DNA from: a virus
IMG/VR virus record: IMGVR_UViG_3300048592_000962
Coordinates: 32,001-96,000 of that record
Length of the DNA stretch: 64,000 nt
Direction: 5' to 3' (one strand)
Shown here: piece after piece, positions 1 through 64,000 of the stretch
How positions within the stretch are numbered: the first letter of the stretch is position 1
Layout of the letters: every line of letters starts with the position of its first letter
Notes under the pieces: generated by a model
Told to the model about the DNA's origin: nothing
What the model saw: only the letters and a program-made list of their open reading frames with translations
Databases searched by the model: none
Position numbers and translations under genes: made by a program

Positions 1-423
1 GCGGATTGCCTTCTGCACCCTCTGCACCTGGAGATTGCCACCCTCGTGCGTCGTCGCGACCTTGAAGTGGGCCCGCGGCAACAAGGCACGAAGGCGCTCG
101 ACCTCTCGCTCAGCCTCTTCGAGTGCGAGTACCGCATCGTTCAGGTGAGTGCCGTTGATTGCGTCCAAGTCGTCGGGATTGATGGTTTTCGCGGCCGACA
201 CGACCGCATCGCGTGCCACAAGGGCGGCTCGCATGGCGAGCTGAAACGGCGTGGTCGGCCGCTCACGCGGCTCGATCAGCTCGTCGTCGTCATCGACTAC
301 TTCGGACGCCGGCCGGATCGTCCAATCTGCGACGGGCTCGCGCATCGGCGCCGACGGAACCAGAGGGCGGGTTCCTGCCGACCTGCCGACCGGCTTCTTC
401 CGCTTCTTCTGCTGTCGCTTCAC
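1..423 (-). CDS. hypothetical protein, truncated by window edge (MKRQQKKRKK...)
   Basis: GTG at 423 overlaps the stop of the upstream gene (GTGA). Frame is open to position 1. Confidence 0.65.
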   Translation of the reverse strand, partial: MKRQQKKRKKPVGRSAGTRPLVPSAPMREPVADWTIRPASEVVDDDDELIEPRERPTTPFQLAMRAALVARDAVVSAAKTINPDDLDAINGTHLNDAVLALEEAEREVERLRALLPRAHFKVATTHEGGNLQVQRVQKAIR

Positions 424-611
424 CACCCAAGCCTTGCCTTTCTCGCGGCCCACTTCGCTTCAATGTACGCCGCACCCGCGAGGCTCGCCGTGAAGTAGTA
501 CCACGAATCGTCTCCGCCCCATTTGCGCGATGCAAAGTACAGAACGCTGACGAACACCACATCGTAGATTGTCAGCAGAATGATTGCCCATGCCCTGTCT
601 GACTTGCGCAT
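420..611 (-). CDS. small two-TM membrane protein
   Basis: 63 aa with two hydrophobic segments, coupled to its neighbours. Confidence 0.65.
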   Translation of the reverse strand: MRKSDRAWAIILLTIYDVVFVSVLYFASRKWGGDDSWYYFTASLAGAAYIEAKWAARKARLGW

Positions 612-612
612 T

Positions 613-1074
613 TTACTCCAGCAGAGGTTCGAGCCGGTTCATGGTCGCAGCGGCAAGCGCCGTCGCGGCCCATCGCCAGCGCCGCATGTCCGCGCAGTCG
701 AGACAGTTCGACCGGTATTCGATCCAGTGTTCCCAGCTCGAAAACGGGACACCGCCGAAGGTCACGTCTTCGATGCGAAGGCGCTTGCCAAGGATGGCAG
801 ACACGAGTCCGGCGGCGTGTTCCTGAATCCACGCTTCGTCGAAGTCGACGACACGCGGCACGTCGTCGTCGCAGAAGGAGCCGAGGCCGAACTCTGGCAG
901 ATCGAGCTGCTCAGGCCTGGCGACGAGAGCATGAGAGATCTCGTGCAGCACGTCATGGTCGCTCATGCCGCCACAGTAGACGGTATGACCGTCGTAGTAC
1001 GACGTCGTGCGCCATTCTTTTGATAGCTTGACGCCAGCGATTGACGCGAGAGGACGGAACTGCCGGATATTCAT
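613..1074 (-). CDS. HExxH protein, EpmC(YfcM)-like motif
   Basis: LHEISHALVA..LPEFGL resembles the EpmC LHEISHWCIA..LxDFGY motif. ATGA coupling at 1071-1074. Confidence 0.55.
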   Translation of the reverse strand: MNIRQFRPLASIAGVKLSKEWRTTSYYDGHTVYCGGMSDHDVLHEISHALVARPEQLDLPEFGLGSFCDDDVPRVVDFDEAWIQEHAAGLVSAILGKRLRIEDVTFGGVPFSSWEHWIEYRSNCLDCADMRRWRWAATALAAATMNRLEPLLE

Positions 1075-1415
1075 CGTCGGTTTTCGCCAAGACACAAGCC
1101 GCGAGCCACGCTCCGCCTGGCGCCGCCGAGCAACATCGCTTCGGGAAGCATGGCGCGTCTTTCCGCCAGGACCTTTGTTCGCGTTTGCGAGTGGCACGCG
1201 ACGAGAGTTCGATCGTGCAGAATCTCTGCGAATCGAAACATGTACCCAGCCAGGCGACCGACACGATAGGCTTTCAGGCACTCGCGCCAGAAGTCGCGCT
1301 CTCGCATACGATGGCGCTCACCCCCGATGGACACGAAGAAGGCATCGTACCTGTGCTTGCCAAGGAACATGATGCCGCGGGTGTCCTCATCGAGAAACTC
1401 GTCGACGGTCATCAT
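1071..1415 (-). CDS. hypothetical protein
   Basis: ATGA overlaps at both ends. Confidence 0.7.
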   Translation of the reverse strand: MMTVDEFLDEDTRGIMFLGKHRYDAFFVSIGGERHRMRERDFWRECLKAYRVGRLAGYMFRFAEILHDRTLVACHSQTRTKVLAERRAMLPEAMLLGGARRSVARGLCLGENRR

Positions 1416-1729
1416 GGTGTCCATCCGTTCTCGCGCAGCACGTGCGCGGCGCGGTAGAGTTCGAGGGCGTACTCGGCGATACGCGCCTTCGACGCGTCGG
1501 TGGCGTTGGCGTCGTCGAGCGGCGCCTGGATGGCGATCACTCCGAGGATATTGGCGCACAGCAGGCCCCAGCGCAGGTCATCTGAAACGTGGCTCCAGCC
1601 CGGACCGAGCATGCTCTTCGCGCGAGCCAGCTCGCGCTCGACGATGATCTGAGCGTGCGGCTTGTCGCGGGTCTTCTTGGGCATCGGCATGTGACACACG
1701 TCGCAGTGAGCGGTGTTGGAGCGACTCAT
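1412..1729 (-). CDS. hypothetical protein, N-terminal CxxC
   Basis: MSRSNTAHCDVCH; ATGA coupling. Confidence 0.7.
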   Translation of the reverse strand: MSRSNTAHCDVCHMPMPKKTRDKPHAQIIVERELARAKSMLGPGWSHVSDDLRWGLLCANILGVIAIQAPLDDANATDASKARIAEYALELYRAAHVLRENGWTP

Positions 1730-1956
1730 TGCGCGGCCTGTTCGTCGACGAGCAATTCGAGTTCCGCGTATTCTTCCGAGGTGAGCGACTCGCCGTGTGC
1801 GCGGCGGACGCCACGGTCTGAGTACGAACCGCCACCAAGCCGTCGACAAGCGTCGTGGTCCTTGTCCGCGCACGCGAGGGCGGTGCTGATCGAGCGATGC
1901 CGGTGGCCGCAGCCTCGGCGCACGTCTCCGAAGGCTTCGTAGGTTGGTTTTCCCAT
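1726..1956 (-). CDS. hypothetical protein
   Basis: 76-aa ORF in the coupled train. Confidence 0.65.
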   Translation of the reverse strand: MGKPTYEAFGDVRRGCGHRHRSISTALACADKDHDACRRLGGGSYSDRGVRRAHGESLTSEEYAELELLVDEQAAQ

Positions 1957-1966
1957 GGTCTTCGTC

Positions 1967-2311
1967 CTATCGGGCTGCTGCGTCTTCGTTGGGGTGCGTC
2001 ACGTGACGCACAAAGCCGACCATGCACTCCAAGTCGATGGCTTTCGGGCTCCACTCTCCCGGTGCGTAGGCGATCACTTCGACTTCTTGCCGTCCGAGAC
2101 GTTGCAGTGCTTGGATCCGCAGGTATCCGCCGAGCAGATACGGAACGTACTGACCTTCGGTGTTTCGTTCGAGACGAACCATCAGCGGCGACATGAGCCC
2201 GTGCTGCTCGATGGACTGCGCGAGGGCGGTCACCTCTTCGTTGGGGTGCGTCCGAAGAACGTGCTCCGGGTCGATGACGATCGAGTTGATCTTGAGGACG
2301 ACGCGGGTCAC
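1967..2311 (-). CDS. ParB/Srx N-terminal-like domain protein
   Basis: LAQSIEQHGLMSPLMVR...LLGGYLRIQALQRLG matches the ParB-N pattern, with GxxR degenerate. Confidence 0.75.
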   Translation of the reverse strand: MTRVVLKINSIVIDPEHVLRTHPNEEVTALAQSIEQHGLMSPLMVRLERNTEGQYVPYLLGGYLRIQALQRLGRQEVEVIAYAPGEWSPKAIDLECMVGFVRHVTHPNEDAAAR

Positions 2312-2922
2312 AGGTCCGCTCCCTCACACAGCGTCCAGCGCCGGTCTTCGTGGTAGGGCACCAGGCCGTCCGGCGTCAGGTAGGCGCGCGTGAGGCTGGA
2401 GTGCCCGGTGGAGGCCCACACGAGCCCGCTGGGGGCCGGCGTGTTGTCGTCCCAGACCCAGGGAGCGCCAGCTACGTACCCACGGCGGCGAAGCGACGTG
2501 GTGGGGCTTTGGCTTTCGAGGGAGCCGAGGAAGGATTGAACGAGCCTCTGATCGGTCGAGTCGGACCAGCGAGCCCGCCGTGAGCCCTCGGGACACGGAT
2601 TGCTGCCGTCGCCTCGCGACGGGACCAGAAAGAAACACCGATTCGTGGGCTCGTGGTAGACGCCGGACGGGCAGACTTCCATCGTGCCGGTGTCGGCCAT
2701 CACGTCGGGTCCCGAGTCCTCGGGAGTGAAGGCGTCGGTGCCACCGTCTTCGATTCCGGCGTCGTCGAGCACGGTCGCATCGTCCATCACGAAGGCGTCG
2801 AGGTCGATGGCGGCATCCCCCTCGGGCGCGCCGGCATCGTGATCGACCATCGGGTCGGAGCCGGAACAAGCGACGAGTAGCAGAAGCGAAAGCATGCGGG
2901 TCATGACGGTTCTCCAGTTCAC
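2308..2922 (-). CDS. lipoprotein with Asp/Ala/Gly-rich linker and C-type-lectin-like C-terminus
   Basis: Lipobox LLVA-C, repeated DAG/DAA/DSG linker, then C..(NRCF)..C..WVWDD..W..C. Confidence 0.65.
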   Translation of the reverse strand: MNWRTVMTRMLSLLLLVACSGSDPMVDHDAGAPEGDAAIDLDAFVMDDATVLDDAGIEDGGTDAFTPEDSGPDVMADTGTMEVCPSGVYHEPTNRCFFLVPSRGDGSNPCPEGSRRARWSDSTDQRLVQSFLGSLESQSPTTSLRRRGYVAGAPWVWDDNTPAPSGLVWASTGHSSLTRAYLTPDGLVPYHEDRRWTLCEGADL

Positions 2923-3104
2923 GGTTTCTTGCTCACGAAAACCATTCGATTGATCCTACGCTTCGCCATCGCGATCAGCCGACGCGGCTTTCGCTTCGAC
3001 CATTTCGTTTTGGGCTTCGCGGGCAGAATGTCGTAATAATGTTCATGTTCGACGGTGATGACCGCGACTATCTTAGGTCTCGACGGCGGAGCGGCGTCGT
3101 TCAT
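2919..3104 (-). CDS. small basic hypothetical protein
   Basis: Coupled ORF, 61 aa. Confidence 0.55.
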   Translation of the reverse strand: MNDAAPPSRPKIVAVITVEHEHYYDILPAKPKTKWSKRKPRRLIAMAKRRINRMVFVSKKP

Positions 3105-3655
3105 CGGAAAGCCCTTTCGATCGTGTCGAGCACATCGTAGTGAAGGTCGCCGACCGTGGCACCAGTCGCCTCGAACAGAAGGTTCGACGCACACCTCTCA
3201 CGCACGACATCGAGCATCCGAGCCGCGACATCGTCCATACTGTCGGGGGTGGGCGTTTCCACGATCGCTTCCCACGACTCTCGAATGTCTTTCGTCATCG
3301 CGGGCTCGACGCCGCCGCGCCTTCGGTATTCGAGATAGCCCGCGAGACGATCCACGCCGTCGGTGAAGCGGCCGGTGAAGTGCCGGTCGAAGATGCTGTA
3401 GATCGCGGACGACAGTGCCGCCTCGGGGTCCATCTCGTGCGCTCGACGCCAGGGCGCGGGAAGGTGCCGGAGAGCCTCGGCGGCACTCTTGCACCAGGGG
3501 CCCCGCAGCGTGTCGTTCCGGCCGGTGGCCCACTGCTCGGCGCTGTAGAGAAAGGGGGCTTCCGCTCCCGTTCGGACCAGCCGCACGTGCGGGGCCACGT
3601 TCGCGAAGACCTCCCCCGTCCAAGGGTTGCGCTCCCACTTGTAGCTGGCCATCAC
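3101..3655 (-). CDS. hypothetical protein
   Basis: 184 aa, coupled. Confidence 0.7.
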   Translation of the reverse strand: MMASYKWERNPWTGEVFANVAPHVRLVRTGAEAPFLYSAEQWATGRNDTLRGPWCKSAAEALRHLPAPWRRAHEMDPEAALSSAIYSIFDRHFTGRFTDGVDRLAGYLEYRRRGGVEPAMTKDIRESWEAIVETPTPDSMDDVAARMLDVVRERCASNLLFEATGATVGDLHYDVLDTIERAFR

Positions 3656-4116
3656 GAGTCCTCATCGGGAACGAAGAAACCTCGGTCGAAGATCTCTCCG
3701 ATTTGATACGGGTCGCTCACCACCTTCCGGACCTTGACCTTGGGCCGCTTCGCCGCCGTGTGACCGCTGACCACGACGGCAGACGGTGCCCACCCGACGC
3801 GCACGAACGACTCCGCCTCCTGGCGGGACGGGAGGCTACGCTGCCACCCTCGTGCGAGCCTGTACTGGTCCGCCGTCGTGCCCTTGGTGCACAGGTGCTC
3901 GATGAGCGCTTCGGCCGTCGGGAACACCGGCGTGATCGGACTCCCGTCCGTAACCGTTTCCCAGACCTGCCAACCCTCGCCAGCGGGCGGCTCGATGCGC
4001 TCGCACTGAGGGCAGTTGCAGCAGTAGTTCGCGCATGCGCGCAAGTAGCCTTCCCAGGTCTTTTCGAGCGGCCAATCGAAATCGAGAGCCACCCGCTTGA
4101 TCTGGCTGCCCATCAC
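3652..4116 (-). CDS. phage-type hypothetical protein with Cys cluster
   Basis: LDFDWPLEKTWEGY..CxxC..PPAGEGWQVWETVTDGSPITPVF, a motif I associate with phage hypotheticals. Confidence 0.75.
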   Translation of the reverse strand: MMGSQIKRVALDFDWPLEKTWEGYLRACANYCCNCPQCERIEPPAGEGWQVWETVTDGSPITPVFPTAEALIEHLCTKGTTADQYRLARGWQRSLPSRQEAESFVRVGWAPSAVVVSGHTAAKRPKVKVRKVVSDPYQIGEIFDRGFFVPDEDS

Positions 4117-4310
4117 TCCACCTCGCTTCGGTCGGTCGCGGAAACGATGACCGTGGTCAACTCATCGTCGCTCAGCTCGCCGTCGTTCGCGAAGGCCTGC
4201 TCGGTCTCCCAGCCGAACGCGGTCTGATTCATTCGTTCCCGAAGCTGCGCGTACGCCTCCACGGCGGTCGGCGCCTCGACGTCGATGCTTACGATGAATC
4301 GGAACGTCAC
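4113..4310 (-). CDS. hypothetical protein
   Basis: 65 aa, coupled. Confidence 0.65.
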   Translation of the reverse strand: MTFRFIVSIDVEAPTAVEAYAQLRERMNQTAFGWETEQAFANDGELSDDELTTVIVSATDRSEVE

Positions 4311-4822
4311 GATGCGCCTCCCTCTTCTTCCGCTTCGTCGTCCGCGCCGAGCATGACGTGTACGTCTCGCACATCCTCACGGGTCACGAGGCCCCGGTCG
4401 AGCAGCGCCGCGAGGAGCTTGCTACAGCTGTAGTCGAGCGACTGGACGAACGCGAGGTTGCTTTCGTCGAGGACCAAGGCCTCGAACAGCGGCCGCCACG
4501 CCATGAAGTTGTCCTCGCCCTTGCCCTGCGGGAAGGTACGTTGAATGACGCCGTGTTCGTCCACGAACACCGTCACGGACTCGTAAGACGGCGAACAGTA
4601 GATCTTCACCTCCCAGCACGTGGCCGCGACGGTCCCGTCGAACGCGGGCGCCTTCGTGGGCGGCGAGATGCGCAACTGGAACCGTGCGGGTTCGATGATT
4701 TGCGCGTGCGTCCACTGGCGCGATCGCCGGTCGGGGGCGGGGCCGTGCAGCGGAACGGGGAGATGCGCGTACAGCAGCGAAAACTCTTCGCAGGCGAGGA
4801 TGGCTTTGACCAAGGGGTTCAT
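4307..4822 (-). CDS. hypothetical protein
   Basis: GGAG RBS before ATG 4822 (alternative start 4888). Confidence 0.7.
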   Translation of the reverse strand: MNPLVKAILACEEFSLLYAHLPVPLHGPAPDRRSRQWTHAQIIEPARFQLRISPPTKAPAFDGTVAATCWEVKIYCSPSYESVTVFVDEHGVIQRTFPQGKGEDNFMAWRPLFEALVLDESNLAFVQSLDYSCSKLLAALLDRGLVTREDVRDVHVMLGADDEAEEEGGAS

Positions 4823-4867
4823 GTCGTCTCCGGTGGGTGTGTGTGCCCGCTCTTCGGGTTGCGTGAC

Positions 4868-4888
4868 GTGCGTCGAACGTTCTGTCAA
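4868..4888 (-). promoter_or_regulatory. TTGACA -35 box abutting an operator-like motif copy (GAACGTTCGACGCAC)
   Basis: Motif shared with 6851, 10869 and 61744. No good -10 seen. Confidence 0.5.
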
Positions 4889-5208
4889 GTAGAAAGCTTG
4901 CGGCGACAGGCGCCGAGGCTGGTCGCGAGGGACTCGTCGTGTCCGGCTCGGATCGCACCGTTGACGAAACGAGTCATCATCTCGACCGAGCTTCGGACCG
5001 TCTCGCCCGAGACGTAGTGCAGCGTGAGGCGAGCCGACTGCGTCTCCCTGAGCCAGTCTCCGACGGGCAGGAATCGCCGGTCGTCGTCGACGGGCACCTG
5101 CTGCCCCACGAAGAGCGCACAGGTGCGCTCGATGACGTGCGAGCGCCAGTGCGTGGAGGTCATGGTGTCGCGCGTGGCGGTGTCACTGTGATGGGGCGGG
5201 ATGTTCAC
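4885..5208 (-). CDS. hypothetical protein
   Basis: 107 aa, coupled. Confidence 0.6.
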   Translation of the reverse strand: MNIPPHHSDTATRDTMTSTHWRSHVIERTCALFVGQQVPVDDDRRFLPVGDWLRETQSARLTLHYVSGETVRSSVEMMTRFVNGAIRAGHDESLATSLGACRRKLST

Positions 5209-5522
5209 GATACCCCCCAGAGGGCGAGCATTTCGCGCGCGTCTCGCTTGGCCTCGCGAACAGCTTCGAGTGCGTCTCGCAGCCGTTGAGCTACGCGGGT
5301 CGATCGGTAGTCGTTCACGGTCGCTCGCGGGCTGCCGGCGCGGCCGTAGCGGTGTTCACGCTGGGCTCGCGCCAGGTCTTTGGCGTCGTCCGCCCGCGCC
5401 CGAGCGAGCGCCTGTTCGCACGCCATGATTCGGCACCGGGCGTCCGTGCAGAGGCGCCGGAGGTTGGAGGGTCGCTCTGCATCCGTCTCGACGGAGAGCA
5501 GGTTGTCAATGGTGCTTGCCAT
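5205..5522 (-). CDS. hypothetical helical protein
   Basis: AGGAG RBS before ATG 5522. Confidence 0.7.
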   Translation of the reverse strand: MASTIDNLLSVETDAERPSNLRRLCTDARCRIMACEQALARARADDAKDLARAQREHRYGRAGSPRATVNDYRSTRVAQRLRDALEAVREAKRDAREMLALWGVS

Positions 5523-5550
5523 GATCAACTCCTGCGCGGACAGTCCGCGC

Positions 5551-5612
5551 TCGCGAGGCTCGACGTCGAGGTCGAGCGCCGCGAGCGAGGGGCGGGCCCC
5601 GGAGAGCCCGCC
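5551..5612. repeat. intergenic structured repeat, copy 1
   Basis: About 50 bp near-identical to 7779-7828, followed by a GC hairpin. Confidence 0.85.
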
Positions 5613-5618
5613 AGTCGC

Positions 5619-6791
5619 TCAGGCCGCGCGGCGGACGGTGCGATCGAGGTAGCGGCCGGCGGCCTCTTCCATCTCGACGCGGCGGTCCGTCCCGCGCGTC
5701 TGGGCCACGTGCGTGATCGCGTTGGCCACGTCGTAGGCCGTCAGGTCCCGGACCTCGGCGAAGGCGTCGCCCCAGTCCTTCGTGGAGGCCGGGAGCGCCA
5801 TCGAGCGCTCGGCCATCGCGTCGCGTGCGACGTCCTGCGACTCCGTCGGGGTGAAGCCGAAGGCGCTGAGGTCGAACTCGGCGAGCGCGTCGTCGATCAG
5901 AACCTCCGTCGCCTTCTGCATGAGGTCGCGGAGCCGCTGGCCGCCCGCGATCGCCACAGGCAGAGCGTCGGCGAACGCCTGGTGCAGCCGCTCGGGGTCG
6001 CCGACGTGGTAGAAGCGCGAAACGTCTTGCGTCGACGCGGAGCGCATGCCGTTGAGGCACACGAGACGCCAGGTCAGTGGGTTGACCGAGAGCGAGCGAT
6101 TGCCCACCTCTCCGTTGAGGATGTCGAGCCCGACCTCGACGACGTCTCCGACCTTGCGCGAGTGCTGGATCACCGCGTCGTGCTCGGGGAACGTGAGGCG
6201 AAGGCTCGCCGTGCTGCCCACCGCGAGCGAGCGCACGCGCACCGATCCGAGCTGTCCCGACTCGCGCAGCACGTGACGCACGGTGTCGAGCACGCGTTCG
6301 CCGTCGAGCGGCGCGTAGCGATCGGAGAGGAGCGCACGGGCCTCGCCGCCGACTCCACGCAAGAGCGCGCTCCGATCTTTCCCCTGGAGCTTCCTGAGGT
6401 GGCGATTCACGAGCGAGAGCTGGTACCGAGCCTCCAAGCCCATCAAGTAACTCGGCGGCGCTCCGATCAGTCCGCAGAGTTGCGCGAATGCGCGGCGCCG
6501 AAGCGGCACGATGTATTGCGGTCGACCAGGCGCGGGGATCGGCGCGAGCGCCGCTGCCTGGCCCACCGGGCCGAGCGACCACGAGCTGAGGTCTCCGACC
6601 TGGAGATCCTCAACCTGGCCGTCCTTCGCCCGCTCCGCGTGCCAATCCTCGCACGCGTGGTCGAAGGGAACCCCCGCGTTCCCGTAGTTGATCCAGCGCT
6701 CGGGCTGGTCGGACGCGAGCGTCAGCGGCAGGTCGAGATCCGTCTTGGGGGCGGACGGGGCATCGATCACGGACATGGCGGCGGTGGTCAT
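5619..6791 (-). CDS. DUF932-family phage/plasmid protein
   Basis: RALLSDRYAPLD...GDVVEVGLDILNGEVG...RLVCLNGM signature. Confidence 0.85.
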   Translation of the reverse strand: MTTAAMSVIDAPSAPKTDLDLPLTLASDQPERWINYGNAGVPFDHACEDWHAERAKDGQVEDLQVGDLSSWSLGPVGQAAALAPIPAPGRPQYIVPLRRRAFAQLCGLIGAPPSYLMGLEARYQLSLVNRHLRKLQGKDRSALLRGVGGEARALLSDRYAPLDGERVLDTVRHVLRESGQLGSVRVRSLAVGSTASLRLTFPEHDAVIQHSRKVGDVVEVGLDILNGEVGNRSLSVNPLTWRLVCLNGMRSASTQDVSRFYHVGDPERLHQAFADALPVAIAGGQRLRDLMQKATEVLIDDALAEFDLSAFGFTPTESQDVARDAMAERSMALPASTKDWGDAFAEVRDLTAYDVANAITHVAQTRGTDRRVEMEEAAGRYLDRTVRRAA

Positions 6792-6844
6792 GGGCTACTG
6801 TCTCCGATGGATGTGACGGGTTGTGTTCCCGCTCAGGTGTTTAG

Positions 6845-6873
6845 ACGTTAGTACGTTCGACGGACCCCGTCAA
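6845..6873 (-). promoter_or_regulatory. sigma70-type promoter TTGACG-N17-TAACGT whose spacer is the operator-like motif
   Basis: Read directly, upstream of the DUF932 gene. Confidence 0.75.
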
Positions 6874-6892
6874 GCGACGGTGATCAAAAAAA

Positions 6893-7201
6893 TCAGTGAG
6901 AGCGACGCAGGGGCATCGCCGAGCAGATCGAGACGATGGCACCGGAGCGCGTGTCGGCGCCCGTCCAGAGCACGACGTCGACGGTGGCGCGCTGCTCTTC
7001 GCCGTTCGCCTTGACGACGATCACCTCGTCGCCGCTCATCGCGCGCCCGTGGACGTGGAGGCCCCACGCTCCGCTCCGAAGCTTCTTCCAGCGGGCGCGC
7101 AGCTCGGGGGCCGCGGGCGCCTCGGGCGCCATCGTGAGGGCGGGCACGTCGGCCAGCACGTCGTCGGGGAGGGTGTCGAAGGTTCCGGTCCGGAAGGTCA
7201 T
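6893..7201 (-). CDS. hypothetical protein (WKKLRSGAWG beta-rich domain)
   Basis: AAAGGA RBS before ATG 7201. Confidence 0.7.
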   Translation of the reverse strand: MTFRTGTFDTLPDDVLADVPALTMAPEAPAAPELRARWKKLRSGAWGLHVHGRAMSGDEVIVVKANGEEQRATVDVVLWTGADTRSGAIVSICSAMPLRRSH

Positions 7202-7214
7202 GGGGCTGTCCTTT

Positions 7215-7439
7215 CTAGGCTGTCCACCGGTCAACGACCGGGTACTCACTGAGATTGATTGCGGGTTGTTCCCGCGCGAGGTAGCCGAGGGCAGCACAGG
7301 CGGTGTCGTGACTGATATCGCGGTCGAGAAGTCGTTCGGTGATTGAACCGTCGACTTCCACCGTGAAAGCCACGAGCACCCCCTGACAGCCGCACGCGCA
7401 CAGGGGGAGAGCGACTAGGTGTGTGATGGGGTGTTCCAC
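7215..7439 (-). CDS. hypothetical protein (CACGC)
   Basis: 74-aa ORF with upstream GGAG. Confidence 0.5.
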   Translation of the reverse strand: MEHPITHLVALPLCACGCQGVLVAFTVEVDGSITERLLDRDISHDTACAALGYLAREQPAINLSEYPVVDRWTA

Positions 7440-7505
7440 GCGAAGGGATCTCCACCGGAGCGAAGAGCCCTTCGCGAAGGGCGAGCCGCGAGGGCTCGCC
7501 TCCGC

Positions 7506-7766
7506 TCACTGCACGCGAATCAGTGTGTAGTCGCCGCATTCGCCGCTGAGCCGGAACCGGACGGGGCAGCGCTCGTGAACGTCGAGGTCTTCCGCGCGGC
7601 GGTCTCCGGTGTAGTCCGCATAGGCGGACAGGTACGCGTTCCCCAGAGTGAGCCGTCCGAGCGTGCCCGAGGTCAGATAACCGCCGTCCGCACTACGCGG
7701 CACGTCGCCGTCCTTGGGGTCCCACAGAATGAACAGGGGTTCGGTGCTTTTCGTGGTGTCCGTCAT
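7506..7766 (-). CDS. hypothetical protein
   Basis: GGAGG RBS, 86 aa. Confidence 0.7.
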   Translation of the reverse strand: MTDTTKSTEPLFILWDPKDGDVPRSADGGYLTSGTLGRLTLGNAYLSAYADYTGDRRAEDLDVHERCPVRFRLSGECGDYTLIRVQ

Positions 7767-7778
7767 GTCATGCCTCCG

Positions 7779-7840
7779 TCGCGAGGCTCGACGTCGAGGT
7801 CGAGCGCCGCGAGCGAGGGGCGAGCCCCGCAGGGCTCGCC
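7779..7840. repeat. intergenic structured repeat, copy 2
   Basis: Matches 5551-5600; hairpin ggcgagccc-cgca-gggctcgcc. Confidence 0.85.
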
Positions 7841-7846
7841 TTCGCT

Positions 7847-8698
7847 TCAGCCTTCGCCGATGAACTCGGCGCAGCCGATCACGCGACCCGCCTCGTCGCG
7901 CAGTAGGGCGCCGGGCGAGACGACGTCAGGGCGGCCGGTGAGGGCGGCGCGCACGAGCCCCGAGACTACGAAGGTCACGCCCTCCTGCGCGTCGGGGAGG
8001 CCTTCGACCGCCCCGTGCGTGGTCGTCTTCACGGGCGCCCCGAGTACGGTCCTCTGGAGGTCGCGATGCGTGGTGGAGACCCGCGCGACGTGACCCGATG
8101 CGGGGAGCGTCCGCGTCACGCCATCGCGCGCCACGGTGATCTCGTGCGGGGTCAGGTTGATCACCGTCTGCTCGCCGGGCTCGGGAACGAGCGCGTGTTT
8201 GCACCAGAACTCCACCGACTCGGCGAAGCTCGCGGCGTCGTGCGACGGGTCTCCCGGCTCGCGCGGAGCCGCGTCGCCCCAGTATGCGGTAAACACCGTG
8301 GGGTGTCCCTCGTGAGGGCCGCACACGAGCGTGACGCGCCGCGTGAGCGCAGCCTCGCGACCGAGCACGAGGCGCGAGGCGACCGTGCGCGTGCCGCGTA
8401 CGCCGAGGTAGACCGGAGCCCCTTCGTGCTTGACGAGGTTGGTGCGTCCCATGGCGATGCGCCCCATGCTGGACCGGGCGCCGAACTGCACGACGTGAAC
8501 CCGAGAGGGATCGGCGTCCGGCGGAAGGGCCGAAAGGGCGAGCCGAACAAGCTCCGCGTCCTCGAAGAGCAGGCGGAGGCTGGGGTGGACGTGAGACTCC
8601 GGAGTGACCCGGAGCGCGAAGGGTGCGGTTGCAGCCATGTCCGTGAGACGCTTGCTGTTGTCGGCTTCTGACGGCGGGTCGTTGTTTTTCTGATTCAT
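7847..8698 (-). CDS. two-domain phage hypothetical protein
   Basis: TVFTAYWGDAAPREP domain followed by an INLTPHEI...GLPD...VVSGLV domain. Confidence 0.75.
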   Translation of the reverse strand: MNQKNNDPPSEADNSKRLTDMAATAPFALRVTPESHVHPSLRLLFEDAELVRLALSALPPDADPSRVHVVQFGARSSMGRIAMGRTNLVKHEGAPVYLGVRGTRTVASRLVLGREAALTRRVTLVCGPHEGHPTVFTAYWGDAAPREPGDPSHDAASFAESVEFWCKHALVPEPGEQTVINLTPHEITVARDGVTRTLPASGHVARVSTTHRDLQRTVLGAPVKTTTHGAVEGLPDAQEGVTFVVSGLVRAALTGRPDVVSPGALLRDEAGRVIGCAEFIGEG

Positions 8699-9015
8699 CG
8701 GTACACCGCAAGCAGCAGATACACGTATCCGCCGGCCTTGCGCGCGACGAGGTGCGCGCGATCGAGCGGGTACTGATAAACGACCTTCGCCTCGCCCTCG
8801 GGGAGGTCGTAGTACGCGGCCTCGACCCTACGCACCTGGTCGCGTACCTGGAACTCGCGCAGTAGCGCGAGGTCACCCGTCGCATGCATGCGGTCGTGCG
8901 GCAGGTCGAGCGATCCGTCTCGGTCGATGGCGCGGCCTCCCCACAGGGCTACGGCCCCCGCTTCGATGGCGGCGTCGGCGGCACCTTGCGGCGCGTACAT
9001 GGGGCGCGAGATCAC
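8695..9015 (-). CDS. hypothetical protein
   Basis: GTGA/ATGA coupling at both ends. Confidence 0.65.
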   Translation of the reverse strand: MISRPMYAPQGAADAAIEAGAVALWGGRAIDRDGSLDLPHDRMHATGDLALLREFQVRDQVRRVEAAYYDLPEGEAKVVYQYPLDRAHLVARKAGGYVYLLLAVYR

Positions 9016-9242
9016 CAGAACCCCCGATCGCAGTCGCGGGACACTTCCGCTCGTTCGGTGTCGGTGAGCCGACGAATGCACGTCAGGGGAAGCTGTACCT
9101 TCGCGCGGTAGGAGCCTGCTCGCTGGACGATGACGAACTCTCCGGACGAATCGCTGCCGTAGCCGACGACCTTCGCGGGCGCGTTGATCGTCAAGTCGAA
9201 AGTGAACTTTCCCGGAATCGGGCGGTACAACGGTTCGGTCAT
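9012..9242 (-). CDS. hypothetical protein
   Basis: MTEPLYRPIPG; GAAAGG RBS. Confidence 0.55.
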   Translation of the reverse strand: MTEPLYRPIPGKFTFDLTINAPAKVVGYGSDSSGEFVIVQRAGSYRAKVQLPLTCIRRLTDTERAEVSRDCDRGFW

Positions 9243-9414
9243 TGCTCGGGGCCTTTCCGTGCCTTTAGGCACTGGCGTCCGTCGGGGCGGTCGTGGTCTG
9301 TGCGTGGATCGCCGAGGTGGAGACTGAGCGGATTGAACCACCCTTCCGAGCCGCAGTGTGAACAGCGCCACCGCAGTTGACGCTGTTGGTGCGGTTCCAG
9401 TCGCTTCGTTTTGG

Positions 9415-10011
9415 TCATGAATCACCTCTTAGTGCGTTGATTTCGGTCAGGTGCGCGATCGCGTCGCGTAACGTTCGGAAGGTGAACCCGGTTGGTTCAT
9501 AGGTCGAATCTGACAGGACGCCGGTGCCCGGAAGCCGGACGGGTTTCATGCGTCGCATGAGGTCGTATCGGCCTCGTTCGTGCCAGATCGCGAGGTCTGG
9601 CCAGCCGAGTCGCGGCAGCACCCAGAATCGACACGTCGGGCGCCCGTCGCGGTCCGTGTGAAGCACGTGCCACGTGGGGCGGAGAGACGGCTTCGCCAGG
9701 TGTGCGAGGCGCGCACGCACGGTGCCGGGGAGCCCATCGCGTTCTGCGGCCCATCGACACGCCGAATAGAGGGCTCCAAGCTCGCCGTCTTCAACGAGGC
9801 AGACTTCGCCGAGGAAGAGCCATCCGGCGCGCAGGTCGCGCCTCGCGGCGGCGGCCGACTTGGGGCGCGATATCGGAACACCGCGCAGGCCGGTCCCGAG
9901 CGCTCCCGTGATGGGTCCGTCGCTCCACAGCTCCACGATCGTCCCGCTCGCGGAGCGACGCGACGCGACGCGGTGCGGGTGGGGCTCGCCGCACGTGCAC
10001 GAGTCAATCAT
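9415..10011 (-). CDS. hypothetical protein
   Basis: 198 aa, ATGA coupled. Confidence 0.7.
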   Translation of the reverse strand: MIDSCTCGEPHPHRVASRRSASGTIVELWSDGPITGALGTGLRGVPISRPKSAAAARRDLRAGWLFLGEVCLVEDGELGALYSACRWAAERDGLPGTVRARLAHLAKPSLRPTWHVLHTDRDGRPTCRFWVLPRLGWPDLAIWHERGRYDLMRRMKPVRLPGTGVLSDSTYEPTGFTFRTLRDAIAHLTEINALRGDS

Positions 10012-10193
10012 TGGATCGGCTCGCGGACCTTGACGATCTTGAACTCGATGCCCGGCTCGTTCTCGCGGTACTCGCGCAGCCGAGCCCGCGCCTCCGCGCG
10101 CTCGGTTTCGGCCGTGACCGTCTCGAAGCCGTGCCCGTGCCCGTAGTCTCCGCGAACTTCGTAGACGTCGCGGGTCTTTCGCTGATACGCCAT
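10008..10193 (-). CDS. small phage-type hypothetical protein
   Basis: MAYQRKTRD..GDYG..LREYRENEP; AGGAGG RBS. Confidence 0.8.
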   Translation of the reverse strand: MAYQRKTRDVYEVRGDYGHGHGFETVTAETERAEARARLREYRENEPGIEFKIVKVREPIQ

Positions 10194-10209
10194 GGTGAAC
10201 CTCCTACAA

Positions 10210-10428
10210 TCAAGAGCGCGATTGTTTTTTGCTCGGGTCGATGGTGAGCGACGACTTGCGTACGAAAAACGTCTCGACGGTCGCGCGATCCGGGTACCAT
10301 TGCGAATAGACGATCACGCGGCACATACAGCCCTGCACACGGATCACTTGCACAGACATGGATCCACCGCGGCCGTGACGGGCTGTGCGGTAGAGACAGC
10401 GTACACCGGGCTTGATTTCGCTAGTCAT
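10210..10428 (-). CDS. hypothetical protein (SH3/KOW-like beta pattern)
   Basis: GGGGAG RBS, 72 aa. Confidence 0.55.
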   Translation of the reverse strand: MTSEIKPGVRCLYRTARHGRGGSMSVQVIRVQGCMCRVIVYSQWYPDRATVETFFVRKSSLTIDPSKKQSRS

Positions 10429-10429
10429 T

Positions 10430-11650
10430 CGACTCTCCCCGGCCCTCGCGGGCCTCGCCAAGCTCCGACTCTCGTCGGGGACTCGCGAGGAGCGCGAGAG
10501 GGCTCGTAAGGGCGACAGGTCGTTACACGACCCTACCGCGAAAGCGGAATCGGACGCCCTCGTGAGCTAGACACTGCGGGTGACGCGCGTCGCACACCGG
10601 AGGGATCGATCAGAATCCGGATCGCGCCTAGCCGCTGGTCTAGCTGTCCCGGCTCCCGTACCTCCGAAGAGGCAGGCTCGCGCGTGCGAGGTGGCCACAA
10701 GCCGGGTGGAGCGCCGAAACGCCCCTCTAGACTGCTCGGCCGAGGCCCCGAAGGGCTCGGCTATCGTCCGGGGACCGGTCCGGTGCCCCTATGATGCCCG
10801 GTTGCCGCCGTGTGAGGCGAAACAACCGGTCACCCCCCTTACGTAACGGGTCCGCGCGCGGGCGTCAAGTACATTCGACGCACCCTGTCACTTTTCTGTT
10901 TTCGGCACGCGCCCGACTAGACCTGTTCGGCGCCTTCCTACTGCGCGCACGTGCACGCGTAGCACCTAACGTGCCGGGCTACAGCCCGCTAGATCGCGCC
11001 ATGGTGGCACACGGGCCTAGAACGCAGCACGCGGCCCGCTGAGGCGAGCCCGGCAGAACCCTAGGCGCGGCACCCCCAAGAACTCCCGGCCGCTGTAGCG
11101 GCTTCTGGCGCGCAGAAAGTCGCATTATGTGACCATACAATAGCACAAAAACGCCTATGCAAACCCTAATGTTTTCAGCACGCGTTTTCGTGTCGCCTAG
11201 TGTGTGTTCGTGTGCGTATTCCGGCGACCTTGCGCGCGGTCGGCGTGTCGAGCGGCGGTCACGTGAGCCGATGCGAGCGCGCCTGCGCGCCTGTGCGCGT
11301 GTTGAAGCGGAGCGCCAGAGCGGCGCGAGGCCTTGTGAGGGTCTCGCTCGGCGTTCGGGCGCGTCCGTGCGCCTTCCGCGCCCGCTCGCGCGTGCTCCCT
11401 GCGCTGTCTGCTGCGTCGAGACAGGCATGGGAGGCTCGAAAGCGTCGCCGTCGAGCCTTCAGCGGGGGCATGCGCGCCGCTCGCCACAGGGTGGGGTCCC
11501 ATGATGCAGGCTCCACCACCGGGGGACGGGGCTCAAAAACACCGAAGCCGAACCACTGGCGTTCGTCTGGCGTGCCTCACAAAAAATGGTCGCCGACCTA
11601 GCTCCATAATAACAAGCCGCTTGCTGGCAGGGGGCGCGGCCGCCTACGGT
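10430..11650. promoter_or_regulatory. divergent non-coding control region, possible origin
   Basis: Strand switch point with no credible ORF. AT-richer core at 11120-11220, CTAG cluster, operator-like motif at 10869-10883. Confidence 0.65.
11621..11650 (+). promoter_or_regulatory. promoter TTGCTG-N18-TACGGT, probably leaderless
   Basis: The -10 ends 7 nt before ATG 11658; no RBS. Confidence 0.45.
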
Positions 11651-11657
11651 CCATGCG

Positions 11658-12146
11658 ATGGGCGACGAAACGGAACTCCCGCTTGGCGGGGAGGAAGAGG
11701 TTTCGGTGCGCGAACCGGGCCAGCAGGTGCCCGTGGCCACCGATCGGTCCGACTACTACGAGCCCGGCCGCCTCGCGGTTGCGGTTGGCGCCGACGGGCT
11801 TCCCGTCGTGGCAGGCGAGCCACCCTCGGGCCCAGAGCCAGGTCTCACGGACGACAACCTCGTGTGTTTGGAAGCTCCGGGGCGCCCTGCCTGCGAGCAT
11901 CTCGTGTCGCTACTCCGCCCAGCAGATGGCGTTTCGAGAGGGCACGGGCAGCTCCGGCAGATGCGGCGCTTCTGCACTCGCCTCGCGACGGCCTCGGAGC
12001 TTTTCGAGGTGGACGGCGACATCTTCGCGTGCAGCGCCCGAACTCCGGTCGATGTTCAGTCGAACAAGCTGATTCGCGAGTTCGAGAAGCGCCAAAAAGA
12101 GGTGGCCGCAGAGGCTGCACAAGAACAGGGCGAAGTGGACTTCTGA
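11658..12146 (+). CDS. hypothetical Cys-containing protein
   Basis: First gene of the plus-strand operon, with typical codon usage. Confidence 0.75.
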   Translation: MGDETELPLGGEEEVSVREPGQQVPVATDRSDYYEPGRLAVAVGADGLPVVAGEPPSGPEPGLTDDNLVCLEAPGRPACEHLVSLLRPADGVSRGHGQLRQMRRFCTRLATASELFEVDGDIFACSARTPVDVQSNKLIREFEKRQKEVAAEAAQEQGEVDF

Positions 12147-12160
12147 TGGGAGACGAACGA

Positions 12161-12754
12161 ATGTCGAAGAAGCAGGAACAGCAGGACGTGCCGCAGCTTC
12201 CGCCGCAGTTGCGAGGCAAGCTCGACGAGATGGAGAAGTCTCGCAAGAAGGTCCTCAAGGACCCGAACTTCGCTCGCGCAGATCAGCTGAAGGTGTTCGT
12301 GGGCACCGTGCTCATGCCGCAGGTCTCCGACTTCCTGGAGACGCTGAGCCTGGCGTTCATGGACGCCTACGGCCTCTCGGTCTCGAACGCGAATCAGATG
12401 CGTCGTCTCCACGGCTGGGTGGTCGAGGAAATGAATCGCCTCGGGGCCGATGTCGGAGATCCGGAGCTTCCCGGCGTCAGCAGCGAGGTGATCGACGAGC
12501 TTCAGCAGGCGTTCTTCGCGTTGGGGCAGCTTCTGGAGAAGAAGCTTCCGAACGACGAGGAGACGGAGACCGCGTACAACCGTTGCGCGAAGATGATGAG
12601 CGAACTCGTCGCCGAGCTGATGGGCGACGACTACGGAGACGAGGAAGACGACGAGGATGAGGGCGATGACGAGCCGGATGATGACGGCGAGTCGGGCGAG
12701 GCGACCGAGGGCGAAGCCGGCGACGAAGAGTCCGAGCCGACGGAGAGTGAGTGA
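12161..12754 (+). CDS. helical protein with acidic tail
   Basis: GGAG RBS (alternative start 12146); D/E-rich C-terminus. Confidence 0.8.
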   Translation: MSKKQEQQDVPQLPPQLRGKLDEMEKSRKKVLKDPNFARADQLKVFVGTVLMPQVSDFLETLSLAFMDAYGLSVSNANQMRRLHGWVVEEMNRLGADVGDPELPGVSSEVIDELQQAFFALGQLLEKKLPNDEETETAYNRCAKMMSELVAELMGDDYGDEEDDEDEGDDEPDDDGESGEATEGEAGDEESEPTESE

Positions 12755-15078
12755 TGGACGACGCGCTCAACGAGGTGGAGCGCCTTGTAAGCGAGAGCGC
12801 GGAGCGACAGCGACCCTCCAAGAACCGGCGGACCGTGAAACCGAAGGAAGAGGCACCGGTGGAAGACGACATCGATCTCGACGAAGAAACCGAAGACGCC
12901 GCTCCGCCCAAGCCTCGCGTGCGCCGTGTTTCTCGAAAGGCTGAAACCGTGAACCTCGACGAGGTGACCCAGGAACAGGTGGACAACCTGTTGCCTCCCG
13001 AAGCGCCGGAGCCGGAAGAGAAGAGCCGCTCCCTCGACGACATGTACGCGAAGTTCGGCATCGGTTCCAGGCCGGAGTTCAAGATCCAGGTGCACCGCAC
13101 GTGGCCCAAGATGGCGCCCGGCGGGGACAAGTTCGACGGGTACTACGACACCTGGGACATGCCGCTCTCGATGGATGAGATCCAGCGGGAGTACGGTGGC
13201 GGCCACTATCTGATCGTGGTCGTGGGTCCGAATCCCAAGTCTCCGAATTTGTCGAGGCGGTACGCCTCGTTCAATTTGGATTTGCCGGGTCGACCGAAGT
13301 ACGAGCGCAGACCCAACGCGGCGAAGCCGAATCCTGCGGAGGTCGAAGCGTCTACGTCCCCGGTGGCGATCCCACCGCCAGTGCATGTCCAAGAGAACGC
13401 GAAGCTGTCGGAGCAAGCGATGAAGCTCGCGTTCGACGTGTCGGAGCGCGAGCGTGACGAGCGCAGGCGAGCCGAGGAGAAGGCAGAGGCCCGTGCGGCT
13501 CAGGCGGAGGGTGCGATGCGACCGTTGCTGGAGGCAGAGCGCCGCGCGGCGAAGGTCGAGGTCGATGCTGTGCGAGAGCGAGCAGAGCTGGAGCGTCGAC
13601 TGATGCAGCAGCAGCTTGATGAGCAACGCCAAAAGCAGGAAGAGTTGAGGCGAGAGATGGAGGAACGAATGCGTAGTCAACCATCGGTCGCCTCTGAGTT
13701 GAAGGCCCTTGCTGAAACGGGTCTGTTCGGCTCGAAAGACGAGGGCGCCACTCAGAAGATGGTCGAGCAGATTCTCGAACGTCACCAGCGCGAGTTGGCG
13801 ATGATTCACGAGACTCACTCCAAGTTCATCGAGGCGTTGCGTTCGGCGCATCAGACCGAGTTGCAGGCCATTCGCGATTCGCAGCGGCGTGAGTTGGAAG
13901 CTGAGCGCGAAGCGGGTAGGAGCCGTGAGCAGCGTATCGAAGACAGGCTTGCGTCGGAGCGTGAGGAGCGTCGTCGGGACCAGGAGCACGAGAAGAAGCG
14001 CCTCGAAGAGCGCGATCTCATGTGGAAGGACCGGATGGAGCAGGCCATTCAGATGAAGGAGCAGAGCTGGGAGTCTCGTCACTCTTCGATGCTGTCCGCG
14101 CACGAGATGCGGATGATGTCGTTGCAGTCGGAGATCGACCGGCTCAAGGCCGAACTCGATGCGACCAAGCACAAGGTGACCGACAGCTCCGATCCCGTCG
14201 CTCAGATGATGAAGTGGCGCGAGATGCAGACCGTCATGAAGGACGTTCTGGACATCAAGGAGTCGGCCCCTGCGACCTCCGGCGGCATCGGCATCGGCGG
14301 TGGCGGAGAGGATTGGAAGCAAGCGCTCGCCGAGGGCGTCATGGAGCGCTTGCCCAGCATCCTCCAATTCCTGGGTGGGCAGGGTGGCCAGGCCCCGGCT
14401 CAGCCGGTGCCGCAGCAGCAGCCACAGGAAGGCGACCTGATCAACACGCCGCAGGGTCCGATGGTCGTGGTTCGAGACCCCGCCACGGGCCAACTCGCGC
14501 TCGCTCCGCAGGCGGCCGTCGAAGCGCATCGCCGTGCTCAGGCGCAGCAACAGCAGCGTGGGATCTTGCCGTCGGGCGGCGGTGGCGCGAATGCGTCCCG
14601 CAAGCGGCGTCCAGCATCTCGCGTCGCTCGGCCGGCCGAGAAGAAGCGGTCGGTGTCGGTCGTGCCGAATCTGGCCGAGGGCTTGCCGAGGCGAGCGGCG
14701 CCGTGGGAGGGCGGCGGGGAGATCGACGCTCCGCCTCCGGCACCGCCGCCCGAGCCGAGGATGCGGAGTCGGCCCGCGATCGAGCCGAGTGGCGAGCCGA
14801 TGGAGCTGTCGGCGGGCGAGCGTCAGGTCCTTCGCATGTTGGCAAAGGAAGTGAACGATCACGTGCTGGGCGGAGACGATCCGGAGGACATGATTCAGAA
14901 GCTGACGGCGAACTACCCGGTGGCGGTGTTGAAGCAGGCGGTGGGGCAGTACACGGTGAGTCAGATCGCACGGGGCATCGTGCAGGTGGAACCGAACGGT
15001 GCCGGCGCGACGCCGGCCGGACAGAAGTTCGTGTTCCAAGCCTTCACCGAATTGCAGAGGCTGCTCGCGGAAGAGTAG
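12751..15078 (+). CDS. large coiled-coil protein (possible scaffold or assembly factor)
   Basis: 775 aa with a long E/R/Q heptad region; no Walker motifs seen. Confidence 0.85.
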   Translation: MMDDALNEVERLVSESAERQRPSKNRRTVKPKEEAPVEDDIDLDEETEDAAPPKPRVRRVSRKAETVNLDEVTQEQVDNLLPPEAPEPEEKSRSLDDMYAKFGIGSRPEFKIQVHRTWPKMAPGGDKFDGYYDTWDMPLSMDEIQREYGGGHYLIVVVGPNPKSPNLSRRYASFNLDLPGRPKYERRPNAAKPNPAEVEASTSPVAIPPPVHVQENAKLSEQAMKLAFDVSERERDERRRAEEKAEARAAQAEGAMRPLLEAERRAAKVEVDAVRERAELERRLMQQQLDEQRQKQEELRREMEERMRSQPSVASELKALAETGLFGSKDEGATQKMVEQILERHQRELAMIHETHSKFIEALRSAHQTELQAIRDSQRRELEAEREAGRSREQRIEDRLASEREERRRDQEHEKKRLEERDLMWKDRMEQAIQMKEQSWESRHSSMLSAHEMRMMSLQSEIDRLKAELDATKHKVTDSSDPVAQMMKWREMQTVMKDVLDIKESAPATSGGIGIGGGGEDWKQALAEGVMERLPSILQFLGGQGGQAPAQPVPQQQPQEGDLINTPQGPMVVVRDPATGQLALAPQAAVEAHRRAQAQQQQRGILPSGGGGANASRKRRPASRVARPAEKKRSVSVVPNLAEGLPRRAAPWEGGGEIDAPPPAPPPEPRMRSRPAIEPSGEPMELSAGERQVLRMLAKEVNDHVLGGDDPEDMIQKLTANYPVAVLKQAVGQYTVSQIARGIVQVEPNGAGATPAGQKFVFQAFTELQRLLAEE

Positions 15079-15082
15079 GCTC

Positions 15083-15394
15083 ATGTCCGTGAAGGGCCTG
15101 GGCAACTATTCGTTTCAGCAGACAGAGCGGCGGCCGGGCACCGTGGTTTCGTACCGCGGTGACCGAGCCGTCGTGCGCTTTCGTGACGGGTCGACCTTCG
15201 GGATGCCCGCACAGGACTTGAAGGCAGCAGAGATAGCCGAGGGCGGCCACTTCGTGATGGTGGTTGTCCGTTCGGGCGCGTCAATCGTCGAGGTCAAGGT
15301 GGAGCCGCCGCCGCCGTCGAGAGAGACGTCGCCGACGTCTGCGCCGGGGAAGGTCTACATGCGCGCAGGCCGTCGCATTCACACCCGAAAGTAG
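15083..15394 (+). CDS. hypothetical protein
   Basis: MSVKGLGN..., 103 aa. Confidence 0.7.
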   Translation: MSVKGLGNYSFQQTERRPGTVVSYRGDRAVVRFRDGSTFGMPAQDLKAAEIAEGGHFVMVVVRSGASIVEVKVEPPPPSRETSPTSAPGKVYMRAGRRIHTRK

Positions 15395-15466
15395 CTCCTG
15401 GAGCGGCTTGCGGCGCTCCGGCAAGACGTGCGAGACTCGACGGGCTGATGGTGCTGGGGCCTCGGT

Positions 15467-16066
15467 ATGCCGATGCTCCGTCGATCTCACTACCAACGTC
15501 GCTACAACGCTGCGGTCGGAACGGTCGAGCCCTACCGAGGGACAGACCAGACGGTCGCGGTGATGTCGAGGCTCGTCCGCGACATACGTCCGCGTCAGAT
15601 GATTTCGACGGCGTTGGAGAGCGAACGCAGTCTGAAGGTGAGACGTCACACGGAGCAGATCGTCGGCAACATCCGGCCGAAGGACTACAGCTCCGAGATC
15701 ATCGCCATCTGCAAGTGGTGGGGCAACGCCGGCAGGTACACGAGAGATCCGCTTCACGTCGAGATGCTCCGAACACCAGAGCGTTTGATCGATGATGCGA
15801 TGGCCGGGAAGCTCGCGGCGGATTGCGATGAGTTCGCGACGGCAATCGCGGCCTGTTGCCTCGCGGTTGGGTCCAGGGCTCAGTTCGTCACCGTCGGATT
15901 TCAGCCGAGGCTTCCGGGTCAACCGAAGATTCACACGCACGTGTTCTGCCGGGCTCAGGACCCTCGAACCAAGGTTTGGTGGGTGCTGGATCCTGTCGCA
16001 GGACGCCGGACCGCTCAGATGCTGAAGCGGGTCAAGCAGTACACGATCTTCGAGGTGGATTCATGA
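15467..16066 (+). CDS. transglutaminase-like (Cys-His-Asp) protein, candidate virion maturation protease
   Basis: ADCDEFA...HTHVF...WWVLDPV triad pattern, immediately upstream of the membrane-protein cluster. Confidence 0.8.
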   Translation: MPMLRRSHYQRRYNAAVGTVEPYRGTDQTVAVMSRLVRDIRPRQMISTALESERSLKVRRHTEQIVGNIRPKDYSSEIIAICKWWGNAGRYTRDPLHVEMLRTPERLIDDAMAGKLAADCDEFATAIAACCLAVGSRAQFVTVGFQPRLPGQPKIHTHVFCRAQDPRTKVWWVLDPVAGRRTAQMLKRVKQYTIFEVDS

Positions 16067-16353
16067 GTTACTACCTCCGCAAGGGACCGATAGGGTCTAC
16101 CGAGCCGATGGAGCTGTCGCCTGCGGCAAGGACCGTCTCGGTGGGGTATCGCGTGGGTGCCGCGGTGGCGACGCCCCTGCTCGTGTATCACGGCTACCGA
16201 CGCAACGAGTCGATCGGCTGGGCTGTGGTCTGGGGGCTCATCGGTGGCGGATTCTGGGTGTTCGGGGTGCCACTGGCGCTCGCTCAGGGGTTCGCGAAGC
16301 GAAAGGTGCGATCGAACGCGAGGCGTCGTCGCACGAGCAGGAGAACGCGATGA
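16063..16353 (+). CDS. small membrane protein with Arg tail
   Basis: MSYY start, hydrophobic segments, VRSNARRRR tail. Confidence 0.8.
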   Translation: MSYYLRKGPIGSTEPMELSPAARTVSVGYRVGAAVATPLLVYHGYRRNESIGWAVVWGLIGGGFWVFGVPLALAQGFAKRKVRSNARRRRTSRRTR

Positions 16354-17198
16354 CGTACGGCGTGATGGGTTTGGGTTTGGACGCGGCGTCGATTGGCCGA
16401 GCGGTGGCCAGCGCCTACGGGACGCAGCGGCCCCCGCCGTCCGCGTCTTCGGGTTCTGCGCCACAGCAGTCGAGTTCGATGGCTTCTCAGATCGGCCGAG
16501 CGGTGGCCAGCGCCTACGGGACGCAGAAGGCGCCTCCGACAGCCACGCCCGGCACCTTGTTCACGAGATCACAGCCTGCGCGAGTCGGTCATGCGGCTGC
16601 GCAGGATCCGATTCTGGGGTCCGCGTCCCTGATGGCCGCGTCTCTTCTTCGACAGGTGTCCGGGCTCCCGGAGTCGAAGAGAATCGACGCGGCACGCAGG
16701 AAGCTCAACGAGATCCACCCTGGTCTCGGGAACACAGCCGTGTCTAAGGCGAAGGAGCTTCGCCGCAAAGGGCGTCCGTTCAACCAGGCGTTGTTCGATG
16801 GGATGCGGCTGGCGATCGCCAATCGCGTGGCCGAGTACACCGCGTCTCGCATGGGTGTCTCGGGACTCGGCGCGGTGAAGACCGAGAACTTGCAGGCGGG
16901 GTTCTGCGCGATGATCGGCGCGGGGACGGCGGGCGCGGGCATGGCGGCAGCTTTCAAGAACCCGACGGCCACCGAGGGGATTCTGTCGTCGGGGCAGGCG
17001 GGGGGTCAGATCGCAGGTTGTGGGGCTGGGACGCTGTCTCAGCAGGCAGCGGCGACGCAGGCTCAGCTGGATGCAGCAGCAGCGGCAGCGGCGGCGAGTT
17101 CGAGTTCGGGCGGGGGCACCTCGCCGTGGCTTTGGGCGGGGCTCGGGCTCGTCGCGATTGCGGGCATCGGCCTGGTGGTGGTCAAGGCGAAGTCATGA
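16350..17198 (+). CDS. putative virion membrane protein (paralog family A)
   Basis: C-terminal TM; DPILGSASLMAA/NQALFDGMRLAIA domain; 33-bp internal repeat at 16395 and 16494. Confidence 0.8.
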   Translation: MTYGVMGLGLDAASIGRAVASAYGTQRPPPSASSGSAPQQSSSMASQIGRAVASAYGTQKAPPTATPGTLFTRSQPARVGHAAAQDPILGSASLMAASLLRQVSGLPESKRIDAARRKLNEIHPGLGNTAVSKAKELRRKGRPFNQALFDGMRLAIANRVAEYTASRMGVSGLGAVKTENLQAGFCAMIGAGTAGAGMAAAFKNPTATEGILSSGQAGGQIAGCGAGTLSQQAAATQAQLDAAAAAAAASSSSGGGTSPWLWAGLGLVAIAGIGLVVVKAKS

Positions 17199-17902
17199 GC
17201 TACGCGCGTCGACAGAACCCGTCGGTGATCAGCGTGGGCCGTGCCGCCCACCGCGATCCCATCCTCGCGCAGGCATCTCTCGCCGCCGCGAAGATTCTTC
17301 GACAGGCCGTCTCCAAGCCTCGGTCGGTCCGGGAAGATTTCGTCCGAAACTCGTTGACGAGCAAGTACGGAACAGAGGCTGCTCGGTCCTACGAACGAGC
17401 GATGCGACGACTGAAGTCGAAGGGGTGGGCGAGGAATCAGTCCATCTACGATGCGATTCGACTCTCGATCGCCGATGCTCTGACACGAGAAGGACTTCTC
17501 GCAATCGACACAGCGATCAAACAGGAGATGGGCGTAGATCACGGTCTCGGGATCTCCGAGAAAGGTCGGCAGGTGGGCTGCGGCATCACGGGCGGAGTCA
17601 CGCTCGTAGGTGGGATCGTCGCGTCGATCTACGGCGGGCAGGCGGGCGGCACGGGGGCGAATGTTGGTGGTCAGCTGATCGGAACAGCGCTCGATTGCAG
17701 CAAGGCCGAGCGTGAGGCGGCTCAACGTCTCGCCGAGCAGCAAGCAGCGGCGGCTCAGGCTGAGCTGGCGCGGACGCAAGCGCTGGCCGAGCAAGAGGCC
17801 GCCCGAGGCAAGGAGACCACGAAGCGAGTTCTCGTGGTTGCGGGCATCGGCGGAGCTGTCGCGTTGGTGGGGCTCATCGGATATGCGATCGTGAAGGTCT
17901 GA
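17195..17902 (+). CDS. putative virion membrane protein (paralog family A)
   Basis: DPILAQASLAAA/NQSIYDAIRLSIA aligns with the previous gene; C-terminal TM. Confidence 0.8.
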   Translation: MSYARRQNPSVISVGRAAHRDPILAQASLAAAKILRQAVSKPRSVREDFVRNSLTSKYGTEAARSYERAMRRLKSKGWARNQSIYDAIRLSIADALTREGLLAIDTAIKQEMGVDHGLGISEKGRQVGCGITGGVTLVGGIVASIYGGQAGGTGANVGGQLIGTALDCSKAEREAAQRLAEQQAAAAQAELARTQALAEQEAARGKETTKRVLVVAGIGGAVALVGLIGYAIVKV

Positions 17903-17916
17903 GGCTGGAGACGACC

Positions 17917-19326
17917 ATGAAGGATTACGGCGACCTCTTCGACGACGATTACGGCGTGATGCCCCGCCCCACGATGCGCGGGTCTGCGAATCTCGACGTT
18001 CAGGACTACCAGGGGTACGACGGAGATTCGTCGATCCTCGACGACGATCTGCAAGAGGACACGCCCTCGCGCCCTGGCTCGGGCGCCGCGCCGGCACCGG
18101 ACATCGACGGTACCGACGACTACGACTTCCTCGAAGGCGACATGGACGATCCGGGCATGAAGCAGACGACCTACGGCGCGTCGCCGTGGGGCCCCGGTTC
18201 TTCCTCGGGCTACCGCCCGTACAGCCAGCAGCGAACGGACATGGCGCTCCGCGCTCTCGGCGATAGCCACACTCCGGAGACCAAGCCGATGCACGACGAC
18301 GAGATGATGCTGGAACCCGAGGTCATCGACGCGGTGGGCGCGAAGCCGATCGAGCCGTGGTCCAAGGAGTGGCACGGCAACCAGAACCAGATGCCGTCCA
18401 ATGCGGACATCGACCCGCTCACTCTCTACGATCGCTCGTCGTACGAGTACGACGACGACTCGTCTCAGTCGACGATCGGAAGCGGCATCTTCGACGTTGA
18501 AGAGGGCGTCACCTTCCGTCCTCGCGATGGCATCTTCGCCAACCAGTATGCGGTACCCGCGTACCTGGCAGAAGAGGATGAGCTGGGCGTGCAGCAGTCG
18601 GAGATGTGGGATTCGACGGCCGGCGAGTGGCGAGTCACTCAGCCTTCGGCGTCGGGTGTTCCTCTCTCGCGGAAGGTGCGGAAGCTGAAGCCTCCGCCGG
18701 CCGGTCTTCGTCCGGAAAAGACCGGGCCGAGGTCGCACGTCGAGGCCTTCGGTCGAAAGGCGGCGCGTACGCTTCTTCAGGAAGCTCAGGCGCATCAGGG
18801 CGCGAATCGTGAGCGCTTCATGGCGAATGCGATCTCCGCTCTCGGCCCGAACATGACGGTCACGGCGCGAAAGATCGCAGACGAGCTGATTCGTCTGGGG
18901 TATCCGGCCAACGTGGCGTTCGAGGATGCGCTCGCGCACTGCGTGATGCACGCGGCCGTTCGCGATCTGTTCGAGCGCGCCACCGGCAAGACGCGGAGCA
19001 TGCTCCCTCGCCTGGACCGAATGGCGAACACCGTGCAGCGGCGCAGCTCCGAGATGCGTGAGCACGCGAGCAAGCACCTGCTGCCTCTCACGCGCAACAC
19101 CGAGGACCTTCGGCGCGATCTCGGCGCGCTGTACGCGAGCCCGTGCGCCCGTGGTCTTGGGCAGGCGGCGGAAGGCGAAGCGCCGGTTGCGACGGCGCCC
19201 ACTCCGGCGGCGTCGATGATGACGACGCGGAATGTTCTGATCGCAGGCGGCCTCGGTCTCGGCGCGTTCCTGGTCTACAAGAACCGCAAGAAGATCGTCG
19301 CGAACGTCAAGAAGATGGTGAGGTGA
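17917..19326 (+). CDS. putative virion protein: acidic disordered N-terminus, family-A-like domain, C-terminal TM
   Basis: D-rich first 230 aa, RGLGQ, TM, IVANVKK tail. Confidence 0.8.
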   Translation: MKDYGDLFDDDYGVMPRPTMRGSANLDVQDYQGYDGDSSILDDDLQEDTPSRPGSGAAPAPDIDGTDDYDFLEGDMDDPGMKQTTYGASPWGPGSSSGYRPYSQQRTDMALRALGDSHTPETKPMHDDEMMLEPEVIDAVGAKPIEPWSKEWHGNQNQMPSNADIDPLTLYDRSSYEYDDDSSQSTIGSGIFDVEEGVTFRPRDGIFANQYAVPAYLAEEDELGVQQSEMWDSTAGEWRVTQPSASGVPLSRKVRKLKPPPAGLRPEKTGPRSHVEAFGRKAARTLLQEAQAHQGANRERFMANAISALGPNMTVTARKIADELIRLGYPANVAFEDALAHCVMHAAVRDLFERATGKTRSMLPRLDRMANTVQRRSSEMREHASKHLLPLTRNTEDLRRDLGALYASPCARGLGQAAEGEAPVATAPTPAASMMTTRNVLIAGGLGLGAFLVYKNRKKIVANVKKMVR

Positions 19327-19330
19327 AGCC

Positions 19331-19624
19331 GTGCGAGCAGACGATTACGTGAGCGACGACGCGAAGTACGCGCAGCAGGTCGAAGACATGAGCGGCGTGC
19401 ACCATCACCAGGCGGGCATGGCGCCCTATCCGCTGTACGGTGTGCCTCCGCTCGGGCAGGAGATGGAGGTCGCGATTCCGTTCTATCGCCGGCCGATCTT
19501 CTGCTACCCGGTCGGCATCGCGATCGGATTCGGCATCGGCTACGCGTTCTTCGAGTGGTTCAAGCCGAAGTACATGAAGTCCAACGGCAAGAAGAAGAAG
19601 TCGAAGGACGAATCGGAGGAGTGA
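19331..19624 (+). CDS. small membrane protein
   Basis: PLGQ, TM, MKSNGKKKK. Confidence 0.75.
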   Translation: MRADDYVSDDAKYAQQVEDMSGVHHHQAGMAPYPLYGVPPLGQEMEVAIPFYRRPIFCYPVGIAIGFGIGYAFFEWFKPKYMKSNGKKKKSKDESEE

Positions 19625-19625
19625 C

Positions 19626-19949
19626 GTGAGCTACAAGGTCAACAGGGCGCTCGGGTTTCAGCGCTGGGGCGTGACGAATCCGTTCGTTTTCGCTGACCTC
19701 AGCCAGCCGCAACGGCTCCGTGGCGGTGTCTCTCCAGTGGTGTTTCAGACGCAGCCTCCATCGCTTCGATCGGTTCATCTCGGTCAGCTTTCGCCGGCCG
19801 AAGAGCTGAAGAGAGCGGAGCGCATGGAGACGATTGCGATTGCGGGATTCGCGGTGAGCTTGGCCTCGCTGTATCTCGGCTGGCAGCAGTTCAGCAACAA
19901 GAAGAAGATGGCCTCCAATCGGAGGAAGCGAAGGAAGGCAGCGCGATGA
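19626..19949 (+). CDS. small membrane protein
   Basis: MSYK..ALG, HLGQ, TM, MASNRRKRR. Confidence 0.75.
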   Translation: MSYKVNRALGFQRWGVTNPFVFADLSQPQRLRGGVSPVVFQTQPPSLRSVHLGQLSPAEELKRAERMETIAIAGFAVSLASLYLGWQQFSNKKKMASNRRKRRKAAR

Positions 19950-20836
19950 CGTACTACGCAACCGCCGGTCTCGGGTACGGCGTGGACATCTCTCACTACG
20001 GTGCCCCCTACCAGGGCATGCTCGGCCTTGGGCAGGCGACGTGGTCGCCGGGTCCGGGGCAGACACCGGCCGATGATCCGCGCATGGTGAAGAAGTTCGC
20101 CGTGGTGCGGTCGGTCTATCGCGTGCGGAACGTTCCGAGCGACAAGGCGGGACGCCTCGCAGATCTTCTTCTGTCCCGCGCGAGAACCCTGTTTCAGGGG
20201 AGCACGGTCCGGAAGATCGGGACGACCGGTTGGATGAACGACGGTCGTGTCGGATTCGAGGTGATTCTCGCCGCCGCGACGCGCGCCGGAGAGATCAAGC
20301 TCCGAAACGCAACGGCGCGTGACGTGGCCGGTCAGCTCGGTGGCGGAGCCGAGTTGTACGATGCGCAGACGATCATCTCGCCAACGGACTACATGCCGCT
20401 CGAAGACACTATGCTCCCGCCCGGCGAGCAGCCGGTGGCGACGATGGACTCGACTGGGACGCGCACGATCGGCGGCCTTCCGATCTGGGCCGCAGCAGGC
20501 ATCGGCGTCGCCGCGCTCGGAGCGCTCGCGTTCGTTATGACGCGGAAGAAGCCAGTAACCTCGAACCGACGTCAGCGAGCGCGACGTCGGATGAGGCCCA
20601 ATGGCCGTCCGGAGTTCGCGACCAAGGCCGAAGCCGAGTCGATGATTCGCGATCTGAACGCCACCTACAAGCGCATGGGATACCCGCCTCCGTCGCCTCC
20701 GATGCGTGCGGTACCAGATGGCAACGGCTGGAAGATCACCAGCGACCTTCTTGACTCGATCTACGGCGATAAACCGAAGAGTCGCAAGCGCAAGGTGTCG
20801 AAGAACATCTTGAGGCGACGCTCTGCCAGGAGGTGA
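19946..20836 (+). CDS. membrane protein with post-TM domain
   Basis: MTYYATAGLG, TM, VTSNRR..MRPNG, then an extra domain. Confidence 0.8.
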   Translation: MTYYATAGLGYGVDISHYGAPYQGMLGLGQATWSPGPGQTPADDPRMVKKFAVVRSVYRVRNVPSDKAGRLADLLLSRARTLFQGSTVRKIGTTGWMNDGRVGFEVILAAATRAGEIKLRNATARDVAGQLGGGAELYDAQTIISPTDYMPLEDTMLPPGEQPVATMDSTGTRTIGGLPIWAAAGIGVAALGALAFVMTRKKPVTSNRRQRARRRMRPNGRPEFATKAEAESMIRDLNATYKRMGYPPPSPPMRAVPDGNGWKITSDLLDSIYGDKPKSRKRKVSKNILRRRSARR

Positions 20837-20839
20837 GTC

Positions 20840-21382
20840 GTGAGCTACTCGCACCTTGGGTCTGCGCTGATCGGCCCGCAGAGAGCCACGAGCAGCGCGA
20901 AGAAGCCGGTTCTTCGCGTGAACCCGAAGCTCAAGCTTTCGCTGTCGCCATCCGCGATCAAGCCGAAGTCGGTGCTCGTGGTCGGCCCGAGCATTTCGTC
21001 TGCGCCGAAAGCTCCGGTGGTCACAGCCAAGCCCCCGCCTCCGGTCTTGTTCTTGCCGGCTCCGAAGCCGCCGGTGATGTCGACTCCTCCGCCCGCCGCG
21101 CCCCCGCCTGCGGATTCGACTCCGAAGCCGCCGGCAGATGTGTGGTCGGATTGGGAGACGGGGTCGCCGGAGATGCCGGCGGCAGCTGAGCAATCTGTCT
21201 ACGAGCCTCCTCCGCCAGAGGTTCAGGAGCCATCGCAGGCCGAACCGCTTGTGCCTGCAAAGTCGCTGCCGTGGGCGTGGATCGCTCTCGGGCTGACGGC
21301 CACTGCGCTCCTCGGGTACGCGGTGTTCAAGCGCAAGCCCGTGTCGCCGAACCGTCGGCGTCGTCGGAGGTCTCGTCGATGA
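20840..21382 (+). CDS. Pro-rich membrane protein
   Basis: MSYSHLG, Pro linker, TM, VSPNRRRRRR. Confidence 0.8.
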   Translation: MSYSHLGSALIGPQRATSSAKKPVLRVNPKLKLSLSPSAIKPKSVLVVGPSISSAPKAPVVTAKPPPPVLFLPAPKPPVMSTPPPAAPPPADSTPKPPADVWSDWETGSPEMPAAAEQSVYEPPPPEVQEPSQAEPLVPAKSLPWAWIALGLTATALLGYAVFKRKPVSPNRRRRRRSRR

Positions 21383-22095
21383 GTTATGCGCTTGGACAGG
21401 CGGCCGATTCCGCTTTGAAGGAGCAGACGGCCTTTGCGGAACAGACGTCGCTGACGGAGTTCTCCGACGGCTCGATCGAGGTGAGCAGTCCGAAGGTTGT
21501 GGTCTCTGCGCAGTACCGCGGTCAGTTCAGCGTGTACACGCAGCAGGGAACGAACCCGCCGTACATCGTCGTGTCTCGCGCGGATGCGCAGGCGAGAGGA
21601 GTGCCGATTCTGGCCGATCCGTGGGCCGCTTATCAGGCGGGTCAGAAGTTGCCCGCGCCGATGGCGGCTCAGGTGAAGGCGAGCGGCGTGCCGATTCCTC
21701 AGGCGGGCAAGCGGTGGATCCCGTGGGCGCTCGTGGGCGGCGGCTTGGCTGTCGCGCTCGGCCTTGTGCTCATGGTGTCGTTCAAGAGCATGAAGCCGAA
21801 TCGTCGTCGACGTCGTCGGCTAAGAGAGAACATGAGTCGTCGCGTTCCCTACGACAGCAAGCCGGTCACCAAGCATGGCAAACACGGGACCATGTATTTG
21901 TACGAGATCGAGTTCGAGGAGGATGAACGCGACGACGGGAGGCCGGAGTGGATGAGACGCTGGCAGACGTATGCTTACGATCAAGAGCATGCGATCGAAA
22001 GCTTTTACGAGTCATACGACCGCTCAAATCCGGGTGCGTCGTTGGATCTTCCGGTGAAAGTCGTTTCCGCGAAGCGGGTGATGAGGCGTCAATGA
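21379..22095 (+). CDS. membrane protein with post-TM domain
   Basis: MSYALGQ, TM, MKPNRRRRRRLRENM, then an ~85-aa domain. Confidence 0.8.
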   Translation: MSYALGQAADSALKEQTAFAEQTSLTEFSDGSIEVSSPKVVVSAQYRGQFSVYTQQGTNPPYIVVSRADAQARGVPILADPWAAYQAGQKLPAPMAAQVKASGVPIPQAGKRWIPWALVGGGLAVALGLVLMVSFKSMKPNRRRRRRLRENMSRRVPYDSKPVTKHGKHGTMYLYEIEFEEDERDDGRPEWMRRWQTYAYDQEHAIESFYESYDRSNPGASLDLPVKVVSAKRVMRRQ

Positions 22096-22652
22096 GCTAC
22101 CTGAGCGGTTACGGCGGAAGGCGCGCGTTCGGTGGGTTTGGGTACGGCTCGCTGGGCTCCGCCTTTCAGATCGGACCTACCAGCGACTCCCTGCGCTCCC
22201 TCCAAAGAGAGCTGGCGCGACTCGGCTACCTTCAGGGCGACAACGGTCCGTTCGGCGCCGATGGGTACTGGGGCCCTCGAACGGCTCTGGCTCTTCGGCA
22301 GGCGGCGACGTACTTGCGCTGGACGGATGCCCCCTACACGCCGACGAATGCGGACTCGTTGCGGTCCGGGTCGGTTGAGGTTCCGGACGATCTGATCGCT
22401 CGAATCCGAGCGGCGTCTCCTGACCCGAACGCAAGCCGCGCCGGGTCCGACCAGCCCGCGTCGATCGTCGACCCTGTCGACCCGGCGCCGTCTACCTCAC
22501 CGGTTCCTTCGACGCGTCTCGCGCGAGCCCCGTGGGTTGTTCCGGTGGCGGTGGGAGGGGTCACGCTGCTGGCGGTGGGTGCGCTCCTGCTGACGCGTGG
22601 GAAGAAGCCGGTGACATCGAACCGACGTCGGCGAGCGCGACGGCGCCGCTGA
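22092..22652 (+). CDS. peptidoglycan-binding-domain membrane protein
   Basis: LQRELARLGY..ADGYWGPRTALAL (PG_binding_1), TM, VTSNRRRR. Confidence 0.8.
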   Translation: MSYLSGYGGRRAFGGFGYGSLGSAFQIGPTSDSLRSLQRELARLGYLQGDNGPFGADGYWGPRTALALRQAATYLRWTDAPYTPTNADSLRSGSVEVPDDLIARIRAASPDPNASRAGSDQPASIVDPVDPAPSTSPVPSTRLARAPWVVPVAVGGVTLLAVGALLLTRGKKPVTSNRRRRARRRR

Positions 22653-22685
22653 TTTCGGGTACCGTAGGGCCAAGGCTGGGCTGGT

Positions 22686-23381
22686 ATGATCTACACCGAC
22701 GAAGAACTGAGCGAGATCGAGGGCTACGACGAGGACGACGAGGAGTCCGCCGCTCCGATGGTGGCGGCTCACGGGTCCTCGGGCGCATCCATGCAGGCAC
22801 CCGGAGCGATCCCGCTCTACCCACTTTCCCTGGCTCACCTTGGGCAGCAGCCGTCACCAGCGGCGGGAATGCTGGGCTTCGTGAAGAAGAAGGTCGGTCC
22901 GCTGCCTGTGTGGGCGTGGGCCGCGCTGGGCGTGGGTGTTGCGGGCGGCGGATGGTACTTCCTCAGTCGTCGCAAGAAGTCGGAAGGATCTGGCGAGGAA
23001 GATGCTGGGGGTCTCGCACAGAACGACGGCGGAGGAGATTCCGCACCGGCCGGCTGGTCGCCGAGTCGGTCGAGCTTCGCGGCTCAGTTGCAGCGTTTCT
23101 TCGACAAGAAGGGTCTCACGCAAGCGGTCGTTGTCTGGCATGACGCCGAGGACGCGCAGCGCAAGGGGAAGCTGAAGTTCGTTTCCCCGTTGATCAACGT
23201 GCAGGTCAAGGACAAGTCGGTGAAGGTCGACGCAGCGCTTCAGAAGTTCTGTCGTCGCGAAGGCCTGAACCCGACGCAGCACGACGATGGTTCAATCGGC
23301 CTCTACCCGCACACGGGCAAGAGGGGCAAGGCATGGGAAGACTACGTCGACGCACTGCGTGACGATGGTCAGCAAGTGTGA
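22686..23381 (+). CDS. membrane protein
   Basis: HLGQ, GPLPVWAW TM, C-terminal domain. Confidence 0.8.
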   Translation: MIYTDEELSEIEGYDEDDEESAAPMVAAHGSSGASMQAPGAIPLYPLSLAHLGQQPSPAAGMLGFVKKKVGPLPVWAWAALGVGVAGGGWYFLSRRKKSEGSGEEDAGGLAQNDGGGDSAPAGWSPSRSSFAAQLQRFFDKKGLTQAVVVWHDAEDAQRKGKLKFVSPLINVQVKDKSVKVDAALQKFCRREGLNPTQHDDGSIGLYPHTGKRGKAWEDYVDALRDDGQQV

Positions 23382-23388
23382 GGAAACC

Positions 23389-23835
23389 ATGAGCTACCAC
23401 GGACTCGGACAGGCATCGACGACGCTCACCAACACGACCACTGCGACCGTTGCGTCGATTCAGTGTGCCCTCCGTGCTCGTGGGGCGTCTATCTCAGTTG
23501 ATGGGCGGTTCGGTCCGAACACGCGCGCAGCGCTCGTGAGTCAGCAGACAGCGTATCTGCCGTCGGTGATTGGTCTACTCTTCCAGGATGCGTCGACTGG
23601 TGCGTCCTCGATTCAGATCAACAAGACGTTCTACGAGTGGCTCATGGGCAGTAGCTCATGTCGCGGGGCGACGCCGAGCGCGCCGAGCGCGCCGACAGAG
23701 ACGACTGTGCCGGAGTCACCGATCGAGATGCCTGTCGAGAGCGAGGGCACATCGTGGAAGATGTGGGCTCCGATCGGCGGCGCGGTCGCCCTTGTCGGGC
23801 TCGGCGTATACTTCCTGAAGCGCCGGAGGGGATGA
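23389..23835 (+). CDS. peptidoglycan-binding-domain membrane protein
   Basis: MSYHGLGQ; IQCAL..VDGRFGPNTRAAL; TM plus KRRR. Confidence 0.8.
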   Translation: MSYHGLGQASTTLTNTTTATVASIQCALRARGASISVDGRFGPNTRAALVSQQTAYLPSVIGLLFQDASTGASSIQINKTFYEWLMGSSSCRGATPSAPSAPTETTVPESPIEMPVESEGTSWKMWAPIGGAVALVGLGVYFLKRRRG

Positions 23836-24671
23836 TGCGATCTCTTGGACAGGTGCCGGCGCCGACTCTTCTCACGGGTTACTCGGCGCTCCAGACAGCG
23901 ATTATCGCCTTCGAGTCGAACGCTCTCACGCGCGCGGTGGTCCGCGCCTCGTCGGGCATTCCGGCGAACGTGATCGTGAAGGCCTTTGAGACGGCGCGGA
24001 CGAAGGCGTCATCGGCTCAGCCGCGAGAGATGTCGGAGACGGACGTCTTCGCGATGCTGCTGGGAACGCTCACCCAGGCTCGCACAGATCTCGTCCGCGC
24101 CAAGCTGTTCATGTACTCGACCGCGTCGGGGAACACAGCGGCGAGAGGAAAGTTCGAGCAGATACTCGCGGCAGATTTGCAGATGCTCCAGCAGGTCAGC
24201 AACATCTTGTCGCGAATGGTCGCCGAGGGCGCGATGCCGACTCTTACGAGACTCGTCGGAGGCACATCGGGGCTCGGGTTCATCACGATCGCGATCTCAG
24301 CCCTGCGGCTGGTGTGGTCGGCGATTCAGGCGTGGCAGGTGATTCAGGTTCGTCGTGAGAGGTATCTGCGTGAGCAGATTGCTCTGTGCGAGGAGCTGAC
24401 GCGTCGCGGGACGCCGTGTACACCGCAGCGGGTGGCGGAACTTCAGGCGGAGCTTCAGCAGCTCACCGATACGCCTGCGGCGAGGTTCTTGGACAGCGTC
24501 GGCGAGGGCATTCGCAACGTGACGAGCCCGTTCGACAACGTGGGCCAGGGGATCGGCAAGGGGCTGAAGATCGGCATTACCACGCTCTCGGTGGGCGTCG
24601 GACTCGTCGCGCTCTGGTGGGCGTGGCCTCTGATCAGCTCGACCAGGCGCAAGCGACGCGAGGCCGAGTGA
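23832..24671 (+). CDS. helical two-TM protein
   Basis: MRSLGQ; SGLG-TM; C-terminal TM and basic tail. Confidence 0.8.
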   Translation: MMRSLGQVPAPTLLTGYSALQTAIIAFESNALTRAVVRASSGIPANVIVKAFETARTKASSAQPREMSETDVFAMLLGTLTQARTDLVRAKLFMYSTASGNTAARGKFEQILAADLQMLQQVSNILSRMVAEGAMPTLTRLVGGTSGLGFITIAISALRLVWSAIQAWQVIQVRRERYLREQIALCEELTRRGTPCTPQRVAELQAELQQLTDTPAARFLDSVGEGIRNVTSPFDNVGQGIGKGLKIGITTLSVGVGLVALWWAWPLISSTRRKRREAE

Positions 24672-25183
24672 TGCTTGCTCAGGTGCAGTTCAGCCCGCAC
24701 CCGCCTCCTCCCAAGGCGCCGAACGTGGGCCTCATGGTCGGCTGGGCAGCCGTGGTCGCCATGGCGGGAGGCATCTTCTACTACACGCTTCGAGGTCCGG
24801 TTCGAGCAAACCGGCCGCGAAGAAATCCGAAGCTCGTCGGCAATCCCGACGTACGTGACGCAGTCAGCGATGCCGTTCGTTTTCGAGGCGTGACACTGCG
24901 GTCGGCGGGAGCGCCATCTGGCGTTGTGAAGGCGTCCAAGGCTCTCCCAGAAGGCGTGTATCGCATCGCGAGCAGCGGCGACGTTACGGTGTATCGTAGC
25001 CAGGATGTTCCCTCTTCGTTGATCACGTCCGTTCGTATCGCGGCTACCAAGTCGAGCGAGTCTCAGGTGTGGCTCGTGAAGGTGGCTCGTTCGCCTGCTG
25101 GTCGACTGAAGCGCGTTCCGATTCGTGGATACAGGAAGCGTCGAGGCCGCGTGGAGACAGTGTTTCGCATCGAGGAAGCATGA
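24671..25183 (+). CDS. membrane protein with post-TM basic domain
   Basis: TM followed by VRANRPRRNPKLVGNP. Confidence 0.75.
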   Translation: MLAQVQFSPHPPPPKAPNVGLMVGWAAVVAMAGGIFYYTLRGPVRANRPRRNPKLVGNPDVRDAVSDAVRFRGVTLRSAGAPSGVVKASKALPEGVYRIASSGDVTVYRSQDVPSSLITSVRIAATKSSESQVWLVKVARSPAGRLKRVPIRGYRKRRGRVETVFRIEEA

Positions 25184-25767
25184 CCTCCAAGCGGACATCC
25201 CGTCGCTTCGTGAAGAGACGAACCTCGCGACTTGCGAGAAACGGCAAATCATCTCGTCGATCTACTCAGAACAAAGACGTTCGTCGACTCATTGATCTTG
25301 CGGAGTCGCAGGGTTGGGCCATCGAGACGACGGGTGGAAATCACTTACGGTTCATTCCTCCGGATCCCACCAAGCCGATGGTGCATACGTCGAGCACGCC
25401 CTCCGACCGCCGGGCGGTGCAAAATCTTGAGGCGCAGCTGAGGAAGTCGGGCTTGATCGTCGCCAAGCAGGACGACAAGAAGTCGCCGAAGAAGAATCCG
25501 TCGAGCGAGCCGTGGCTCATGCGGGATTACCGTGCGGGGATGATGTTGGAGTTCATCCTCGGTGATCGAAACGCGGGGGTGCCTCCCGGCACTGTCGCGG
25601 TTGTCGATGCGGTTCGAGGCGGCGGTCTGGACGTCACCATCATGGACTCGTACGACCCGTCGTTGGTCGGCGAGCGTGTGGCGGTGGAGCTGGTCTACGA
25701 GCGGGATGGGCGGCTGCATCGAACGACGCCAGATCAGCTGGCGCTCTACTGGCGCACGGTGGAGTGA
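25180..25767 (+). CDS. HicA-like domain protein with basic leader and second domain
   Basis: LIDLAESQGWAIETTGGNHLRF..STPSDRRAVQNLEAQLRKSG. Confidence 0.7.
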   Translation: MTSKRTSRRFVKRRTSRLARNGKSSRRSTQNKDVRRLIDLAESQGWAIETTGGNHLRFIPPDPTKPMVHTSSTPSDRRAVQNLEAQLRKSGLIVAKQDDKKSPKKNPSSEPWLMRDYRAGMMLEFILGDRNAGVPPGTVAVVDAVRGGGLDVTIMDSYDPSLVGERVAVELVYERDGRLHRTTPDQLALYWRTVE

Positions 25768-26138
25768 TGCGGAGCCGAGGTGCAGGTTGTACGATCCGAG
25801 CGGCCAGCACGGGTCGAGTTCTTCTATTGAGGAGAAGCCCCACGTGCCCGCCGGGCGGAGTTTGGTCGATTCCAGCGGGCGGTGTAGATCGCGGCGAAAC
25901 GGCCATCTTTGCGGCCCTTCGTGAGTTGGAGGAGGAGACCGGTTTCTGCGGCGACGTGTCAATACTGTTTCATTCGCAGGACAGTCAGTTTCTCAATCTT
26001 GCTTGCGAGGTGAAGTCTGAATTCCGCGTAAGGCTGAACTGGGAGAACGACGCAGCGGGGTGGTTCGACATCGATGACTTGCCAGATCCGTTGTACCGGG
26101 GACTTCGTCCGTTCCTGAGGCGAGTCGTCTCGTGGTAG
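25764..26138 (+). CDS. NUDIX hydrolase
   Basis: Nudix box GGVDRGETAIFAALRELEEETG. Confidence 0.9.
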   Translation: MMRSRGAGCTIRAASTGRVLLLRRSPTCPPGGVWSIPAGGVDRGETAIFAALRELEEETGFCGDVSILFHSQDSQFLNLACEVKSEFRVRLNWENDAAGWFDIDDLPDPLYRGLRPFLRRVVSW

Positions 26139-26157
26139 AGTCGGTGAGGAGGCTTTC

Positions 26158-26508
26158 GTGGCGCTGTACTCCGTGTGGAACTGGGACCGAAACGCCTGGG
26201 CGATCTATCGCACCAGCGCTCCCGTGAGCGTCGGCGACGATGCCTTGCCGCCGAGACCTCGTGGAGTCGGGCCGATAGGCGCTGACCCGGACACGCAGGT
26301 GAAGCCGTTGCCTCTCGGCGCTCGCTTCGTCGAGTTCAGCCACGTCGCCCGAGGAGAGATTCGGCGCAAGCCGGGGCACATCGCTGACCTCGGTGACGAC
26401 GCTGGTCGTTCGACGGCGACAGGTACGCGCTGGGGAGCCCTCGCGCTCGGTGCCGCTCTGGCATCGGGCGTCTGGTACCTCGCGACGAGGAAGAGGAGGC
26501 AGTCGTGA
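26158..26508 (+). CDS. small membrane protein
   Basis: DLGD, C-terminal TM, RKRR. Confidence 0.75.
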   Translation: MALYSVWNWDRNAWAIYRTSAPVSVGDDALPPRPRGVGPIGADPDTQVKPLPLGARFVEFSHVARGEIRRKPGHIADLGDDAGRSTATGTRWGALALGAALASGVWYLATRKRRQS

Positions 26509-27290
26509 TTCGTCGTCGTATCGCTCGACCGGGCCAAGAGCTTCAGGCGAACGGAGCGTCCCCCTTGCGAGGCCGGGCGGCCATGGACACGCGCTTCGGC
26601 ACTGAGGTCGACCCGGACGAGGTCTCGGGTCGCGCCGGCAAGAGTGTCGAGGGCGCGATGGGCCGGTACGAAGTGTTCCACGCGAAATCGCCGCTTCGCG
26701 TGGTCGACCTCGAACACGATCTTCCGCGCGACTGGGTGTGCGTCGGCGAGTGCCTTGCGGTCATGTACCGCACCGACAAGTGGCACGAGGATGGCGACGA
26801 CGAGGACTACAAGCATCTGCACGATGAGGGGGACGATCGTCCGTACCGAGTCGGACGAGGCGTGAAGTTCTACGAACCGAAGACCGAGTGGGCGCGGTCT
26901 ACGATCGACGGGAAGCCTCGTCCCCGCAAGAACCCGCCCAAGAGTCAGCGCCTGCCCGTGGGCCTTCCCGAGGCGGTGACGCTGCTGGGGTATTGCCTTG
27001 GCTTCTTCGTTCGACTGCATCCCGAACACGCACCTCTTTCGGAGGCGGACTACAACGCCGCGATGGACTTGATGTCCGCTGCGAGCGCTGGAGACGAAGA
27101 CGCTCGGCAGATGCTCGACGAGATGGCTATCTACGAGGTGAACCCGCGTGGCTGCTGGCTGTTCTGTTCGCCCAAGGGAGACATGCTGACGGTCTACTCG
27201 CCGGACGAACAGCCGGACGGGTCGTCCGGGTTCCTCTGCGCGATGGCCGGTGGCAAGTTGCGAGTGCTGAAGGACGGGATCGACGGTTGA
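26505..27290 (+). CDS. hypothetical protein with basic leader
   Basis: 261 aa; YRTDKW..YKHLH motif. Confidence 0.8.
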   Translation: MIRRRIARPGQELQANGASPLRGRAAMDTRFGTEVDPDEVSGRAGKSVEGAMGRYEVFHAKSPLRVVDLEHDLPRDWVCVGECLAVMYRTDKWHEDGDDEDYKHLHDEGDDRPYRVGRGVKFYEPKTEWARSTIDGKPRPRKNPPKSQRLPVGLPEAVTLLGYCLGFFVRLHPEHAPLSEADYNAAMDLMSAASAGDEDARQMLDEMAIYEVNPRGCWLFCSPKGDMLTVYSPDEQPDGSSGFLCAMAGGKLRVLKDGIDG

Positions 27291-27293
27291 GTC

Positions 27294-27722
27294 ATGTGGC
27301 AGGCGTTCAACAACGTTCTTGAGAAGGGCGGCATCGTCGCCGCTCTTTTCTTTGTTGTGATCGCAGCCAGTGGCTTTGCGATCTGGTCCCTCTGGAAAAG
27401 CAGCAGAGAGCAGCAGAAAGAGTTTCTCGATAAAATCGAGAAGCTTACCGCGTCACATGACAAGGCCATCGCCGAACTCACGAAGGCGCATGCCGAGGCG
27501 GTTGAAGCGTTTTCACAAGAGGTTGGCGCTCAGATCGAGGCTGTCGTACTCAAGAACGACGAGCTTCAGAAGAGACTAGACGCCATTCAAGAGCGCCGCG
27601 TGGTGGACACGAAGGACAACGCGGAAAGGCTGATGTCGTACATCAAGCATTTTGACGCGTTCGTGCTGAAACTGGAGAGCGCGATCGACGTGCTTCTTCG
27701 CGCCGGTCGATCAGGAAGGTGA
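27294..27722 (+). CDS. N-terminal TM plus coiled-coil protein
   Basis: One TM followed by heptads. Confidence 0.75.
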   Translation: MWQAFNNVLEKGGIVAALFFVVIAASGFAIWSLWKSSREQQKEFLDKIEKLTASHDKAIAELTKAHAEAVEAFSQEVGAQIEAVVLKNDELQKRLDAIQERRVVDTKDNAERLMSYIKHFDAFVLKLESAIDVLLRAGRSGR

Positions 27723-27725
27723 GCC

Positions 27726-27965
27726 ATGTCCAGCGGATATCGTTTGGGGCGTGACGCGGCGGTAGAGGATCGAGTTGATCTTCGCGCGTCGGAGGGCGAC
27801 GAGACATCGGCGCTGGATGTCGAGCTGGAGCGAGCGCTGAGGCGGTCCAAGGAGAACATGGACCGGGTGGTCGCCAAGGCCGATCGTCTGCGACGCGAGC
27901 TACGAAGGCCGGACAGCTACCCGCAAATTCGCGCCGCTCTCACAAAAGAGAAACTTGGCGCTTGA
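27726..27965 (+). CDS. hypothetical protein
   Basis: 79 aa, with RBS. Confidence 0.65.
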   Translation: MSSGYRLGRDAAVEDRVDLRASEGDETSALDVELERALRRSKENMDRVVAKADRLRRELRRPDSYPQIRAALTKEKLGA

Positions 27966-27991
27966 CTCCCTGGCGCGGGTCGTTCTAGGCT
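27962..27991 (+). promoter_or_regulatory. sigma70-type promoter TTGACT-N18-TAGGCT
   Basis: Upstream of the core/capsid operon. Confidence 0.6.
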
Positions 27992-28056
27992 CTTCCTCGA
28001 AGACCTGGGGCGCTCCTCCCCGCTGCTGATGCAGGTCGATAGGGAGCAGTGCGTCC

Positions 28057-30771
28057 GTGGGTCTGGCTTACAAGCGGAGTACGACCAAAACGGCCCGTGC
28101 CTACGAGCGATCGAGGGGCATGGAACCGAATGGTGGTCTTCGGCCGAATCCCGGCGTGACTGCGCTCATGACAGTCAATCCGCGACGTGGTCGTGGTCGC
28201 GTGCGTGAGAACCCGTTCCAGTGGATCGAGGGTCGAGGGCAGCGACATCGGCACGTTTCGAAGCCCTATGCGTCGCTGGATGCGGCTCGTGGGTGGAAGA
28301 AGCGGAGTCCGGCTACCAAGGCACGTCTTTACCCCGTCGATGAACGTGGGACGATCGTCTCGCGTCCCCTCAGCTCGAAACTCACAGGAAACAGAGGGAG
28401 TAGCAGCATGGCGTACAACATCGGTGCACTCCGAAGGGCGATGCGATCGAACCCCAGGGGTACGGGCTCGTCCATGTCCGAGCACGCCTCGACGGGCGGA
28501 GTGTCGGTGCGCTCGAACGGCCGCAAGCGTCGGAAGGCGTCGCGCAAGGCGAGCCGTCGTCGCGTCAGTCGCAACCCGAAGTACGTGGTGGTGAACCGCA
28601 AGCGACGCTCGCGCAAGGCGAGTCGTCGTCGGGTGACGCGCAACAGCCGTCGTCGCCGCAGCCGCCGGACTTCGGTGCGTCGGAACAGTCGTCGTCGTCG
28701 GAGTCGTCGCACGTCGATGCGTCGCAACAGCCGTCGTCGCCGCAGCCGCCGGACTTCGGTGCGTCGGAACAGCCGTCGTCGTCGGAGTCGTCGTCGGATC
28801 TCGCGCAACCGGTCGAGCCGGTCGAGCGCGTCGACGGCGGCGTACCGCAGCGGCTACGATCGGATCTTCGGCAAGAAGAAGAGGTCGTCCAAGCCCGCGT
28901 CGGCTCGCAAGACGTCGAAGAAGAGCGGACGGAAGTCGTCGCGCCCGATTCGCACGATCGAGATCGAGGAGACGGTCACCGAGATCAAGCCGCGTCGTCG
29001 CAAGTCTTCGCGGAAGTCCTCGCGGAAGTCGTCCGCTCGCAAGTCGAGCCGTCGGTCGTCCGCCAGGGGTCGTCGTTCGTCGAGGAAGAGCGGCCGTCGG
29101 TCGCGTCGTTCCTCGAAGAAGGGCGGCTACTACTTCGGTCGTCGTCGGGTCAGCAAGCGCGGGAAGGAGTACCTCGACAAGTACATCACCCGCGGCTACA
29201 TGCCCTCGGTCGCGCCGGTGTACCGCACGGGCAAGTCTCGTTCGGGTCGCCCCGCCGTCCTCGTGTACCCGCCGGGTACGGGTCACGGTCGTCTCTCCTC
29301 GCGGAAGGGTCGTGGTCACACGTCCAAGGGTCGCGGCAAGCGTCGCGTGAGCGCTCGGGCGTACGGCGCGAGCTTCTTCGGGGCGAGGAAGCGCCGCGTG
29401 ACGGCGAACCGCCGTCGGAGCCGTCGTCGCAGGAGCCGTCCGGGTCTCTACGCGAATCGTCGGCGGAGCCGTCGTCGCCGGAGCCGTCGGTCGAGTCTGC
29501 GTCCCAACCGTCGCAGGAGCCGTCGGAGCCGTCGTCGCCTGACCCGCAACCTGCTCACGACGAGCAAGGCGCGGTTCTCGGGTTCGGGCAAGAGCCGCAA
29601 GGGTCGCCCGACGGGCAAGACGTTCCAGGTGCTGATGTACGGTCCGAAGTCCAAGACCAAGAGCGGTCGGCGGATGTCGGGCTACCCGGTCTACGTTCCG
29701 GGTCACGTCGTGGAGCGTGGTGCGGTGCGTCGCTACCGGAAGCTCGGTGGTGCGGCTCTGGACGCACATCGTCGTGCGACCAGCGCGGGATACCGCGAGA
29801 GGAAGAAGTACCCGAAGCGTCGCGGCGTGACGCGGAACAGCCGCAGGAGCAGGAGGACCAGCATGCGTCGGAACCCCAGGTACGTGGTGGTCAATCGCCG
29901 CCGTCGCAGTCGTCGAAGCAGCCGCAAGGCACGGCTTCGCAGGAACCAGACGGTGTTCGGTGCCGACCTCACGCGCGACGTGCTCAAGCCGGTCGCCGGT
30001 GGCACGGCGGGCTTCGTGGCGGCTCGTCTGCTCTCCAACGGTCTCGCCAACGTCGAGATGCTTCGCGGCATCCTCGACAAGGACAAGAGCGCGGCGGAGG
30101 CGGGCAACACGAAGATCGCGGCGAACCTGCTCGGGATCGTGGCGACGCTCGGCCTGGCCCGGAAGGTCAAGGTCATCGGCGACAACCGCGGTGCCCTCGT
30201 CACGGGCATGGGTCTCGCGCTCGCCGATCGTCTGCTCGCGAAGTTCGCGGGTGACTCGGGCTACCTCTCGGGCTTCGGCGAGTACGTCTCGCAGCCGCTC
30301 GGGGAGTACGTCTCGCAGCCGCTCGGCGCCTACGTCTCGGACCCGTCGATGGGCGAGTACGTCGACCAGCCGCTCGGCGCCTTCGAGGCGGCGGCCGGCA
30401 TGGGCACGCTGTACGCGGCGGCCGGCTACCACGAGGGCATCGATCCCGCCGATCAGGGCTCGGTCGACGGTCTCATGGACGTCATGGAAGCGGCGGCCGG
30501 CATGGGCAGCCCGATGATGTACGCGACCGCGGGCATGGGCACGCTGTACGCAGCGGCCGGCATGGGCGCCGAGGCGGATGCGGAGCTTCAGGCGTACTAC
30601 GCCAGCCAGCAGCCGCCCTTCGTCTCGACGCAGACGCCCACCGATCTCGCGCGTCCCGTCACGCACGTGATGCCCCACGACAAGCGCGTTCCGACGTCGC
30701 TCGTCACGCCCGAGGGCAAGGGCTACGCGGGTGGTCTCTTCGCGCGCAACCTCTTCGCGGGGATGTTCTGA
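28057..30771 (+). CDS. protamine-like Arg/Ser-rich core polyprotein with membrane domain and C-terminal Tyr/Gly repeats
   Basis: Tandem RRNSRRRRSRRTS[VM] units, three hydrophobic helices, EYVSQPLG/YAAAGMG repeats. Strong codon bias. Second start with a strong RBS at 28408. Confidence 0.85.
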   Translation: MGLAYKRSTTKTARAYERSRGMEPNGGLRPNPGVTALMTVNPRRGRGRVRENPFQWIEGRGQRHRHVSKPYASLDAARGWKKRSPATKARLYPVDERGTIVSRPLSSKLTGNRGSSSMAYNIGALRRAMRSNPRGTGSSMSEHASTGGVSVRSNGRKRRKASRKASRRRVSRNPKYVVVNRKRRSRKASRRRVTRNSRRRRSRRTSVRRNSRRRRSRRTSMRRNSRRRRSRRTSVRRNSRRRRSRRRISRNRSSRSSASTAAYRSGYDRIFGKKKRSSKPASARKTSKKSGRKSSRPIRTIEIEETVTEIKPRRRKSSRKSSRKSSARKSSRRSSARGRRSSRKSGRRSRRSSKKGGYYFGRRRVSKRGKEYLDKYITRGYMPSVAPVYRTGKSRSGRPAVLVYPPGTGHGRLSSRKGRGHTSKGRGKRRVSARAYGASFFGARKRRVTANRRRSRRRRSRPGLYANRRRSRRRRSRRSSLRPNRRRSRRSRRRLTRNLLTTSKARFSGSGKSRKGRPTGKTFQVLMYGPKSKTKSGRRMSGYPVYVPGHVVERGAVRRYRKLGGAALDAHRRATSAGYRERKKYPKRRGVTRNSRRSRRTSMRRNPRYVVVNRRRRSRRSSRKARLRRNQTVFGADLTRDVLKPVAGGTAGFVAARLLSNGLANVEMLRGILDKDKSAAEAGNTKIAANLLGIVATLGLARKVKVIGDNRGALVTGMGLALADRLLAKFAGDSGYLSGFGEYVSQPLGEYVSQPLGAYVSDPSMGEYVDQPLGAFEAAAGMGTLYAAAGYHEGIDPADQGSVDGLMDVMEAAAGMGSPMMYATAGMGTLYAAAGMGAEADAELQAYYASQQPPFVSTQTPTDLARPVTHVMPHDKRVPTSLVTPEGKGYAGGLFARNLFAGMF

Positions 30772-30821
30772 GTCGAGGTCTCTGACCTCTCTCTGAGCAA
30801 ACCAGATTTCGGAGCAAGCAC

Positions 30822-31565
30822 ATGGCACGTCGTCGCAGGACTCGCCGAAGCTCGCGTCACATCCGCATGAACAGCCGTCGTCGGCGTCGTCGGAGCAGCC
30901 GCCTCTCGCTGAAGATGAACCGACTCGTTCGGAACATGTTCGGGGCGGACATCGCCAAGGACGTCGTGATCCCGGTTGCGGGCGGCGTCGTGGGCTTCGT
31001 CGCCGCTCGCTACCTCGGCAACATGCTGGCGGAGAAGGGGCTGATCAGCTCCGACCCTCGTGTCGGCAAGTCGCTCGCGGCGGCGGCAGGCATCCCGGCC
31101 ACCTTCTTCCTCGCGAAGAAGAGCCCGGTGGTGTCGCGCAACAGCAACATGATCGCGCTCGGCATGGGCCTGGCGGCGGCGGAGGGGTGGCTGCGAGACA
31201 TGCCTCTGCTCGGCGGCAGCCCGGCGGCGGCGGCGTTGACCACGCCGGCTCCGGCTCCGGCTCCGACGGGTGATGGCACGTCCGGCATCGGTGCCTACTA
31301 CAGCGCGCCGATGGCTGGTCTCGCCGACTACTACTCGGAGGGGATGCTCGGCGGTCTCGGGGCCGATCCGGGCAACCAGGGCGCGGTCGAGGACGTGATG
31401 GACGCGATGGAGTCCGTTTCGACGGTGACTCCGACGGACCTGGCGATGCCGGCTCCGAATCGTCCGGAGGTGGCTCCGATCGCCGAGCCGTTCGCGGCTG
31501 GCGACAAGGGGTACGCGGGCGGCTTGTTCGCGCGCAACCTCTTCTCGGGGATGTACGGATCCTGA
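30822..31565 (+). CDS. short paralog of the core protein
   Basis: FGADIAKDVVIPVAGG..GFVAAR and KGYAGGLFARNLF are shared with the previous gene. Confidence 0.85.
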   Translation: MARRRRTRRSSRHIRMNSRRRRRRSSRLSLKMNRLVRNMFGADIAKDVVIPVAGGVVGFVAARYLGNMLAEKGLISSDPRVGKSLAAAAGIPATFFLAKKSPVVSRNSNMIALGMGLAAAEGWLRDMPLLGGSPAAAALTTPAPAPAPTGDGTSGIGAYYSAPMAGLADYYSEGMLGGLGADPGNQGAVEDVMDAMESVSTVTPTDLAMPAPNRPEVAPIAEPFAAGDKGYAGGLFARNLFSGMYGS

Positions 31566-31568
31566 ACT

Positions 31569-31740
31569 TCTCGTACCCCGATAGCCGACGGGTGAAAGCC
31601 TCCTACCGCTGGGAGGTTTCGGGGTGCGGGACGGCCACTCAAGGTGAGTGGATCGTCTAAATCAGCGGGAAAGTCGCAGCGAGCGGATTGCGGCGAGAAC
31701 CCAGGGGAAGAAACCCAAAGGGAGCCCTGGGGGAAGAAGG
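31569..31740 (+). promoter_or_regulatory. structured 5' leader of the putative capsid gene
   Basis: Nested and tandem stems: tctcgtaccccga/tcggggtgcggga, ccactc/gagtgg, cccaggg/ccctggg. Confidence 0.5.
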
Positions 31741-31746
31741 AAAGCA

Positions 31747-32529
31747 ATGCCGAAGATCGTGGGTACCAGGGAGCGCGTTCATCAGCCGTTCTACGATTCG
31801 CTCATCCGAGTCGATGGGTCGGGTGACCTTCGCCAGGGCAACGTCGGCGTGTTCGGCGCCGTTCAGAGCCGCAGCCAGCTCTTCGTTCGTCAGGGTGCCG
31901 ACGTCGCCGTCAGCAACCTCACGACCGGTGGCTTCTTCCCGTCGGATCAGACGTTCGTCACGCTCGCGGTTCGCGTGTGGACGTACTTCCGGTTCAACGT
32001 GGAGTCGCAGCGCACGAACGCGCAGAACGTGACGGGTCCCGTCGCGTCGCTCGCGGGCGTGACGACCGACCGCATCCAGCGCGTCCACAAGCTCTACCAC
32101 CAGGCGGAGAACCAGCTCTTCTGGCAGTTCATCGCCGGTGACAAGCCGCAGCTGACGACCTTCACCGCCTACACCCCGGCGGCCGGTGGTCTCGACGGCT
32201 TCTTCGCGGACACGCGCCTGCCGCGTGCGAACAACGGCGTTCCGACCAGCGCGGCGCTCATGCGTCTCGCGCGTCCGATCCTCGTCCCGCCGCGTCAGGG
32301 CTTCCAGGTCGTGGCGATCGCCTCGCCCATCGGCCAGGCGCAGGGTGCGTCCATCATCGACCAGCTGAACGGCGCGGTCCCGAACAACGACCCGTGGGGC
32401 GCCGCCTCGACGGGTGGCACCGTGACGGGCACCGTCGGCACCGACGGTCTCACGACCACGGGCAAGGACGACATCGAGAAGGACATCAAGTACCTGATCG
32501 ATGGCATCCACTCGCGCGACGTGCTCTGA
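31747..32529 (+). CDS. probable major capsid protein (beta-rich, jelly-roll-like)
   Basis: 260 aa with extreme codon bias and no TM. Last gene before a terminator, downstream of the core proteins. QPFYDS..SNL..G.FP..F pattern. Fold is inferred. Confidence 0.6.
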   Translation: MPKIVGTRERVHQPFYDSLIRVDGSGDLRQGNVGVFGAVQSRSQLFVRQGADVAVSNLTTGGFFPSDQTFVTLAVRVWTYFRFNVESQRTNAQNVTGPVASLAGVTTDRIQRVHKLYHQAENQLFWQFIAGDKPQLTTFTAYTPAAGGLDGFFADTRLPRANNGVPTSAALMRLARPILVPPRQGFQVVAIASPIGQAQGASIIDQLNGAVPNNDPWGAASTGGTVTGTVGTDGLTTTGKDDIEKDIKYLIDGIHSRDVL

Positions 32530-32556
32530 GAGAGCGCGGTCGTAGCCGCAACGCCT

Positions 32557-32593
32557 AGGCCCGCACTCCGAAAGGGGTGCGGGCTTCTGCTTT
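32557..32593 (+). terminator. intrinsic terminator
   Basis: aggcccgcactcc-GAAA-ggggtgcgggctt followed by a T-rich tail. Confidence 0.8.
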
Positions 32594-32606
32594 CCGTCGC
32601 AGGCTC

Positions 32607-32635
32607 TTGACGACCTTCCCGAATCGATGTAGCAC
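32607..32635 (+). promoter_or_regulatory. promoter TTGACG-N17-TAGCAC
   Basis: 7 nt upstream of GTG 32643. Confidence 0.45.
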
Positions 32636-32642
32636 CAGTCTG

Positions 32643-33863
32643 GTGCGCGACGCTGCGGCTGCTTGTCTATTGGGAGCGATTTACGGCGACGGAAGCCTCG
32701 AAGACCGAACGTCTTCGGTCAAGGTTGCGGTGAGCGCTGACATTAGAAAGCGACCCGCATGGTCCGGTCACATCATCGCCCTGTTTGAGCGCGTTCTCGG
32801 AGAGCCGCCTCTTCAATCGCGCCGCACTGCAACTCCTCATTTTGTCGAGCATTACCTTCACTTGCCGGCGGAACGGGTGTGGGACACGTTTGGTGTCACC
32901 AGCAAGTATGTGCCGGGTTATCCTCCGCGGCTCGAAGATGGCACCTCGAACCCTGATTCGCGTAAGCGTACGCCGCCGGAATGGGTCGAGATGTATGCAG
33001 GTAGATTCGCGCTTGGTCTTGTCGAGACGGACGGCTGGTTTCTTCCGCGCAGGGACAGGCGTTGCGATTCTTCTCGCTACGAGTTTGGGTTTGCGCAGAA
33101 GGACGAGATGTTAGCGTTGTGGATGTGGACACGTCTGGTTTCGATTGGTGTTCATGCGGGTTTTGGGTGGGGTCGAGGTAGCGGGACGTGGTGGACGCGA
33201 GTGAGTCGACAGGATCAGCTCAGCGTCGTCGCTGACTGGCTCGGCTCGCCATGTGCCAAGTGGGATGAGATATCACAGTTCGTAAACCCCGGCGTGTCTC
33301 CCGAGGCGCCTGACTTTGTAGCGGACCAGTGGCGCCTACTTCGAGCGCGGGAGCTGTTTGAGCGCAACAGAGTGCACGAAGAGCGGCCTGGTGAATACGA
33401 GTCGCCTTCGCGCGCTGGTGTCGGGTCATATATGCGTCGCGCAGATGCTGTTTTGACGTACGGCGAGGCGCGTTCGATTGTTCTTTCCATGCGCCATAGG
33501 CCGCGAACGCGCCTAGAATACTTGCGCGTTGCTTCCGACCATGGATTGCCGACACAGCCGGAGAAGCAGTGGCCGGAGGAGTGGTTGAGATACGGCGGTT
33601 ATCCAGGTTTTCTTGACCCGGAGTTCGTCCGCATCGAACCGCACTGGGTGTCAGCAGAGGCCGCTCGTCGCACTCTCGGCATCGGGCACTCCGTCTGGAA
33701 GAGACTTGTTGCAGACCTAAAGCCTGCCGGATCAGTCGCACACAAGATGTTCTACGACCCTTCCGTTCTCGGTGACCACCTTTTGTCCGTTGCGGACTCT
33801 AGGATGCGCCGAGCGGACGCTGTGCGGCTAGCGTCGCAGATCGGAAGTCTCTGTGCGACGTAA
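32643..33863 (+). CDS. LAGLIDADG homing-endonuclease-like protein with C-terminal DNA-binding repeat
   Basis: Two motifs, LLGAIYGDGS and ALGLVETDGW; C-terminal YGEAR..GLPTQPEK..W..GYPGFL. Confidence 0.75.
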   Translation: MRDAAAACLLGAIYGDGSLEDRTSSVKVAVSADIRKRPAWSGHIIALFERVLGEPPLQSRRTATPHFVEHYLHLPAERVWDTFGVTSKYVPGYPPRLEDGTSNPDSRKRTPPEWVEMYAGRFALGLVETDGWFLPRRDRRCDSSRYEFGFAQKDEMLALWMWTRLVSIGVHAGFGWGRGSGTWWTRVSRQDQLSVVADWLGSPCAKWDEISQFVNPGVSPEAPDFVADQWRLLRARELFERNRVHEERPGEYESPSRAGVGSYMRRADAVLTYGEARSIVLSMRHRPRTRLEYLRVASDHGLPTQPEKQWPEEWLRYGGYPGFLDPEFVRIEPHWVSAEAARRTLGIGHSVWKRLVADLKPAGSVAHKMFYDPSVLGDHLLSVADSRMRRADAVRLASQIGSLCAT

Positions 33864-35070
33864 GTTGTACATCGACAGCGATGTGCTGTCCGAGGCGCGC
33901 AATCGAGTATCCGCGACGTTCGACGAGTTTGAGAAAGTCTACGTCTCGTTCTCAGGAGGCAAAGACTCAACAGTCATGCTCGACATCGTAGCCACGGAGG
34001 CGAGGCTCCGCGGAAGGCGCTTCGGACTACTGTTTGTCGATCTTGAGGCACAGTACACGGCAACCATTGCTTTCGCAGAGTCACGCTTTGCTGCGTACGC
34101 AGACGTTGCGGACCCATTCTGGGTGGCCCTTCCACTGTCGCTCAGAAATGCCGTGAGCGTGCTGGAACACAAGTGGACGTGCTGGGACCATAGGGCGAAA
34201 GACAGGTGGGTCCGAAATCCACCGCATTTCGCAATCACAGACGAATCGCATTACGACTGGTTTCGACACGGCATGGAGTTCGAGGATTTCATCGTCGAGT
34301 GGGCTAAATGGTACTCAGGTCGGTGCTTTACGGCCTGCCTTGTCGGAATACGCACTGACGAGTCTATCAACAGGTTTCGAACCATCATGTCGGACACCAA
34401 AGGCACTCACGGCGGTAAGCCGTGGTCGACACAAGTGCCCGGCACGAACGTGTACAACGTGTATCCGATATACGATTGGAGTACGGCAGACATCTGGACC
34501 TATCACGCAAAGATGCGAGTTCCGTACAACCCTGTATACGACATGATGCATGCGGCAGGCTTGTCGCCGTCTCAGATGAGGATTTGTCAGCCATATGGAG
34601 ACGATCAGCGCAGGGGCCTGTGGCTGTATCACGTACTTGAGCCGGACACATGGACGCGCGTAGTGGCCAGGGTGGCTGGAGCAAACTTTGGCGCAGAATC
34701 GTCCCGTGCCCGCGGGAACATCAATGGTGTGGGGCGCGTCCAACTTCCAGAGGGCCATACCTGGCAGAGTTACGCGACGATGTTGGTGGAGAGCATGCCG
34801 CCGCACATGGCAGAGCACTACCGAACAAAGATCGGCGTATTTCTGAGGTGGTATGCCGATAAAGGCGGGTACGCCGACGGCATTCCGGATGAGGCTGACA
34901 GGACCGACGAGGCAGAGAAGAGAGCGCCATCTTGGAGAAGGGTCTGCAAGGCCATTCTTAGGAACGACTACTGGTGCAAGTCGTTGGGGTTTTCGCAGCA
35001 CAAGTCGGGCGCCTACGAGTCATACCTGCAACGCATGAGGGATCGGAGAATGCAATGGGCGACATCGTAG
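33853..35070 (+). CDS. PAPS-reductase-like/DUF3440 protein (IbrA/YbdN family)
   Basis: VSFSGGKDS PP-loop, LVGIRTDES, YPIYDW, MRICQPYGDDQRRGL, ILRNDYWC. Confidence 0.9.
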   Translation: MRRKLYIDSDVLSEARNRVSATFDEFEKVYVSFSGGKDSTVMLDIVATEARLRGRRFGLLFVDLEAQYTATIAFAESRFAAYADVADPFWVALPLSLRNAVSVLEHKWTCWDHRAKDRWVRNPPHFAITDESHYDWFRHGMEFEDFIVEWAKWYSGRCFTACLVGIRTDESINRFRTIMSDTKGTHGGKPWSTQVPGTNVYNVYPIYDWSTADIWTYHAKMRVPYNPVYDMMHAAGLSPSQMRICQPYGDDQRRGLWLYHVLEPDTWTRVVARVAGANFGAESSRARGNINGVGRVQLPEGHTWQSYATMLVESMPPHMAEHYRTKIGVFLRWYADKGGYADGIPDEADRTDEAEKRAPSWRRVCKAILRNDYWCKSLGFSQHKSGAYESYLQRMRDRRMQWATS

Positions 35071-35690
35071 CTCGGGCACGCAAGTTGTTTGCTGAACTTG
35101 ACGCGATGGATCTCGATGAGCGCGTGGAGTCGATCAACGCGATTCGTGAGGCGCTTGCGGAGAGGTCGCCATTTGCGAGCCACCCGGTTGACCTTGTCCG
35201 ATGGGTCCGAGCGACCGATGTGGTTGCGAACAGCTACAACCCGAACACCGTGGCGCCACCAGAGATGGAGCTTCTGCGTTTGTCGATCGAGTCCGATGGT
35301 TACACGCAGCCTGTCGTCGCGAACAGAGAGGCGACCGGTTACGAGGTGGTTGACGGGTTTCACCGGTCGAAGGTTGGCAAGGAGTCCGTCTCTGTAAAGC
35401 AGGCGACGCTGGGGTACTTGCCGGTCGTTCAGATCCGTGCGTCGAGGGGAGGCGTACACGATCGGATGGCCGCAACCATTCGGCATAACAGGGCCAGGGG
35501 CAAGCACGGTGTCACGGAGATGTCAGCCATCGTGCTGGACCTGACGAGGCGAGGCTGGTCGTCGGCCAAGGTGGCGAAAGAGCTTGGGATGGATCCGGAC
35601 GAGGTTCTTCGGCTCAAACAGATTACTGGCTTGGCAGAGCTTTTTGCGGACAGGGAGTTCTCGAAGGCATGGATTCCTTCGGATGAGTAG
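35055..35690 (+). CDS. ParB-like protein (IbrB/YbdM family)
   Basis: NSYNPNTVAPPEM, DGYTQPVV, VVDGFHR, ATIRHNRARG, ELGMDPDEVLRLKQITG. Confidence 0.9.
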   Translation: MGDIVARARKLFAELDAMDLDERVESINAIREALAERSPFASHPVDLVRWVRATDVVANSYNPNTVAPPEMELLRLSIESDGYTQPVVANREATGYEVVDGFHRSKVGKESVSVKQATLGYLPVVQIRASRGGVHDRMAATIRHNRARGKHGVTEMSAIVLDLTRRGWSSAKVAKELGMDPDEVLRLKQITGLAELFADREFSKAWIPSDE

Positions 35691-35699
35691 CGTGCGCGC

Positions 35700-35729
35700 T
35701 TGACCCTGAGATCGCCTCCGTCGTACGAT
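35700..35729 (+). promoter_or_regulatory. promoter TTGACC-N18-TACGAT
   Basis: Restarts transcription after the inserted cassette. Confidence 0.65.
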
Positions 35730-35812
35730 TGGGGTCACCAAATCGTGTGTGGGTGAGCCGGGACTGAAGCGGGCGATGAGTTCGCGGAGGCGAGGCTCCT
35801 CTGGAGGCGAAG

Positions 35813-36736
35813 ATGAACGACGATCCGCAGTTGGCCGCCTACCTTCGTAGGATGGGTGAGCAGCACGAGAGAATGCAGGCGCAGATCGCTGCGCTATCGA
35901 AGCGTACGGGCGCGCTGCTCTCGAAGTCCGAAGAAGACCGGATGGAGATGTCTCGTCTCCAGAAGGCGCTGAAGAAGGCCAGCGATCGCATTCGCTACGT
36001 CGAGGACATCCCCGGCAAGCGCGTGCCGTACTTCATGAACTTCGAGATCAACATTCCGGGACCGACGTCCCCGTCGTTGAATCTCGCCGGTCAGCGGCTC
36101 AGCGACACCAAGCAGGTGTCGATGGATGGCCCGTTCGTGTGCACGTCCTATCAGGCGTCGTTCCTGATGAAGACCTACTCGATCGGTCCGTACGGCGACG
36201 AGGAGTCGGGGCGTCCGAACGATCCTCCGGCGGGCACGGAGGTCACCACGCCGCTCTCCGGTCGCCTGCGACCGGTGGCGAGTACGTCCGATCCGTTCGC
36301 GGGCGCCTACATCGGCCCGCGCGTCGGTCCGGTCAGCATCGCGGGTGCGCAGACGGCGCAGACGTTGCGTCCGGGCGTGATCGACTTCTTGTTCGAGATC
36401 GCGGACGAGGGCGTGGACCGGCTTCGGCAGAACCAGGTCCCGACGCCGTCGAGGTACCTGTACAGCGAGTTCGATCGCCCGTACTACCTGCCCGTCAGCG
36501 ACTTCTTCGAGCGCGGCTCCTCGATCCGATTCGCCGCCACCCTCACGCGCGACCTCGGCTACGTCGAGATCAACTCCACGTTGCTCCCGAACGGGTTCGT
36601 GGAGACGAGCGTGACGCCGCCGCCCGATCCGGCCGCGACGGGTGACGTCGGCCGGCTCGTGTGCGCGGTCGGTGGTACGCTCTACTTCAGCATGGTCGGC
36701 TACAAGATCCTCCAGGCGCAGAGCCCGGCGGTCTGA
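35813..36736 (+). CDS. putative minor capsid/vertex protein (N-terminal coil plus beta-rich domain)
   Basis: Strong codon bias. PYYLPV..SSIRF..LYFSMVGYK parallels the C-terminus of the capsid candidate. Confidence 0.55.
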   Translation: MNDDPQLAAYLRRMGEQHERMQAQIAALSKRTGALLSKSEEDRMEMSRLQKALKKASDRIRYVEDIPGKRVPYFMNFEINIPGPTSPSLNLAGQRLSDTKQVSMDGPFVCTSYQASFLMKTYSIGPYGDEESGRPNDPPAGTEVTTPLSGRLRPVASTSDPFAGAYIGPRVGPVSIAGAQTAQTLRPGVIDFLFEIADEGVDRLRQNQVPTPSRYLYSEFDRPYYLPVSDFFERGSSIRFAATLTRDLGYVEINSTLLPNGFVETSVTPPPDPAATGDVGRLVCAVGGTLYFSMVGYKILQAQSPAV

Positions 36737-36753
36737 CCGGTTGAGGTCCAGTC

Positions 36754-37437
36754 ATGTCGAGCACACCCAGGGGTAACACGAGCGCTCAGCCGGGCGCGCC
36801 GTTGCCGCAGAGTCGTCCGGGAGGCAAGGTCGATCCCGTCAGGATCGTCAACGGCTTCACCGCGACGCTCCCTGGGCGCTCGCGCCTTTTCTTCCAGCGA
36901 CAGTTCTTCGCGGACTGTCCTCGTCCGATCCAGATTTCGGGCCCGCCGGGCTTCCCTCGACAGGTGCCCATCGTCAGCTTTGAGCTGCCGAAACGCCAGT
37001 CACTCGTCATCCGTCGCGTGGACTTCAAGGCGTTCGAGAGCGGCGGCATTGGGCCCAACGACATCTCCGAGGTGCCCTACGGCCGGTCGATCGGAACACT
37101 CGCGTTCCAGTTCGCAGTCGGCAATCGCGGGCTCACCGACAGCCTCACGAACCTTCCCGTGCAGGGCATCCCGGTGCAGTACACGGTCGCGCAGGTCGGC
37201 GGCCCCGTGGCGCCCATCACGCCCTCGGGCAACGTCAAGCAGGGCACGGGCGTCGCGACGCCCGATGCGCGACAGGACATGTTCGCGGGGTACGGCATGC
37301 CCGGCGACCTCGTCACCGCCACCGCCCTCGTCCTGAGGCCACCGGACTTCGACTGCCGATTCTTCCAGGTCTACATCGAAGGCTGGCTCGCGGACGAAAA
37401 GGAGCTTCAGGCGATCATCGACATGATTTCTGGCTGA
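36754..37437 (+). CDS. putative beta-rich structural protein
   Basis: Strong codon bias; ends QVYIEGWL. Confidence 0.55.
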   Translation: MSSTPRGNTSAQPGAPLPQSRPGGKVDPVRIVNGFTATLPGRSRLFFQRQFFADCPRPIQISGPPGFPRQVPIVSFELPKRQSLVIRRVDFKAFESGGIGPNDISEVPYGRSIGTLAFQFAVGNRGLTDSLTNLPVQGIPVQYTVAQVGGPVAPITPSGNVKQGTGVATPDARQDMFAGYGMPGDLVTATALVLRPPDFDCRFFQVYIEGWLADEKELQAIIDMISG

Positions 37438-37569
37438 CAGCGAACGAACGCGGGGCCGGTGCCCTTGGCCCGACGAACTCGACTAAACGGGAACCTCGGG
37501 CCACTGGCGCCCAGCCCATCAGCAGCAGGGGTACCGTCCTCGCGTTCGTTCGCTGTCTGAAGGTGATGC

Positions 37570-38433
37570 ATGAAGCGCCTGCTCTACCGCTCCGAGATTC
37601 GCCAGCGATTCGACAAGTCGACGCGCACCAGCTACCTGGTTTGCACCGACCCGAAGATCGACTTCTTCGAAGATCTGTACGGTTTGCCAGAGGGCGCGTT
37701 CTTCGCCGTGATGCACGACGAGGTGCCCTTCCCCGAAGAGGTTCAGGCCTTGGCGTCGCAGGCCGGCGTCGCGCCGCACGAACTCGTCGAGGGTCGTCAG
37801 CTTCTGCAAGCGGTGGTCGACGCGTTGCTCGCAAGCGCGATGGTGGATGCACCAATGCATCTTGCCGAGGTGGCGACGCCGGACGTCCGATGGGCGGACC
37901 ACGACCTGTACGTGCTGGAGCGCAAGCACCGCGAGGCAGTGGCGCGGGTGATGAATCTGCGTCGGGTGGTTGAGGGTCAGCTCCGGCTTCGGGCGAAGCT
38001 GGTGGGCGCGTCGGCTACGCCGGTGGTGGTTCGCGAGGAGATTCGGGAGGAGCCGGAGCCGGAGGTGAGGGAGGTGCAGATCGAGGGAGACTTCGAGACG
38101 TACGCTCCGACGGCCCGAGTCGTCGAAGAGGCCGTGGAGGCCGTGAAGTCCGCCCGCGAGGCGGAGCTACCCCAGCGGCTTCCGACAGGTGCGCGACGTC
38201 AACTGACGCGGATGCCTCCTGCGGCCTACGTGATTCGCGGCGATGTGATCGAGCCTCGGGTCGATCTTTGCGGGGCGATGGCCGACGCCCAAGCGGTCGG
38301 CCGAAAGGGGTCCGAGGCAGTTGTCGTCGATTGGGACGGCGAGTGGCCGGTCGTGGTTCGTCGGTACGGTGCCGATGGCCGCACGGTGTACAAGGTTGAA
38401 TCGGCGCTTCGCCGCCATGGAGGTGTTTTGTGA
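37570..38433 (+). CDS. hypothetical protein
   Basis: 287 aa, typical codon usage. Confidence 0.75.
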   Translation: MKRLLYRSEIRQRFDKSTRTSYLVCTDPKIDFFEDLYGLPEGAFFAVMHDEVPFPEEVQALASQAGVAPHELVEGRQLLQAVVDALLASAMVDAPMHLAEVATPDVRWADHDLYVLERKHREAVARVMNLRRVVEGQLRLRAKLVGASATPVVVREEIREEPEPEVREVQIEGDFETYAPTARVVEEAVEAVKSAREAELPQRLPTGARRQLTRMPPAAYVIRGDVIEPRVDLCGAMADAQAVGRKGSEAVVVDWDGEWPVVVRRYGADGRTVYKVESALRRHGGVL

Positions 38434-38660
38434 TCAGTTTCAAGAGCTACAAGAAGGAACTCGGCAGCCTCAACGATGACGAGCTTCTGGTGCTTGCCAC
38501 ATTGGTTGACGAGGTGGCGTACCAAGTCATGATCGGAGCCAGAGAAGGCGGATCTGCTGGTGCCATCGAAGCGTACCAGAATGTGTCGTTCGCTGTGCAC
38601 GACGAGGTCGGTGACTTCATCGAAAAGCGCCACGAGCGTATCGCGAAGAAGATGAAGTAG
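38430..38660 (+). CDS. hypothetical protein
   Basis: GGAGG RBS, coupled. Confidence 0.7.
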   Translation: MISFKSYKKELGSLNDDELLVLATLVDEVAYQVMIGAREGGSAGAIEAYQNVSFAVHDEVGDFIEKRHERIAKKMK

Positions 38661-38670
38661 CAGGCCGATC

Positions 38671-39072
38671 ATGGATGTATCAGCCATACTCGACGGCCTC
38701 GCAATAGTTGGAGGCAACGTTCGGTTTTACACACATGGCAATGAACGTGTTTGCGAGATCGAAGTCGCAGGCGCGGACTACACGGGTGCATCGCCACGTT
38801 CCGAACGCGATCGGATGTACACCGAGGCGCTTCGTCGCGCCGTGAAGGACATGCTCGACAGGCTCATTCCTGCGATGAGCGCTTTCCCGGAGCAAGTGTC
38901 GCGGGCGACATTGAACGACGAGCGTCGCACTGAGATGCTACATGAACTTGCTGTCACACAGAGCGAGACGATCATTGCATGGCTCGTGGAGTACAGCGGG
39001 TACTCTGTGACGAAGGCATTCGAGTCTGCGCACGGGCACTATCTCGCCTCAACCGGATACTGGGACAGGTGA
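38671..39072 (+). CDS. hypothetical protein
   Basis: 133 aa. Confidence 0.7.
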   Translation: MDVSAILDGLAIVGGNVRFYTHGNERVCEIEVAGADYTGASPRSERDRMYTEALRRAVKDMLDRLIPAMSAFPEQVSRATLNDERRTEMLHELAVTQSETIIAWLVEYSGYSVTKAFESAHGHYLASTGYWDR

Positions 39073-39076
39073 TCTC

Positions 39077-39346
39077 GTGAGCTACCACCGCGCACTTGGG
39101 ATGCCTTCTTTCACGCCGACAACCGCGTTCGCTCAGGCGGTCGATCCGTACTCGGGTAGGTTCAGCCCTCCCGGCGCGATCTACTCGCCGTACGGATGGG
39201 GTCCGGACTTCAACATCGGAATGCCATTCAACTACACGCATCACATCGGATACGAGAGGGTCCCGGCGCCGGCTCGTCGCACGCGGAAGATCGGTCCGAT
39301 GTACGACGTCCTCAGCGGCCTCGGTGGTACTCTTGCGGTACTCTGA
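39077..39346 (+). CDS. small putative virion protein
   Basis: MSYHRALG start; ends YDVLSGLGG. Confidence 0.65.
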   Translation: MSYHRALGMPSFTPTTAFAQAVDPYSGRFSPPGAIYSPYGWGPDFNIGMPFNYTHHIGYERVPAPARRTRKIGPMYDVLSGLGGTLAVL

Positions 39347-39361
39347 CGGGCGAGGTGGCTG

Positions 39362-39955
39362 GTGGCATCGCGGCGACGAAAGACGGCAAACGGTTTCGAT
39401 CTCATCGACGACATGATCGACTCGGCGGTGGGAACCGTCTTCGACCGCGTGGGCGAGGTGGTCGAGCGAACCCTGACGCAGCAGCGGGCCAACATGTCGC
39501 CCGAACAGCTGGCTGCCGAATACACGTGTGCCGCGTGCAGAAAGAGCTTCACGGTCAAGCACATCGAGATGATGCACCCGAGCAACGGCTACTGCCTGTG
39601 CAAGGGCTGCTTCAAGTTCCTGTGGAAGGCCGGCGAAGAGAAGGTTCGCGCTCTCGGAAAGAACGCTGCCCATCGAGCTGTTCAGGAGCCGCCTGCGTCT
39701 CCTGGGCCTGGACCGTCTGCCAGCGCGTCTACCGGGCCGGCGTCGGCGGGGGCGCTTCCATGGGTGGTTCTGGGTGTTTCCGAAGACGCGAGCGTCGAGG
39801 ACATCAAGAAGGCCTATCGAAAGCTCGCTGCTGTGTGGCATCCCGATCGCGTGCCTCCTGGGGCTCCGACCGAGGAGAAGCAGCGGGCTACGGAGAAGTT
39901 CCACGAGATCACTCGTGCGCGCGACGTGATGCTGAAGGTGAGGGGCATTGATTGA
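39362..39955 (+). CDS. Zn-finger plus C-terminal DnaJ-domain protein
   Basis: CxxC..CxxC; LGVSEDAS..IKKAYRKLAAVWHPDR..F.EI. Confidence 0.9.
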   Translation: MASRRRKTANGFDLIDDMIDSAVGTVFDRVGEVVERTLTQQRANMSPEQLAAEYTCAACRKSFTVKHIEMMHPSNGYCLCKGCFKFLWKAGEEKVRALGKNAAHRAVQEPPASPGPGPSASASTGPASAGALPWVVLGVSEDASVEDIKKAYRKLAAVWHPDRVPPGAPTEEKQRATEKFHEITRARDVMLKVRGID

Positions 39956-40326
39956 ATCTCTCCCCATACCGACGAGACATCCCGTTCGGCCAGGTTCCTG
40001 ACTACAAGACCTTCGTCAGGCATTCGTGGCTATTCGTCGACGAGCATGGTCACAGAGCGGTCACGAAGCCTCCGGTGATGTTCCAGATGAGATTCTCCGC
40101 CGAAGAGGCTGTAGTCGTAAGAGACTCTCTTGATTTTCTGCGCGCCTTCATCGAGAGATCTCGCGCTGCATTGTTTGTAGACGGCGCGACGCTGATACTT
40201 CAGGTGTACGACTTGGATGCGCTCCACGCTTTGGCGATGGCGGTATCCGCGAGGCACCCTGTTTCTGAGACGCATCGAAAAGTTGCCGAGAGTTTGATCT
40301 GGGCGCTGGGATTCAGGTGGGTGTGA
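39952..40326 (+). CDS. hypothetical protein
   Basis: 124 aa, coupled. Confidence 0.65.
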   Translation: MNLSPYRRDIPFGQVPDYKTFVRHSWLFVDEHGHRAVTKPPVMFQMRFSAEEAVVVRDSLDFLRAFIERSRAALFVDGATLILQVYDLDALHALAMAVSARHPVSETHRKVAESLIWALGFRWV

Positions 40327-41231
40327 TGCGATACGGTGACCGTGGAATCGATGTCGAGAACCTTCAGAAGGTTCTCATCTCTCGCGGCTATGAACTGCCT
40401 CAGTTCGGCGCGGATGGGCATTTGGGCGACGAGACGTGGGATGCGCTTCAGCGCTTCAGCCGCGATTCCGCTCTCGCGTGGGCTCCGGAAGTGCCGTTCG
40501 GGACGCTGGATGTGCTGATCAAGAAGAAGCCGTCGCCTCCGGTTGTGGCGCCGTTGCCGCCGGCAGCGACGGGTGAGCCGAAGGTTCCGTTTCTCGATCT
40601 GCGACACCTTCAGAAAGACCCTCATCCCAAGTCGAAGACGCAGGGGCATCGGACGGTTCGTCGTGCCCCATCGGCTGTGAACGCCATCACGATCCATCAG
40701 ACAGCCGTGAAGTTCTCGGTGACGAAGGCGCAGGTCGCAGCAGCCGGAGGAGACCGTCAGATGGCCCTCGGCCGCCGTGCGCTCAACGTCGCATGCCACG
40801 CCATGTCGTTCCACGACGGGTTCTTCGTCGCGGCGGCGCCGTTGGATTGGTACATCTACCACGGGAATGGGTTCAACCGGTTCGCGTTGGGGCTGGAGAT
40901 CGACGGTGTTTATCCGGGGCTGAAGGGTGGAAAGACCTGGAACGGAGACCCCGCGACCGAGCTGACGGATGCGTCGGTGTTGGCGGCACGAGAGGCCTTG
41001 CGCTGGCTCACGGAGAACGGCAGGAAGGCCGGCATGCCGATCGAATGGATTGACGCTCACCGGCAGTCCTCGGCGACACGTCGTTCCGATCCGGGGGAAG
41101 CTCTGTGGGAATCGGTCGTGCTCGATTACGCGGTGCCCGTGCTCGGACTGAAGACTCGCCCGAGCTACATCGTGGGAGACGGTCGCCCTGTCCCCACCGA
41201 GTGGGATCCGAACGGCGTCGGTCGCTACTGA
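40317..41231 (+). CDS. endolysin: PG-binding domain plus N-acetylmuramoyl-L-alanine amidase
   Basis: LQKVL..GADGHLGDET; ITIHQTA, HGNGFN..GLEIDG, AHRQS..DPG. Confidence 0.85.
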   Translation: MGVMRYGDRGIDVENLQKVLISRGYELPQFGADGHLGDETWDALQRFSRDSALAWAPEVPFGTLDVLIKKKPSPPVVAPLPPAATGEPKVPFLDLRHLQKDPHPKSKTQGHRTVRRAPSAVNAITIHQTAVKFSVTKAQVAAAGGDRQMALGRRALNVACHAMSFHDGFFVAAAPLDWYIYHGNGFNRFALGLEIDGVYPGLKGGKTWNGDPATELTDASVLAAREALRWLTENGRKAGMPIEWIDAHRQSSATRRSDPGEALWESVVLDYAVPVLGLKTRPSYIVGDGRPVPTEWDPNGVGRY

Positions 41232-41291
41232 GACTCCGTCACAGTCGTCTGGTACGATGGTCTGACCAATCGACACTCAGCGGAGGTACCC

Positions 41292-41651
41292 ATGGGCCCC
41301 TTGGATCTGTTCTTCGGCATCGCGCCTCTTCTTCTCGCCGGCATCATCTGGATGCTGGTTCAGCTGCTCAAGGCAGGCATCGACTACCGGCTCGGCCGAG
41401 AGAAGCGTCGAGAGAAAGTCTGGCTGACGCGCATCGTTCTACCTGCGATCCCGCCCGTGCTCGGGTTCGCCATCGCGATGTTTTTGCCGCTGCGACCGGA
41501 GTCTCTCGTCGACTTCGTGTCTCGTGCCGAGCTGAGCGACTGGCAGGCTCGTGCGGTGTACGGCGCGTGGGGCGCGGCAGTCGGCCAGTTCGCGGACTAC
41601 CTGTACAGCAAGCTCAAGTCGTTCATCCAAGACACGAGGCCTCAGCAGTGA
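41292..41651 (+). CDS. holin-like membrane protein
   Basis: 2-3 TMs, directly after the endolysin. Confidence 0.6.
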   Translation: MGPLDLFFGIAPLLLAGIIWMLVQLLKAGIDYRLGREKRREKVWLTRIVLPAIPPVLGFAIAMFLPLRPESLVDFVSRAELSDWQARAVYGAWGAAVGQFADYLYSKLKSFIQDTRPQQ

Positions 41652-41977
41652 AGCGCGTCTGGGATGCGCTGAAGAAGTGGGGCGCTGCGATTCTCGCGGC
41701 GCTCCTCTTCGTCGTGGGCGCGGGCTGGCTCTGGAATCGTCGCAAGGCACGTCGCATCGCGGATGCGCTGGCGGTCGAGAAGGCAACGAAGGAGATCGAA
41801 CGCCTTCGCGCAACGCGGGCACAGCTCGTCGAGCGCCTTGGTGAGAAGGACGAGGCGATCGAGGAGATCGACGCGGCGATCGAGGACAACAAAGCCGACA
41901 TCGTCGCCGCTTACGAAGACTTCGAGGAGATGACGACCGATGAAGTGGCTGACGTGTTTCGTCGTCTTGGTCTGTAG
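41648..41977 (+). CDS. spanin-like protein (N-terminal TM plus coiled coil)
   Basis: Topology and position in the lysis cassette. Confidence 0.5.
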   Translation: MKRVWDALKKWGAAILAALLFVVGAGWLWNRRKARRIADALAVEKATKEIERLRATRAQLVERLGEKDEAIEEIDAAIEDNKADIVAAYEDFEEMTTDEVADVFRRLGL

Positions 41978-42401
41978 CTCGGGGGCCCTTGCGCAGCCGG
42001 CGCTCCCGGCGGCAGATCTGCCGTGTGCTCCAGACGTGCTGGAGCCGCAGCGTCGAGCGGTCATTACCCACCAGGGTGCGACGGGGATTTGGTTTCACGC
42101 TGACGTTGCCCGCTGCATGGCCGAGCGCCTCTCCGTGCTTCCGCTCTACGCTGAGCGCGTGAGGCTACTGGAGCAGGCGTTGGAGCTGCGAGACCAGCGA
42201 CACGCGCTCGCCCTTCGCCAGGTGGAGGTCGTCTCGCAGAGCGAGCGCATCGCGGTGGAGGCCTTGGCGACGGCTGAGCGTCGGGCGAGGGAGTCGGAGG
42301 AGCGTGCGTCGAGGTGGTATCGGCACCCGGCGCTGTGGTTCCTCGTGGGTGTTGCGGTGACAGTTGGTGCTCAGATCGGAGTCTCCCAGCTGATCGAATA
42401 G
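41940..42401 (+). CDS. signal peptide, coiled coil and C-terminal TM protein (spanin-like)
   Basis: Overlaps the previous gene; lysis cassette context. Confidence 0.5.
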   Translation: MKWLTCFVVLVCSSGALAQPALPAADLPCAPDVLEPQRRAVITHQGATGIWFHADVARCMAERLSVLPLYAERVRLLEQALELRDQRHALALRQVEVVSQSERIAVEALATAERRARESEERASRWYRHPALWFLVGVAVTVGAQIGVSQLIE

Positions 42402-42413
42402 GAGAGGTTCCGC

Positions 42414-43772
42414 ATGCTGTTGGCAGACGCAAGGAGCGAACGAGAGGTGGAAGAGGCTCTCGCGGATGGCGATGAAGAGCTTCTTGCCGACATTGAGGAT
42501 CAGATCGACAATGCTGTCGAAGAGATCTCTCGCGACTTTGAGCACAACATAGAGCGCGAAGAATCCGATCTCAGAGAGCATGTCGAGCTGCTGGCCGAAG
42601 CGGTGCGCAAGGAGTCTCCGGTTGATCTTTCCAGCGTGCCTAACGAGTTTCTGGTGGATGAGATTTCCCAGGAGCTGGACGCGTTTGACGTAGAAGACGA
42701 TACCTGTCGCGGCAAGGTGTCCATCATGACGCTCGCGCACTCATACTACGTATGGGTTGATCCTTCTAGCTTCATTGAAAACGCAGAGTTGATTCCGCAG
42801 CACCAGGCCAATTCCTTCTACGAAAAGTTGGAAGAGGCTCTTGGCAGTTACAGCATGTCGTGGTCTCACGGGACGAACGCGCTTGAGGCTCAGTCTGCGT
42901 GGCTCGATGACTACCAAGGCGAGCCAAGTCGAGTTTGTATCGACGAGGACCGACTCACGGAAATATGCTACGACGCTGCGCGTTCGTGGATCCGAGAGCA
43001 TCTCAGGCGAGACCCATCAGCAGCTGTCGAAACATTTCTTCTCCAGCTCGCATCGTTTGACGCTCGGGTGTCGCGTCGGCTTCGAGATTCGTTGCCACCA
43101 GAGGCCGACATGCTGGAGTTGGCAGGCAACTGGTCGATGGCTGACGGCGACGAGGATAGAGAGCTTGTCGTTCAGGAGATCAACGACTACCTCGACGCGA
43201 TCACTGGGCCGCCAGGCGAAGAAATCGAGCGCTTTGACAGAGGCGACATTCGAGAAATGGGAATCTATCGCGGTACCTTGTACGAGAACGCCCCGTGGAT
43301 CCTCACGAAGCTTGCGCCGAGTCAACTGCGTGCTGAGGGCGTGATGATGAAGCACTGCGTCGGCGATCGAAGCATGGGCTACATCAAGCGTGTATCGGAT
43401 GGCGACATCGAGATTTGGAGTCTTCGCCGAGAGTCCGACAACAAACCAAGGTTTACGCTCGAAGTCGACAGCGCTGTGTACGACGAAGACGCGTCCCCCA
43501 GAGAGAGGGCCGGAAGCATCTTGCAGCTCAAGGGAACTGCCAATCGGCTCCCCGGGTACGACCGAAAGATGTCCCTTTCCGAGATGGGACAACCTACGAA
43601 GCCGGACGAGATCGTCTTTTGGGCCCGTGTGTTCGAGGGGCTCGGGATCGATCCGTATGCGGTGGATGACCTGGATCTGAATTCCGTCGAACCGGAGGAG
43701 ATCAAGTCTAATCGTGGCGCTCGGCGACAGGCTCGTTCTTTTGACGAGCCGAGTAGACCGCGACGAACCTAG
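42414..43772 (+). CDS. acidic protein with PcfJ-like C-terminal domain
   Basis: LRAEGVMMKHCVG..Y..IWSLR..FTLEV..QLKGTAN. Confidence 0.75.
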   Translation: MLLADARSEREVEEALADGDEELLADIEDQIDNAVEEISRDFEHNIEREESDLREHVELLAEAVRKESPVDLSSVPNEFLVDEISQELDAFDVEDDTCRGKVSIMTLAHSYYVWVDPSSFIENAELIPQHQANSFYEKLEEALGSYSMSWSHGTNALEAQSAWLDDYQGEPSRVCIDEDRLTEICYDAARSWIREHLRRDPSAAVETFLLQLASFDARVSRRLRDSLPPEADMLELAGNWSMADGDEDRELVVQEINDYLDAITGPPGEEIERFDRGDIREMGIYRGTLYENAPWILTKLAPSQLRAEGVMMKHCVGDRSMGYIKRVSDGDIEIWSLRRESDNKPRFTLEVDSAVYDEDASPRERAGSILQLKGTANRLPGYDRKMSLSEMGQPTKPDEIVFWARVFEGLGIDPYAVDDLDLNSVEPEEIKSNRGARRQARSFDEPSRPRRT

Positions 43773-43776
43773 CAGG

Positions 43777-44088
43777 TCAGCGACCCGTTTCGAGCTTGAG
43801 CCCGAGCCTCGTCGCTGCCCTGCGCCACCTGTTCTGGTACTCCGGGGTGAGCGCGCCCCATGCGTTCACGTTCACCGAGTCCTGGAGTTCCATTACCTCA
43901 CGAAACAACATCGCTGCCGGCTCCTCCACCTCTTCCAGCGCCGTCGTGATGCCGAGCATCTCACAGGAAGCGACCGAAAGCTTCAACGTGTCTCCGTTGC
44001 TGTGGGCTAGCCAAAGAGCACCATCCGCCTCTTTTGCAAGGAGCCCATCGGCCAGTAGTTCGCTGTAGCCTGGCTTCACTCGCTTCAT
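43777..44088 (-). CDS. hypothetical protein
   Basis: AGGAG RBS, 103 aa. Confidence 0.65.
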   Translation of the reverse strand: MKRVKPGYSELLADGLLAKEADGALWLAHSNGDTLKLSVASCEMLGITTALEEVEEPAAMLFREVMELQDSVNVNAWGALTPEYQNRWRRAATRLGLKLETGR

Positions 44089-44125
44089 ACTCTCGCTCTC
44101 CTATTTTTGAGAGTCCGCAGCGGAC

Positions 44126-44317
44126 TCAACTGCCGTTTCTTAGCAGCCGCAGAGCAACAAACAAGCCCCCCGCCACCAGCAGGACGGTGCTAGCTCCGAT
44201 CTTCGTCCCCGCATTCGCGTCGCCCATGCTGCCGCAGCAGGGTCCGCCGCAGCCGCAGTCGCCGCCCTGGAGGGGGTACCTGGCCGATCGCATTCCGTTG
44301 ATCTTCGTGTACGACAT
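44126..44317 (-). CDS. small Cys-rich membrane protein
   Basis: MSYTK..CGCGGPCCGSMGD, TM, LLRNGS. Confidence 0.65.
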   Translation of the reverse strand: MSYTKINGMRSARYPLQGGDCGCGGPCCGSMGDANAGTKIGASTVLLVAGGLFVALRLLRNGS

Positions 44318-44339
44318 GCCGGGATGATACCGTTGTGGG

Positions 44340-45116
44340 GTGACCCTCCTCAAGGTGGCATTGGGATACGTCGCATCGTCGTACGTGAAGGACCGCGTGG
44401 TGCGACCGCGGTCGTTGGGGCAGCTGGCGCGGAAGGCGGCAGATCGACGGGGCAAGCCGTTGCTGTTCATCCACGACAACGGCGTCATGCACCACCTCAT
44501 GGGCTGCCCCGTTCGAGCGGAAGTTCAGACCGGCACGGCGTTCCCGCTGCGCGCCCCGAGCAAGTCCTTTGGAGCGATCCTCGCGGTGGGGGTCCTGGAG
44601 CGCGCAAAGCGTCCGGCTGTCGTACTGCGGGAGTGGTATCGGGTTGCGGACGCGGTGTTTGTGGTGGTTCCTAGCTGGTGGTCGCCGCACGCATGGATCG
44701 ACCCGAGCGTGCGGTGGCTCATCGACCCTGGTCTGACCCGCGCGAGCCCTTTGTGGACGAACCAGCAGCGCCCCTGCTTGCTTGATGTGTCTGACAGTCG
44801 GTATGGTACGCAGCGATGCGCCCCGACGAAGACGAAGACCTTCCCGAGCAGACCGAGTCCGAACCTGCCGCAGACGAGCCCGACACGGGAGACGATGGCG
44901 TCGACGATGACGGAGGCGATGACGAGTCCGCCGGGGAGCCCGTGGAGTCAGGAGCCGTCGTCGATCGAGACGGGGGAGCTGGAGGAGTCCGACTTTCCTT
45001 CCTTGGTTCCCGCGAACGCTCAGTCGGAGGGCTCAGTCGCGAGCCCGCCTTTCGACTCGTGGAGCTACGCGAAGGACATCATGGTCATATCGTCGGAAGA
45101 GTTCGACGAGAGCTGA
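44340..45116 (+). CDS. degenerate SAM-methyltransferase-like protein
   Basis: FPLRAPSKSFGAILAVGVLE..VLREWYRV resembles the C-terminal half of Methyltransf_11; motif I is absent. Confidence 0.45.
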   Translation: MTLLKVALGYVASSYVKDRVVRPRSLGQLARKAADRRGKPLLFIHDNGVMHHLMGCPVRAEVQTGTAFPLRAPSKSFGAILAVGVLERAKRPAVVLREWYRVADAVFVVVPSWWSPHAWIDPSVRWLIDPGLTRASPLWTNQQRPCLLDVSDSRYGTQRCAPTKTKTFPSRPSPNLPQTSPTRETMASTMTEAMTSPPGSPWSQEPSSIETGELEESDFPSLVPANAQSEGSVASPPFDSWSYAKDIMVISSEEFDES

Positions 45117-45406
45117 TCGCGGCGATCTACAACCACGCCACGGCGAAGAAGTACGCTCAGTACGAGGCGCGCCAGATGCCGCAGGACGGGTCGCTACTGC
45201 TTCTTCTTCGGCCACAGGGGACGACGGCTCTGGTGCTGGTCGCCGGCACCGCACGCCCCGCCCCAGCATCGGTGGCCTCTCGTGCTCGCCGGCTTCTGCC
45301 TCACGTGCTTCCACAGGTCGCTCCGCAGCAGAAGCGCCGCACGAGCCGAGTACCGTCGACACAGCAGCCTCGGAAGCGCACGAGTCGAGCGCCGGCCCGC
45401 CGGTAG
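44816..45406 (+). CDS. hypothetical protein with acidic N-terminus and basic C-terminus
   Basis: Good codon usage; upstream TTGCTT-N18-TATGGT; overlaps the previous ORF. Confidence 0.65.
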   Translation: MRPDEDEDLPEQTESEPAADEPDTGDDGVDDDGGDDESAGEPVESGAVVDRDGGAGGVRLSFLGSRERSVGGLSREPAFRLVELREGHHGHIVGRVRRELIAAIYNHATAKKYAQYEARQMPQDGSLLLLLRPQGTTALVLVAGTARPAPASVASRARRLLPHVLPQVAPQQKRRTSRVPSTQQPRKRTSRAPARR

Positions 45407-45439
45407 GCTTTTGCTCCGCTCCGGGGTAACCTAGCGCTC

Positions 45440-46126
45440 ATGCTCTCTCAGATGGCACCGTACACGCCCAGTTTGTACCGCCCCGGCTCGGCGGCTCGAT
45501 ACCGTCGGTACCCGCGTCGAGTGGTCGCGAAGATCCCAGGCACGGGGTACTCAGTCGGCAAGATGCTGTGGGCGGAACAAGAGCTGAACCTCGACGGTTC
45601 GTCTCGTCCTCAGCCGTACGGCCAGTACGCGGCGGTGCCCCTTCGCGGGCTCGGCGCAGCCGTTCTGACGGCGCAGCAGGCGAATGCCGAGATGGGCTGG
45701 ACGCCGAAGAAGCTGAAGGCCTACTGGGACGCCCGAGCGCGAATGTGCCAGGGGTACGCCGACGAGGGGCAGTGCTTGGCCCGAGTCGCTCGGCACGTTC
45801 CCGTCACGTTCGCAGGCCTCGGTCAGTCGACGGGTTCGGCCACCCAGAACGTGATGACGCTGCTCGACGTGACGGCGGGTTTGATCCGAGACCCGGAGAC
45901 GACCCTTCGCACGAGGGGCCCGGCGATCGTGGCTGCCGCAGATCGACACGTCGTCAATCCGCTGTTCTCCCGAGTCGGCGATGCGCTCGCCCCGTACTTG
46001 ATCAAGTACGCGCTCCCCTCATTCGCTGTGCTGTACGTGCTCGGCGGTGTGAGCGCGTATTACTCCTATCGGACAGCGAAGAAGCTGAACGCGAACAAGA
46101 GAAGGCGCCGCAGTTCGCGTCGCTGA
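45440..46126 (+). CDS. putative virion membrane protein
   Basis: RGLGA, AGLGQ, TM, LNANKRRRR. Confidence 0.8.
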   Translation: MLSQMAPYTPSLYRPGSAARYRRYPRRVVAKIPGTGYSVGKMLWAEQELNLDGSSRPQPYGQYAAVPLRGLGAAVLTAQQANAEMGWTPKKLKAYWDARARMCQGYADEGQCLARVARHVPVTFAGLGQSTGSATQNVMTLLDVTAGLIRDPETTLRTRGPAIVAAADRHVVNPLFSRVGDALAPYLIKYALPSFAVLYVLGGVSAYYSYRTAKKLNANKRRRRSSRR

Positions 46127-46142
46127 AAGAAGAAGGCTGGGC

Positions 46143-46715
46143 ATGACGATTTCGAAGCGCGACGCGTTCGTGATGACGGCGGAGCAGGCTGCTGCTGGCC
46201 GTAAGATGTGGCAGCAGTCTGGTCAGGTGGGACGGCTCGTTCAGTCGACGATGAGCGCCGAAGACACGGCACCGAAGACCTGGATCCTCTGGGTGAACGC
46301 GCCATCTCCGAACTTCGACACGCTGGAGTGCGAGTTGTACACGGTGGGTCGCGCGTCCGATCCGACCGAGGGCATCGCGATGCTGGTCGGAATGTGCCCG
46401 AAGTGCGGGAACCACTTCTCTGTTCGAGAAGACAACAAGCAGATGCACGTCGACTGGGTGACGTACCGCGAGGCTTCGCGGTTTCTTCGGATGAACTTCG
46501 GGCGGCACATGCGCACCACGATGGGGCGCGACCCAAGGGATGATGACAAGATCCCGGTGGTTTCTTCTCCGGAACGGTGGGCGTGTGATTACTGCCGCGA
46601 GTGGTGTGTGCGCGTCGACCGCTCTGTCGCACGGAACGACTACTCCGGCGTGAACAAGATCATCGTCGACCAGAACGTTCCGATCATCGGGTCAGGCAAG
46701 AAGGACAGCGACTGA
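46143..46715 (+). CDS. Zn-finger hypothetical protein
   Basis: CPKC...CDYC. Confidence 0.75.
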   Translation: MTISKRDAFVMTAEQAAAGRKMWQQSGQVGRLVQSTMSAEDTAPKTWILWVNAPSPNFDTLECELYTVGRASDPTEGIAMLVGMCPKCGNHFSVREDNKQMHVDWVTYREASRFLRMNFGRHMRTTMGRDPRDDDKIPVVSSPERWACDYCREWCVRVDRSVARNDYSGVNKIIVDQNVPIIGSGKKDSD

Positions 46716-47089
46716 TGAGCTACCATCTTCCCGCTCAGCGTCGGCCGTTGGCCGATTCGGTTCACCCGGCCTACAGCCTTCAGCCGCTGCCGCCGAGCCC
46801 CACGACTCCGCTGGCGCAGGCACCTGCGCCAACGCAGGCGGCCGGCATGGACCCAATGACGAAGAAGATTCTGATCGGAATCGCTGTCGCAGTCGTCATC
46901 GCCGCCATCCTGTACTGGCTGGATCAGCAGAGCGGCGGCGCCTCGCGTCCGGTGAAGCGCAATCGGGGCACTGCGAAGAAGATGAGCACCGGGGAACTCG
47001 CCAAGAACCTCTACTCGCGCCTGGAGCGACGCGGCGGCGTTTCCGATACGACGATGCGCTCCCTGCGCGCTCTCAGCAAGAATGCGTGA
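46715..47089 (+). CDS. small membrane protein
   Basis: MSYH start, TM, VKRNRG. Confidence 0.75.
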   Translation: MSYHLPAQRRPLADSVHPAYSLQPLPPSPTTPLAQAPAPTQAAGMDPMTKKILIGIAVAVVIAAILYWLDQQSGGASRPVKRNRGTAKKMSTGELAKNLYSRLERRGGVSDTTMRSLRALSKNA

Positions 47090-55767: not shown

Positions 55768-56649
55768 ATGGACGACCGCCAGTTCGACGCCTACAGCAGC
55801 TCCGTCTCTGCACTCGCCAACCACCCGCACTACCCGGTGGGGCACGTGCTGCTCAAGAATCGTCGCCTGTTTGCCTCGATGGGCATCGAAGACCCCTTGG
55901 GACAGAAGCTCGGCAAGGGCACCTTCGGGCACGCCTTCAAGGTACCGCTACTCGGAGACAGCGTTCTGAAGCTGACCCGCGATCCGACCGAAATGCAGGC
56001 TGCCTTCCTTCTTCGTGGCAAGAAGAGCCGGCGCATCGTGCACGTGTACGACGTGTGGGCGATCCCTGGTACCTTCCACAAGGACCTACGCGGCTGGTAC
56101 CTGATCCACAGGGAATACCTGCACCCTCTGTCGAAGCGCGACAAGAATCTGATCGAGAACCTGTTCGCACTCTTCGACGACGAGAGTCTCGACCTGGTGA
56201 TCCCTCGCTCACAGAAGCAGCACGCCACGCTGGCCAAGTGGCGCGGCTACATCCGGGACATGCTCGGCGGAGAGGGTCCGGTCAGCGGAGAGGGTGAGGA
56301 CGGAGTCCTTCGGTTCGGTGCCACGCACCTGAAGAAGGAAGTGCAGCGCGCGATGATCCTGTTGATTCAGATCGGAGAGGCCGTCGAGGAGATGCGCCGT
56401 GCAGGCATCGACTGGGAAGACATCCACTCGGACAACATGTTGCGCAACGCAAAGGGTGACCTCGTGATTGGGGACATCGGGTTGGGCATGATGCAGGAGG
56501 ACTTCGAGCAACAGGTCCCCTGGCTCACCCACGAGGTGGCTACGGCGTACGTCGCTGCTAACCGCCCTCGCCCTCATCCTCCAGAACATCAGCCGGAGAC
56601 GGCAAGCGATCCTCGGCGCCAAGAGCAAGAAGCGACTCAAACGACCTGA
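55768..56649 (+). CDS. protein-kinase-like protein
   Basis: LGKGTFG, VLKLT, EDIHSDNML, IGDIG. Confidence 0.85.
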   Translation: MDDRQFDAYSSSVSALANHPHYPVGHVLLKNRRLFASMGIEDPLGQKLGKGTFGHAFKVPLLGDSVLKLTRDPTEMQAAFLLRGKKSRRIVHVYDVWAIPGTFHKDLRGWYLIHREYLHPLSKRDKNLIENLFALFDDESLDLVIPRSQKQHATLAKWRGYIRDMLGGEGPVSGEGEDGVLRFGATHLKKEVQRAMILLIQIGEAVEEMRRAGIDWEDIHSDNMLRNAKGDLVIGDIGLGMMQEDFEQQVPWLTHEVATAYVAANRPRPHPPEHQPETASDPRRQEQEATQTT

Positions 56650-57475
56650 GAAACGGCATCTCGTCGTTCAGAGCCCTCTCGAAGGTCGTCCGCATCACGT
56701 GTTCCGCCATCGCTTCCGCTGACTCGTGAACGCGCCTCATGAGCTTGTCGTGAAAACTTGACCTTAGCTCATCCGCAACGTAAGTCACCATCGCTGCCTC
56801 GCCGGTCTTCTTCAAGAACCGGTCGAAACCCTTCTTGATAGCCCGGTCCACCGTATCGCTCAGCGGCTGGCCCGGAGCCATCATCGCGGCAAAAATCCCG
56901 TCGATCTTGCTTTTCAGAATGCGCGCGAGTTTCGATTTGTCGTTGAGCTTTCCCCACGTGTCCAAGCCAATCTCGCTGTCGACAACGCCGTCGATGCACT
57001 TGGACACCACCGTGCGGATGCGATCACGAATGGCACCTTCATCGAGCAGTCGGTCCCTGTTGATGTGCCTTCGGATGATCGCACGGCTCATGGCGCGCAG
57101 CCCGTCGACCAGGTCTTCTGAGACTACTTCGCTTGCTGGACGCGACGCTCCTGGACGCGAGGTTCCAATCGACCCGACAACCGCGTCGTCCACGGGTTCG
57201 TGGGTAAATGGGTCTCGACGCTTGCCGTCGACCATCTCCAGTAGGCTGCGAATGTCGCGACGCAGAATCTCGTTCGTCTCGTGGATGCGCTCGTGGTATT
57301 CGCGAACGCGAATGTCTCCGCCGCGAAGCTCCTGCTGAATACGGTAATGGCTTTCGTCGATGGACTTGAGTCTTGGCTCCAGCTGCTCCAGGAAAAGCGT
57401 CCACTGGGCCACGTATTCGCGGAACTCCGTCTCCGTCATGTCGACGGGATGCTTCTTCTTCGCGGGTCTGGTCAC
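56558..57475 (-). CDS. hypothetical helical protein
   Basis: GTGA coupling to the helicase (alternative start 57439). Confidence 0.7.
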   Translation of the reverse strand: MTRPAKKKHPVDMTETEFREYVAQWTLFLEQLEPRLKSIDESHYRIQQELRGGDIRVREYHERIHETNEILRRDIRSLLEMVDGKRRDPFTHEPVDDAVVGSIGTSRPGASRPASEVVSEDLVDGLRAMSRAIIRRHINRDRLLDEGAIRDRIRTVVSKCIDGVVDSEIGLDTWGKLNDKSKLARILKSKIDGIFAAMMAPGQPLSDTVDRAIKKGFDRFLKKTGEAAMVTYVADELRSSFHDKLMRRVHESAEAMAEHVMRTTFERALNDEMPFLRSFESLLALGAEDRLPSPADVLEDEGEGG

Positions 57476-59481
57476 AGCTTGAATCCCATCTGCTGGCCGA
57501 TCGGCGTCTTGTCGACCGGAGCTGGTTGCACGTACCCGGTCACGGGGACGTCTGCCTCCGTGATGAACATGGACGGCTCGCATGGCCGATCTTCTTCGCG
57601 CTTCAGCGGGTAGCTCATCCAAAGCTCGTCGCGGGCACGGGTCGCGGCGACGTAGAACACGCGACGCTCCTCGATCAGATCTGCGCGCGACGACGGGAAC
57701 AGTCCCTGCACCAGCTGAGGCAGGTAGACGACGCCCCACTCGGCCCCCTTGGCTTTGTGCACCGTCGAGACCGTCACCGCGTTGACCTTCCTCCCACGGT
57801 GCATCTTGTCGATCTTATCCAGCATCGACACCAGCTCCTGTGTCGTCTGAAACGAATCAGCGAGACCCATGAAGGTCTCCACCGTCTTCTTCGGAGACTG
57901 ATCCTCGCTCTCCTCGGCCTCCGTCTTCTTCGTGTCGAGCAGCTCCGTGCTCTCGACGATCGACCGAACAACGACCGATGCCGACTTCTTCGCTCCGATG
58001 CGGTCCCTCACCGTCTGAATGAACCGCACCCACGAACCCAGGCACATGTGCTGCCAATCCGTCAGCTGCGCATTCGACAAGGCGCGAGTCCCTGCGGCCA
58101 GGTGATCGTCGTCCGGCTGCACGCACGCGAGAACCTTCTCGGTGAGCGCCTTTCCTCCACGGAAGGTCGGGACGCTGAAGTTTGCGGCGAGGTCCTTGTC
58201 GCTGGACGTGCCGAGCGCAGCGCGCAGCATGCCAGCGATCATCCGAGCTTCCTTCGTCTCGAAGAACGACGAGCCGCTGACGAGTCGATACGGAATGTTT
58301 GCCCGAGCCAGAGCCATCTCGACCGAGCAGGTCATGAAGTTCATGCGTACGAGGACGGCCTGGTCTCGGAACTGAGCTGAGTTGGAGTCGTAGCGAGCCT
58401 GGATCGTCTCTGCGATTGCGTCCGCCTCCTCCACGGAGGTCATGAACGCGTGCGCGTGCACCACGCCGTGGACCTTGCGCTCGCAGGTCATCTCCATCGG
58501 GAGATCGTCCTCGTCGCACAACACCGAGTTGGCCGGCATGTTGCCGATGATGTTGTTGGCCACCTGGATGACCTCCAGGCAGGACCGGTAGTTGCGGTGC
58601 ATGAACACCGTCTTCGCGCCAGCCCAGATCTTGTCGAACTCCAGGATGTGTCGCGGATTCGAGCCGCGGAAGCCGTAGATCGACTGCGCAGGATCGCCGA
58701 CGACGACATAGCACCGGTGCTGGTCCGCAAGAGCCTCCGCGATGAAGGCCTGCGTCATGTTCTCGTCCTGCGCCTCGTCTTGGAGGATGTGCTTCCACCT
58801 GGCCGACCACCGCTCGCGCACGGAAGAGTTCTCGCGCAGCAGCATCGCGCTCTCGTAAAGCATGTCGTCGAAGCCGACGAAGGTCTGCAAGCCACCCATG
58901 TGAAAGATGCCTTCGTCGCGACGAATCTTCTCAGTCAGCAAGAAGACGGAAATCAAGTCGTCCGCCGAGATGCTCTCCGCATCCGGCTCCGCCGACGTCC
59001 GCAGAGCGATCTCCCTGACCTTCGGATGCTCCAGCCCGAGTCGCGACATCGCATCGTCCACGGGGACCATCTCCGACTTCACTCTGGAGGAGAACCGAGC
59101 CAGAGCCTTCTTGCGCGGCTCCAGGCCCAGGCGTCGAAACGCCTCCTGGCTCGCCTTCGTCCAGAGGAGTCCGGTGGTGTCGATGTTGCCCTGGCCGATC
59201 TCACGCTTGTAGATCTCCAGCGCCAGCGAGTGAAACGTCCTCACCGACCCGTCGACCTGGTGCGACGGCAGTCGCTTCGAGATCCTCTTGCTCATCTCGT
59301 CGCGAGCGATGCGCGAGAACGAGATCAGAAGAATCCGATCCGGACTGATGCCTCGCTTCTCCACGAGGTGCGCCACACGCTCCACGAGCGCCGTCGTCTT
59401 CCCTGCGCCGGCAACAGCACCGACGCGCAGCGGGCCGTCGCCGTGGTTGACGACTTCTTCTTGCTCCGGGTTCAAGCTCAC
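57472..59481 (-). CDS. UvrD/Rep/PcrA-family SF1 helicase
   Basis: AVAGAGKT, TFHSL, DEAQD, VGDPAQSIYGFRG, NYRS, TVHKAKGAEW, YVAATRA. Confidence 0.95.
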   Translation of the reverse strand: MSLNPEQEEVVNHGDGPLRVGAVAGAGKTTALVERVAHLVEKRGISPDRILLISFSRIARDEMSKRISKRLPSHQVDGSVRTFHSLALEIYKREIGQGNIDTTGLLWTKASQEAFRRLGLEPRKKALARFSSRVKSEMVPVDDAMSRLGLEHPKVREIALRTSAEPDAESISADDLISVFLLTEKIRRDEGIFHMGGLQTFVGFDDMLYESAMLLRENSSVRERWSARWKHILQDEAQDENMTQAFIAEALADQHRCYVVVGDPAQSIYGFRGSNPRHILEFDKIWAGAKTVFMHRNYRSCLEVIQVANNIIGNMPANSVLCDEDDLPMEMTCERKVHGVVHAHAFMTSVEEADAIAETIQARYDSNSAQFRDQAVLVRMNFMTCSVEMALARANIPYRLVSGSSFFETKEARMIAGMLRAALGTSSDKDLAANFSVPTFRGGKALTEKVLACVQPDDDHLAAGTRALSNAQLTDWQHMCLGSWVRFIQTVRDRIGAKKSASVVVRSIVESTELLDTKKTEAEESEDQSPKKTVETFMGLADSFQTTQELVSMLDKIDKMHRGRKVNAVTVSTVHKAKGAEWGVVYLPQLVQGLFPSSRADLIEERRVFYVAATRARDELWMSYPLKREEDRPCEPSMFITEADVPVTGYVQPAPVDKTPIGQQMGFKL

Positions 59482-59717
59482 AGAGTCTCCTCGTACTTCA
59501 TCGCCTCAAGGCCGCGTACGGCTTCATCCACGCACTCAGTGCACACCTGGAAACGTGACCGGTCGCCCAACATGTACGCGTGATCGATGTCCGTGAGCAC
59601 GAACTCGAACACATCCAACGGGCGCCCACATAGCGCGTGCTTCTGCGGCTCACGTGGCGACCGAATGCACTTGACGTGCCCTGGTCGCTCCGGAGCCTCG
59701 GGCTGCCTCACGTTCAT
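59478..59717 (-). CDS. small Cys-containing protein
   Basis: HALCG..CTEC. Confidence 0.65.
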   Translation of the reverse strand: MNVRQPEAPERPGHVKCIRSPREPQKHALCGRPLDVFEFVLTDIDHAYMLGDRSRFQVCTECVDEAVRGLEAMKYEETL

Positions 59718-61555
59718 GCCTCTTTCGCCCTGCTCTTCGCCTTCGCGAGCTGCTTCTTCATCTCGGCCATCTCCTCTTTCAGCTCGGTCAGCTCGCGCTC
59801 GACGTCGTCGTCCTCGAACCGCGCACGGATCTGCTCTCGGCCCCCTTCCGCGTCTTCGGCCATGGCCCCCGCCGCCGCACCCAGCTTGGCGAGCTTCATG
59901 AGGTGCTTCCGCATCTTGTTCATGCGCGGGCCGACCAGCTCTTTCGTGGACGCCGCCATCTGAAGCTTGCAGACGGTTGCGATCGCGTCCGAGTGCGGCA
60001 GAAGATTCGTGTGCTCGGCGCCCGTCTGAAGAAGCACCGCCATGAGGAACTTCGCCAACTCTTTGCCGTCCGGGCTCTGGAGAGCGACCTGCACCATGGG
60101 GGAGTCCGCGAACATCTCCTTCGCGAGATCGACGAAGATCTCACCGGCCTCGTTGGCCGCCGCCAACTTCAGACCCAAGCCAACCGCGTCCGTGATGTCC
60201 CTGCCCTGCTTCTTCAACGTCTCACTCATCTTGTTCTCCCTGTGAAAATGGGAAGTTGCGATCATCGCCGGTACGGCATCGCGGACATCCTCGTGTGACT
60301 GGAATCGCCCGGTAATCATGTTCAGACGACGAATGGTAGCGTCGACTTCAATCGTCTGCTGCGCCAACGCATTCATTGCGTTCAGCTCATCGCTGACGTC
60401 TTTGACGTGAGCCTCCACAGTCGGGATGTCCATGAAGCCGTAAGCATCAATGTCGTGGTACCTTGACGAGCGGTGCAGCAACATGATGGCGGCCTGCTCA
60501 CGTGCGATGCGTGCCAACTCGCGCAGCACGTAGCAAGCCTTTCGCGCCGCCTCCTCCGTGTTGGCAGACATGAACCCATCGAGCATGGCCGCTAGGTCCT
60601 GGTAGTCCTGCGATCTGTCGCCGAGGTGTTCTGAGCGAAAGGAGAGCGTGTCTTCCAGCAGATGATCGAGCCGTTGGTGGATTGCTCGGCGCAGATCTCT
60701 GGCTTCGCCCTGTTGCGCATGAGGCTTTACCTGATGCTCTGCGGCATGCGCTGCCATATCCGCAAGATCGGCGTACATCTTCGAATCACTGTCGCCCATC
60801 GCTGACCTTTCCTGCCTGCGCTTCTGGATCCGCTTAGCGACATCCTTGGCGACATTCTTGGCGAGTTCCATCTGTCTATCAGACGGAGGTAGCTGCGGGA
60901 TCGTCCACGTGCTCGGGGCCGCAGGCTCGTTATACCTGATGTGCAGCTCGCCCACCGATACGTGGTGGTGCCCGTGCGCTTCTGCCAGCGTGACCAGGTG
61001 CTTGAGCAAGCGGAGAACCGCGCTCTGCTCGTCCTCGTCAGCTTGGGGGAACATGCTCGACGCGAGCGGACCTCCGAGCCACTTGAGTGCTGCGTCGATG
61101 GTCGCTATGACGTCCTTGGCGCTTACGGGCTCCTCTTTGCAAATCAGCCAAAGCGCGTCGCACGCCTCGTGATACAACGAGGTCATCCCAAGAGACTGAT
61201 TCTCGCCGCGTCGAATGGCTAAAACAGACGCCAGTAGGCGCACCACGCTACCCAACTGAGCCGCGGATAGATAAACAGGCGGGGCCTTCTCCTCGCGAAT
61301 CTTGGCGATCTTGCCGTCGTACCAGTCATTGAACGTCCCGTGGTTGGCTGGCTCCACGCCGTTGCGGAAACACTGGTCGCACAGCATCGCGCGAGACACG
61401 CCGGCAACCATCCATCCAGACGGAATGTACTTGTGCGGGTATTGCGAAATCTGCTTGTTGGACTTTGCAATAGCGCCGCACCCCGTGCAGACACTATCGG
61501 CGCCATTTTCAGACGTGGGGGCGTATGGAGCCTCGAAGACGTAGCCTGGTTTCAC
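59714..61555 (-). CDS. large multidomain hypothetical protein with N-terminal Zn finger
   Basis: CTGC..CDQC. GTGA coupling at 61552-61555. Possible internal start at MSETLKK. Confidence 0.7.
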   Translation of the reverse strand: MKPGYVFEAPYAPTSENGADSVCTGCGAIAKSNKQISQYPHKYIPSGWMVAGVSRAMLCDQCFRNGVEPANHGTFNDWYDGKIAKIREEKAPPVYLSAAQLGSVVRLLASVLAIRRGENQSLGMTSLYHEACDALWLICKEEPVSAKDVIATIDAALKWLGGPLASSMFPQADEDEQSAVLRLLKHLVTLAEAHGHHHVSVGELHIRYNEPAAPSTWTIPQLPPSDRQMELAKNVAKDVAKRIQKRRQERSAMGDSDSKMYADLADMAAHAAEHQVKPHAQQGEARDLRRAIHQRLDHLLEDTLSFRSEHLGDRSQDYQDLAAMLDGFMSANTEEAARKACYVLRELARIAREQAAIMLLHRSSRYHDIDAYGFMDIPTVEAHVKDVSDELNAMNALAQQTIEVDATIRRLNMITGRFQSHEDVRDAVPAMIATSHFHRENKMSETLKKQGRDITDAVGLGLKLAAANEAGEIFVDLAKEMFADSPMVQVALQSPDGKELAKFLMAVLLQTGAEHTNLLPHSDAIATVCKLQMAASTKELVGPRMNKMRKHLMKLAKLGAAAGAMAEDAEGGREQIRARFEDDDVERELTELKEEMAEMKKQLAKAKSRAKEA

Positions 61556-61707
61556 GGCATGCCTCGGTCGTCGAGATCGATGGCCATCAGCAGGCACAGT
61601 GAGGCCATGGAGCATACTGCGCTCTCAAGCCATGAGCCGCGGAACGCTGCGGCCACGGACCAGCCCAACGAGCCTCCGAGAGCGAACAACTTGGCTCGAC
61701 GCCACAT
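61552..61707 (-). CDS. small two-TM protein
   Basis: MWRRAKLFALGG..., coupled. Confidence 0.5.
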   Translation of the reverse strand: MWRRAKLFALGGSLGWSVAAAFRGSWLESAVCSMASLCLLMAIDLDDRGMP

Positions 61708-61732
61708 GGACGGCACGCTGACACGATAGTTC

Positions 61733-61761
61733 TTGTCTGACAAGTACATTCGACGTACCCT
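61733..61761 (+). promoter_or_regulatory. promoter TTGTCT-N17-TACCCT overlapped by operator-like GTACATTCGACGTAC
   Basis: 6 nt before ATG 61768, at a divergent junction. Confidence 0.65.
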
Positions 61762-61767
61762 CGGCGC

Positions 61768-62124
61768 ATGTCCGAAGAGCTGGAGTTTCAGTTGGGCGCA
61801 GACGTACAACAGCAGATGGCAGCGGTGGCCGAGGCGGTGAAGCTGTGGGCAGCAAGCGACTACCGTCGTGTGGAGGTCGTCGAGTCGTTTTCTGTGACGC
61901 AGACCGGGGGCCTGGTGGTTCGAAAGCCGGGGGAGGTGGTTCGGCTCACGTACGCGCTCTTCAGCTGCACGACGGGTGCGCAAGTTGGTACGATCCGCTT
62001 CGTGATCCGCGCACACCTCGACATGCAGGCCGTGTGGTGGGAAGCCAACGGCAGCGGCAACGACGTGCTGAAGGCCGCGAACGTGCCGGTGCGGAAGACA
62101 AACGAATCGGGAGCGGTGACGTGA
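61768..62124 (+). CDS. hypothetical protein
   Basis: 118 aa. Confidence 0.7.
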   Translation: MSEELEFQLGADVQQQMAAVAEAVKLWAASDYRRVEVVESFSVTQTGGLVVRKPGEVVRLTYALFSCTTGAQVGTIRFVIRAHLDMQAVWWEANGSGNDVLKAANVPVRKTNESGAVT

Positions 62125-62309
62125 GCACGATGAAGTCCGCCGACCTGCTGCACCTCCACCGGGGCGGCAACGAGACCACCTTGTGCGGCATCCCCTTGCA
62201 ACGAGCGTCGTCATCGCTTCGGCTGCTGTACTGGGAAACCAGTCAGCGGGAGGGTGTCTGCGCTACGTGCGCTCGGATCGGACACGACATGCGTCAGGTG
62301 CCGCTGTGA
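62121..62309 (+). CDS. small Zn-finger-like protein
   Basis: H..TLCG..CATC; coupled. Confidence 0.6.
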   Translation: MSTMKSADLLHLHRGGNETTLCGIPLQRASSSLRLLYWETSQREGVCATCARIGHDMRQVPL

Positions 62310-62674
62310 AGAAGGTTGGTCTGCTGTTCCATCGAAGCGGGCGTCCTCCTGTCGTTTCGCACGCGGACGTCGCCCGGACACCCTCTGCGAGGGCCCACGG
62401 GCTACGCAGCCGATCTGGACTCTCCCCCTACGAGTCGATGCTCTTCGTCTGGAATGGCTTGACCGATGATCCGTTCACGATGGTCGGCATCCCCTTCCCA
62501 CTCGACTTCGTGTTTCTGGACCGAGGCTCGCGAATCGTCGACATCCGGCATCGCGTGCCCCCTGGCACACCTCGCGTGTTCGCGAGAAGGCTGTTTCAGT
62601 ACGCGATCGAGCTGCCTGCGGGGTTCTGCGACACGCACGGCATTTCTGTTGGCGATTGGGTCTCCACCACGTAG
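62306..62674 (+). CDS. DUF192-family protein
   Basis: VARTPSARAHGL..MLFV..FTM..FPLDFVFLD..YAIELPAG..GISVGD. Confidence 0.85.
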   Translation: MKKVGLLFHRSGRPPVVSHADVARTPSARAHGLRSRSGLSPYESMLFVWNGLTDDPFTMVGIPFPLDFVFLDRGSRIVDIRHRVPPGTPRVFARRLFQYAIELPAGFCDTHGISVGDWVSTT

Positions 62675-62725
62675 GGCGCGTGGCTGGAGTTGCGGCGGCG
62701 CACGGTGTAGCCTAACGGCAACGCC

Positions 62726-63100
62726 ATGTCGCATCCGCGCTCCCTCGGGCAGATAGCCTTCAAGCCCAGCACCGCAGCGGCGCTCGCGAGAGCCTCGTCG
62801 GCGCTGAAACCTTCGTTGCTGACCGCGCTTGCGCCTGCATACGAGACAGGGGCATCCGAGCGCACGGCCGAAGAGCAGGCGCAGCTCCAGTCTCGCTTCA
62901 ACGAGGCGGGCGCAACGATCGATGCGGCGCTTCGACAAGCGGCAGAGCAGGAGGCGGCAGAACAGGCTCGTGCACAGGCCGAGGCTGCGACGCCGTTCTA
63001 TTTGAAGAAGTACGGTCCGCTACCGCTGTGGGCTTGGGCAACGGGCGGCGTTGCGGCCATCGGGGTCGGCGCGTTCCTGCTGCGACGGAGGAGATCGTGA
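62726..63100 (+). CDS. small membrane protein
   Basis: RSLGQ, GPLPLWAW TM, RRRR. Confidence 0.8.
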   Translation: MSHPRSLGQIAFKPSTAAALARASSALKPSLLTALAPAYETGASERTAEEQAQLQSRFNEAGATIDAALRQAAEQEAAEQARAQAEAATPFYLKKYGPLPLWAWATGGVAAIGVGAFLLRRRRS

Positions 63101-64000
63101 GCTACTCGCTTGGCCAGGTTACACCGGTGACGGTGACGAGCGGGGTGGGGGCGCAGATCGCAGCTGCGGCTGCTCAGGTGACGCAGCAGGTCTCGAAGAA
63201 CCGCATCATCGTGCCCGCCGACTGCGCGTCGATCCGAAGCAGCGGCGACACCCTCACCTCATTCGACGCCGCCAAGGAACTCCGCGCGGGCGAGTGGTTC
63301 ATCTGGGCCATCCCGCTGTCTCAGACACTCACGCCAGCACAGGCCTCCGCGCTCACAGGCGCCTTCGAGGGCGCGTTCTTCCCATTCGCGGCACAGTACC
63401 CCGTCAACGTCACCACTCCGTGCGAGCGGGCTATTCGCGATGCGCACGCCAAGAAGTGCAACCGCGAGTCCAAGGCGACATACATCCCTCACAAACAAGA
63501 CAACGCCAAGGTCACCGTCGAAGTCCAGAAGCACAACGAGGAGTCCGCTGGCCCTGCCAAGTATTGGGTCAGCCTTCTGCATCAGTTCACTGGGCCAGGT
63601 CACGACGGAAAGAAATTCTTCGGGTCCACCTATCCTGGTTTCATTGGATACCGAAACGTCGACGGCTCTCCGATGTTCGTCGTCGCGTTCCAGATGAATC
63701 CAGATCCGAAGGTCGACCTGTACGACCAGTCCGGCGCCGTCGCGAGCGGCAACGTGGCACGAGGATCGAAGCCGGTTGTGCGCGCGCTCGTTGCGCAGAA
63801 CCTGTTTACGAACGCACTCAAGCGTGCGGCGGTTCTGTCGAACCTTCCCGGACTGCTGTTCGGAGATCGACCCATCTCGGCGCTGATGAAGCTGAACAGG
63901 GTCACTGTTGAGCTTCGGTTCAAGGGGTCGCTAAAGCAGGCCGTCCGCGCGGGGTCGATGCCGCCGAATCCGATGTCCGCGCCAGATCGGGTGCTCACGG
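63097..64000 (+). CDS. putative virion protein, truncated by window edge (MSYSLGQVTP...)
   Basis: GTGA coupling; frame open to the end of the window; absent from the ORF track. Confidence 0.75.
   Translation, partial: MSYSLGQVTPVTVTSGVGAQIAAAAAQVTQQVSKNRIIVPADCASIRSSGDTLTSFDAAKELRAGEWFIWAIPLSQTLTPAQASALTGAFEGAFFPFAAQYPVNVTTPCERAIRDAHAKKCNRESKATYIPHKQDNAKVTVEVQKHNEESAGPAKYWVSLLHQFTGPGHDGKKFFGSTYPGFIGYRNVDGSPMFVVAFQMNPDPKVDLYDQSGAVASGNVARGSKPVVRALVAQNLFTNALKRAAVLSNLPGLLFGDRPISALMKLNRVTVELRFKGSLKQAVRAGSMPPNPMSAPDRVLT

Follow-up and report, generated by a model that had tools for sequence, protein, structure and literature searches.

To our knowledge, all described bacterial viruses with genomes larger than ~50 kb are tailed and have HK97 capsid, portal, and terminase machinery, and the jelly-roll, membrane-containing phages are all small (10 to 44 kb). 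We know of no described membrane-containing tailless phage larger than SSIP-1. PRD1 and PM2 (Tectiviridae, Corticoviridae) are tailless, lyse Gram-negative hosts, and have an internal membrane with many small viral membrane proteins, some of them directed at the cell wall. They combine a double jelly-roll capsid with an FtsK/HerA ATPase in genomes of 10-15 kb. In the Singelaviria/Helvetiavirae (P23-77, IN93, SH1, HHIV-2, and HCIV-1), two capsid proteins, each a vertical single jelly roll, lie over an internal membrane, and in their 16-31-kb genomes an A32/FtsK-type ATPase gene adjoins the capsid genes. SSIP-1 is likewise reported to have two types of capsid protein (PMC6356626). All characterised PRD1- and P23-77-type bacterial internal-membrane dsDNA phages have an FtsK/HerA-type ATPase (PMC8328091). 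In the Portogloboviridae, Sulfolobus polyhedral virus 1 (SPV1) has a shell of VP4 and VP10 and a nucleoprotein core of VP1 (PDB 6OJ0; PMC8459092). SPV1 has a 20-kb genome and a hyperthermophilic archaeal host, is non-lytic, and is without a packaging ATPase.

The locus described here lies in a 64,000-nt window (positions 32,001 to 96,000 of IMG/VR record IMGVR_UViG_3300048592_000962) of the genome of an uncultured wastewater virus, the class virus having been assigned by IMG/VR. The genome is complete at 159,872 bp (ends overlapping by 127 nt; CheckV completeness, 100%) and assembles as a circle of 160 kb, and it thus exceeds the window, as an initial annotation of the window had claimed. The contiguous gene block described in that annotation is also present: from ~11706 to 43772 in window coordinates, ~43 co-oriented, coding genes occupy the + strand, which carries all of the features located below. 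Matches to known families within the block were limited to an endolysin/holin/spanin set, a J-domain protein, an IbrA/IbrB-like pair, and PcfJ. Pfam and PHROG scans showed that the genome encodes PcfJ, DUF932, ParB, integrase, and MoxR/VWA genes, and a 3'-5' exonuclease, helicases, and a methyltransferase are encoded as well. A scan for sigma-70 promoters and terminators found no more sites than in shuffled sequence.

The relatives of this virus, with genomes of 55-298 kb, form a large, uncultured family. Genome-wide comparisons were made with a five-genome set (G000 to G004) consisting of this genome and four relatives of 130-298 kb, each at least 90% complete, of which G4 and G1 are close relatives and G2 and G3 are distant ones. 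No match was found in 50,697 GenBank phage records, in the 72,556 plasmids of PLSDB, or in PHROGs, Pfam, or PDB sequences, and no publication describing the virus was found in a literature search. As far as could be checked, an undescribed lineage is supported.

The best-conserved protein of the family is the product of 31747-32529, a 260-aa major capsid protein candidate predicted to form a single jelly roll. The initial annotation had singled it out as a beta-rich capsid candidate, and it proved to be real and highly conserved. A total of 252 homologues were found, the best 120 of the 252 being at least 72% identical, and there were 81 clusters at the 50% level. The protein is 73-81% identical in relatives whose neighbouring genes show 33-65% identity and is still 34-35% identical in relatives with almost nothing else detectable. 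It has no signal peptide. Single distant homologues used as queries retrieved no IMG/VR loci.

An AF2 model of the capsid candidate built on an alignment of 99 diverse sequences was a single jelly roll (pLDDT 87, pTM 0.84), as had been expected; a model from 36 close homologues was useless (pLDDT 46). When the good model was compared by VIA-align against 48,161 chains, SPV1 VP4 was the top match, with a Z of 9.1 (9.5 in a second look) that exceeds the background given for the tool, 7-8, by only a modest margin, and it was the sole match at a Z of at least 8 in the first look (rmsd 3.2 Å, with 134-135 of 178 residues aligned). The likeness to VP4 is at the fold level only, with a sequence identity of 8-10%. 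Other matches were VP17 of P23-77 (Z 7.4, then 7.8 in the second look), HCIV-1 (6.9), HHIV-2 (6.3, then 6.8), and SH1 (6.3 in the second look); shell proteins of viruses with an internal membrane thus head the list. Viral jelly-roll capsid proteins likewise made up nearly all of the top-ranked rows of a Foldseek search. This fold is common, and decoration, cement, and fibre proteins of tailed phages share it; the model also matched a phage cement protein as well as a tail fibre (Z 5.6-7.1). At the sequence level, no homology with a known capsid protein was detected, and the family profile found nothing significant among PDB sequences. A relation to P2_N/P2_C of PM2, suggested by an ESM Atlas score of 0.76, was rejected, as the genome gave it no support. 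Two BFVD entries of 211 and 256 aa were among the better Foldseek matches (probability 0.98 and 0.82). These are also the lengths of gp46 and gp47 of SSIP-1, from which the entries may stem; the capsid profile had no significant match with gp46 or gp47 (hhalign E, 0.06 and 0.41).

Directly after the capsid gene there is a terminator-like hairpin (32557-32586) with a 13-bp G+C-rich stem followed by a U-rich run. The RNA fold of 32515-32600 had a predicted energy of -51.1 kcal/mol (z, -4.4), and 0 of 200 shuffles were as stable. In one metatranscriptome, the longest matching contig (916 nt) spanned exactly the capsid gene and its leader, a weak hint that the gene is highly expressed, given that contig data cannot rank expression.

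The capsid gene belongs to a module that is the sole gene set common to the whole family. The order of its genes, namely a coiled-coil protein, a cysteine protease, membrane proteins with Arg tails, a protamine-like protein, the capsid gene, and a partner gene, is conserved in 19 loci, in 4 loci with a short capsid gene, and in whole genomes, the relatives ranging from 55 to 298 kb. The first two genes of the block (11706-12754) encode a 146-aa ORFan and a 197-aa protein, possibly a scaffold or chaperone, the C terminus of which forms a strongly acidic tail. Both are conserved in close relatives G4 and G1, and neither had a family match in Pfam or PHROGs. The following gene (12751-15078) encodes a 775-aa protein that combines a globular N-domain with a charged coiled coil of ~260 aa and is kept in the distant relatives (26-27% identity over ~500 aa) and in the short-capsid group. 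It had no Pfam, PHROG, or PDB match and is a candidate scaffold or capsid-size ruler. The gene at 15467-16066, a core gene of the module, encodes a transglutaminase-fold cysteine protease with a weak Transglut_core match. Cys120, His158, and Asp175 are invariant in six relatives, down to 34% identity, and the protein is a candidate virion maturation protease; its family profile found nothing significant among PDB sequences.

The protease gene is followed by an array of ~14 genes for small to medium-sized membrane proteins (16063-25183), mostly with one transmembrane (TM) helix near the C terminus and then an Asn and a run of Arg. Many of them begin M-[ST]-Y...[LM]-G. Hydropathy and tail scans found at least 12 proteins with a single TM helix, Asn, and an Arg run, in line with the many small TM proteins noted initially. 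PG_binding_1 was detected in three members of the block (Pfam), and, judged from their sequences, two of the array proteins probably carry a peptidoglycan-binding N-domain. Two conserved ORFans of 116 and 235 aa are encoded at 26158-27290. The 235-aa protein is a core gene product; in an alignment of 14 relatives, its motifs MYRxDKW and DYKH are invariant and its C terminus reads DGIxG. It had no PDB or family match. The profile of a 469-aa protein also found nothing significant among PDB sequences.

Upstream of the capsid gene, 28057-30771 encodes a protamine-like protein of 904 aa with 184 Arg and 58 Lys versus 45 acidic residues. Basic residues make up 31-46% of positions 101-600, the last ~250 residues, at the C terminus, are hydrophobic and Gly/Ala rich, and the gene contains a 42-nt tandem unit. 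A basic protein of 400-940 aa holds the equivalent position in all relatives. The composition suggests a candidate DNA-condensing core protein that may be tied to the membrane. A paralogue of its C-terminal hydrophobic domain (216 aa) is encoded at 30915-31565 (BLASTP, 32% identity over 304 columns; E, 3e-22).

Downstream of the capsid gene, the partner gene (35813-36736) encodes a 307-aa protein with an N-terminal coiled coil and then a conserved domain. In the first set it adjoins the capsid gene in each of the 19 loci, and among the four short-capsid loci it does so in three. Its product, the second-best conserved protein (alignment of 16 sequences), may be a second capsid protein or a vertex protein. 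The family profile found nothing significant among PDB sequences. The 227-aa product of 36754-37437, a candidate minor structural protein, is conserved in the closer relatives only. The initial annotation had regarded these two as similar proteins, but hhalign detected no resemblance of either one to the capsid candidate, nor of the two to one another (probability, <1%). A cassette at 32577-35690, comprising a 428-aa open reading frame, a PAPS-reductase/DUF3440 (IbrA-like) gene, and a ParB-like (IbrB-like) gene (matches to PHROG 2302 and 2159 and to Pfam PAPS_reduct, DUF3440, and ParB_N), is a variable insertion with lower GC. Of 19 related loci only 4 have this cassette, which is outside the conserved module.

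Behind these genes, a J-domain co-chaperone had been proposed, and PF00226 (DnaJ) was found in the C-terminal part of the product of 39362-39955 (8.7e-14), a protein that is conserved in relatives, including the short-capsid group. The proposed lysis cassette was also recovered, at 40317-42401: an endolysin with PG_binding_1 and Amidase_2 (40317-41231), a holin-like protein with two TM helices (41292-41651), and two spanin-like proteins matching Rz-like spanin PHROGs (41648-42401). The two glycosyltransferase genes of the initial annotation are present, but at 48392-50802, outside the interval in which they had been placed (phrog_2170 in two members; 1.8e-11). One of them is conserved even in the distant relatives (tblastn against G2 and G3).

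In order to evaluate the reported lack of tailed-phage genes, the rest of the genome and the four relatives were searched. In six-frame searches of the five genomes, Terminase_6N, TerL_ATPase, Terminase_3, Terminase_6C, and GpA_ATPase, as well as the HK97 and T4 capsid families Phage_capsid and Gp23, had no matches at an E of ≤1. The same was true of Phage_portal, SPP1_portal, Phage_sheath_1, and PhageMin_Tail in the five genomes, and most of the searched families scored above the cut-off in control genomes. No terminase, portal, HK97 capsid, or tail match was found for 50 block proteins compared with Pfam and PHROGs, and scans of the remaining proteins of the genome against both collections found no structural or packaging family. 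Thus, terminase, HK97, portal, and tail genes were not found in the remainder of the contig either, and the tailless reading survives. FtsK_SpoIIIE and Capsid_NCLDV had no matches at an E of ≤1 in the five genomes, the double-jelly-roll capsid families P2_N and P2_C had none, and the best score for Pox_A32 was 12.6 bits, in one relative; the FtsK/A32-type ATPase that had not been visible in the window was found nowhere in the genome. Furthermore, no P-loop protein is common to G000, G2, and G3, and none lies inside the module. Seven large ORFans (321-1121 aa) outside the block, conserved in close relatives only, could include a divergent motor; profile-to-PDB sequence searches with two of them gave nothing significant. 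A siphovirus-type head and tail block, with a 417-aa terminase, the 775-aa protein as portal, and the 904-aa protein as tape measure, was considered and rejected: there were no family matches, the 775-aa protein is mostly coiled coil, and the 904-aa protein is Arg/Ser rich.

These results suggest, with a probability of about 0.58, a tailless, membrane-containing bacterial virus with a jelly-roll shell, in which DNA is condensed without a motor and of which window positions 11.7 to 37.4 kb would be the virion-building module, with the lysis genes behind it. The initial reading, a large tailless membrane virus of an undescribed lineage, is supported by the gene searches and by the capsid fold, and we infer the lack of a tail, the lipid, and the icosahedral symmetry from gene content. 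The jelly-roll protein would build an icosahedral shell, and the lipid membrane associated with this shell would carry the membrane proteins of the module. Rather than being pumped into a preformed head, the DNA would be condensed by the 904-aa protein and the Arg tails of the membrane proteins and then enclosed by membrane and shell. The conserved cysteine protease may mature virion proteins, the 775-aa protein may serve as scaffold or size ruler, and release from a Gram-negative-type host would be via the endolysin, holin, and spanins.

SPV1 follows the design proposed here, enclosure without a motor. The two viruses have in common a single jelly-roll shell protein (here the capsid candidate, with VP4 as its best structural match), membrane proteins encoded in the virion module, a core protein that is strongly basic and binds DNA (here a candidate), a genome that assembles as a circle, and their own glycosyltransferase and methyltransferase, and no packaging ATPase was found in either. 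With regard to the VP1 nucleoprotein core of the Portogloboviridae, the observations here are that searches found no ATPase and that the 904-aa protein, with its 242 basic residues, is encoded beside the capsid gene. Unlike SPV1, the virus described here has 160 kb (relatives, up to 298 kb), bacterial lysis genes, and its own 3'-5' exonuclease and helicases. The capsid candidate also matches the Singelaviria/Helvetiavirae in fold, and the conserved partner gene recalls their pair of small and large capsid genes, although the sequence of its product does not resemble the capsid candidate. P23-77 has a bacterial host, as would this virus, but the ATPase gene next to the capsid genes was not found here. 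The genome is ~3.7 times larger than that of SSIP-1. The likeness to PRD1 and PM2 would extend to tailless particles, membrane proteins, and lysis; neither a double jelly-roll capsid gene nor an FtsK/HerA ATPase gene was found, and the model has one barrel. Adenovirus (protein VII, mu, and the protease adenain) is a design analogy only, in that the genome, condensed by Arg-rich proteins, lies inside a jelly-roll shell and the virion has a cysteine protease. Adenain trims many structural precursors at short Gly-containing motifs, and by analogy the protease here might cleave virion proteins. However, it is transglutaminase/papain-like by sequence and not of the adenain clan, no homology is involved, and adenovirus has a packaging ATPase.

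The same kind of tailless jelly-roll virus might instead fill a preformed, membrane-lined procapsid with a motor that is too divergent to detect or is borrowed from the host. The ATPase of all characterised PRD1- and P23-77-type phages and the large ORFans without an assigned fold speak for such packaging, but it seems unlikely: the ORFans are not conserved past close relatives, no P-loop protein is shared with the distant relatives or lies in the module, neither FtsK_SpoIIIE nor Pox_A32 gave more than the single low score noted above, and a protamine-like protein with a net charge of ~+200 would be an odd companion for motor packaging. We place in the same low range another architecture, either an outer envelope around a jelly-roll nucleocapsid or a pleomorphic, non-icosahedral particle. 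The positive-inside rule puts the TM-adjacent Arg tails on the cytoplasmic face, so that the membrane would wrap a cytoplasmic core, a topology hard to reconcile with a PRD1-type internal vesicle. The probable peptidoglycan-binding N-domains of two membrane proteins would fit an exposed outer surface, and the lack of a signal peptide in the capsid candidate is also consistent with this arrangement. On the other hand, the best structural matches (SPV1, P23-77, HCIV-1, HHIV-2, and SH1) are all outer-shell proteins over an internal membrane, and the holin/endolysin/spanin set implies that particles are put together in the cytoplasm and set free by lysis.

A very divergent tailed jumbo phage, the hallmark genes of which escaped the profiles and in which 31747-32529 encodes a decoration, cement, or fibre protein, is less probable still. 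In jumbo phages, structural genes often escape detection; the weaker structural matches included jelly-roll decoration and fibre proteins, and related clusters in the ESM Atlas are labelled 'Uroviricota', a label we take as the product of automatic taxonomy. However, eleven tailed-phage families gave nothing at an E of ≤1 in five genomes, and no ATPase is common to the family, whereas in phages the terminase gene is normally conserved best of all. In addition, the module proteins larger than 310 aa are limited to one coiled-coil, one TM-anchored, and one Arg-rich protein, and none of the 50,697 phage records matched. A plasmid or integrative element, with the block as a secretion, surface, or compartment system, is very improbable, even though PcfJ, DUF932, ParB, integrase, and MoxR/VWA genes are typical of conjugative elements. 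The lysis cassette is present, the hallmark gene of the family encodes a capsid-like jelly roll, IMG/VR classed the genome as a virus, and there were no matches among 72,556 plasmids. No conjugation or type IV secretion family was detected in the block with Pfam or PHROGs, and a conjugation or type IV secretion operon was rejected on these grounds.

The virus was present in sludge and wastewater samples, and part of the stretch was found in 20 runs of sludge reactors from 13 studies. The capsid gene was found on eight contigs of metagenome-assembled genomes, three of which were binned with Planctomycetota and one with Lentisphaeraceae; it was present in only 2 of 401 sampled Planctomycetota genomes.

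With a 160-kb genome and a candidate jelly-roll shell, this virus would exceed every described virus of its type several-fold in size. A broader claim is offered tentatively, as one we hold at somewhat below even odds: that these are the first giant (130-300 kb) tailless bacterial viruses, a lineage that ranks as a family at the least and perhaps far above that and has no sequence relation to classified viruses, with a jelly-roll shell and lipid membrane, a protamine-condensed genome, and no motor, and common in wastewater and other waters. If the motor-less, tailless reading is correct, a widespread jelly-roll family of 55-298 kb without a recognisable motor would break the rule that large phages are tailed, and large genomes in bacteria could be enclosed by condensation rather than by pumping. 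The SPV1 design, known from one archaeal family, would gain a bacterial counterpart about eight times larger. Automatic taxonomy labels such genomes as tailed phages, and this kind of virus would therefore be miscounted in viromes. In sludge reactors, the family is abundant enough for its particles to be purified and imaged.

The window corresponds to positions 32001-96000 of one 159,872-bp contig (62% G+C) whose last 127 bases are a copy of its first bases (assembly overlap). IMG/VR lists it as a viral sequence with direct terminal repeats, and its CheckV completeness is 100%. A codon-usage model trained on the same contig predicted 235 genes. About 43 genes lie head to tail on the + strand (window 11706-43772), preceded by opposite-strand genes, DUF932 and ParB-like genes among them, and followed by genes that include glycosyltransferases, a kinase-like protein and a UvrD helicase. 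Elsewhere in the genome are genes for thymidylate synthase, methyltransferases, Gam and endonuclease VII, as well as an SNF2-family helicase that is split by an intein, which itself contains a LAGLIDADG homing endonuclease domain (genome positions 127265-130486).

A second block, kept in close relatives, lies before the window (genome positions 4308-18391) and encodes a 3'-5' exonuclease, a 1041-aa ResIII helicase and ORFans of 1121 and 443 aa. It looks like a replication module; no recognizable DNA polymerase catalytic subunit was found in it. The tyrosine integrase (genome positions 143189-144226) is conserved even in distant relatives and, together with an excisionase-like gene (genome positions 18092-18391) and two ParB-like genes, suggests a temperate or plasmid-like resident state.

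Each of the 50 proteins encoded in window 11.7-47.8 kb was compared individually with PHROGs and Pfam. Matches were limited to, on the + strand, an endolysin with PG_binding_1 and Amidase_2 domains (40317-41231), Rz-like spanins (41648-42401), a PAPS-reductase/DUF3440 protein with a ParB-like protein (33853-35690) and DnaJ (39362-39955), together with a SLOG protein and PcfJ. The lysis genes and the J-domain co-chaperone reported in the initial annotation were therefore recovered. None of the 50 proteins matched a head, portal, terminase, connector, tail, baseplate or tape-measure family, and the ten largest proteins of the block had no match in either database. Outside the block, no protein of at least 340 aa matched a structural or packaging family in Pfam or PHROGs, and in two PHROG scans of the remaining proteins, the 25 top-scoring families listed for each included none of a structural kind. 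Because weaker families (43 and 54) stood outside those listed, six-frame profile searches with a reporting limit of E ≤ 1 were run on five genomes, this one and those of four relatives (130-298 kb; completeness of at least 90% for each). There were zero matches in the five genomes to Terminase_6N, TerL_ATPase, Terminase_3, Terminase_6C, GpA_ATPase, Phage_capsid, Gp23, Phage_portal, SPP1_portal, Phage_sheath_1, PhageMin_Tail, FtsK_SpoIIIE or Capsid_NCLDV, and Pox_A32 gave a single 12.6-bit P-loop match in one relative. Most of the searched families were detected in prophage-carrying control genomes. Thus, the lack of terminase, portal, HK97 capsid and tail genes that had been noted for the window holds genome-wide, as does that of an FtsK/A32-type packaging ATPase; the remainder of the contig carries the integrase and neither a detectable packaging ATPase nor a detectable terminase.

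The 260-aa protein encoded at 31747-32529 had been proposed as a jelly-roll capsid protein. It has 252 homologues in a 90%-cluster collection, the best 120 of which are all at least 72% identical, and 81 clusters in a 50% library, extending to ∼26% identity over a common core of ∼190 residues. No Pfam or PHROG family covers these homologues, a 47-member profile had no match among PDB sequences, and searches for the protein in 50,697 GenBank phage records and in 72,556 plasmids were also negative. An AlphaFold2 model built with 99 diverse sequences (pLDDT, 87; pTM, 0.84; compared to a pLDDT of 46 with 36 close sequences) has the strand pattern of one beta-sandwich, with a long helix and two loop insertions. 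In an exhaustive comparison with 48,161 PDB representatives, the top match and the sole one at Z ≥ 8 was VP4, the shell protein of Sulfolobus polyhedral virus 1 (SPV1; Z, 9.1; rmsd, 3.2 Å; 135 of 178 residues aligned). P23-77 VP17 (Z, 7.4) and the triple jelly-roll protein of an archaeal virus (entry 4IND; Z, 7.3) were next, followed by HCIV-1 (Z, 6.9), HHIV-2 (Z, 6.3) and generic jelly rolls, including those of nucleoplasmin, PHM and the coats of small plant viruses. Rescoring of Foldseek candidates gave the same ranking (SPV1, 9.5; VP17, 7.8; HHIV-2, 6.8; SH1, 6.3); Foldseek alone yielded weak matches only, yet nearly all of the top rows were viral jelly-roll capsid proteins. Jelly-roll phage cement and fiber proteins were also among the matches (Z, 5.6-7.1). 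With the comparison tool, top Z scores of 7-8 often arise as background, so that values of 9.1-9.5 are supportive rather than conclusive. The predicted fold is therefore a single jelly roll, closest to the shell proteins of internal-membrane viruses, as had been anticipated.

A G+C-rich 13-bp hairpin with a U-rich tail (32557-32586; z, −4.4) lies 28 nt past the capsid stop codon and overlaps the start of the following ORF. In a biofilm metatranscriptome, the longest contig matching 22000-41900 was 916 nt and spanned 31579-32494 (capsid gene and leader), with other pieces of 347 nt or less; such contig sizes, which cannot rank expression, hint faintly at high expression of the capsid gene.

The capsid gene is separated from its partner, which encodes a 307-aa protein (35813-36736), by a cassette (32577-35690) comprising a 428-aa ORF, an IbrA-like PAPS reductase/DUF3440 gene and an IbrB-like ParB gene. 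Only 4 of 19 related loci carry the cassette, and its G+C content is lower; it is therefore an insertion. The 428-aa ORF had no match to LAGLIDADG Pfam families at E ≤ 0.01. The partner has an N-terminal coiled coil followed by a domain of ∼150-240 aa. Neither the partner nor the 227-aa protein encoded at 36754-37437 had detectable similarity to the capsid candidate or to the other (hhalign probability, <1%). The initial annotation had considered these proteins similar and had placed glycosyltransferases within 11658-42401, outside of which they lie; its other observations stand.

Among these is the abundance of small transmembrane proteins. At least 12 proteins, mostly encoded at 16063-25183, have a single hydrophobic helix near the C terminus, after which come Asn and 5-8 consecutive Arg residues. 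Three block proteins have a PG_binding_1 match: the endolysin and, probably, two membrane-anchored Arg-tail proteins (22092-22652 and 23389-23835), which suggests that membrane proteins of the virion attach to the cell wall. A 904-aa protein (28057-30771) contains 184 Arg and 58 Lys, with residues 101-600 being 31-46% basic, and has a hydrophobic C-terminal domain in common with the product of the next gene. Its gene includes 3.3 copies of a 42-nt (14-aa) tandem unit (28642-28781). A contig from one sludge DNA run lacks exactly 84 nt of it (two units, 28638-28723); thus, the number of units varies in natural populations. In a transglutaminase-fold cysteine protease (15467-16066), the triad of Cys120, His158 and Asp175 is unchanged in six relatives with identities as low as 34%. 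The N termini of many proteins encoded near the protease read M-[ST]-Y...[LM]-G, a possible cleavage or recognition site for it. A 235-aa core ORFan (26583-27290) belongs to no known family and has invariant MYRxDKW and DYKH motifs and an invariant D-G-I-x-G at its extreme C terminus.

In IMG/VR, 19 loci carry the capsid gene, on contigs of up to 298 kb, many longer than 110 kb, and a short-capsid subgroup (∼195 aa) is represented by four further contigs of 55-104 kb. Four relatives were taken as whole genomes for comparison. About a dozen genes are common to this genome and two distant relatives with capsid proteins 34-35% identical (tblastn). Those in the block encode a 775-aa coiled-coil protein (12751-15078), the cysteine protease, a small transmembrane protein, ORFans of 116 and 235 aa, the C-terminal domain of the Arg-rich protein, the capsid protein and the partner; those outside it encode a glycosyltransferase, the integrase, an SGNH hydrolase, a phosphatase and a few others. 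No P-loop ATPase is among the common genes, and each genome has its own P-loop proteins, helicases or MoxR-type proteins that are not common between genomes. In every group, the short-capsid one included, the order is coiled-coil protein, protease, basic-tail transmembrane proteins, 235-aa protein, basic protein of 400-940 aa, capsid protein and partner. The capsid protein is the most conserved (73-81% identity, compared to 60-71% for the partner and 33-58% for most neighbors). The conserved block resembles a virus hallmark module without a motor. ESM Atlas clusters of the capsid candidate and its partner carry the automatic taxonomy "Uroviricota," and none of the five near-complete genomes has a tailed-phage hallmark gene; virome surveys probably count viruses of this kind among the tailed phages by mistake.

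The gene content, the predicted fold of one protein, the conservation pattern and the lack of detectable motors are results of the analysis, and the steps of the following model are inferred from them and from SPV1 (PMC8459092) and PRD1-type phages (PMC6356626). The jelly-roll protein would form the capsomers of an icosahedral shell, with the partner, always encoded adjacent to it, as a second capsid protein or vertex protein. A dozen or more single-pass proteins would sit in a lipid membrane, and the two that probably bind peptidoglycan would serve at entry. The 904-aa protein and the Arg tails may neutralize and condense the genome, which would then be enclosed through assembly around the nucleoprotein rather than pumped in; this would explain why no ATPase is conserved. 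The cysteine protease may trim virion proteins, and the 775-aa coiled-coil protein may act as a scaffold or ruler for what must be a large shell; with 160 kb of loosely condensed DNA inside, the particle may exceed 120 nm and be removed by 0.2-μm filtration. Progeny would exit via holin, endolysin and spanins, which would indicate a host with an outer membrane.

We assign this combined model, a tailless jelly-roll membrane virus with motor-less genome enclosure, a probability of about 0.58. The initial interpretation, a tailless membrane-containing virus of an undescribed lineage, is supported, and the tailless, jelly-roll, membrane-bearing nature of the virus is its likelier part; enclosure without a motor is proposed more tentatively, at slightly less than even odds. 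The positive-inside rule puts Arg tails on the cytoplasmic face of a membrane. The virion membrane would therefore have to wrap a cytoplasmic core, a route that differs from PRD1 assembly, and the shell may be either external or internal to the lipid.

The window or part of it was found in 20 runs from 13 studies, mostly of sludge, wastewater and bioreactor samples. Of eight MAG contigs with the capsid gene, three were binned with Planctomycetota and one with Lentisphaeraceae. The gene was present in only 2 of 401 sampled Planctomycetota genomes.

The largest membrane-containing tailless phage, to our knowledge, is SSIP-1 (43.8 kb); profile comparison of its gp46 and gp47 with the capsid candidate was not significant. 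No published description of tailless bacterial viruses of the size found here was located. The closest design is that of SPV1 (Portogloboviridae), which has a 20-kb circular genome and for which a packaging ATPase is not among the gene functions given (PMC8459092), followed by viruses with two single jelly-roll capsid proteins, classified since 2025 in the realm Singelaviria (PMC12714852). The virus belongs to neither Portogloboviridae nor Singelaviria, because it has no sequence homology to SPV1 or Singelaviria, its genome is 5 to 15 times larger, its host is bacterial and lysed, and it is without a detectable form of the ATPase that defines the Helvetiavirae module. It would represent a much larger, apparently motor-less bacterial form of the jelly-roll membrane-virus design.

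Follow-up and report, generated by a model that had tools for sequence, protein, structure and literature searches.

Tailed and PRD1-like phages first build an empty shell and then pump bare DNA into it; condensation of the genome by protein is considered a trait of eukaryotic and some archaeal viruses. DNA-condensing core proteins are known in adenoviruses and insect viruses and, to our knowledge, hardly at all in phages. Described nucleoprotein cores include those of SPV1 (PMC8459092), adenovirus (PMC4246237) and chlorella viruses (PMC3281028), and the words condense, nucleoprotein and histone are absent from a review of membrane-containing phages (PMC6356626).

Two of these systems are especially pertinent here: (i) ascovirus P64 (SfAV-1a ORF048), a 64-kDa protein of pI 12.2 with 14 tandem copies of a 13-residue Arg/Ser unit, which occurs in large amounts in virions and condenses the genomic DNA (PMC6163548), and (ii) the Arg-rich adenovirus proteins pVII, pre-mu and V, which condense dsDNA within a tailless icosahedral capsid, and whose precursors are matured by the protease AVP at short motifs whose P4 residue is hydrophobic, yielding small basic peptides (PMC4246237). 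Arg/Ser-rich sequences also characterize the protamines, baculovirus P6.9 and the hepatitis B core C-terminal domain, in which Ser phosphorylation switches the binding of DNA or RNA (PMC6163548).

Here we describe a gene of a bacterial virus with a 160-kb genome, found in a window of 64,000 nucleotides (the whole stretch of DNA analysed), whose product shares with the P64 family tandem Arg/Ser repeats of about 13 residues, a pI above 9 and large size. It lies in a late module together with many single-TM proteins. Newly observed are a uniform sequence context of the Asn residues in its basic part, phi-x-x-N (phi, hydrophobic), and conserved internal starts, each a Shine-Dalgarno (SD)-like sequence with an ATG. 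The features of the gene and its neighbours are as follows.

28042-28046, plus strand: SD-like GGGAG, 10 nt 5' of the GTG start (read directly)
28057-30771, plus strand: gene of the 904-aa basic protein (101.4 kDa, pI 12.0, net charge +197)
28057-28491, plus strand: conserved N-terminal island (aa 1-145), with many invariant columns in 14 orthologs
28394-28410, plus strand: internal start 1, SD-like GAGGGAG, then ATG 28408 (M118, 'MAYNIGALRRAM'); putative 787-aa product
28492-29241, plus strand: variable Arg/Ser/Lys-rich region (aa 146-395, net +101), predicted disordered
28639-28793, plus strand: 42-nt tandem repeats (TRF) encoding the 14-aa unit NSRRRRSRRTS[VM]RR
29242-29406, plus strand: C-terminal part of the middle island, then a basic stretch (aa 396-450)
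29548-29826, plus strand: third conserved island (aa 498-590; LTRNLL..MYGPKS..GYPVYVP..GGAA.DAH)
29851-29865, plus strand: internal start 2, AGGAGG, then ATG 29863 (M603, 'MRRNPRYVVVN'); putative 302-aa product
29872-29895, plus strand: second copy of the motif N-P-R-Y-V-V-V-N (first copy at 28573-28596; both Asn invariant)
29974-30246, plus strand: helical domain (aa 640-730; AlphaFold), common to the short paralog; candidate membrane or oligomerisation anchor
30275-30379, plus strand: GEYVSQPLG-type Tyr/Gly repeats (TRF, 24 nt x4.2)
30715-30768, plus strand: conserved C-terminal peptide (..TPEGKGYAGGLFARNLFAGMF), invariant or nearly so in 14 orthologs and 30 paralog homologues
30822-31565, plus strand: short paralog of 247 aa, with a short Arg tail, a three-helix domain and the same C-terminal peptide
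31747-32529, plus strand: adjacent 260-aa protein, very highly conserved; capsid candidate

A first-pass annotation of this DNA had argued that the R/S/K-rich ORF is real, that it contains a tandem 14-residue unit, that it has plausible starts at 28057 and 28408, and that it adjoins a capsid candidate; all four proposals were upheld. The frame is unbroken in 14 relatives, each of seven segments of the gene has a pN far lower than its pS, and GC3 (0.81) is similar to that of neighbouring genes, showing the gene to be real, conserved and under purifying selection. Every relative examined has a single such ORF, of 749-938 aa, 5' of the paralog. The GTG at 28057 aligns with an ATG ('MALVYKRS') in relatives and opens a protein with 184 R, 108 S and 58 K. 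Two other candidate starts were ruled out: M22 (MEPN), because residues 1-21 are conserved, and M527, the start in the public gene call, because relatives do not conserve it. The CGN-rich coding strand also gives rise, as by-products, to an antisense ORF of 947 aa (27985-30828) and further overlapping ORFs; these were discarded, since conservation and the pN/pS pattern match the plus-strand frame. Gene callers consistently mis-split this ORF, and the family is therefore hidden in databases; Pfam (threshold E<=0.01), PHROG and NCBIfam scans placed neither the long protein nor the short paralog in a family.

In addition to the two starts already proposed, a third was recognized at 29863. For a nested gene we looked for an in-frame ATG, an SD at 5-9 nt and conservation beyond the demands of the protein sequence, and found all three. 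An SD-like sequence and ATG occur at both internal sites in 9 of 9 orthologs, with ATG 28408 invariant. Synonymous-codon shuffles gave probabilities for the start 1 SD of 0.05-0.16 per ortholog (0.76 in one; product 3.6e-9), and for the start 2 SD of 0.03-0.19 (product 6.3e-11); ortholog L029 retains the SD although the encoded amino acids differ. The layout of the 302-aa product is that of the short paralog. These conserved sites therefore suggest nested products of 904, 787 and 302 aa, read from three in-frame starts (28057, 28408 and 29863), although the SD-like sequences could serve another role. Nested in-frame starts are classical in phage scaffold/protease genes such as lambda C/Nu3. 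Both lambda C/Nu3 and T7 4A/4B likewise have an internal SD and ATG within a longer ORF and yield C-terminally identical products, but these examples come from tailed phages and are proven by experiment, whereas the evidence here is comparative.

Charge is distributed very unevenly along the chain, with a net +206 over residues 1 to about 634-640 and -9 over residues 641-904. Despite a poorly conserved variable region, the basic part ranges from +124 to +253 across the 14 orthologs, in all of which the C-terminal part is -4 to -15; Cys is absent from the 634 basic residues, as it is in 13 of the 14 orthologs. The basic part is made of Arg/Ser runs but is no uniform repeat: three conserved non-repeat islands break it up, and a strict 14-residue period is confined to aa 196-251. 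At the corresponding coordinates TRF reports a 42-nt unit x3.3 and an 84-nt period x1.8 with 98% identity, and the 14-residue unit is present in 4-5 copies. The variable region differs among orthologs in length and sequence and retains its high positive charge. The N-terminal island (dN/dS 0.15-0.38), found only in the full-length product, is modelled by AlphaFold with pLDDT of about 60-68 at aa 70-110, and the middle island (about aa 355-415, YYFGRRRV..EYLDKY..GRPAVLVYP) as short strands and a helix at aa 358-404 (pLDDT about 56). The basic parts are predicted to be disordered (pLDDT 30-38), with confident helices only in the domain common to the paralog.

The Asn motif noted in the first-pass annotation is real and more specific than it was described to be, in that a hydrophobic residue stands at position -3 of 23/23 Asn in aa 1-634. 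Within aa 146-632 this applies to 16/16 Asn, against 2.45 expected, and was equalled in 0/2000 shuffles. The invariant Asn (N132, N451, N498, N606, N613 and N630) lie at island borders and just before the helical domain, and several homologues of the short paralog also carry N-P-R-Y-V-V-V-N in their basic tails. A unit of phi-x-x-N plus an Arg run has 22 matches in 13 of 172 ORFs, versus 1.2 in shuffles, and many single-TM proteins of this late module terminate in it too. An N-glycosylation sequon was rejected as an explanation because the sites are not N-x-S/T.

Residues 635-904, comprising the helical domain, the Tyr/Gly repeats and the C-terminal peptide, are common to the long protein and the paralog (40% identity, E 1.8e-20), for which 63 homologues were found. 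The C-terminus KGYAGGLFARNLF had been reported as common to the adjacent paralog, and this was confirmed and now extends to the helical domain. Copy number of the Tyr/Gly repeats differs among orthologs. In the long protein AlphaFold places helices at 640-664, 683-700 and 711-730 (pLDDT 62-72), and the three-helix domain of the paralog is modelled at pLDDT 82-95. The best 19-residue Kyte-Doolittle window of the long protein scores 1.31, against a usual threshold of 1.6; in the paralog a single segment reaches 1.6 or more, and the uncharged stretches span only 11-15 residues. The predicted domain is thus only moderately hydrophobic and is a candidate membrane anchor. With a mean pLDDT of 42 the full-length model was unfit for fold search, and Foldseek with the paralog model gave no significant match in PDB and BFVD; its weak top rows were PsaL, a three-helix membrane subunit. 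A tblastn search of 50,697 GenBank phage records with the paralog returned no match, nor did a scan of viral contigs with a single sequence; the same scan with an alignment instead recovered three loci.

The basic gene lies directly upstream of the most conserved, capsid-like late gene, whose product is 87-97% identical across relatives, compared with about 60% for the basic protein in the same relatives. For this capsid candidate Atlas gave only a weak pointer (score 0.76) to the capsid domains of PM2 P2, and its sequence profile matched nothing in PDB. No match to TerL (PF03237, PF03354), FtsK (PF01580) or A32 (PF04665) was obtained in the complete genome, and terminase, portal and HK97 capsid were not among the top matches of Pfam and PHROG sweeps. 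From such negative searches and weak leads the virus is apparently tailless and membrane-containing. A scan of genome contigs for its host yielded just four MAG contigs, all of them short and with bins in conflicting phyla.

Among known proteins the closest functional analogue, judged by resemblance and not as a homologue, would be ascovirus P64 (PMC6163548). Both proteins are large, have a pI of about 12 and combine tandem Arg/Ser units (SPSQRRSTS(V/K)(A/S)RR in P64 versus NSRRRRSRRTS(V/M)RR here) with a non-repeat domain, and in both the number of repeats differs between relatives. A kinase/phosphatase cycle is proposed for P64, whose virus has a genome of 100-200 kb and an internal membrane; the present virus may be likened to it. 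The two differ in that P64 has N-terminal Cys-containing vs2C-ad adaptor motifs of two cysteines (pfam08793), whereas the phage protein has no Cys in its basic part and no Pfam match; in the placement of the basic part, C-terminal in P64 and N-terminal here, without sequence homology; in mass (64 versus 101 kDa); in the helical domain with its paralog and the internal starts found only in the phage protein; and in the host, insect for P64 and bacterial here.

Other systems are more distant. Adenovirus core proteins are products of separate small genes, in contrast to one chain of 904 residues; AVP sites are (M/I/L)XGG-X or (M/I/L)XGX-G, as opposed to phi-x-x-N; and adenoviruses lack a membrane and have a packaging ATPase, IVa2 (PMC4246237). 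Pfam, PHROG and NCBIfam gave no sign of homology to pVII or pre-mu (Adeno_VII, Adeno_PX), nor any match (0) to known DNA-condensing proteins. Protamines, P6.9 and the hepatitis B core tail are under 15 kDa or short tails, and have neither a membrane-type anchor nor conserved islands. VP1 of SPV1 (Portogloboviridae) forms an ordered filament with A-form DNA, in a virus with an archaeal host and a 20-kb genome (PMC8459092). The corticovirus PM2 is a phage that has a membrane but no tail and for which no packaging motor is known. Its membrane proteins P3 and P6 are proposed to contact DNA during particle formation, but its supercoiled genome is 10 kb and it has no protamine-like protein (PMC6356626).

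The first-pass annotation had interpreted the product as a DNA-condensing core protein. That interpretation is partly supported, by indirect evidence: the protein is conserved and extremely cationic, is encoded upstream of a capsid-like gene in a genome with no terminase detected, and has an Arg/Ser 14-residue unit closely resembling that of P64, a shown DNA condenser (PMC6163548). We give an even chance to its being a structural, virion-internal DNA-binding protein that condenses the genome, is fixed in the particle by its C-terminal part and is made from nested starts; its presence in virions, DNA binding, anchoring and isoform ratios are what we infer. The disordered Arg/Ser-rich N-terminal part (net about +200) would neutralise and condense the 160-kb genome, for which about 400-800 copies are computed to neutralise 25-50% of genome charge. 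The three-helix domain and end peptide would fix the protein to an internal membrane or to a layer beneath the capsid, with the 302-aa product and the paralog as versions that consist of the anchor only, made beside the forms with a DNA-binding arm (904 and 787 aa). If true, a large protamine-like protein in a virus with no recognisable packaging ATPase would point to another way of fitting 160 kb of DNA into a particle, connect bacterial viruses with cores of the adenovirus, ascovirus and SPV1 types, and supply a natural modular DNA-condensing protein. The lack of TerL, FtsK and A32 matches agrees with co-assembly without a motor, although absence of matches is no proof. It is unlikely, in our estimation, that a lineage of bacterial viruses with 160-170-kb genomes encloses its DNA in this motor-less way, by co-condensation with a membrane-anchored 101-kDa protamine-like protein made as nested isoforms, and that phi-x-x-N followed by an Arg run acts as a code throughout the virion; such a code, common to more than 12 membrane proteins, would serve processing or DNA contact.

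A further gene of the window bears on how the protein might be processed.

15467-16066, plus strand: transglutaminase-like Cys-His-Asp enzyme, possible protease, 12 kb upstream of the basic gene

By its sequence this product, the one candidate Cys enzyme found, is assigned to the transglutaminase-like cysteine enzyme superfamily: among 50 relatives H158 and D175 do not vary and C120 hardly does, 38 of the 50 match PF01841 (best E 1.3e-16), and its profile matches the LapG-type protease 4u65 (E 0.0018). It is possibly the enzyme of a polyprotein pathway, a rather doubtful alternative, in which a viral protease would cut after the Asn of phi-x-x-N and release protamine-like peptides, islands and the anchor domain, by analogy with AVP acting on pVII and pre-mu. 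The uniform context of all Asn in aa 1-634, the location of invariant Asn at island borders and before the helical domain, and the recurrence of the motif ahead of the Arg tails of many other late proteins fit such cleavage, as do the status of the enzyme as a core gene (67-69% identical in relatives), the Transglut_core and LapG-type matches of its family, and the use of a hydrophobic P4 residue by AVP too (PMC4246237). Against it, the protein encoded at 15467-16066 itself falls below the Pfam cut-off (18.1 vs 23 bits), its superfamily also holds PNGase, cross-linking enzymes and phage cell-wall isopeptidases, and no P1-Asn-specific protease was identified. The conserved internal starts, moreover, offer another route to several products, and the Asn could be structural, for example in an Asx-turn before the Arg run, which would be analogous to the SPKK DNA-binding unit.

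Several of the same features could befit a matrix or scaffold, whose cationic arms, rather than remain on the packaged genome, would stick the capsid to anionic lipid, seed the assembly of membrane with DNA, or leave at maturation. The C-terminal domain and Tyr/Gly repeats common to the paralog, the motifs on other late proteins and the nested in-frame starts, as in phage scaffold genes, agree with this. Budding of the virion membrane from the cytoplasmic membrane, if it occurs as described for PRD1 (PMC6356626), would leave a cytoplasmic +200 domain on the outer side of the vesicle, apart from the DNA, which counts against the core-protein reading and in favour of this one; in PM2, moreover, enclosure of the DNA is proposed to accompany formation of the membrane and shell (PMC6356626). 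A charge of about +200 on each chain, however, is far above the need for lipid binding and fits nucleic-acid-binding proteins, and the composition is like that of known DNA condensers (PMC6163548); we regard such a role as improbable. A non-structural role in the infected cell, such as compaction of the host nucleoid, RNA binding or a virus-factory condensate, seems very improbable for a gene that stands in the late structural module beside capsid-like genes and its paralog, and whose motifs are common to membrane proteins of that module. Its appeal is that long disordered Arg/Ser-rich regions, as here, drive nucleic-acid condensates in many systems.

One additional gene was proposed earlier as a kinase whose substrates could include the RS repeats, a link that would depend on weak kinase similarity.

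55768-56649, plus strand: divergent protein-kinase-like gene with weak collinear kinase matches, conserved in three relatives

Its product matches Pkinase at E 0.0032 (17.3 bits, cut-off 31.7) and Bud32 at E 0.0013; its matches to PDB kinases all have E above 0.1, yet are collinear across the N- and C-lobes.

The 904-aa ORF at 28057-30771 (+), read in the first-pass annotation as a protamine-like core polyprotein, is borne out as a real gene, and that observation is here confirmed and extended. The virus record (159,872 bp, with direct terminal repeats), of which the window covers bases 32001-96000, is rated complete; the gene lies on the + strand within a run of late-type genes, in a window of about 63% GC, and its GC3 of 0.81 matches that of neighbouring genes. 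At every relative locus fetched (several), a single unbroken ORF of about 750-950 aa immediately precedes a homologue of the 247-aa paralog (30822-31565), which itself has 63 metagenomic homologues. A search seeded with residues 1-150 retrieved nine further full-length orthologues, and a 14-sequence alignment contains numerous invariant columns over its entire length. By the Nei-Gojobori method, applied to five orthologues among which synonymous sites are near saturation, pN was well below pS in all seven of seven segments, low-complexity ones included; the ratio came close to 1 only in the variable basic region of the most distant pair. The proposed start at 28057 likewise stands: the GTG aligns with the ATG start (MALVYKRS..) of relatives, and GGGAG stands 10 nt before it.

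This locus is miscalled in public annotation. The record itself lists a 378-aa fragment that starts at an unconserved internal ATG, and in one relative (locus L005) an antisense ORF is called within the gene at 4386-5009 (-). Because callers choose antisense ORFs or internal ATGs, this family is wrongly annotated, in pieces of 292-421 aa. The corresponding antisense frame in the window is:

27985-30828, - strand: ORF of 947 aa, overlapping the basic-protein gene

The two parts of the protein differ sharply in charge: residues 1-634 (R 28%, K 8%, S+T 20%) carry a net +206 and residues 635-904 a net -9. All 14 orthologues have a strongly positive basic part (+124 to +253), in which the variable region aligns poorly, and a slightly acidic C-terminal part. 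Conserved islands, a variable region, Arg runs and repeated motifs make up the basic part, mosaic-fashion:

Residues 1-145: conserved N-terminal island
Residues 146-395: variable Arg/Ser/Lys region, containing 42-nt tandem repeats
Residues about 355-415: conserved middle island, with further Arg runs after it
Residues 498-590: third conserved island
Two copies in the basic part: motif N-P-[KR]-Y-V-V-x-N

AlphaFold, given the 14-sequence alignment, left the basic parts unstructured (pLDDT 30-38) and gave moderate confidence only to helices at residues 640-730; for the paralog, with 62 sequences, it predicted three helices (residues 44-72, 79-100 and 102-124; pLDDT 82-95), and a structural neighbour search with the predicted fold gave nothing significant. 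In the proposed membrane domain these predicted helices are moderately hydrophobic, peaking at 1.31 in the long protein and reaching 1.6 or more in one segment of the paralog, so that the shared helical domain is a plausible candidate membrane anchor.

The Asn motif noted as punctuating the basic part is present and proved more specific than first described. All 16 Asn in residues 146-632 have V, I, L, M, F or Y at position -3, where shuffles averaged 2.45 and none of 2000 attained 16; counted from residue 1, this phi-x-x-N context (phi, hydrophobic) holds for 23 of 23 Asn, and the enrichment is significant in five of five orthologues tested. The invariant Asn (132, 451, 498, 606, 613 and 630) stand at the edges of conserved islands and just ahead of the helical domain. 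The unit phi-x-x-N followed by at least three Arg/Lys is not confined to the basic protein, occurring 22 times in 13 of 172 genome ORFs versus 1.2 times in shuffles, usually in the C-terminal tail of late M-[ST]-Y proteins, directly behind their one TM helix, for example:

16063-16353: late M-[ST]-Y ORF
19626-19949: late M-[ST]-Y ORF
19946-20836: late M-[ST]-Y ORF
20840-21382: late M-[ST]-Y ORF
21379-22095: late M-[ST]-Y ORF
22092-22652: late M-[ST]-Y ORF

Late proteins of this layout, at 16063-25183, comprise an M-[ST]-Y..[LM]-G N-terminus, an ectodomain (with peptidoglycan-binding domains in two), one TM helix and a tail such as K-P-V-[TS]-[SP]-N-RRRRRR, which is the unit repeated in the 904-aa protein.

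Conserved internal sites pairing a Shine-Dalgarno (SD)-like sequence with an ATG are a new finding here, and the second start proposed at 28408 is supported by comparison of sequences. In nine of nine orthologues with DNA available, the invariant ATG at 28408 (M118) has GGAGG, AGGAG or GAGG ahead of it at a distance of about 6 nt, and the same pattern precedes the ATG at 29863 (M603, MRRNPRYVVVN). Arg-Arg dipeptides at both sites are typically coded AGG-AGG (or AGG-AGA, CGG-AGG), while two AGR codons encode only 3.1% of the 582 Arg-Arg dipeptides in the basic-protein genes; one orthologue keeps AGGAG at the first site despite different amino acids (K-E-K). Synonymous-codon shuffles produced an SD-like sequence in 3-19% of trials per orthologue (76% in one case), and the products over nine orthologues, 3.6e-9 for 28408 and 6.3e-11 for 29863, are valid only under an independence that the relatedness of the orthologues weakens. 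Such a sequence precedes only 2-4 of the 21-37 internal ATGs per gene. The simplest reading is that three nested products of 904, 787 and 302 aa would be made, the shortest sharing with the 247-aa paralog a layout of short Arg tail, helical domain, repeats and end peptide.

The interpretation as a DNA-condensing core protein is plausible and has partial, indirect support: the protein is real, conserved and highly basic, and has a functional analogue. Most likely it would neutralise and condense the genome inside the particle, with the acidic C-terminal domain holding it to a membrane or sub-capsid layer, where the 302-aa form and the paralog would probably assemble together with it. Offsetting 25-50% of the 319,744 phosphate charges would take about 400-800 copies. 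In function, ascovirus P64 is the nearest precedent: a protein with 14 tandem 13-aa Arg/Ser units that has been demonstrated to condense genomic DNA and that is phosphorylated when newly made but not in the virion (PMC6163548). The basic protein is not a P64 homologue, because it lacks the vs2C-ad motif and has no Cys in its basic part, and literature and database searches, GenBank phage records included, found no comparable described phage protein. Topology is a caveat here: assembly around DNA, as proposed for PM2 (PMC6356626), would place the Arg-rich domains inside, but a vesicle budding off the cytoplasmic membrane in the manner of PRD1 would leave cytoplasmic Arg-rich domains pointing at the capsid rather than the lumen.

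Cleavage, membrane attachment, phosphorylation and motor-less assembly are steps that we infer. The protein may also be cut at phi-x-x-N, by analogy with adenovirus precursors, whose AVP cleavage motifs have a hydrophobic residue at P4 (PMC4246237). Invariant sites at island borders favour cutting; however, no Asn-specific protease was identified, and the internal starts make cutting less needed. ORF 15467-16066 falls in the transglutaminase-like Cys-His-Asp superfamily: the triad is kept in 50 relatives, 38 of which match Transglut_core, and in the PDB the family profile matches a LapG-type protease as well as PNGase. It ranks among the core genes of this lineage, being 67-69% identical in two related genomes that are complete, and it has 937 relatives in a 1.84-billion-protein library. 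Its product could be a maturation protease, but may equally be a cross-linker or wall hydrolase; the superfamily also includes cell-wall isopeptidases and cross-linkers, and 12 kb separate the gene from the target. ORF 55768-56649 resembles protein kinases weakly but collinearly, and three relatives retain it; 65 RS/SR dipeptides and 32 RR-x-[ST] sites are present in the basic part. The kinase-like gene of one relative (L019, G002:C1:124754-125482) has one in-frame TGA within the match.

Downstream, the 260-aa protein at 31747-32529 shows 87-97% identity across relatives, against about 60% for their basic proteins, which fits a candidate major shell protein; an Atlas lead to PM2 P2 capsid domains scored only 0.76. 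It is also far more conserved than neighbouring genes. The complete genome gave no match to terminase (PF03237, Terminase_6N; PF03354, TerL_ATPase), FtsK-type (PF01580, FtsK_SpoIIIE) or A32-type (PF04665, Pox_A32) profiles, and no terminase, portal or HK97 capsid stood among the top matches of 127 ORFs to Pfam and PHROGs. A genome-wide Walker-A scan found just three credible P-loop ORFs: a UvrD helicase, a MoxR-type AAA+ protein and

Genome 153677-154522: third P-loop ORF, 281 aa, with coding-like GC3

These results, though negative, agree with a tailless virus having no recognisable motor.

The row of capsid-like genes is split at 32577-35690 by a three-gene insert of lower GC (0.58-0.62), encoding a 428-aa ORF, a PAPS-reductase/DUF3440 protein and a ParB-like protein; relatives L004-L006 lack it, and genes of 260-263, 307-311 and 230 aa come directly after the paralog there. 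Within the late module, 25180-26138 holds a clear NUDIX hydrolase (E 6.8e-20) preceded by a protein whose N-terminus is Arg-rich and whose similarity to HicA is weak (E 0.021).
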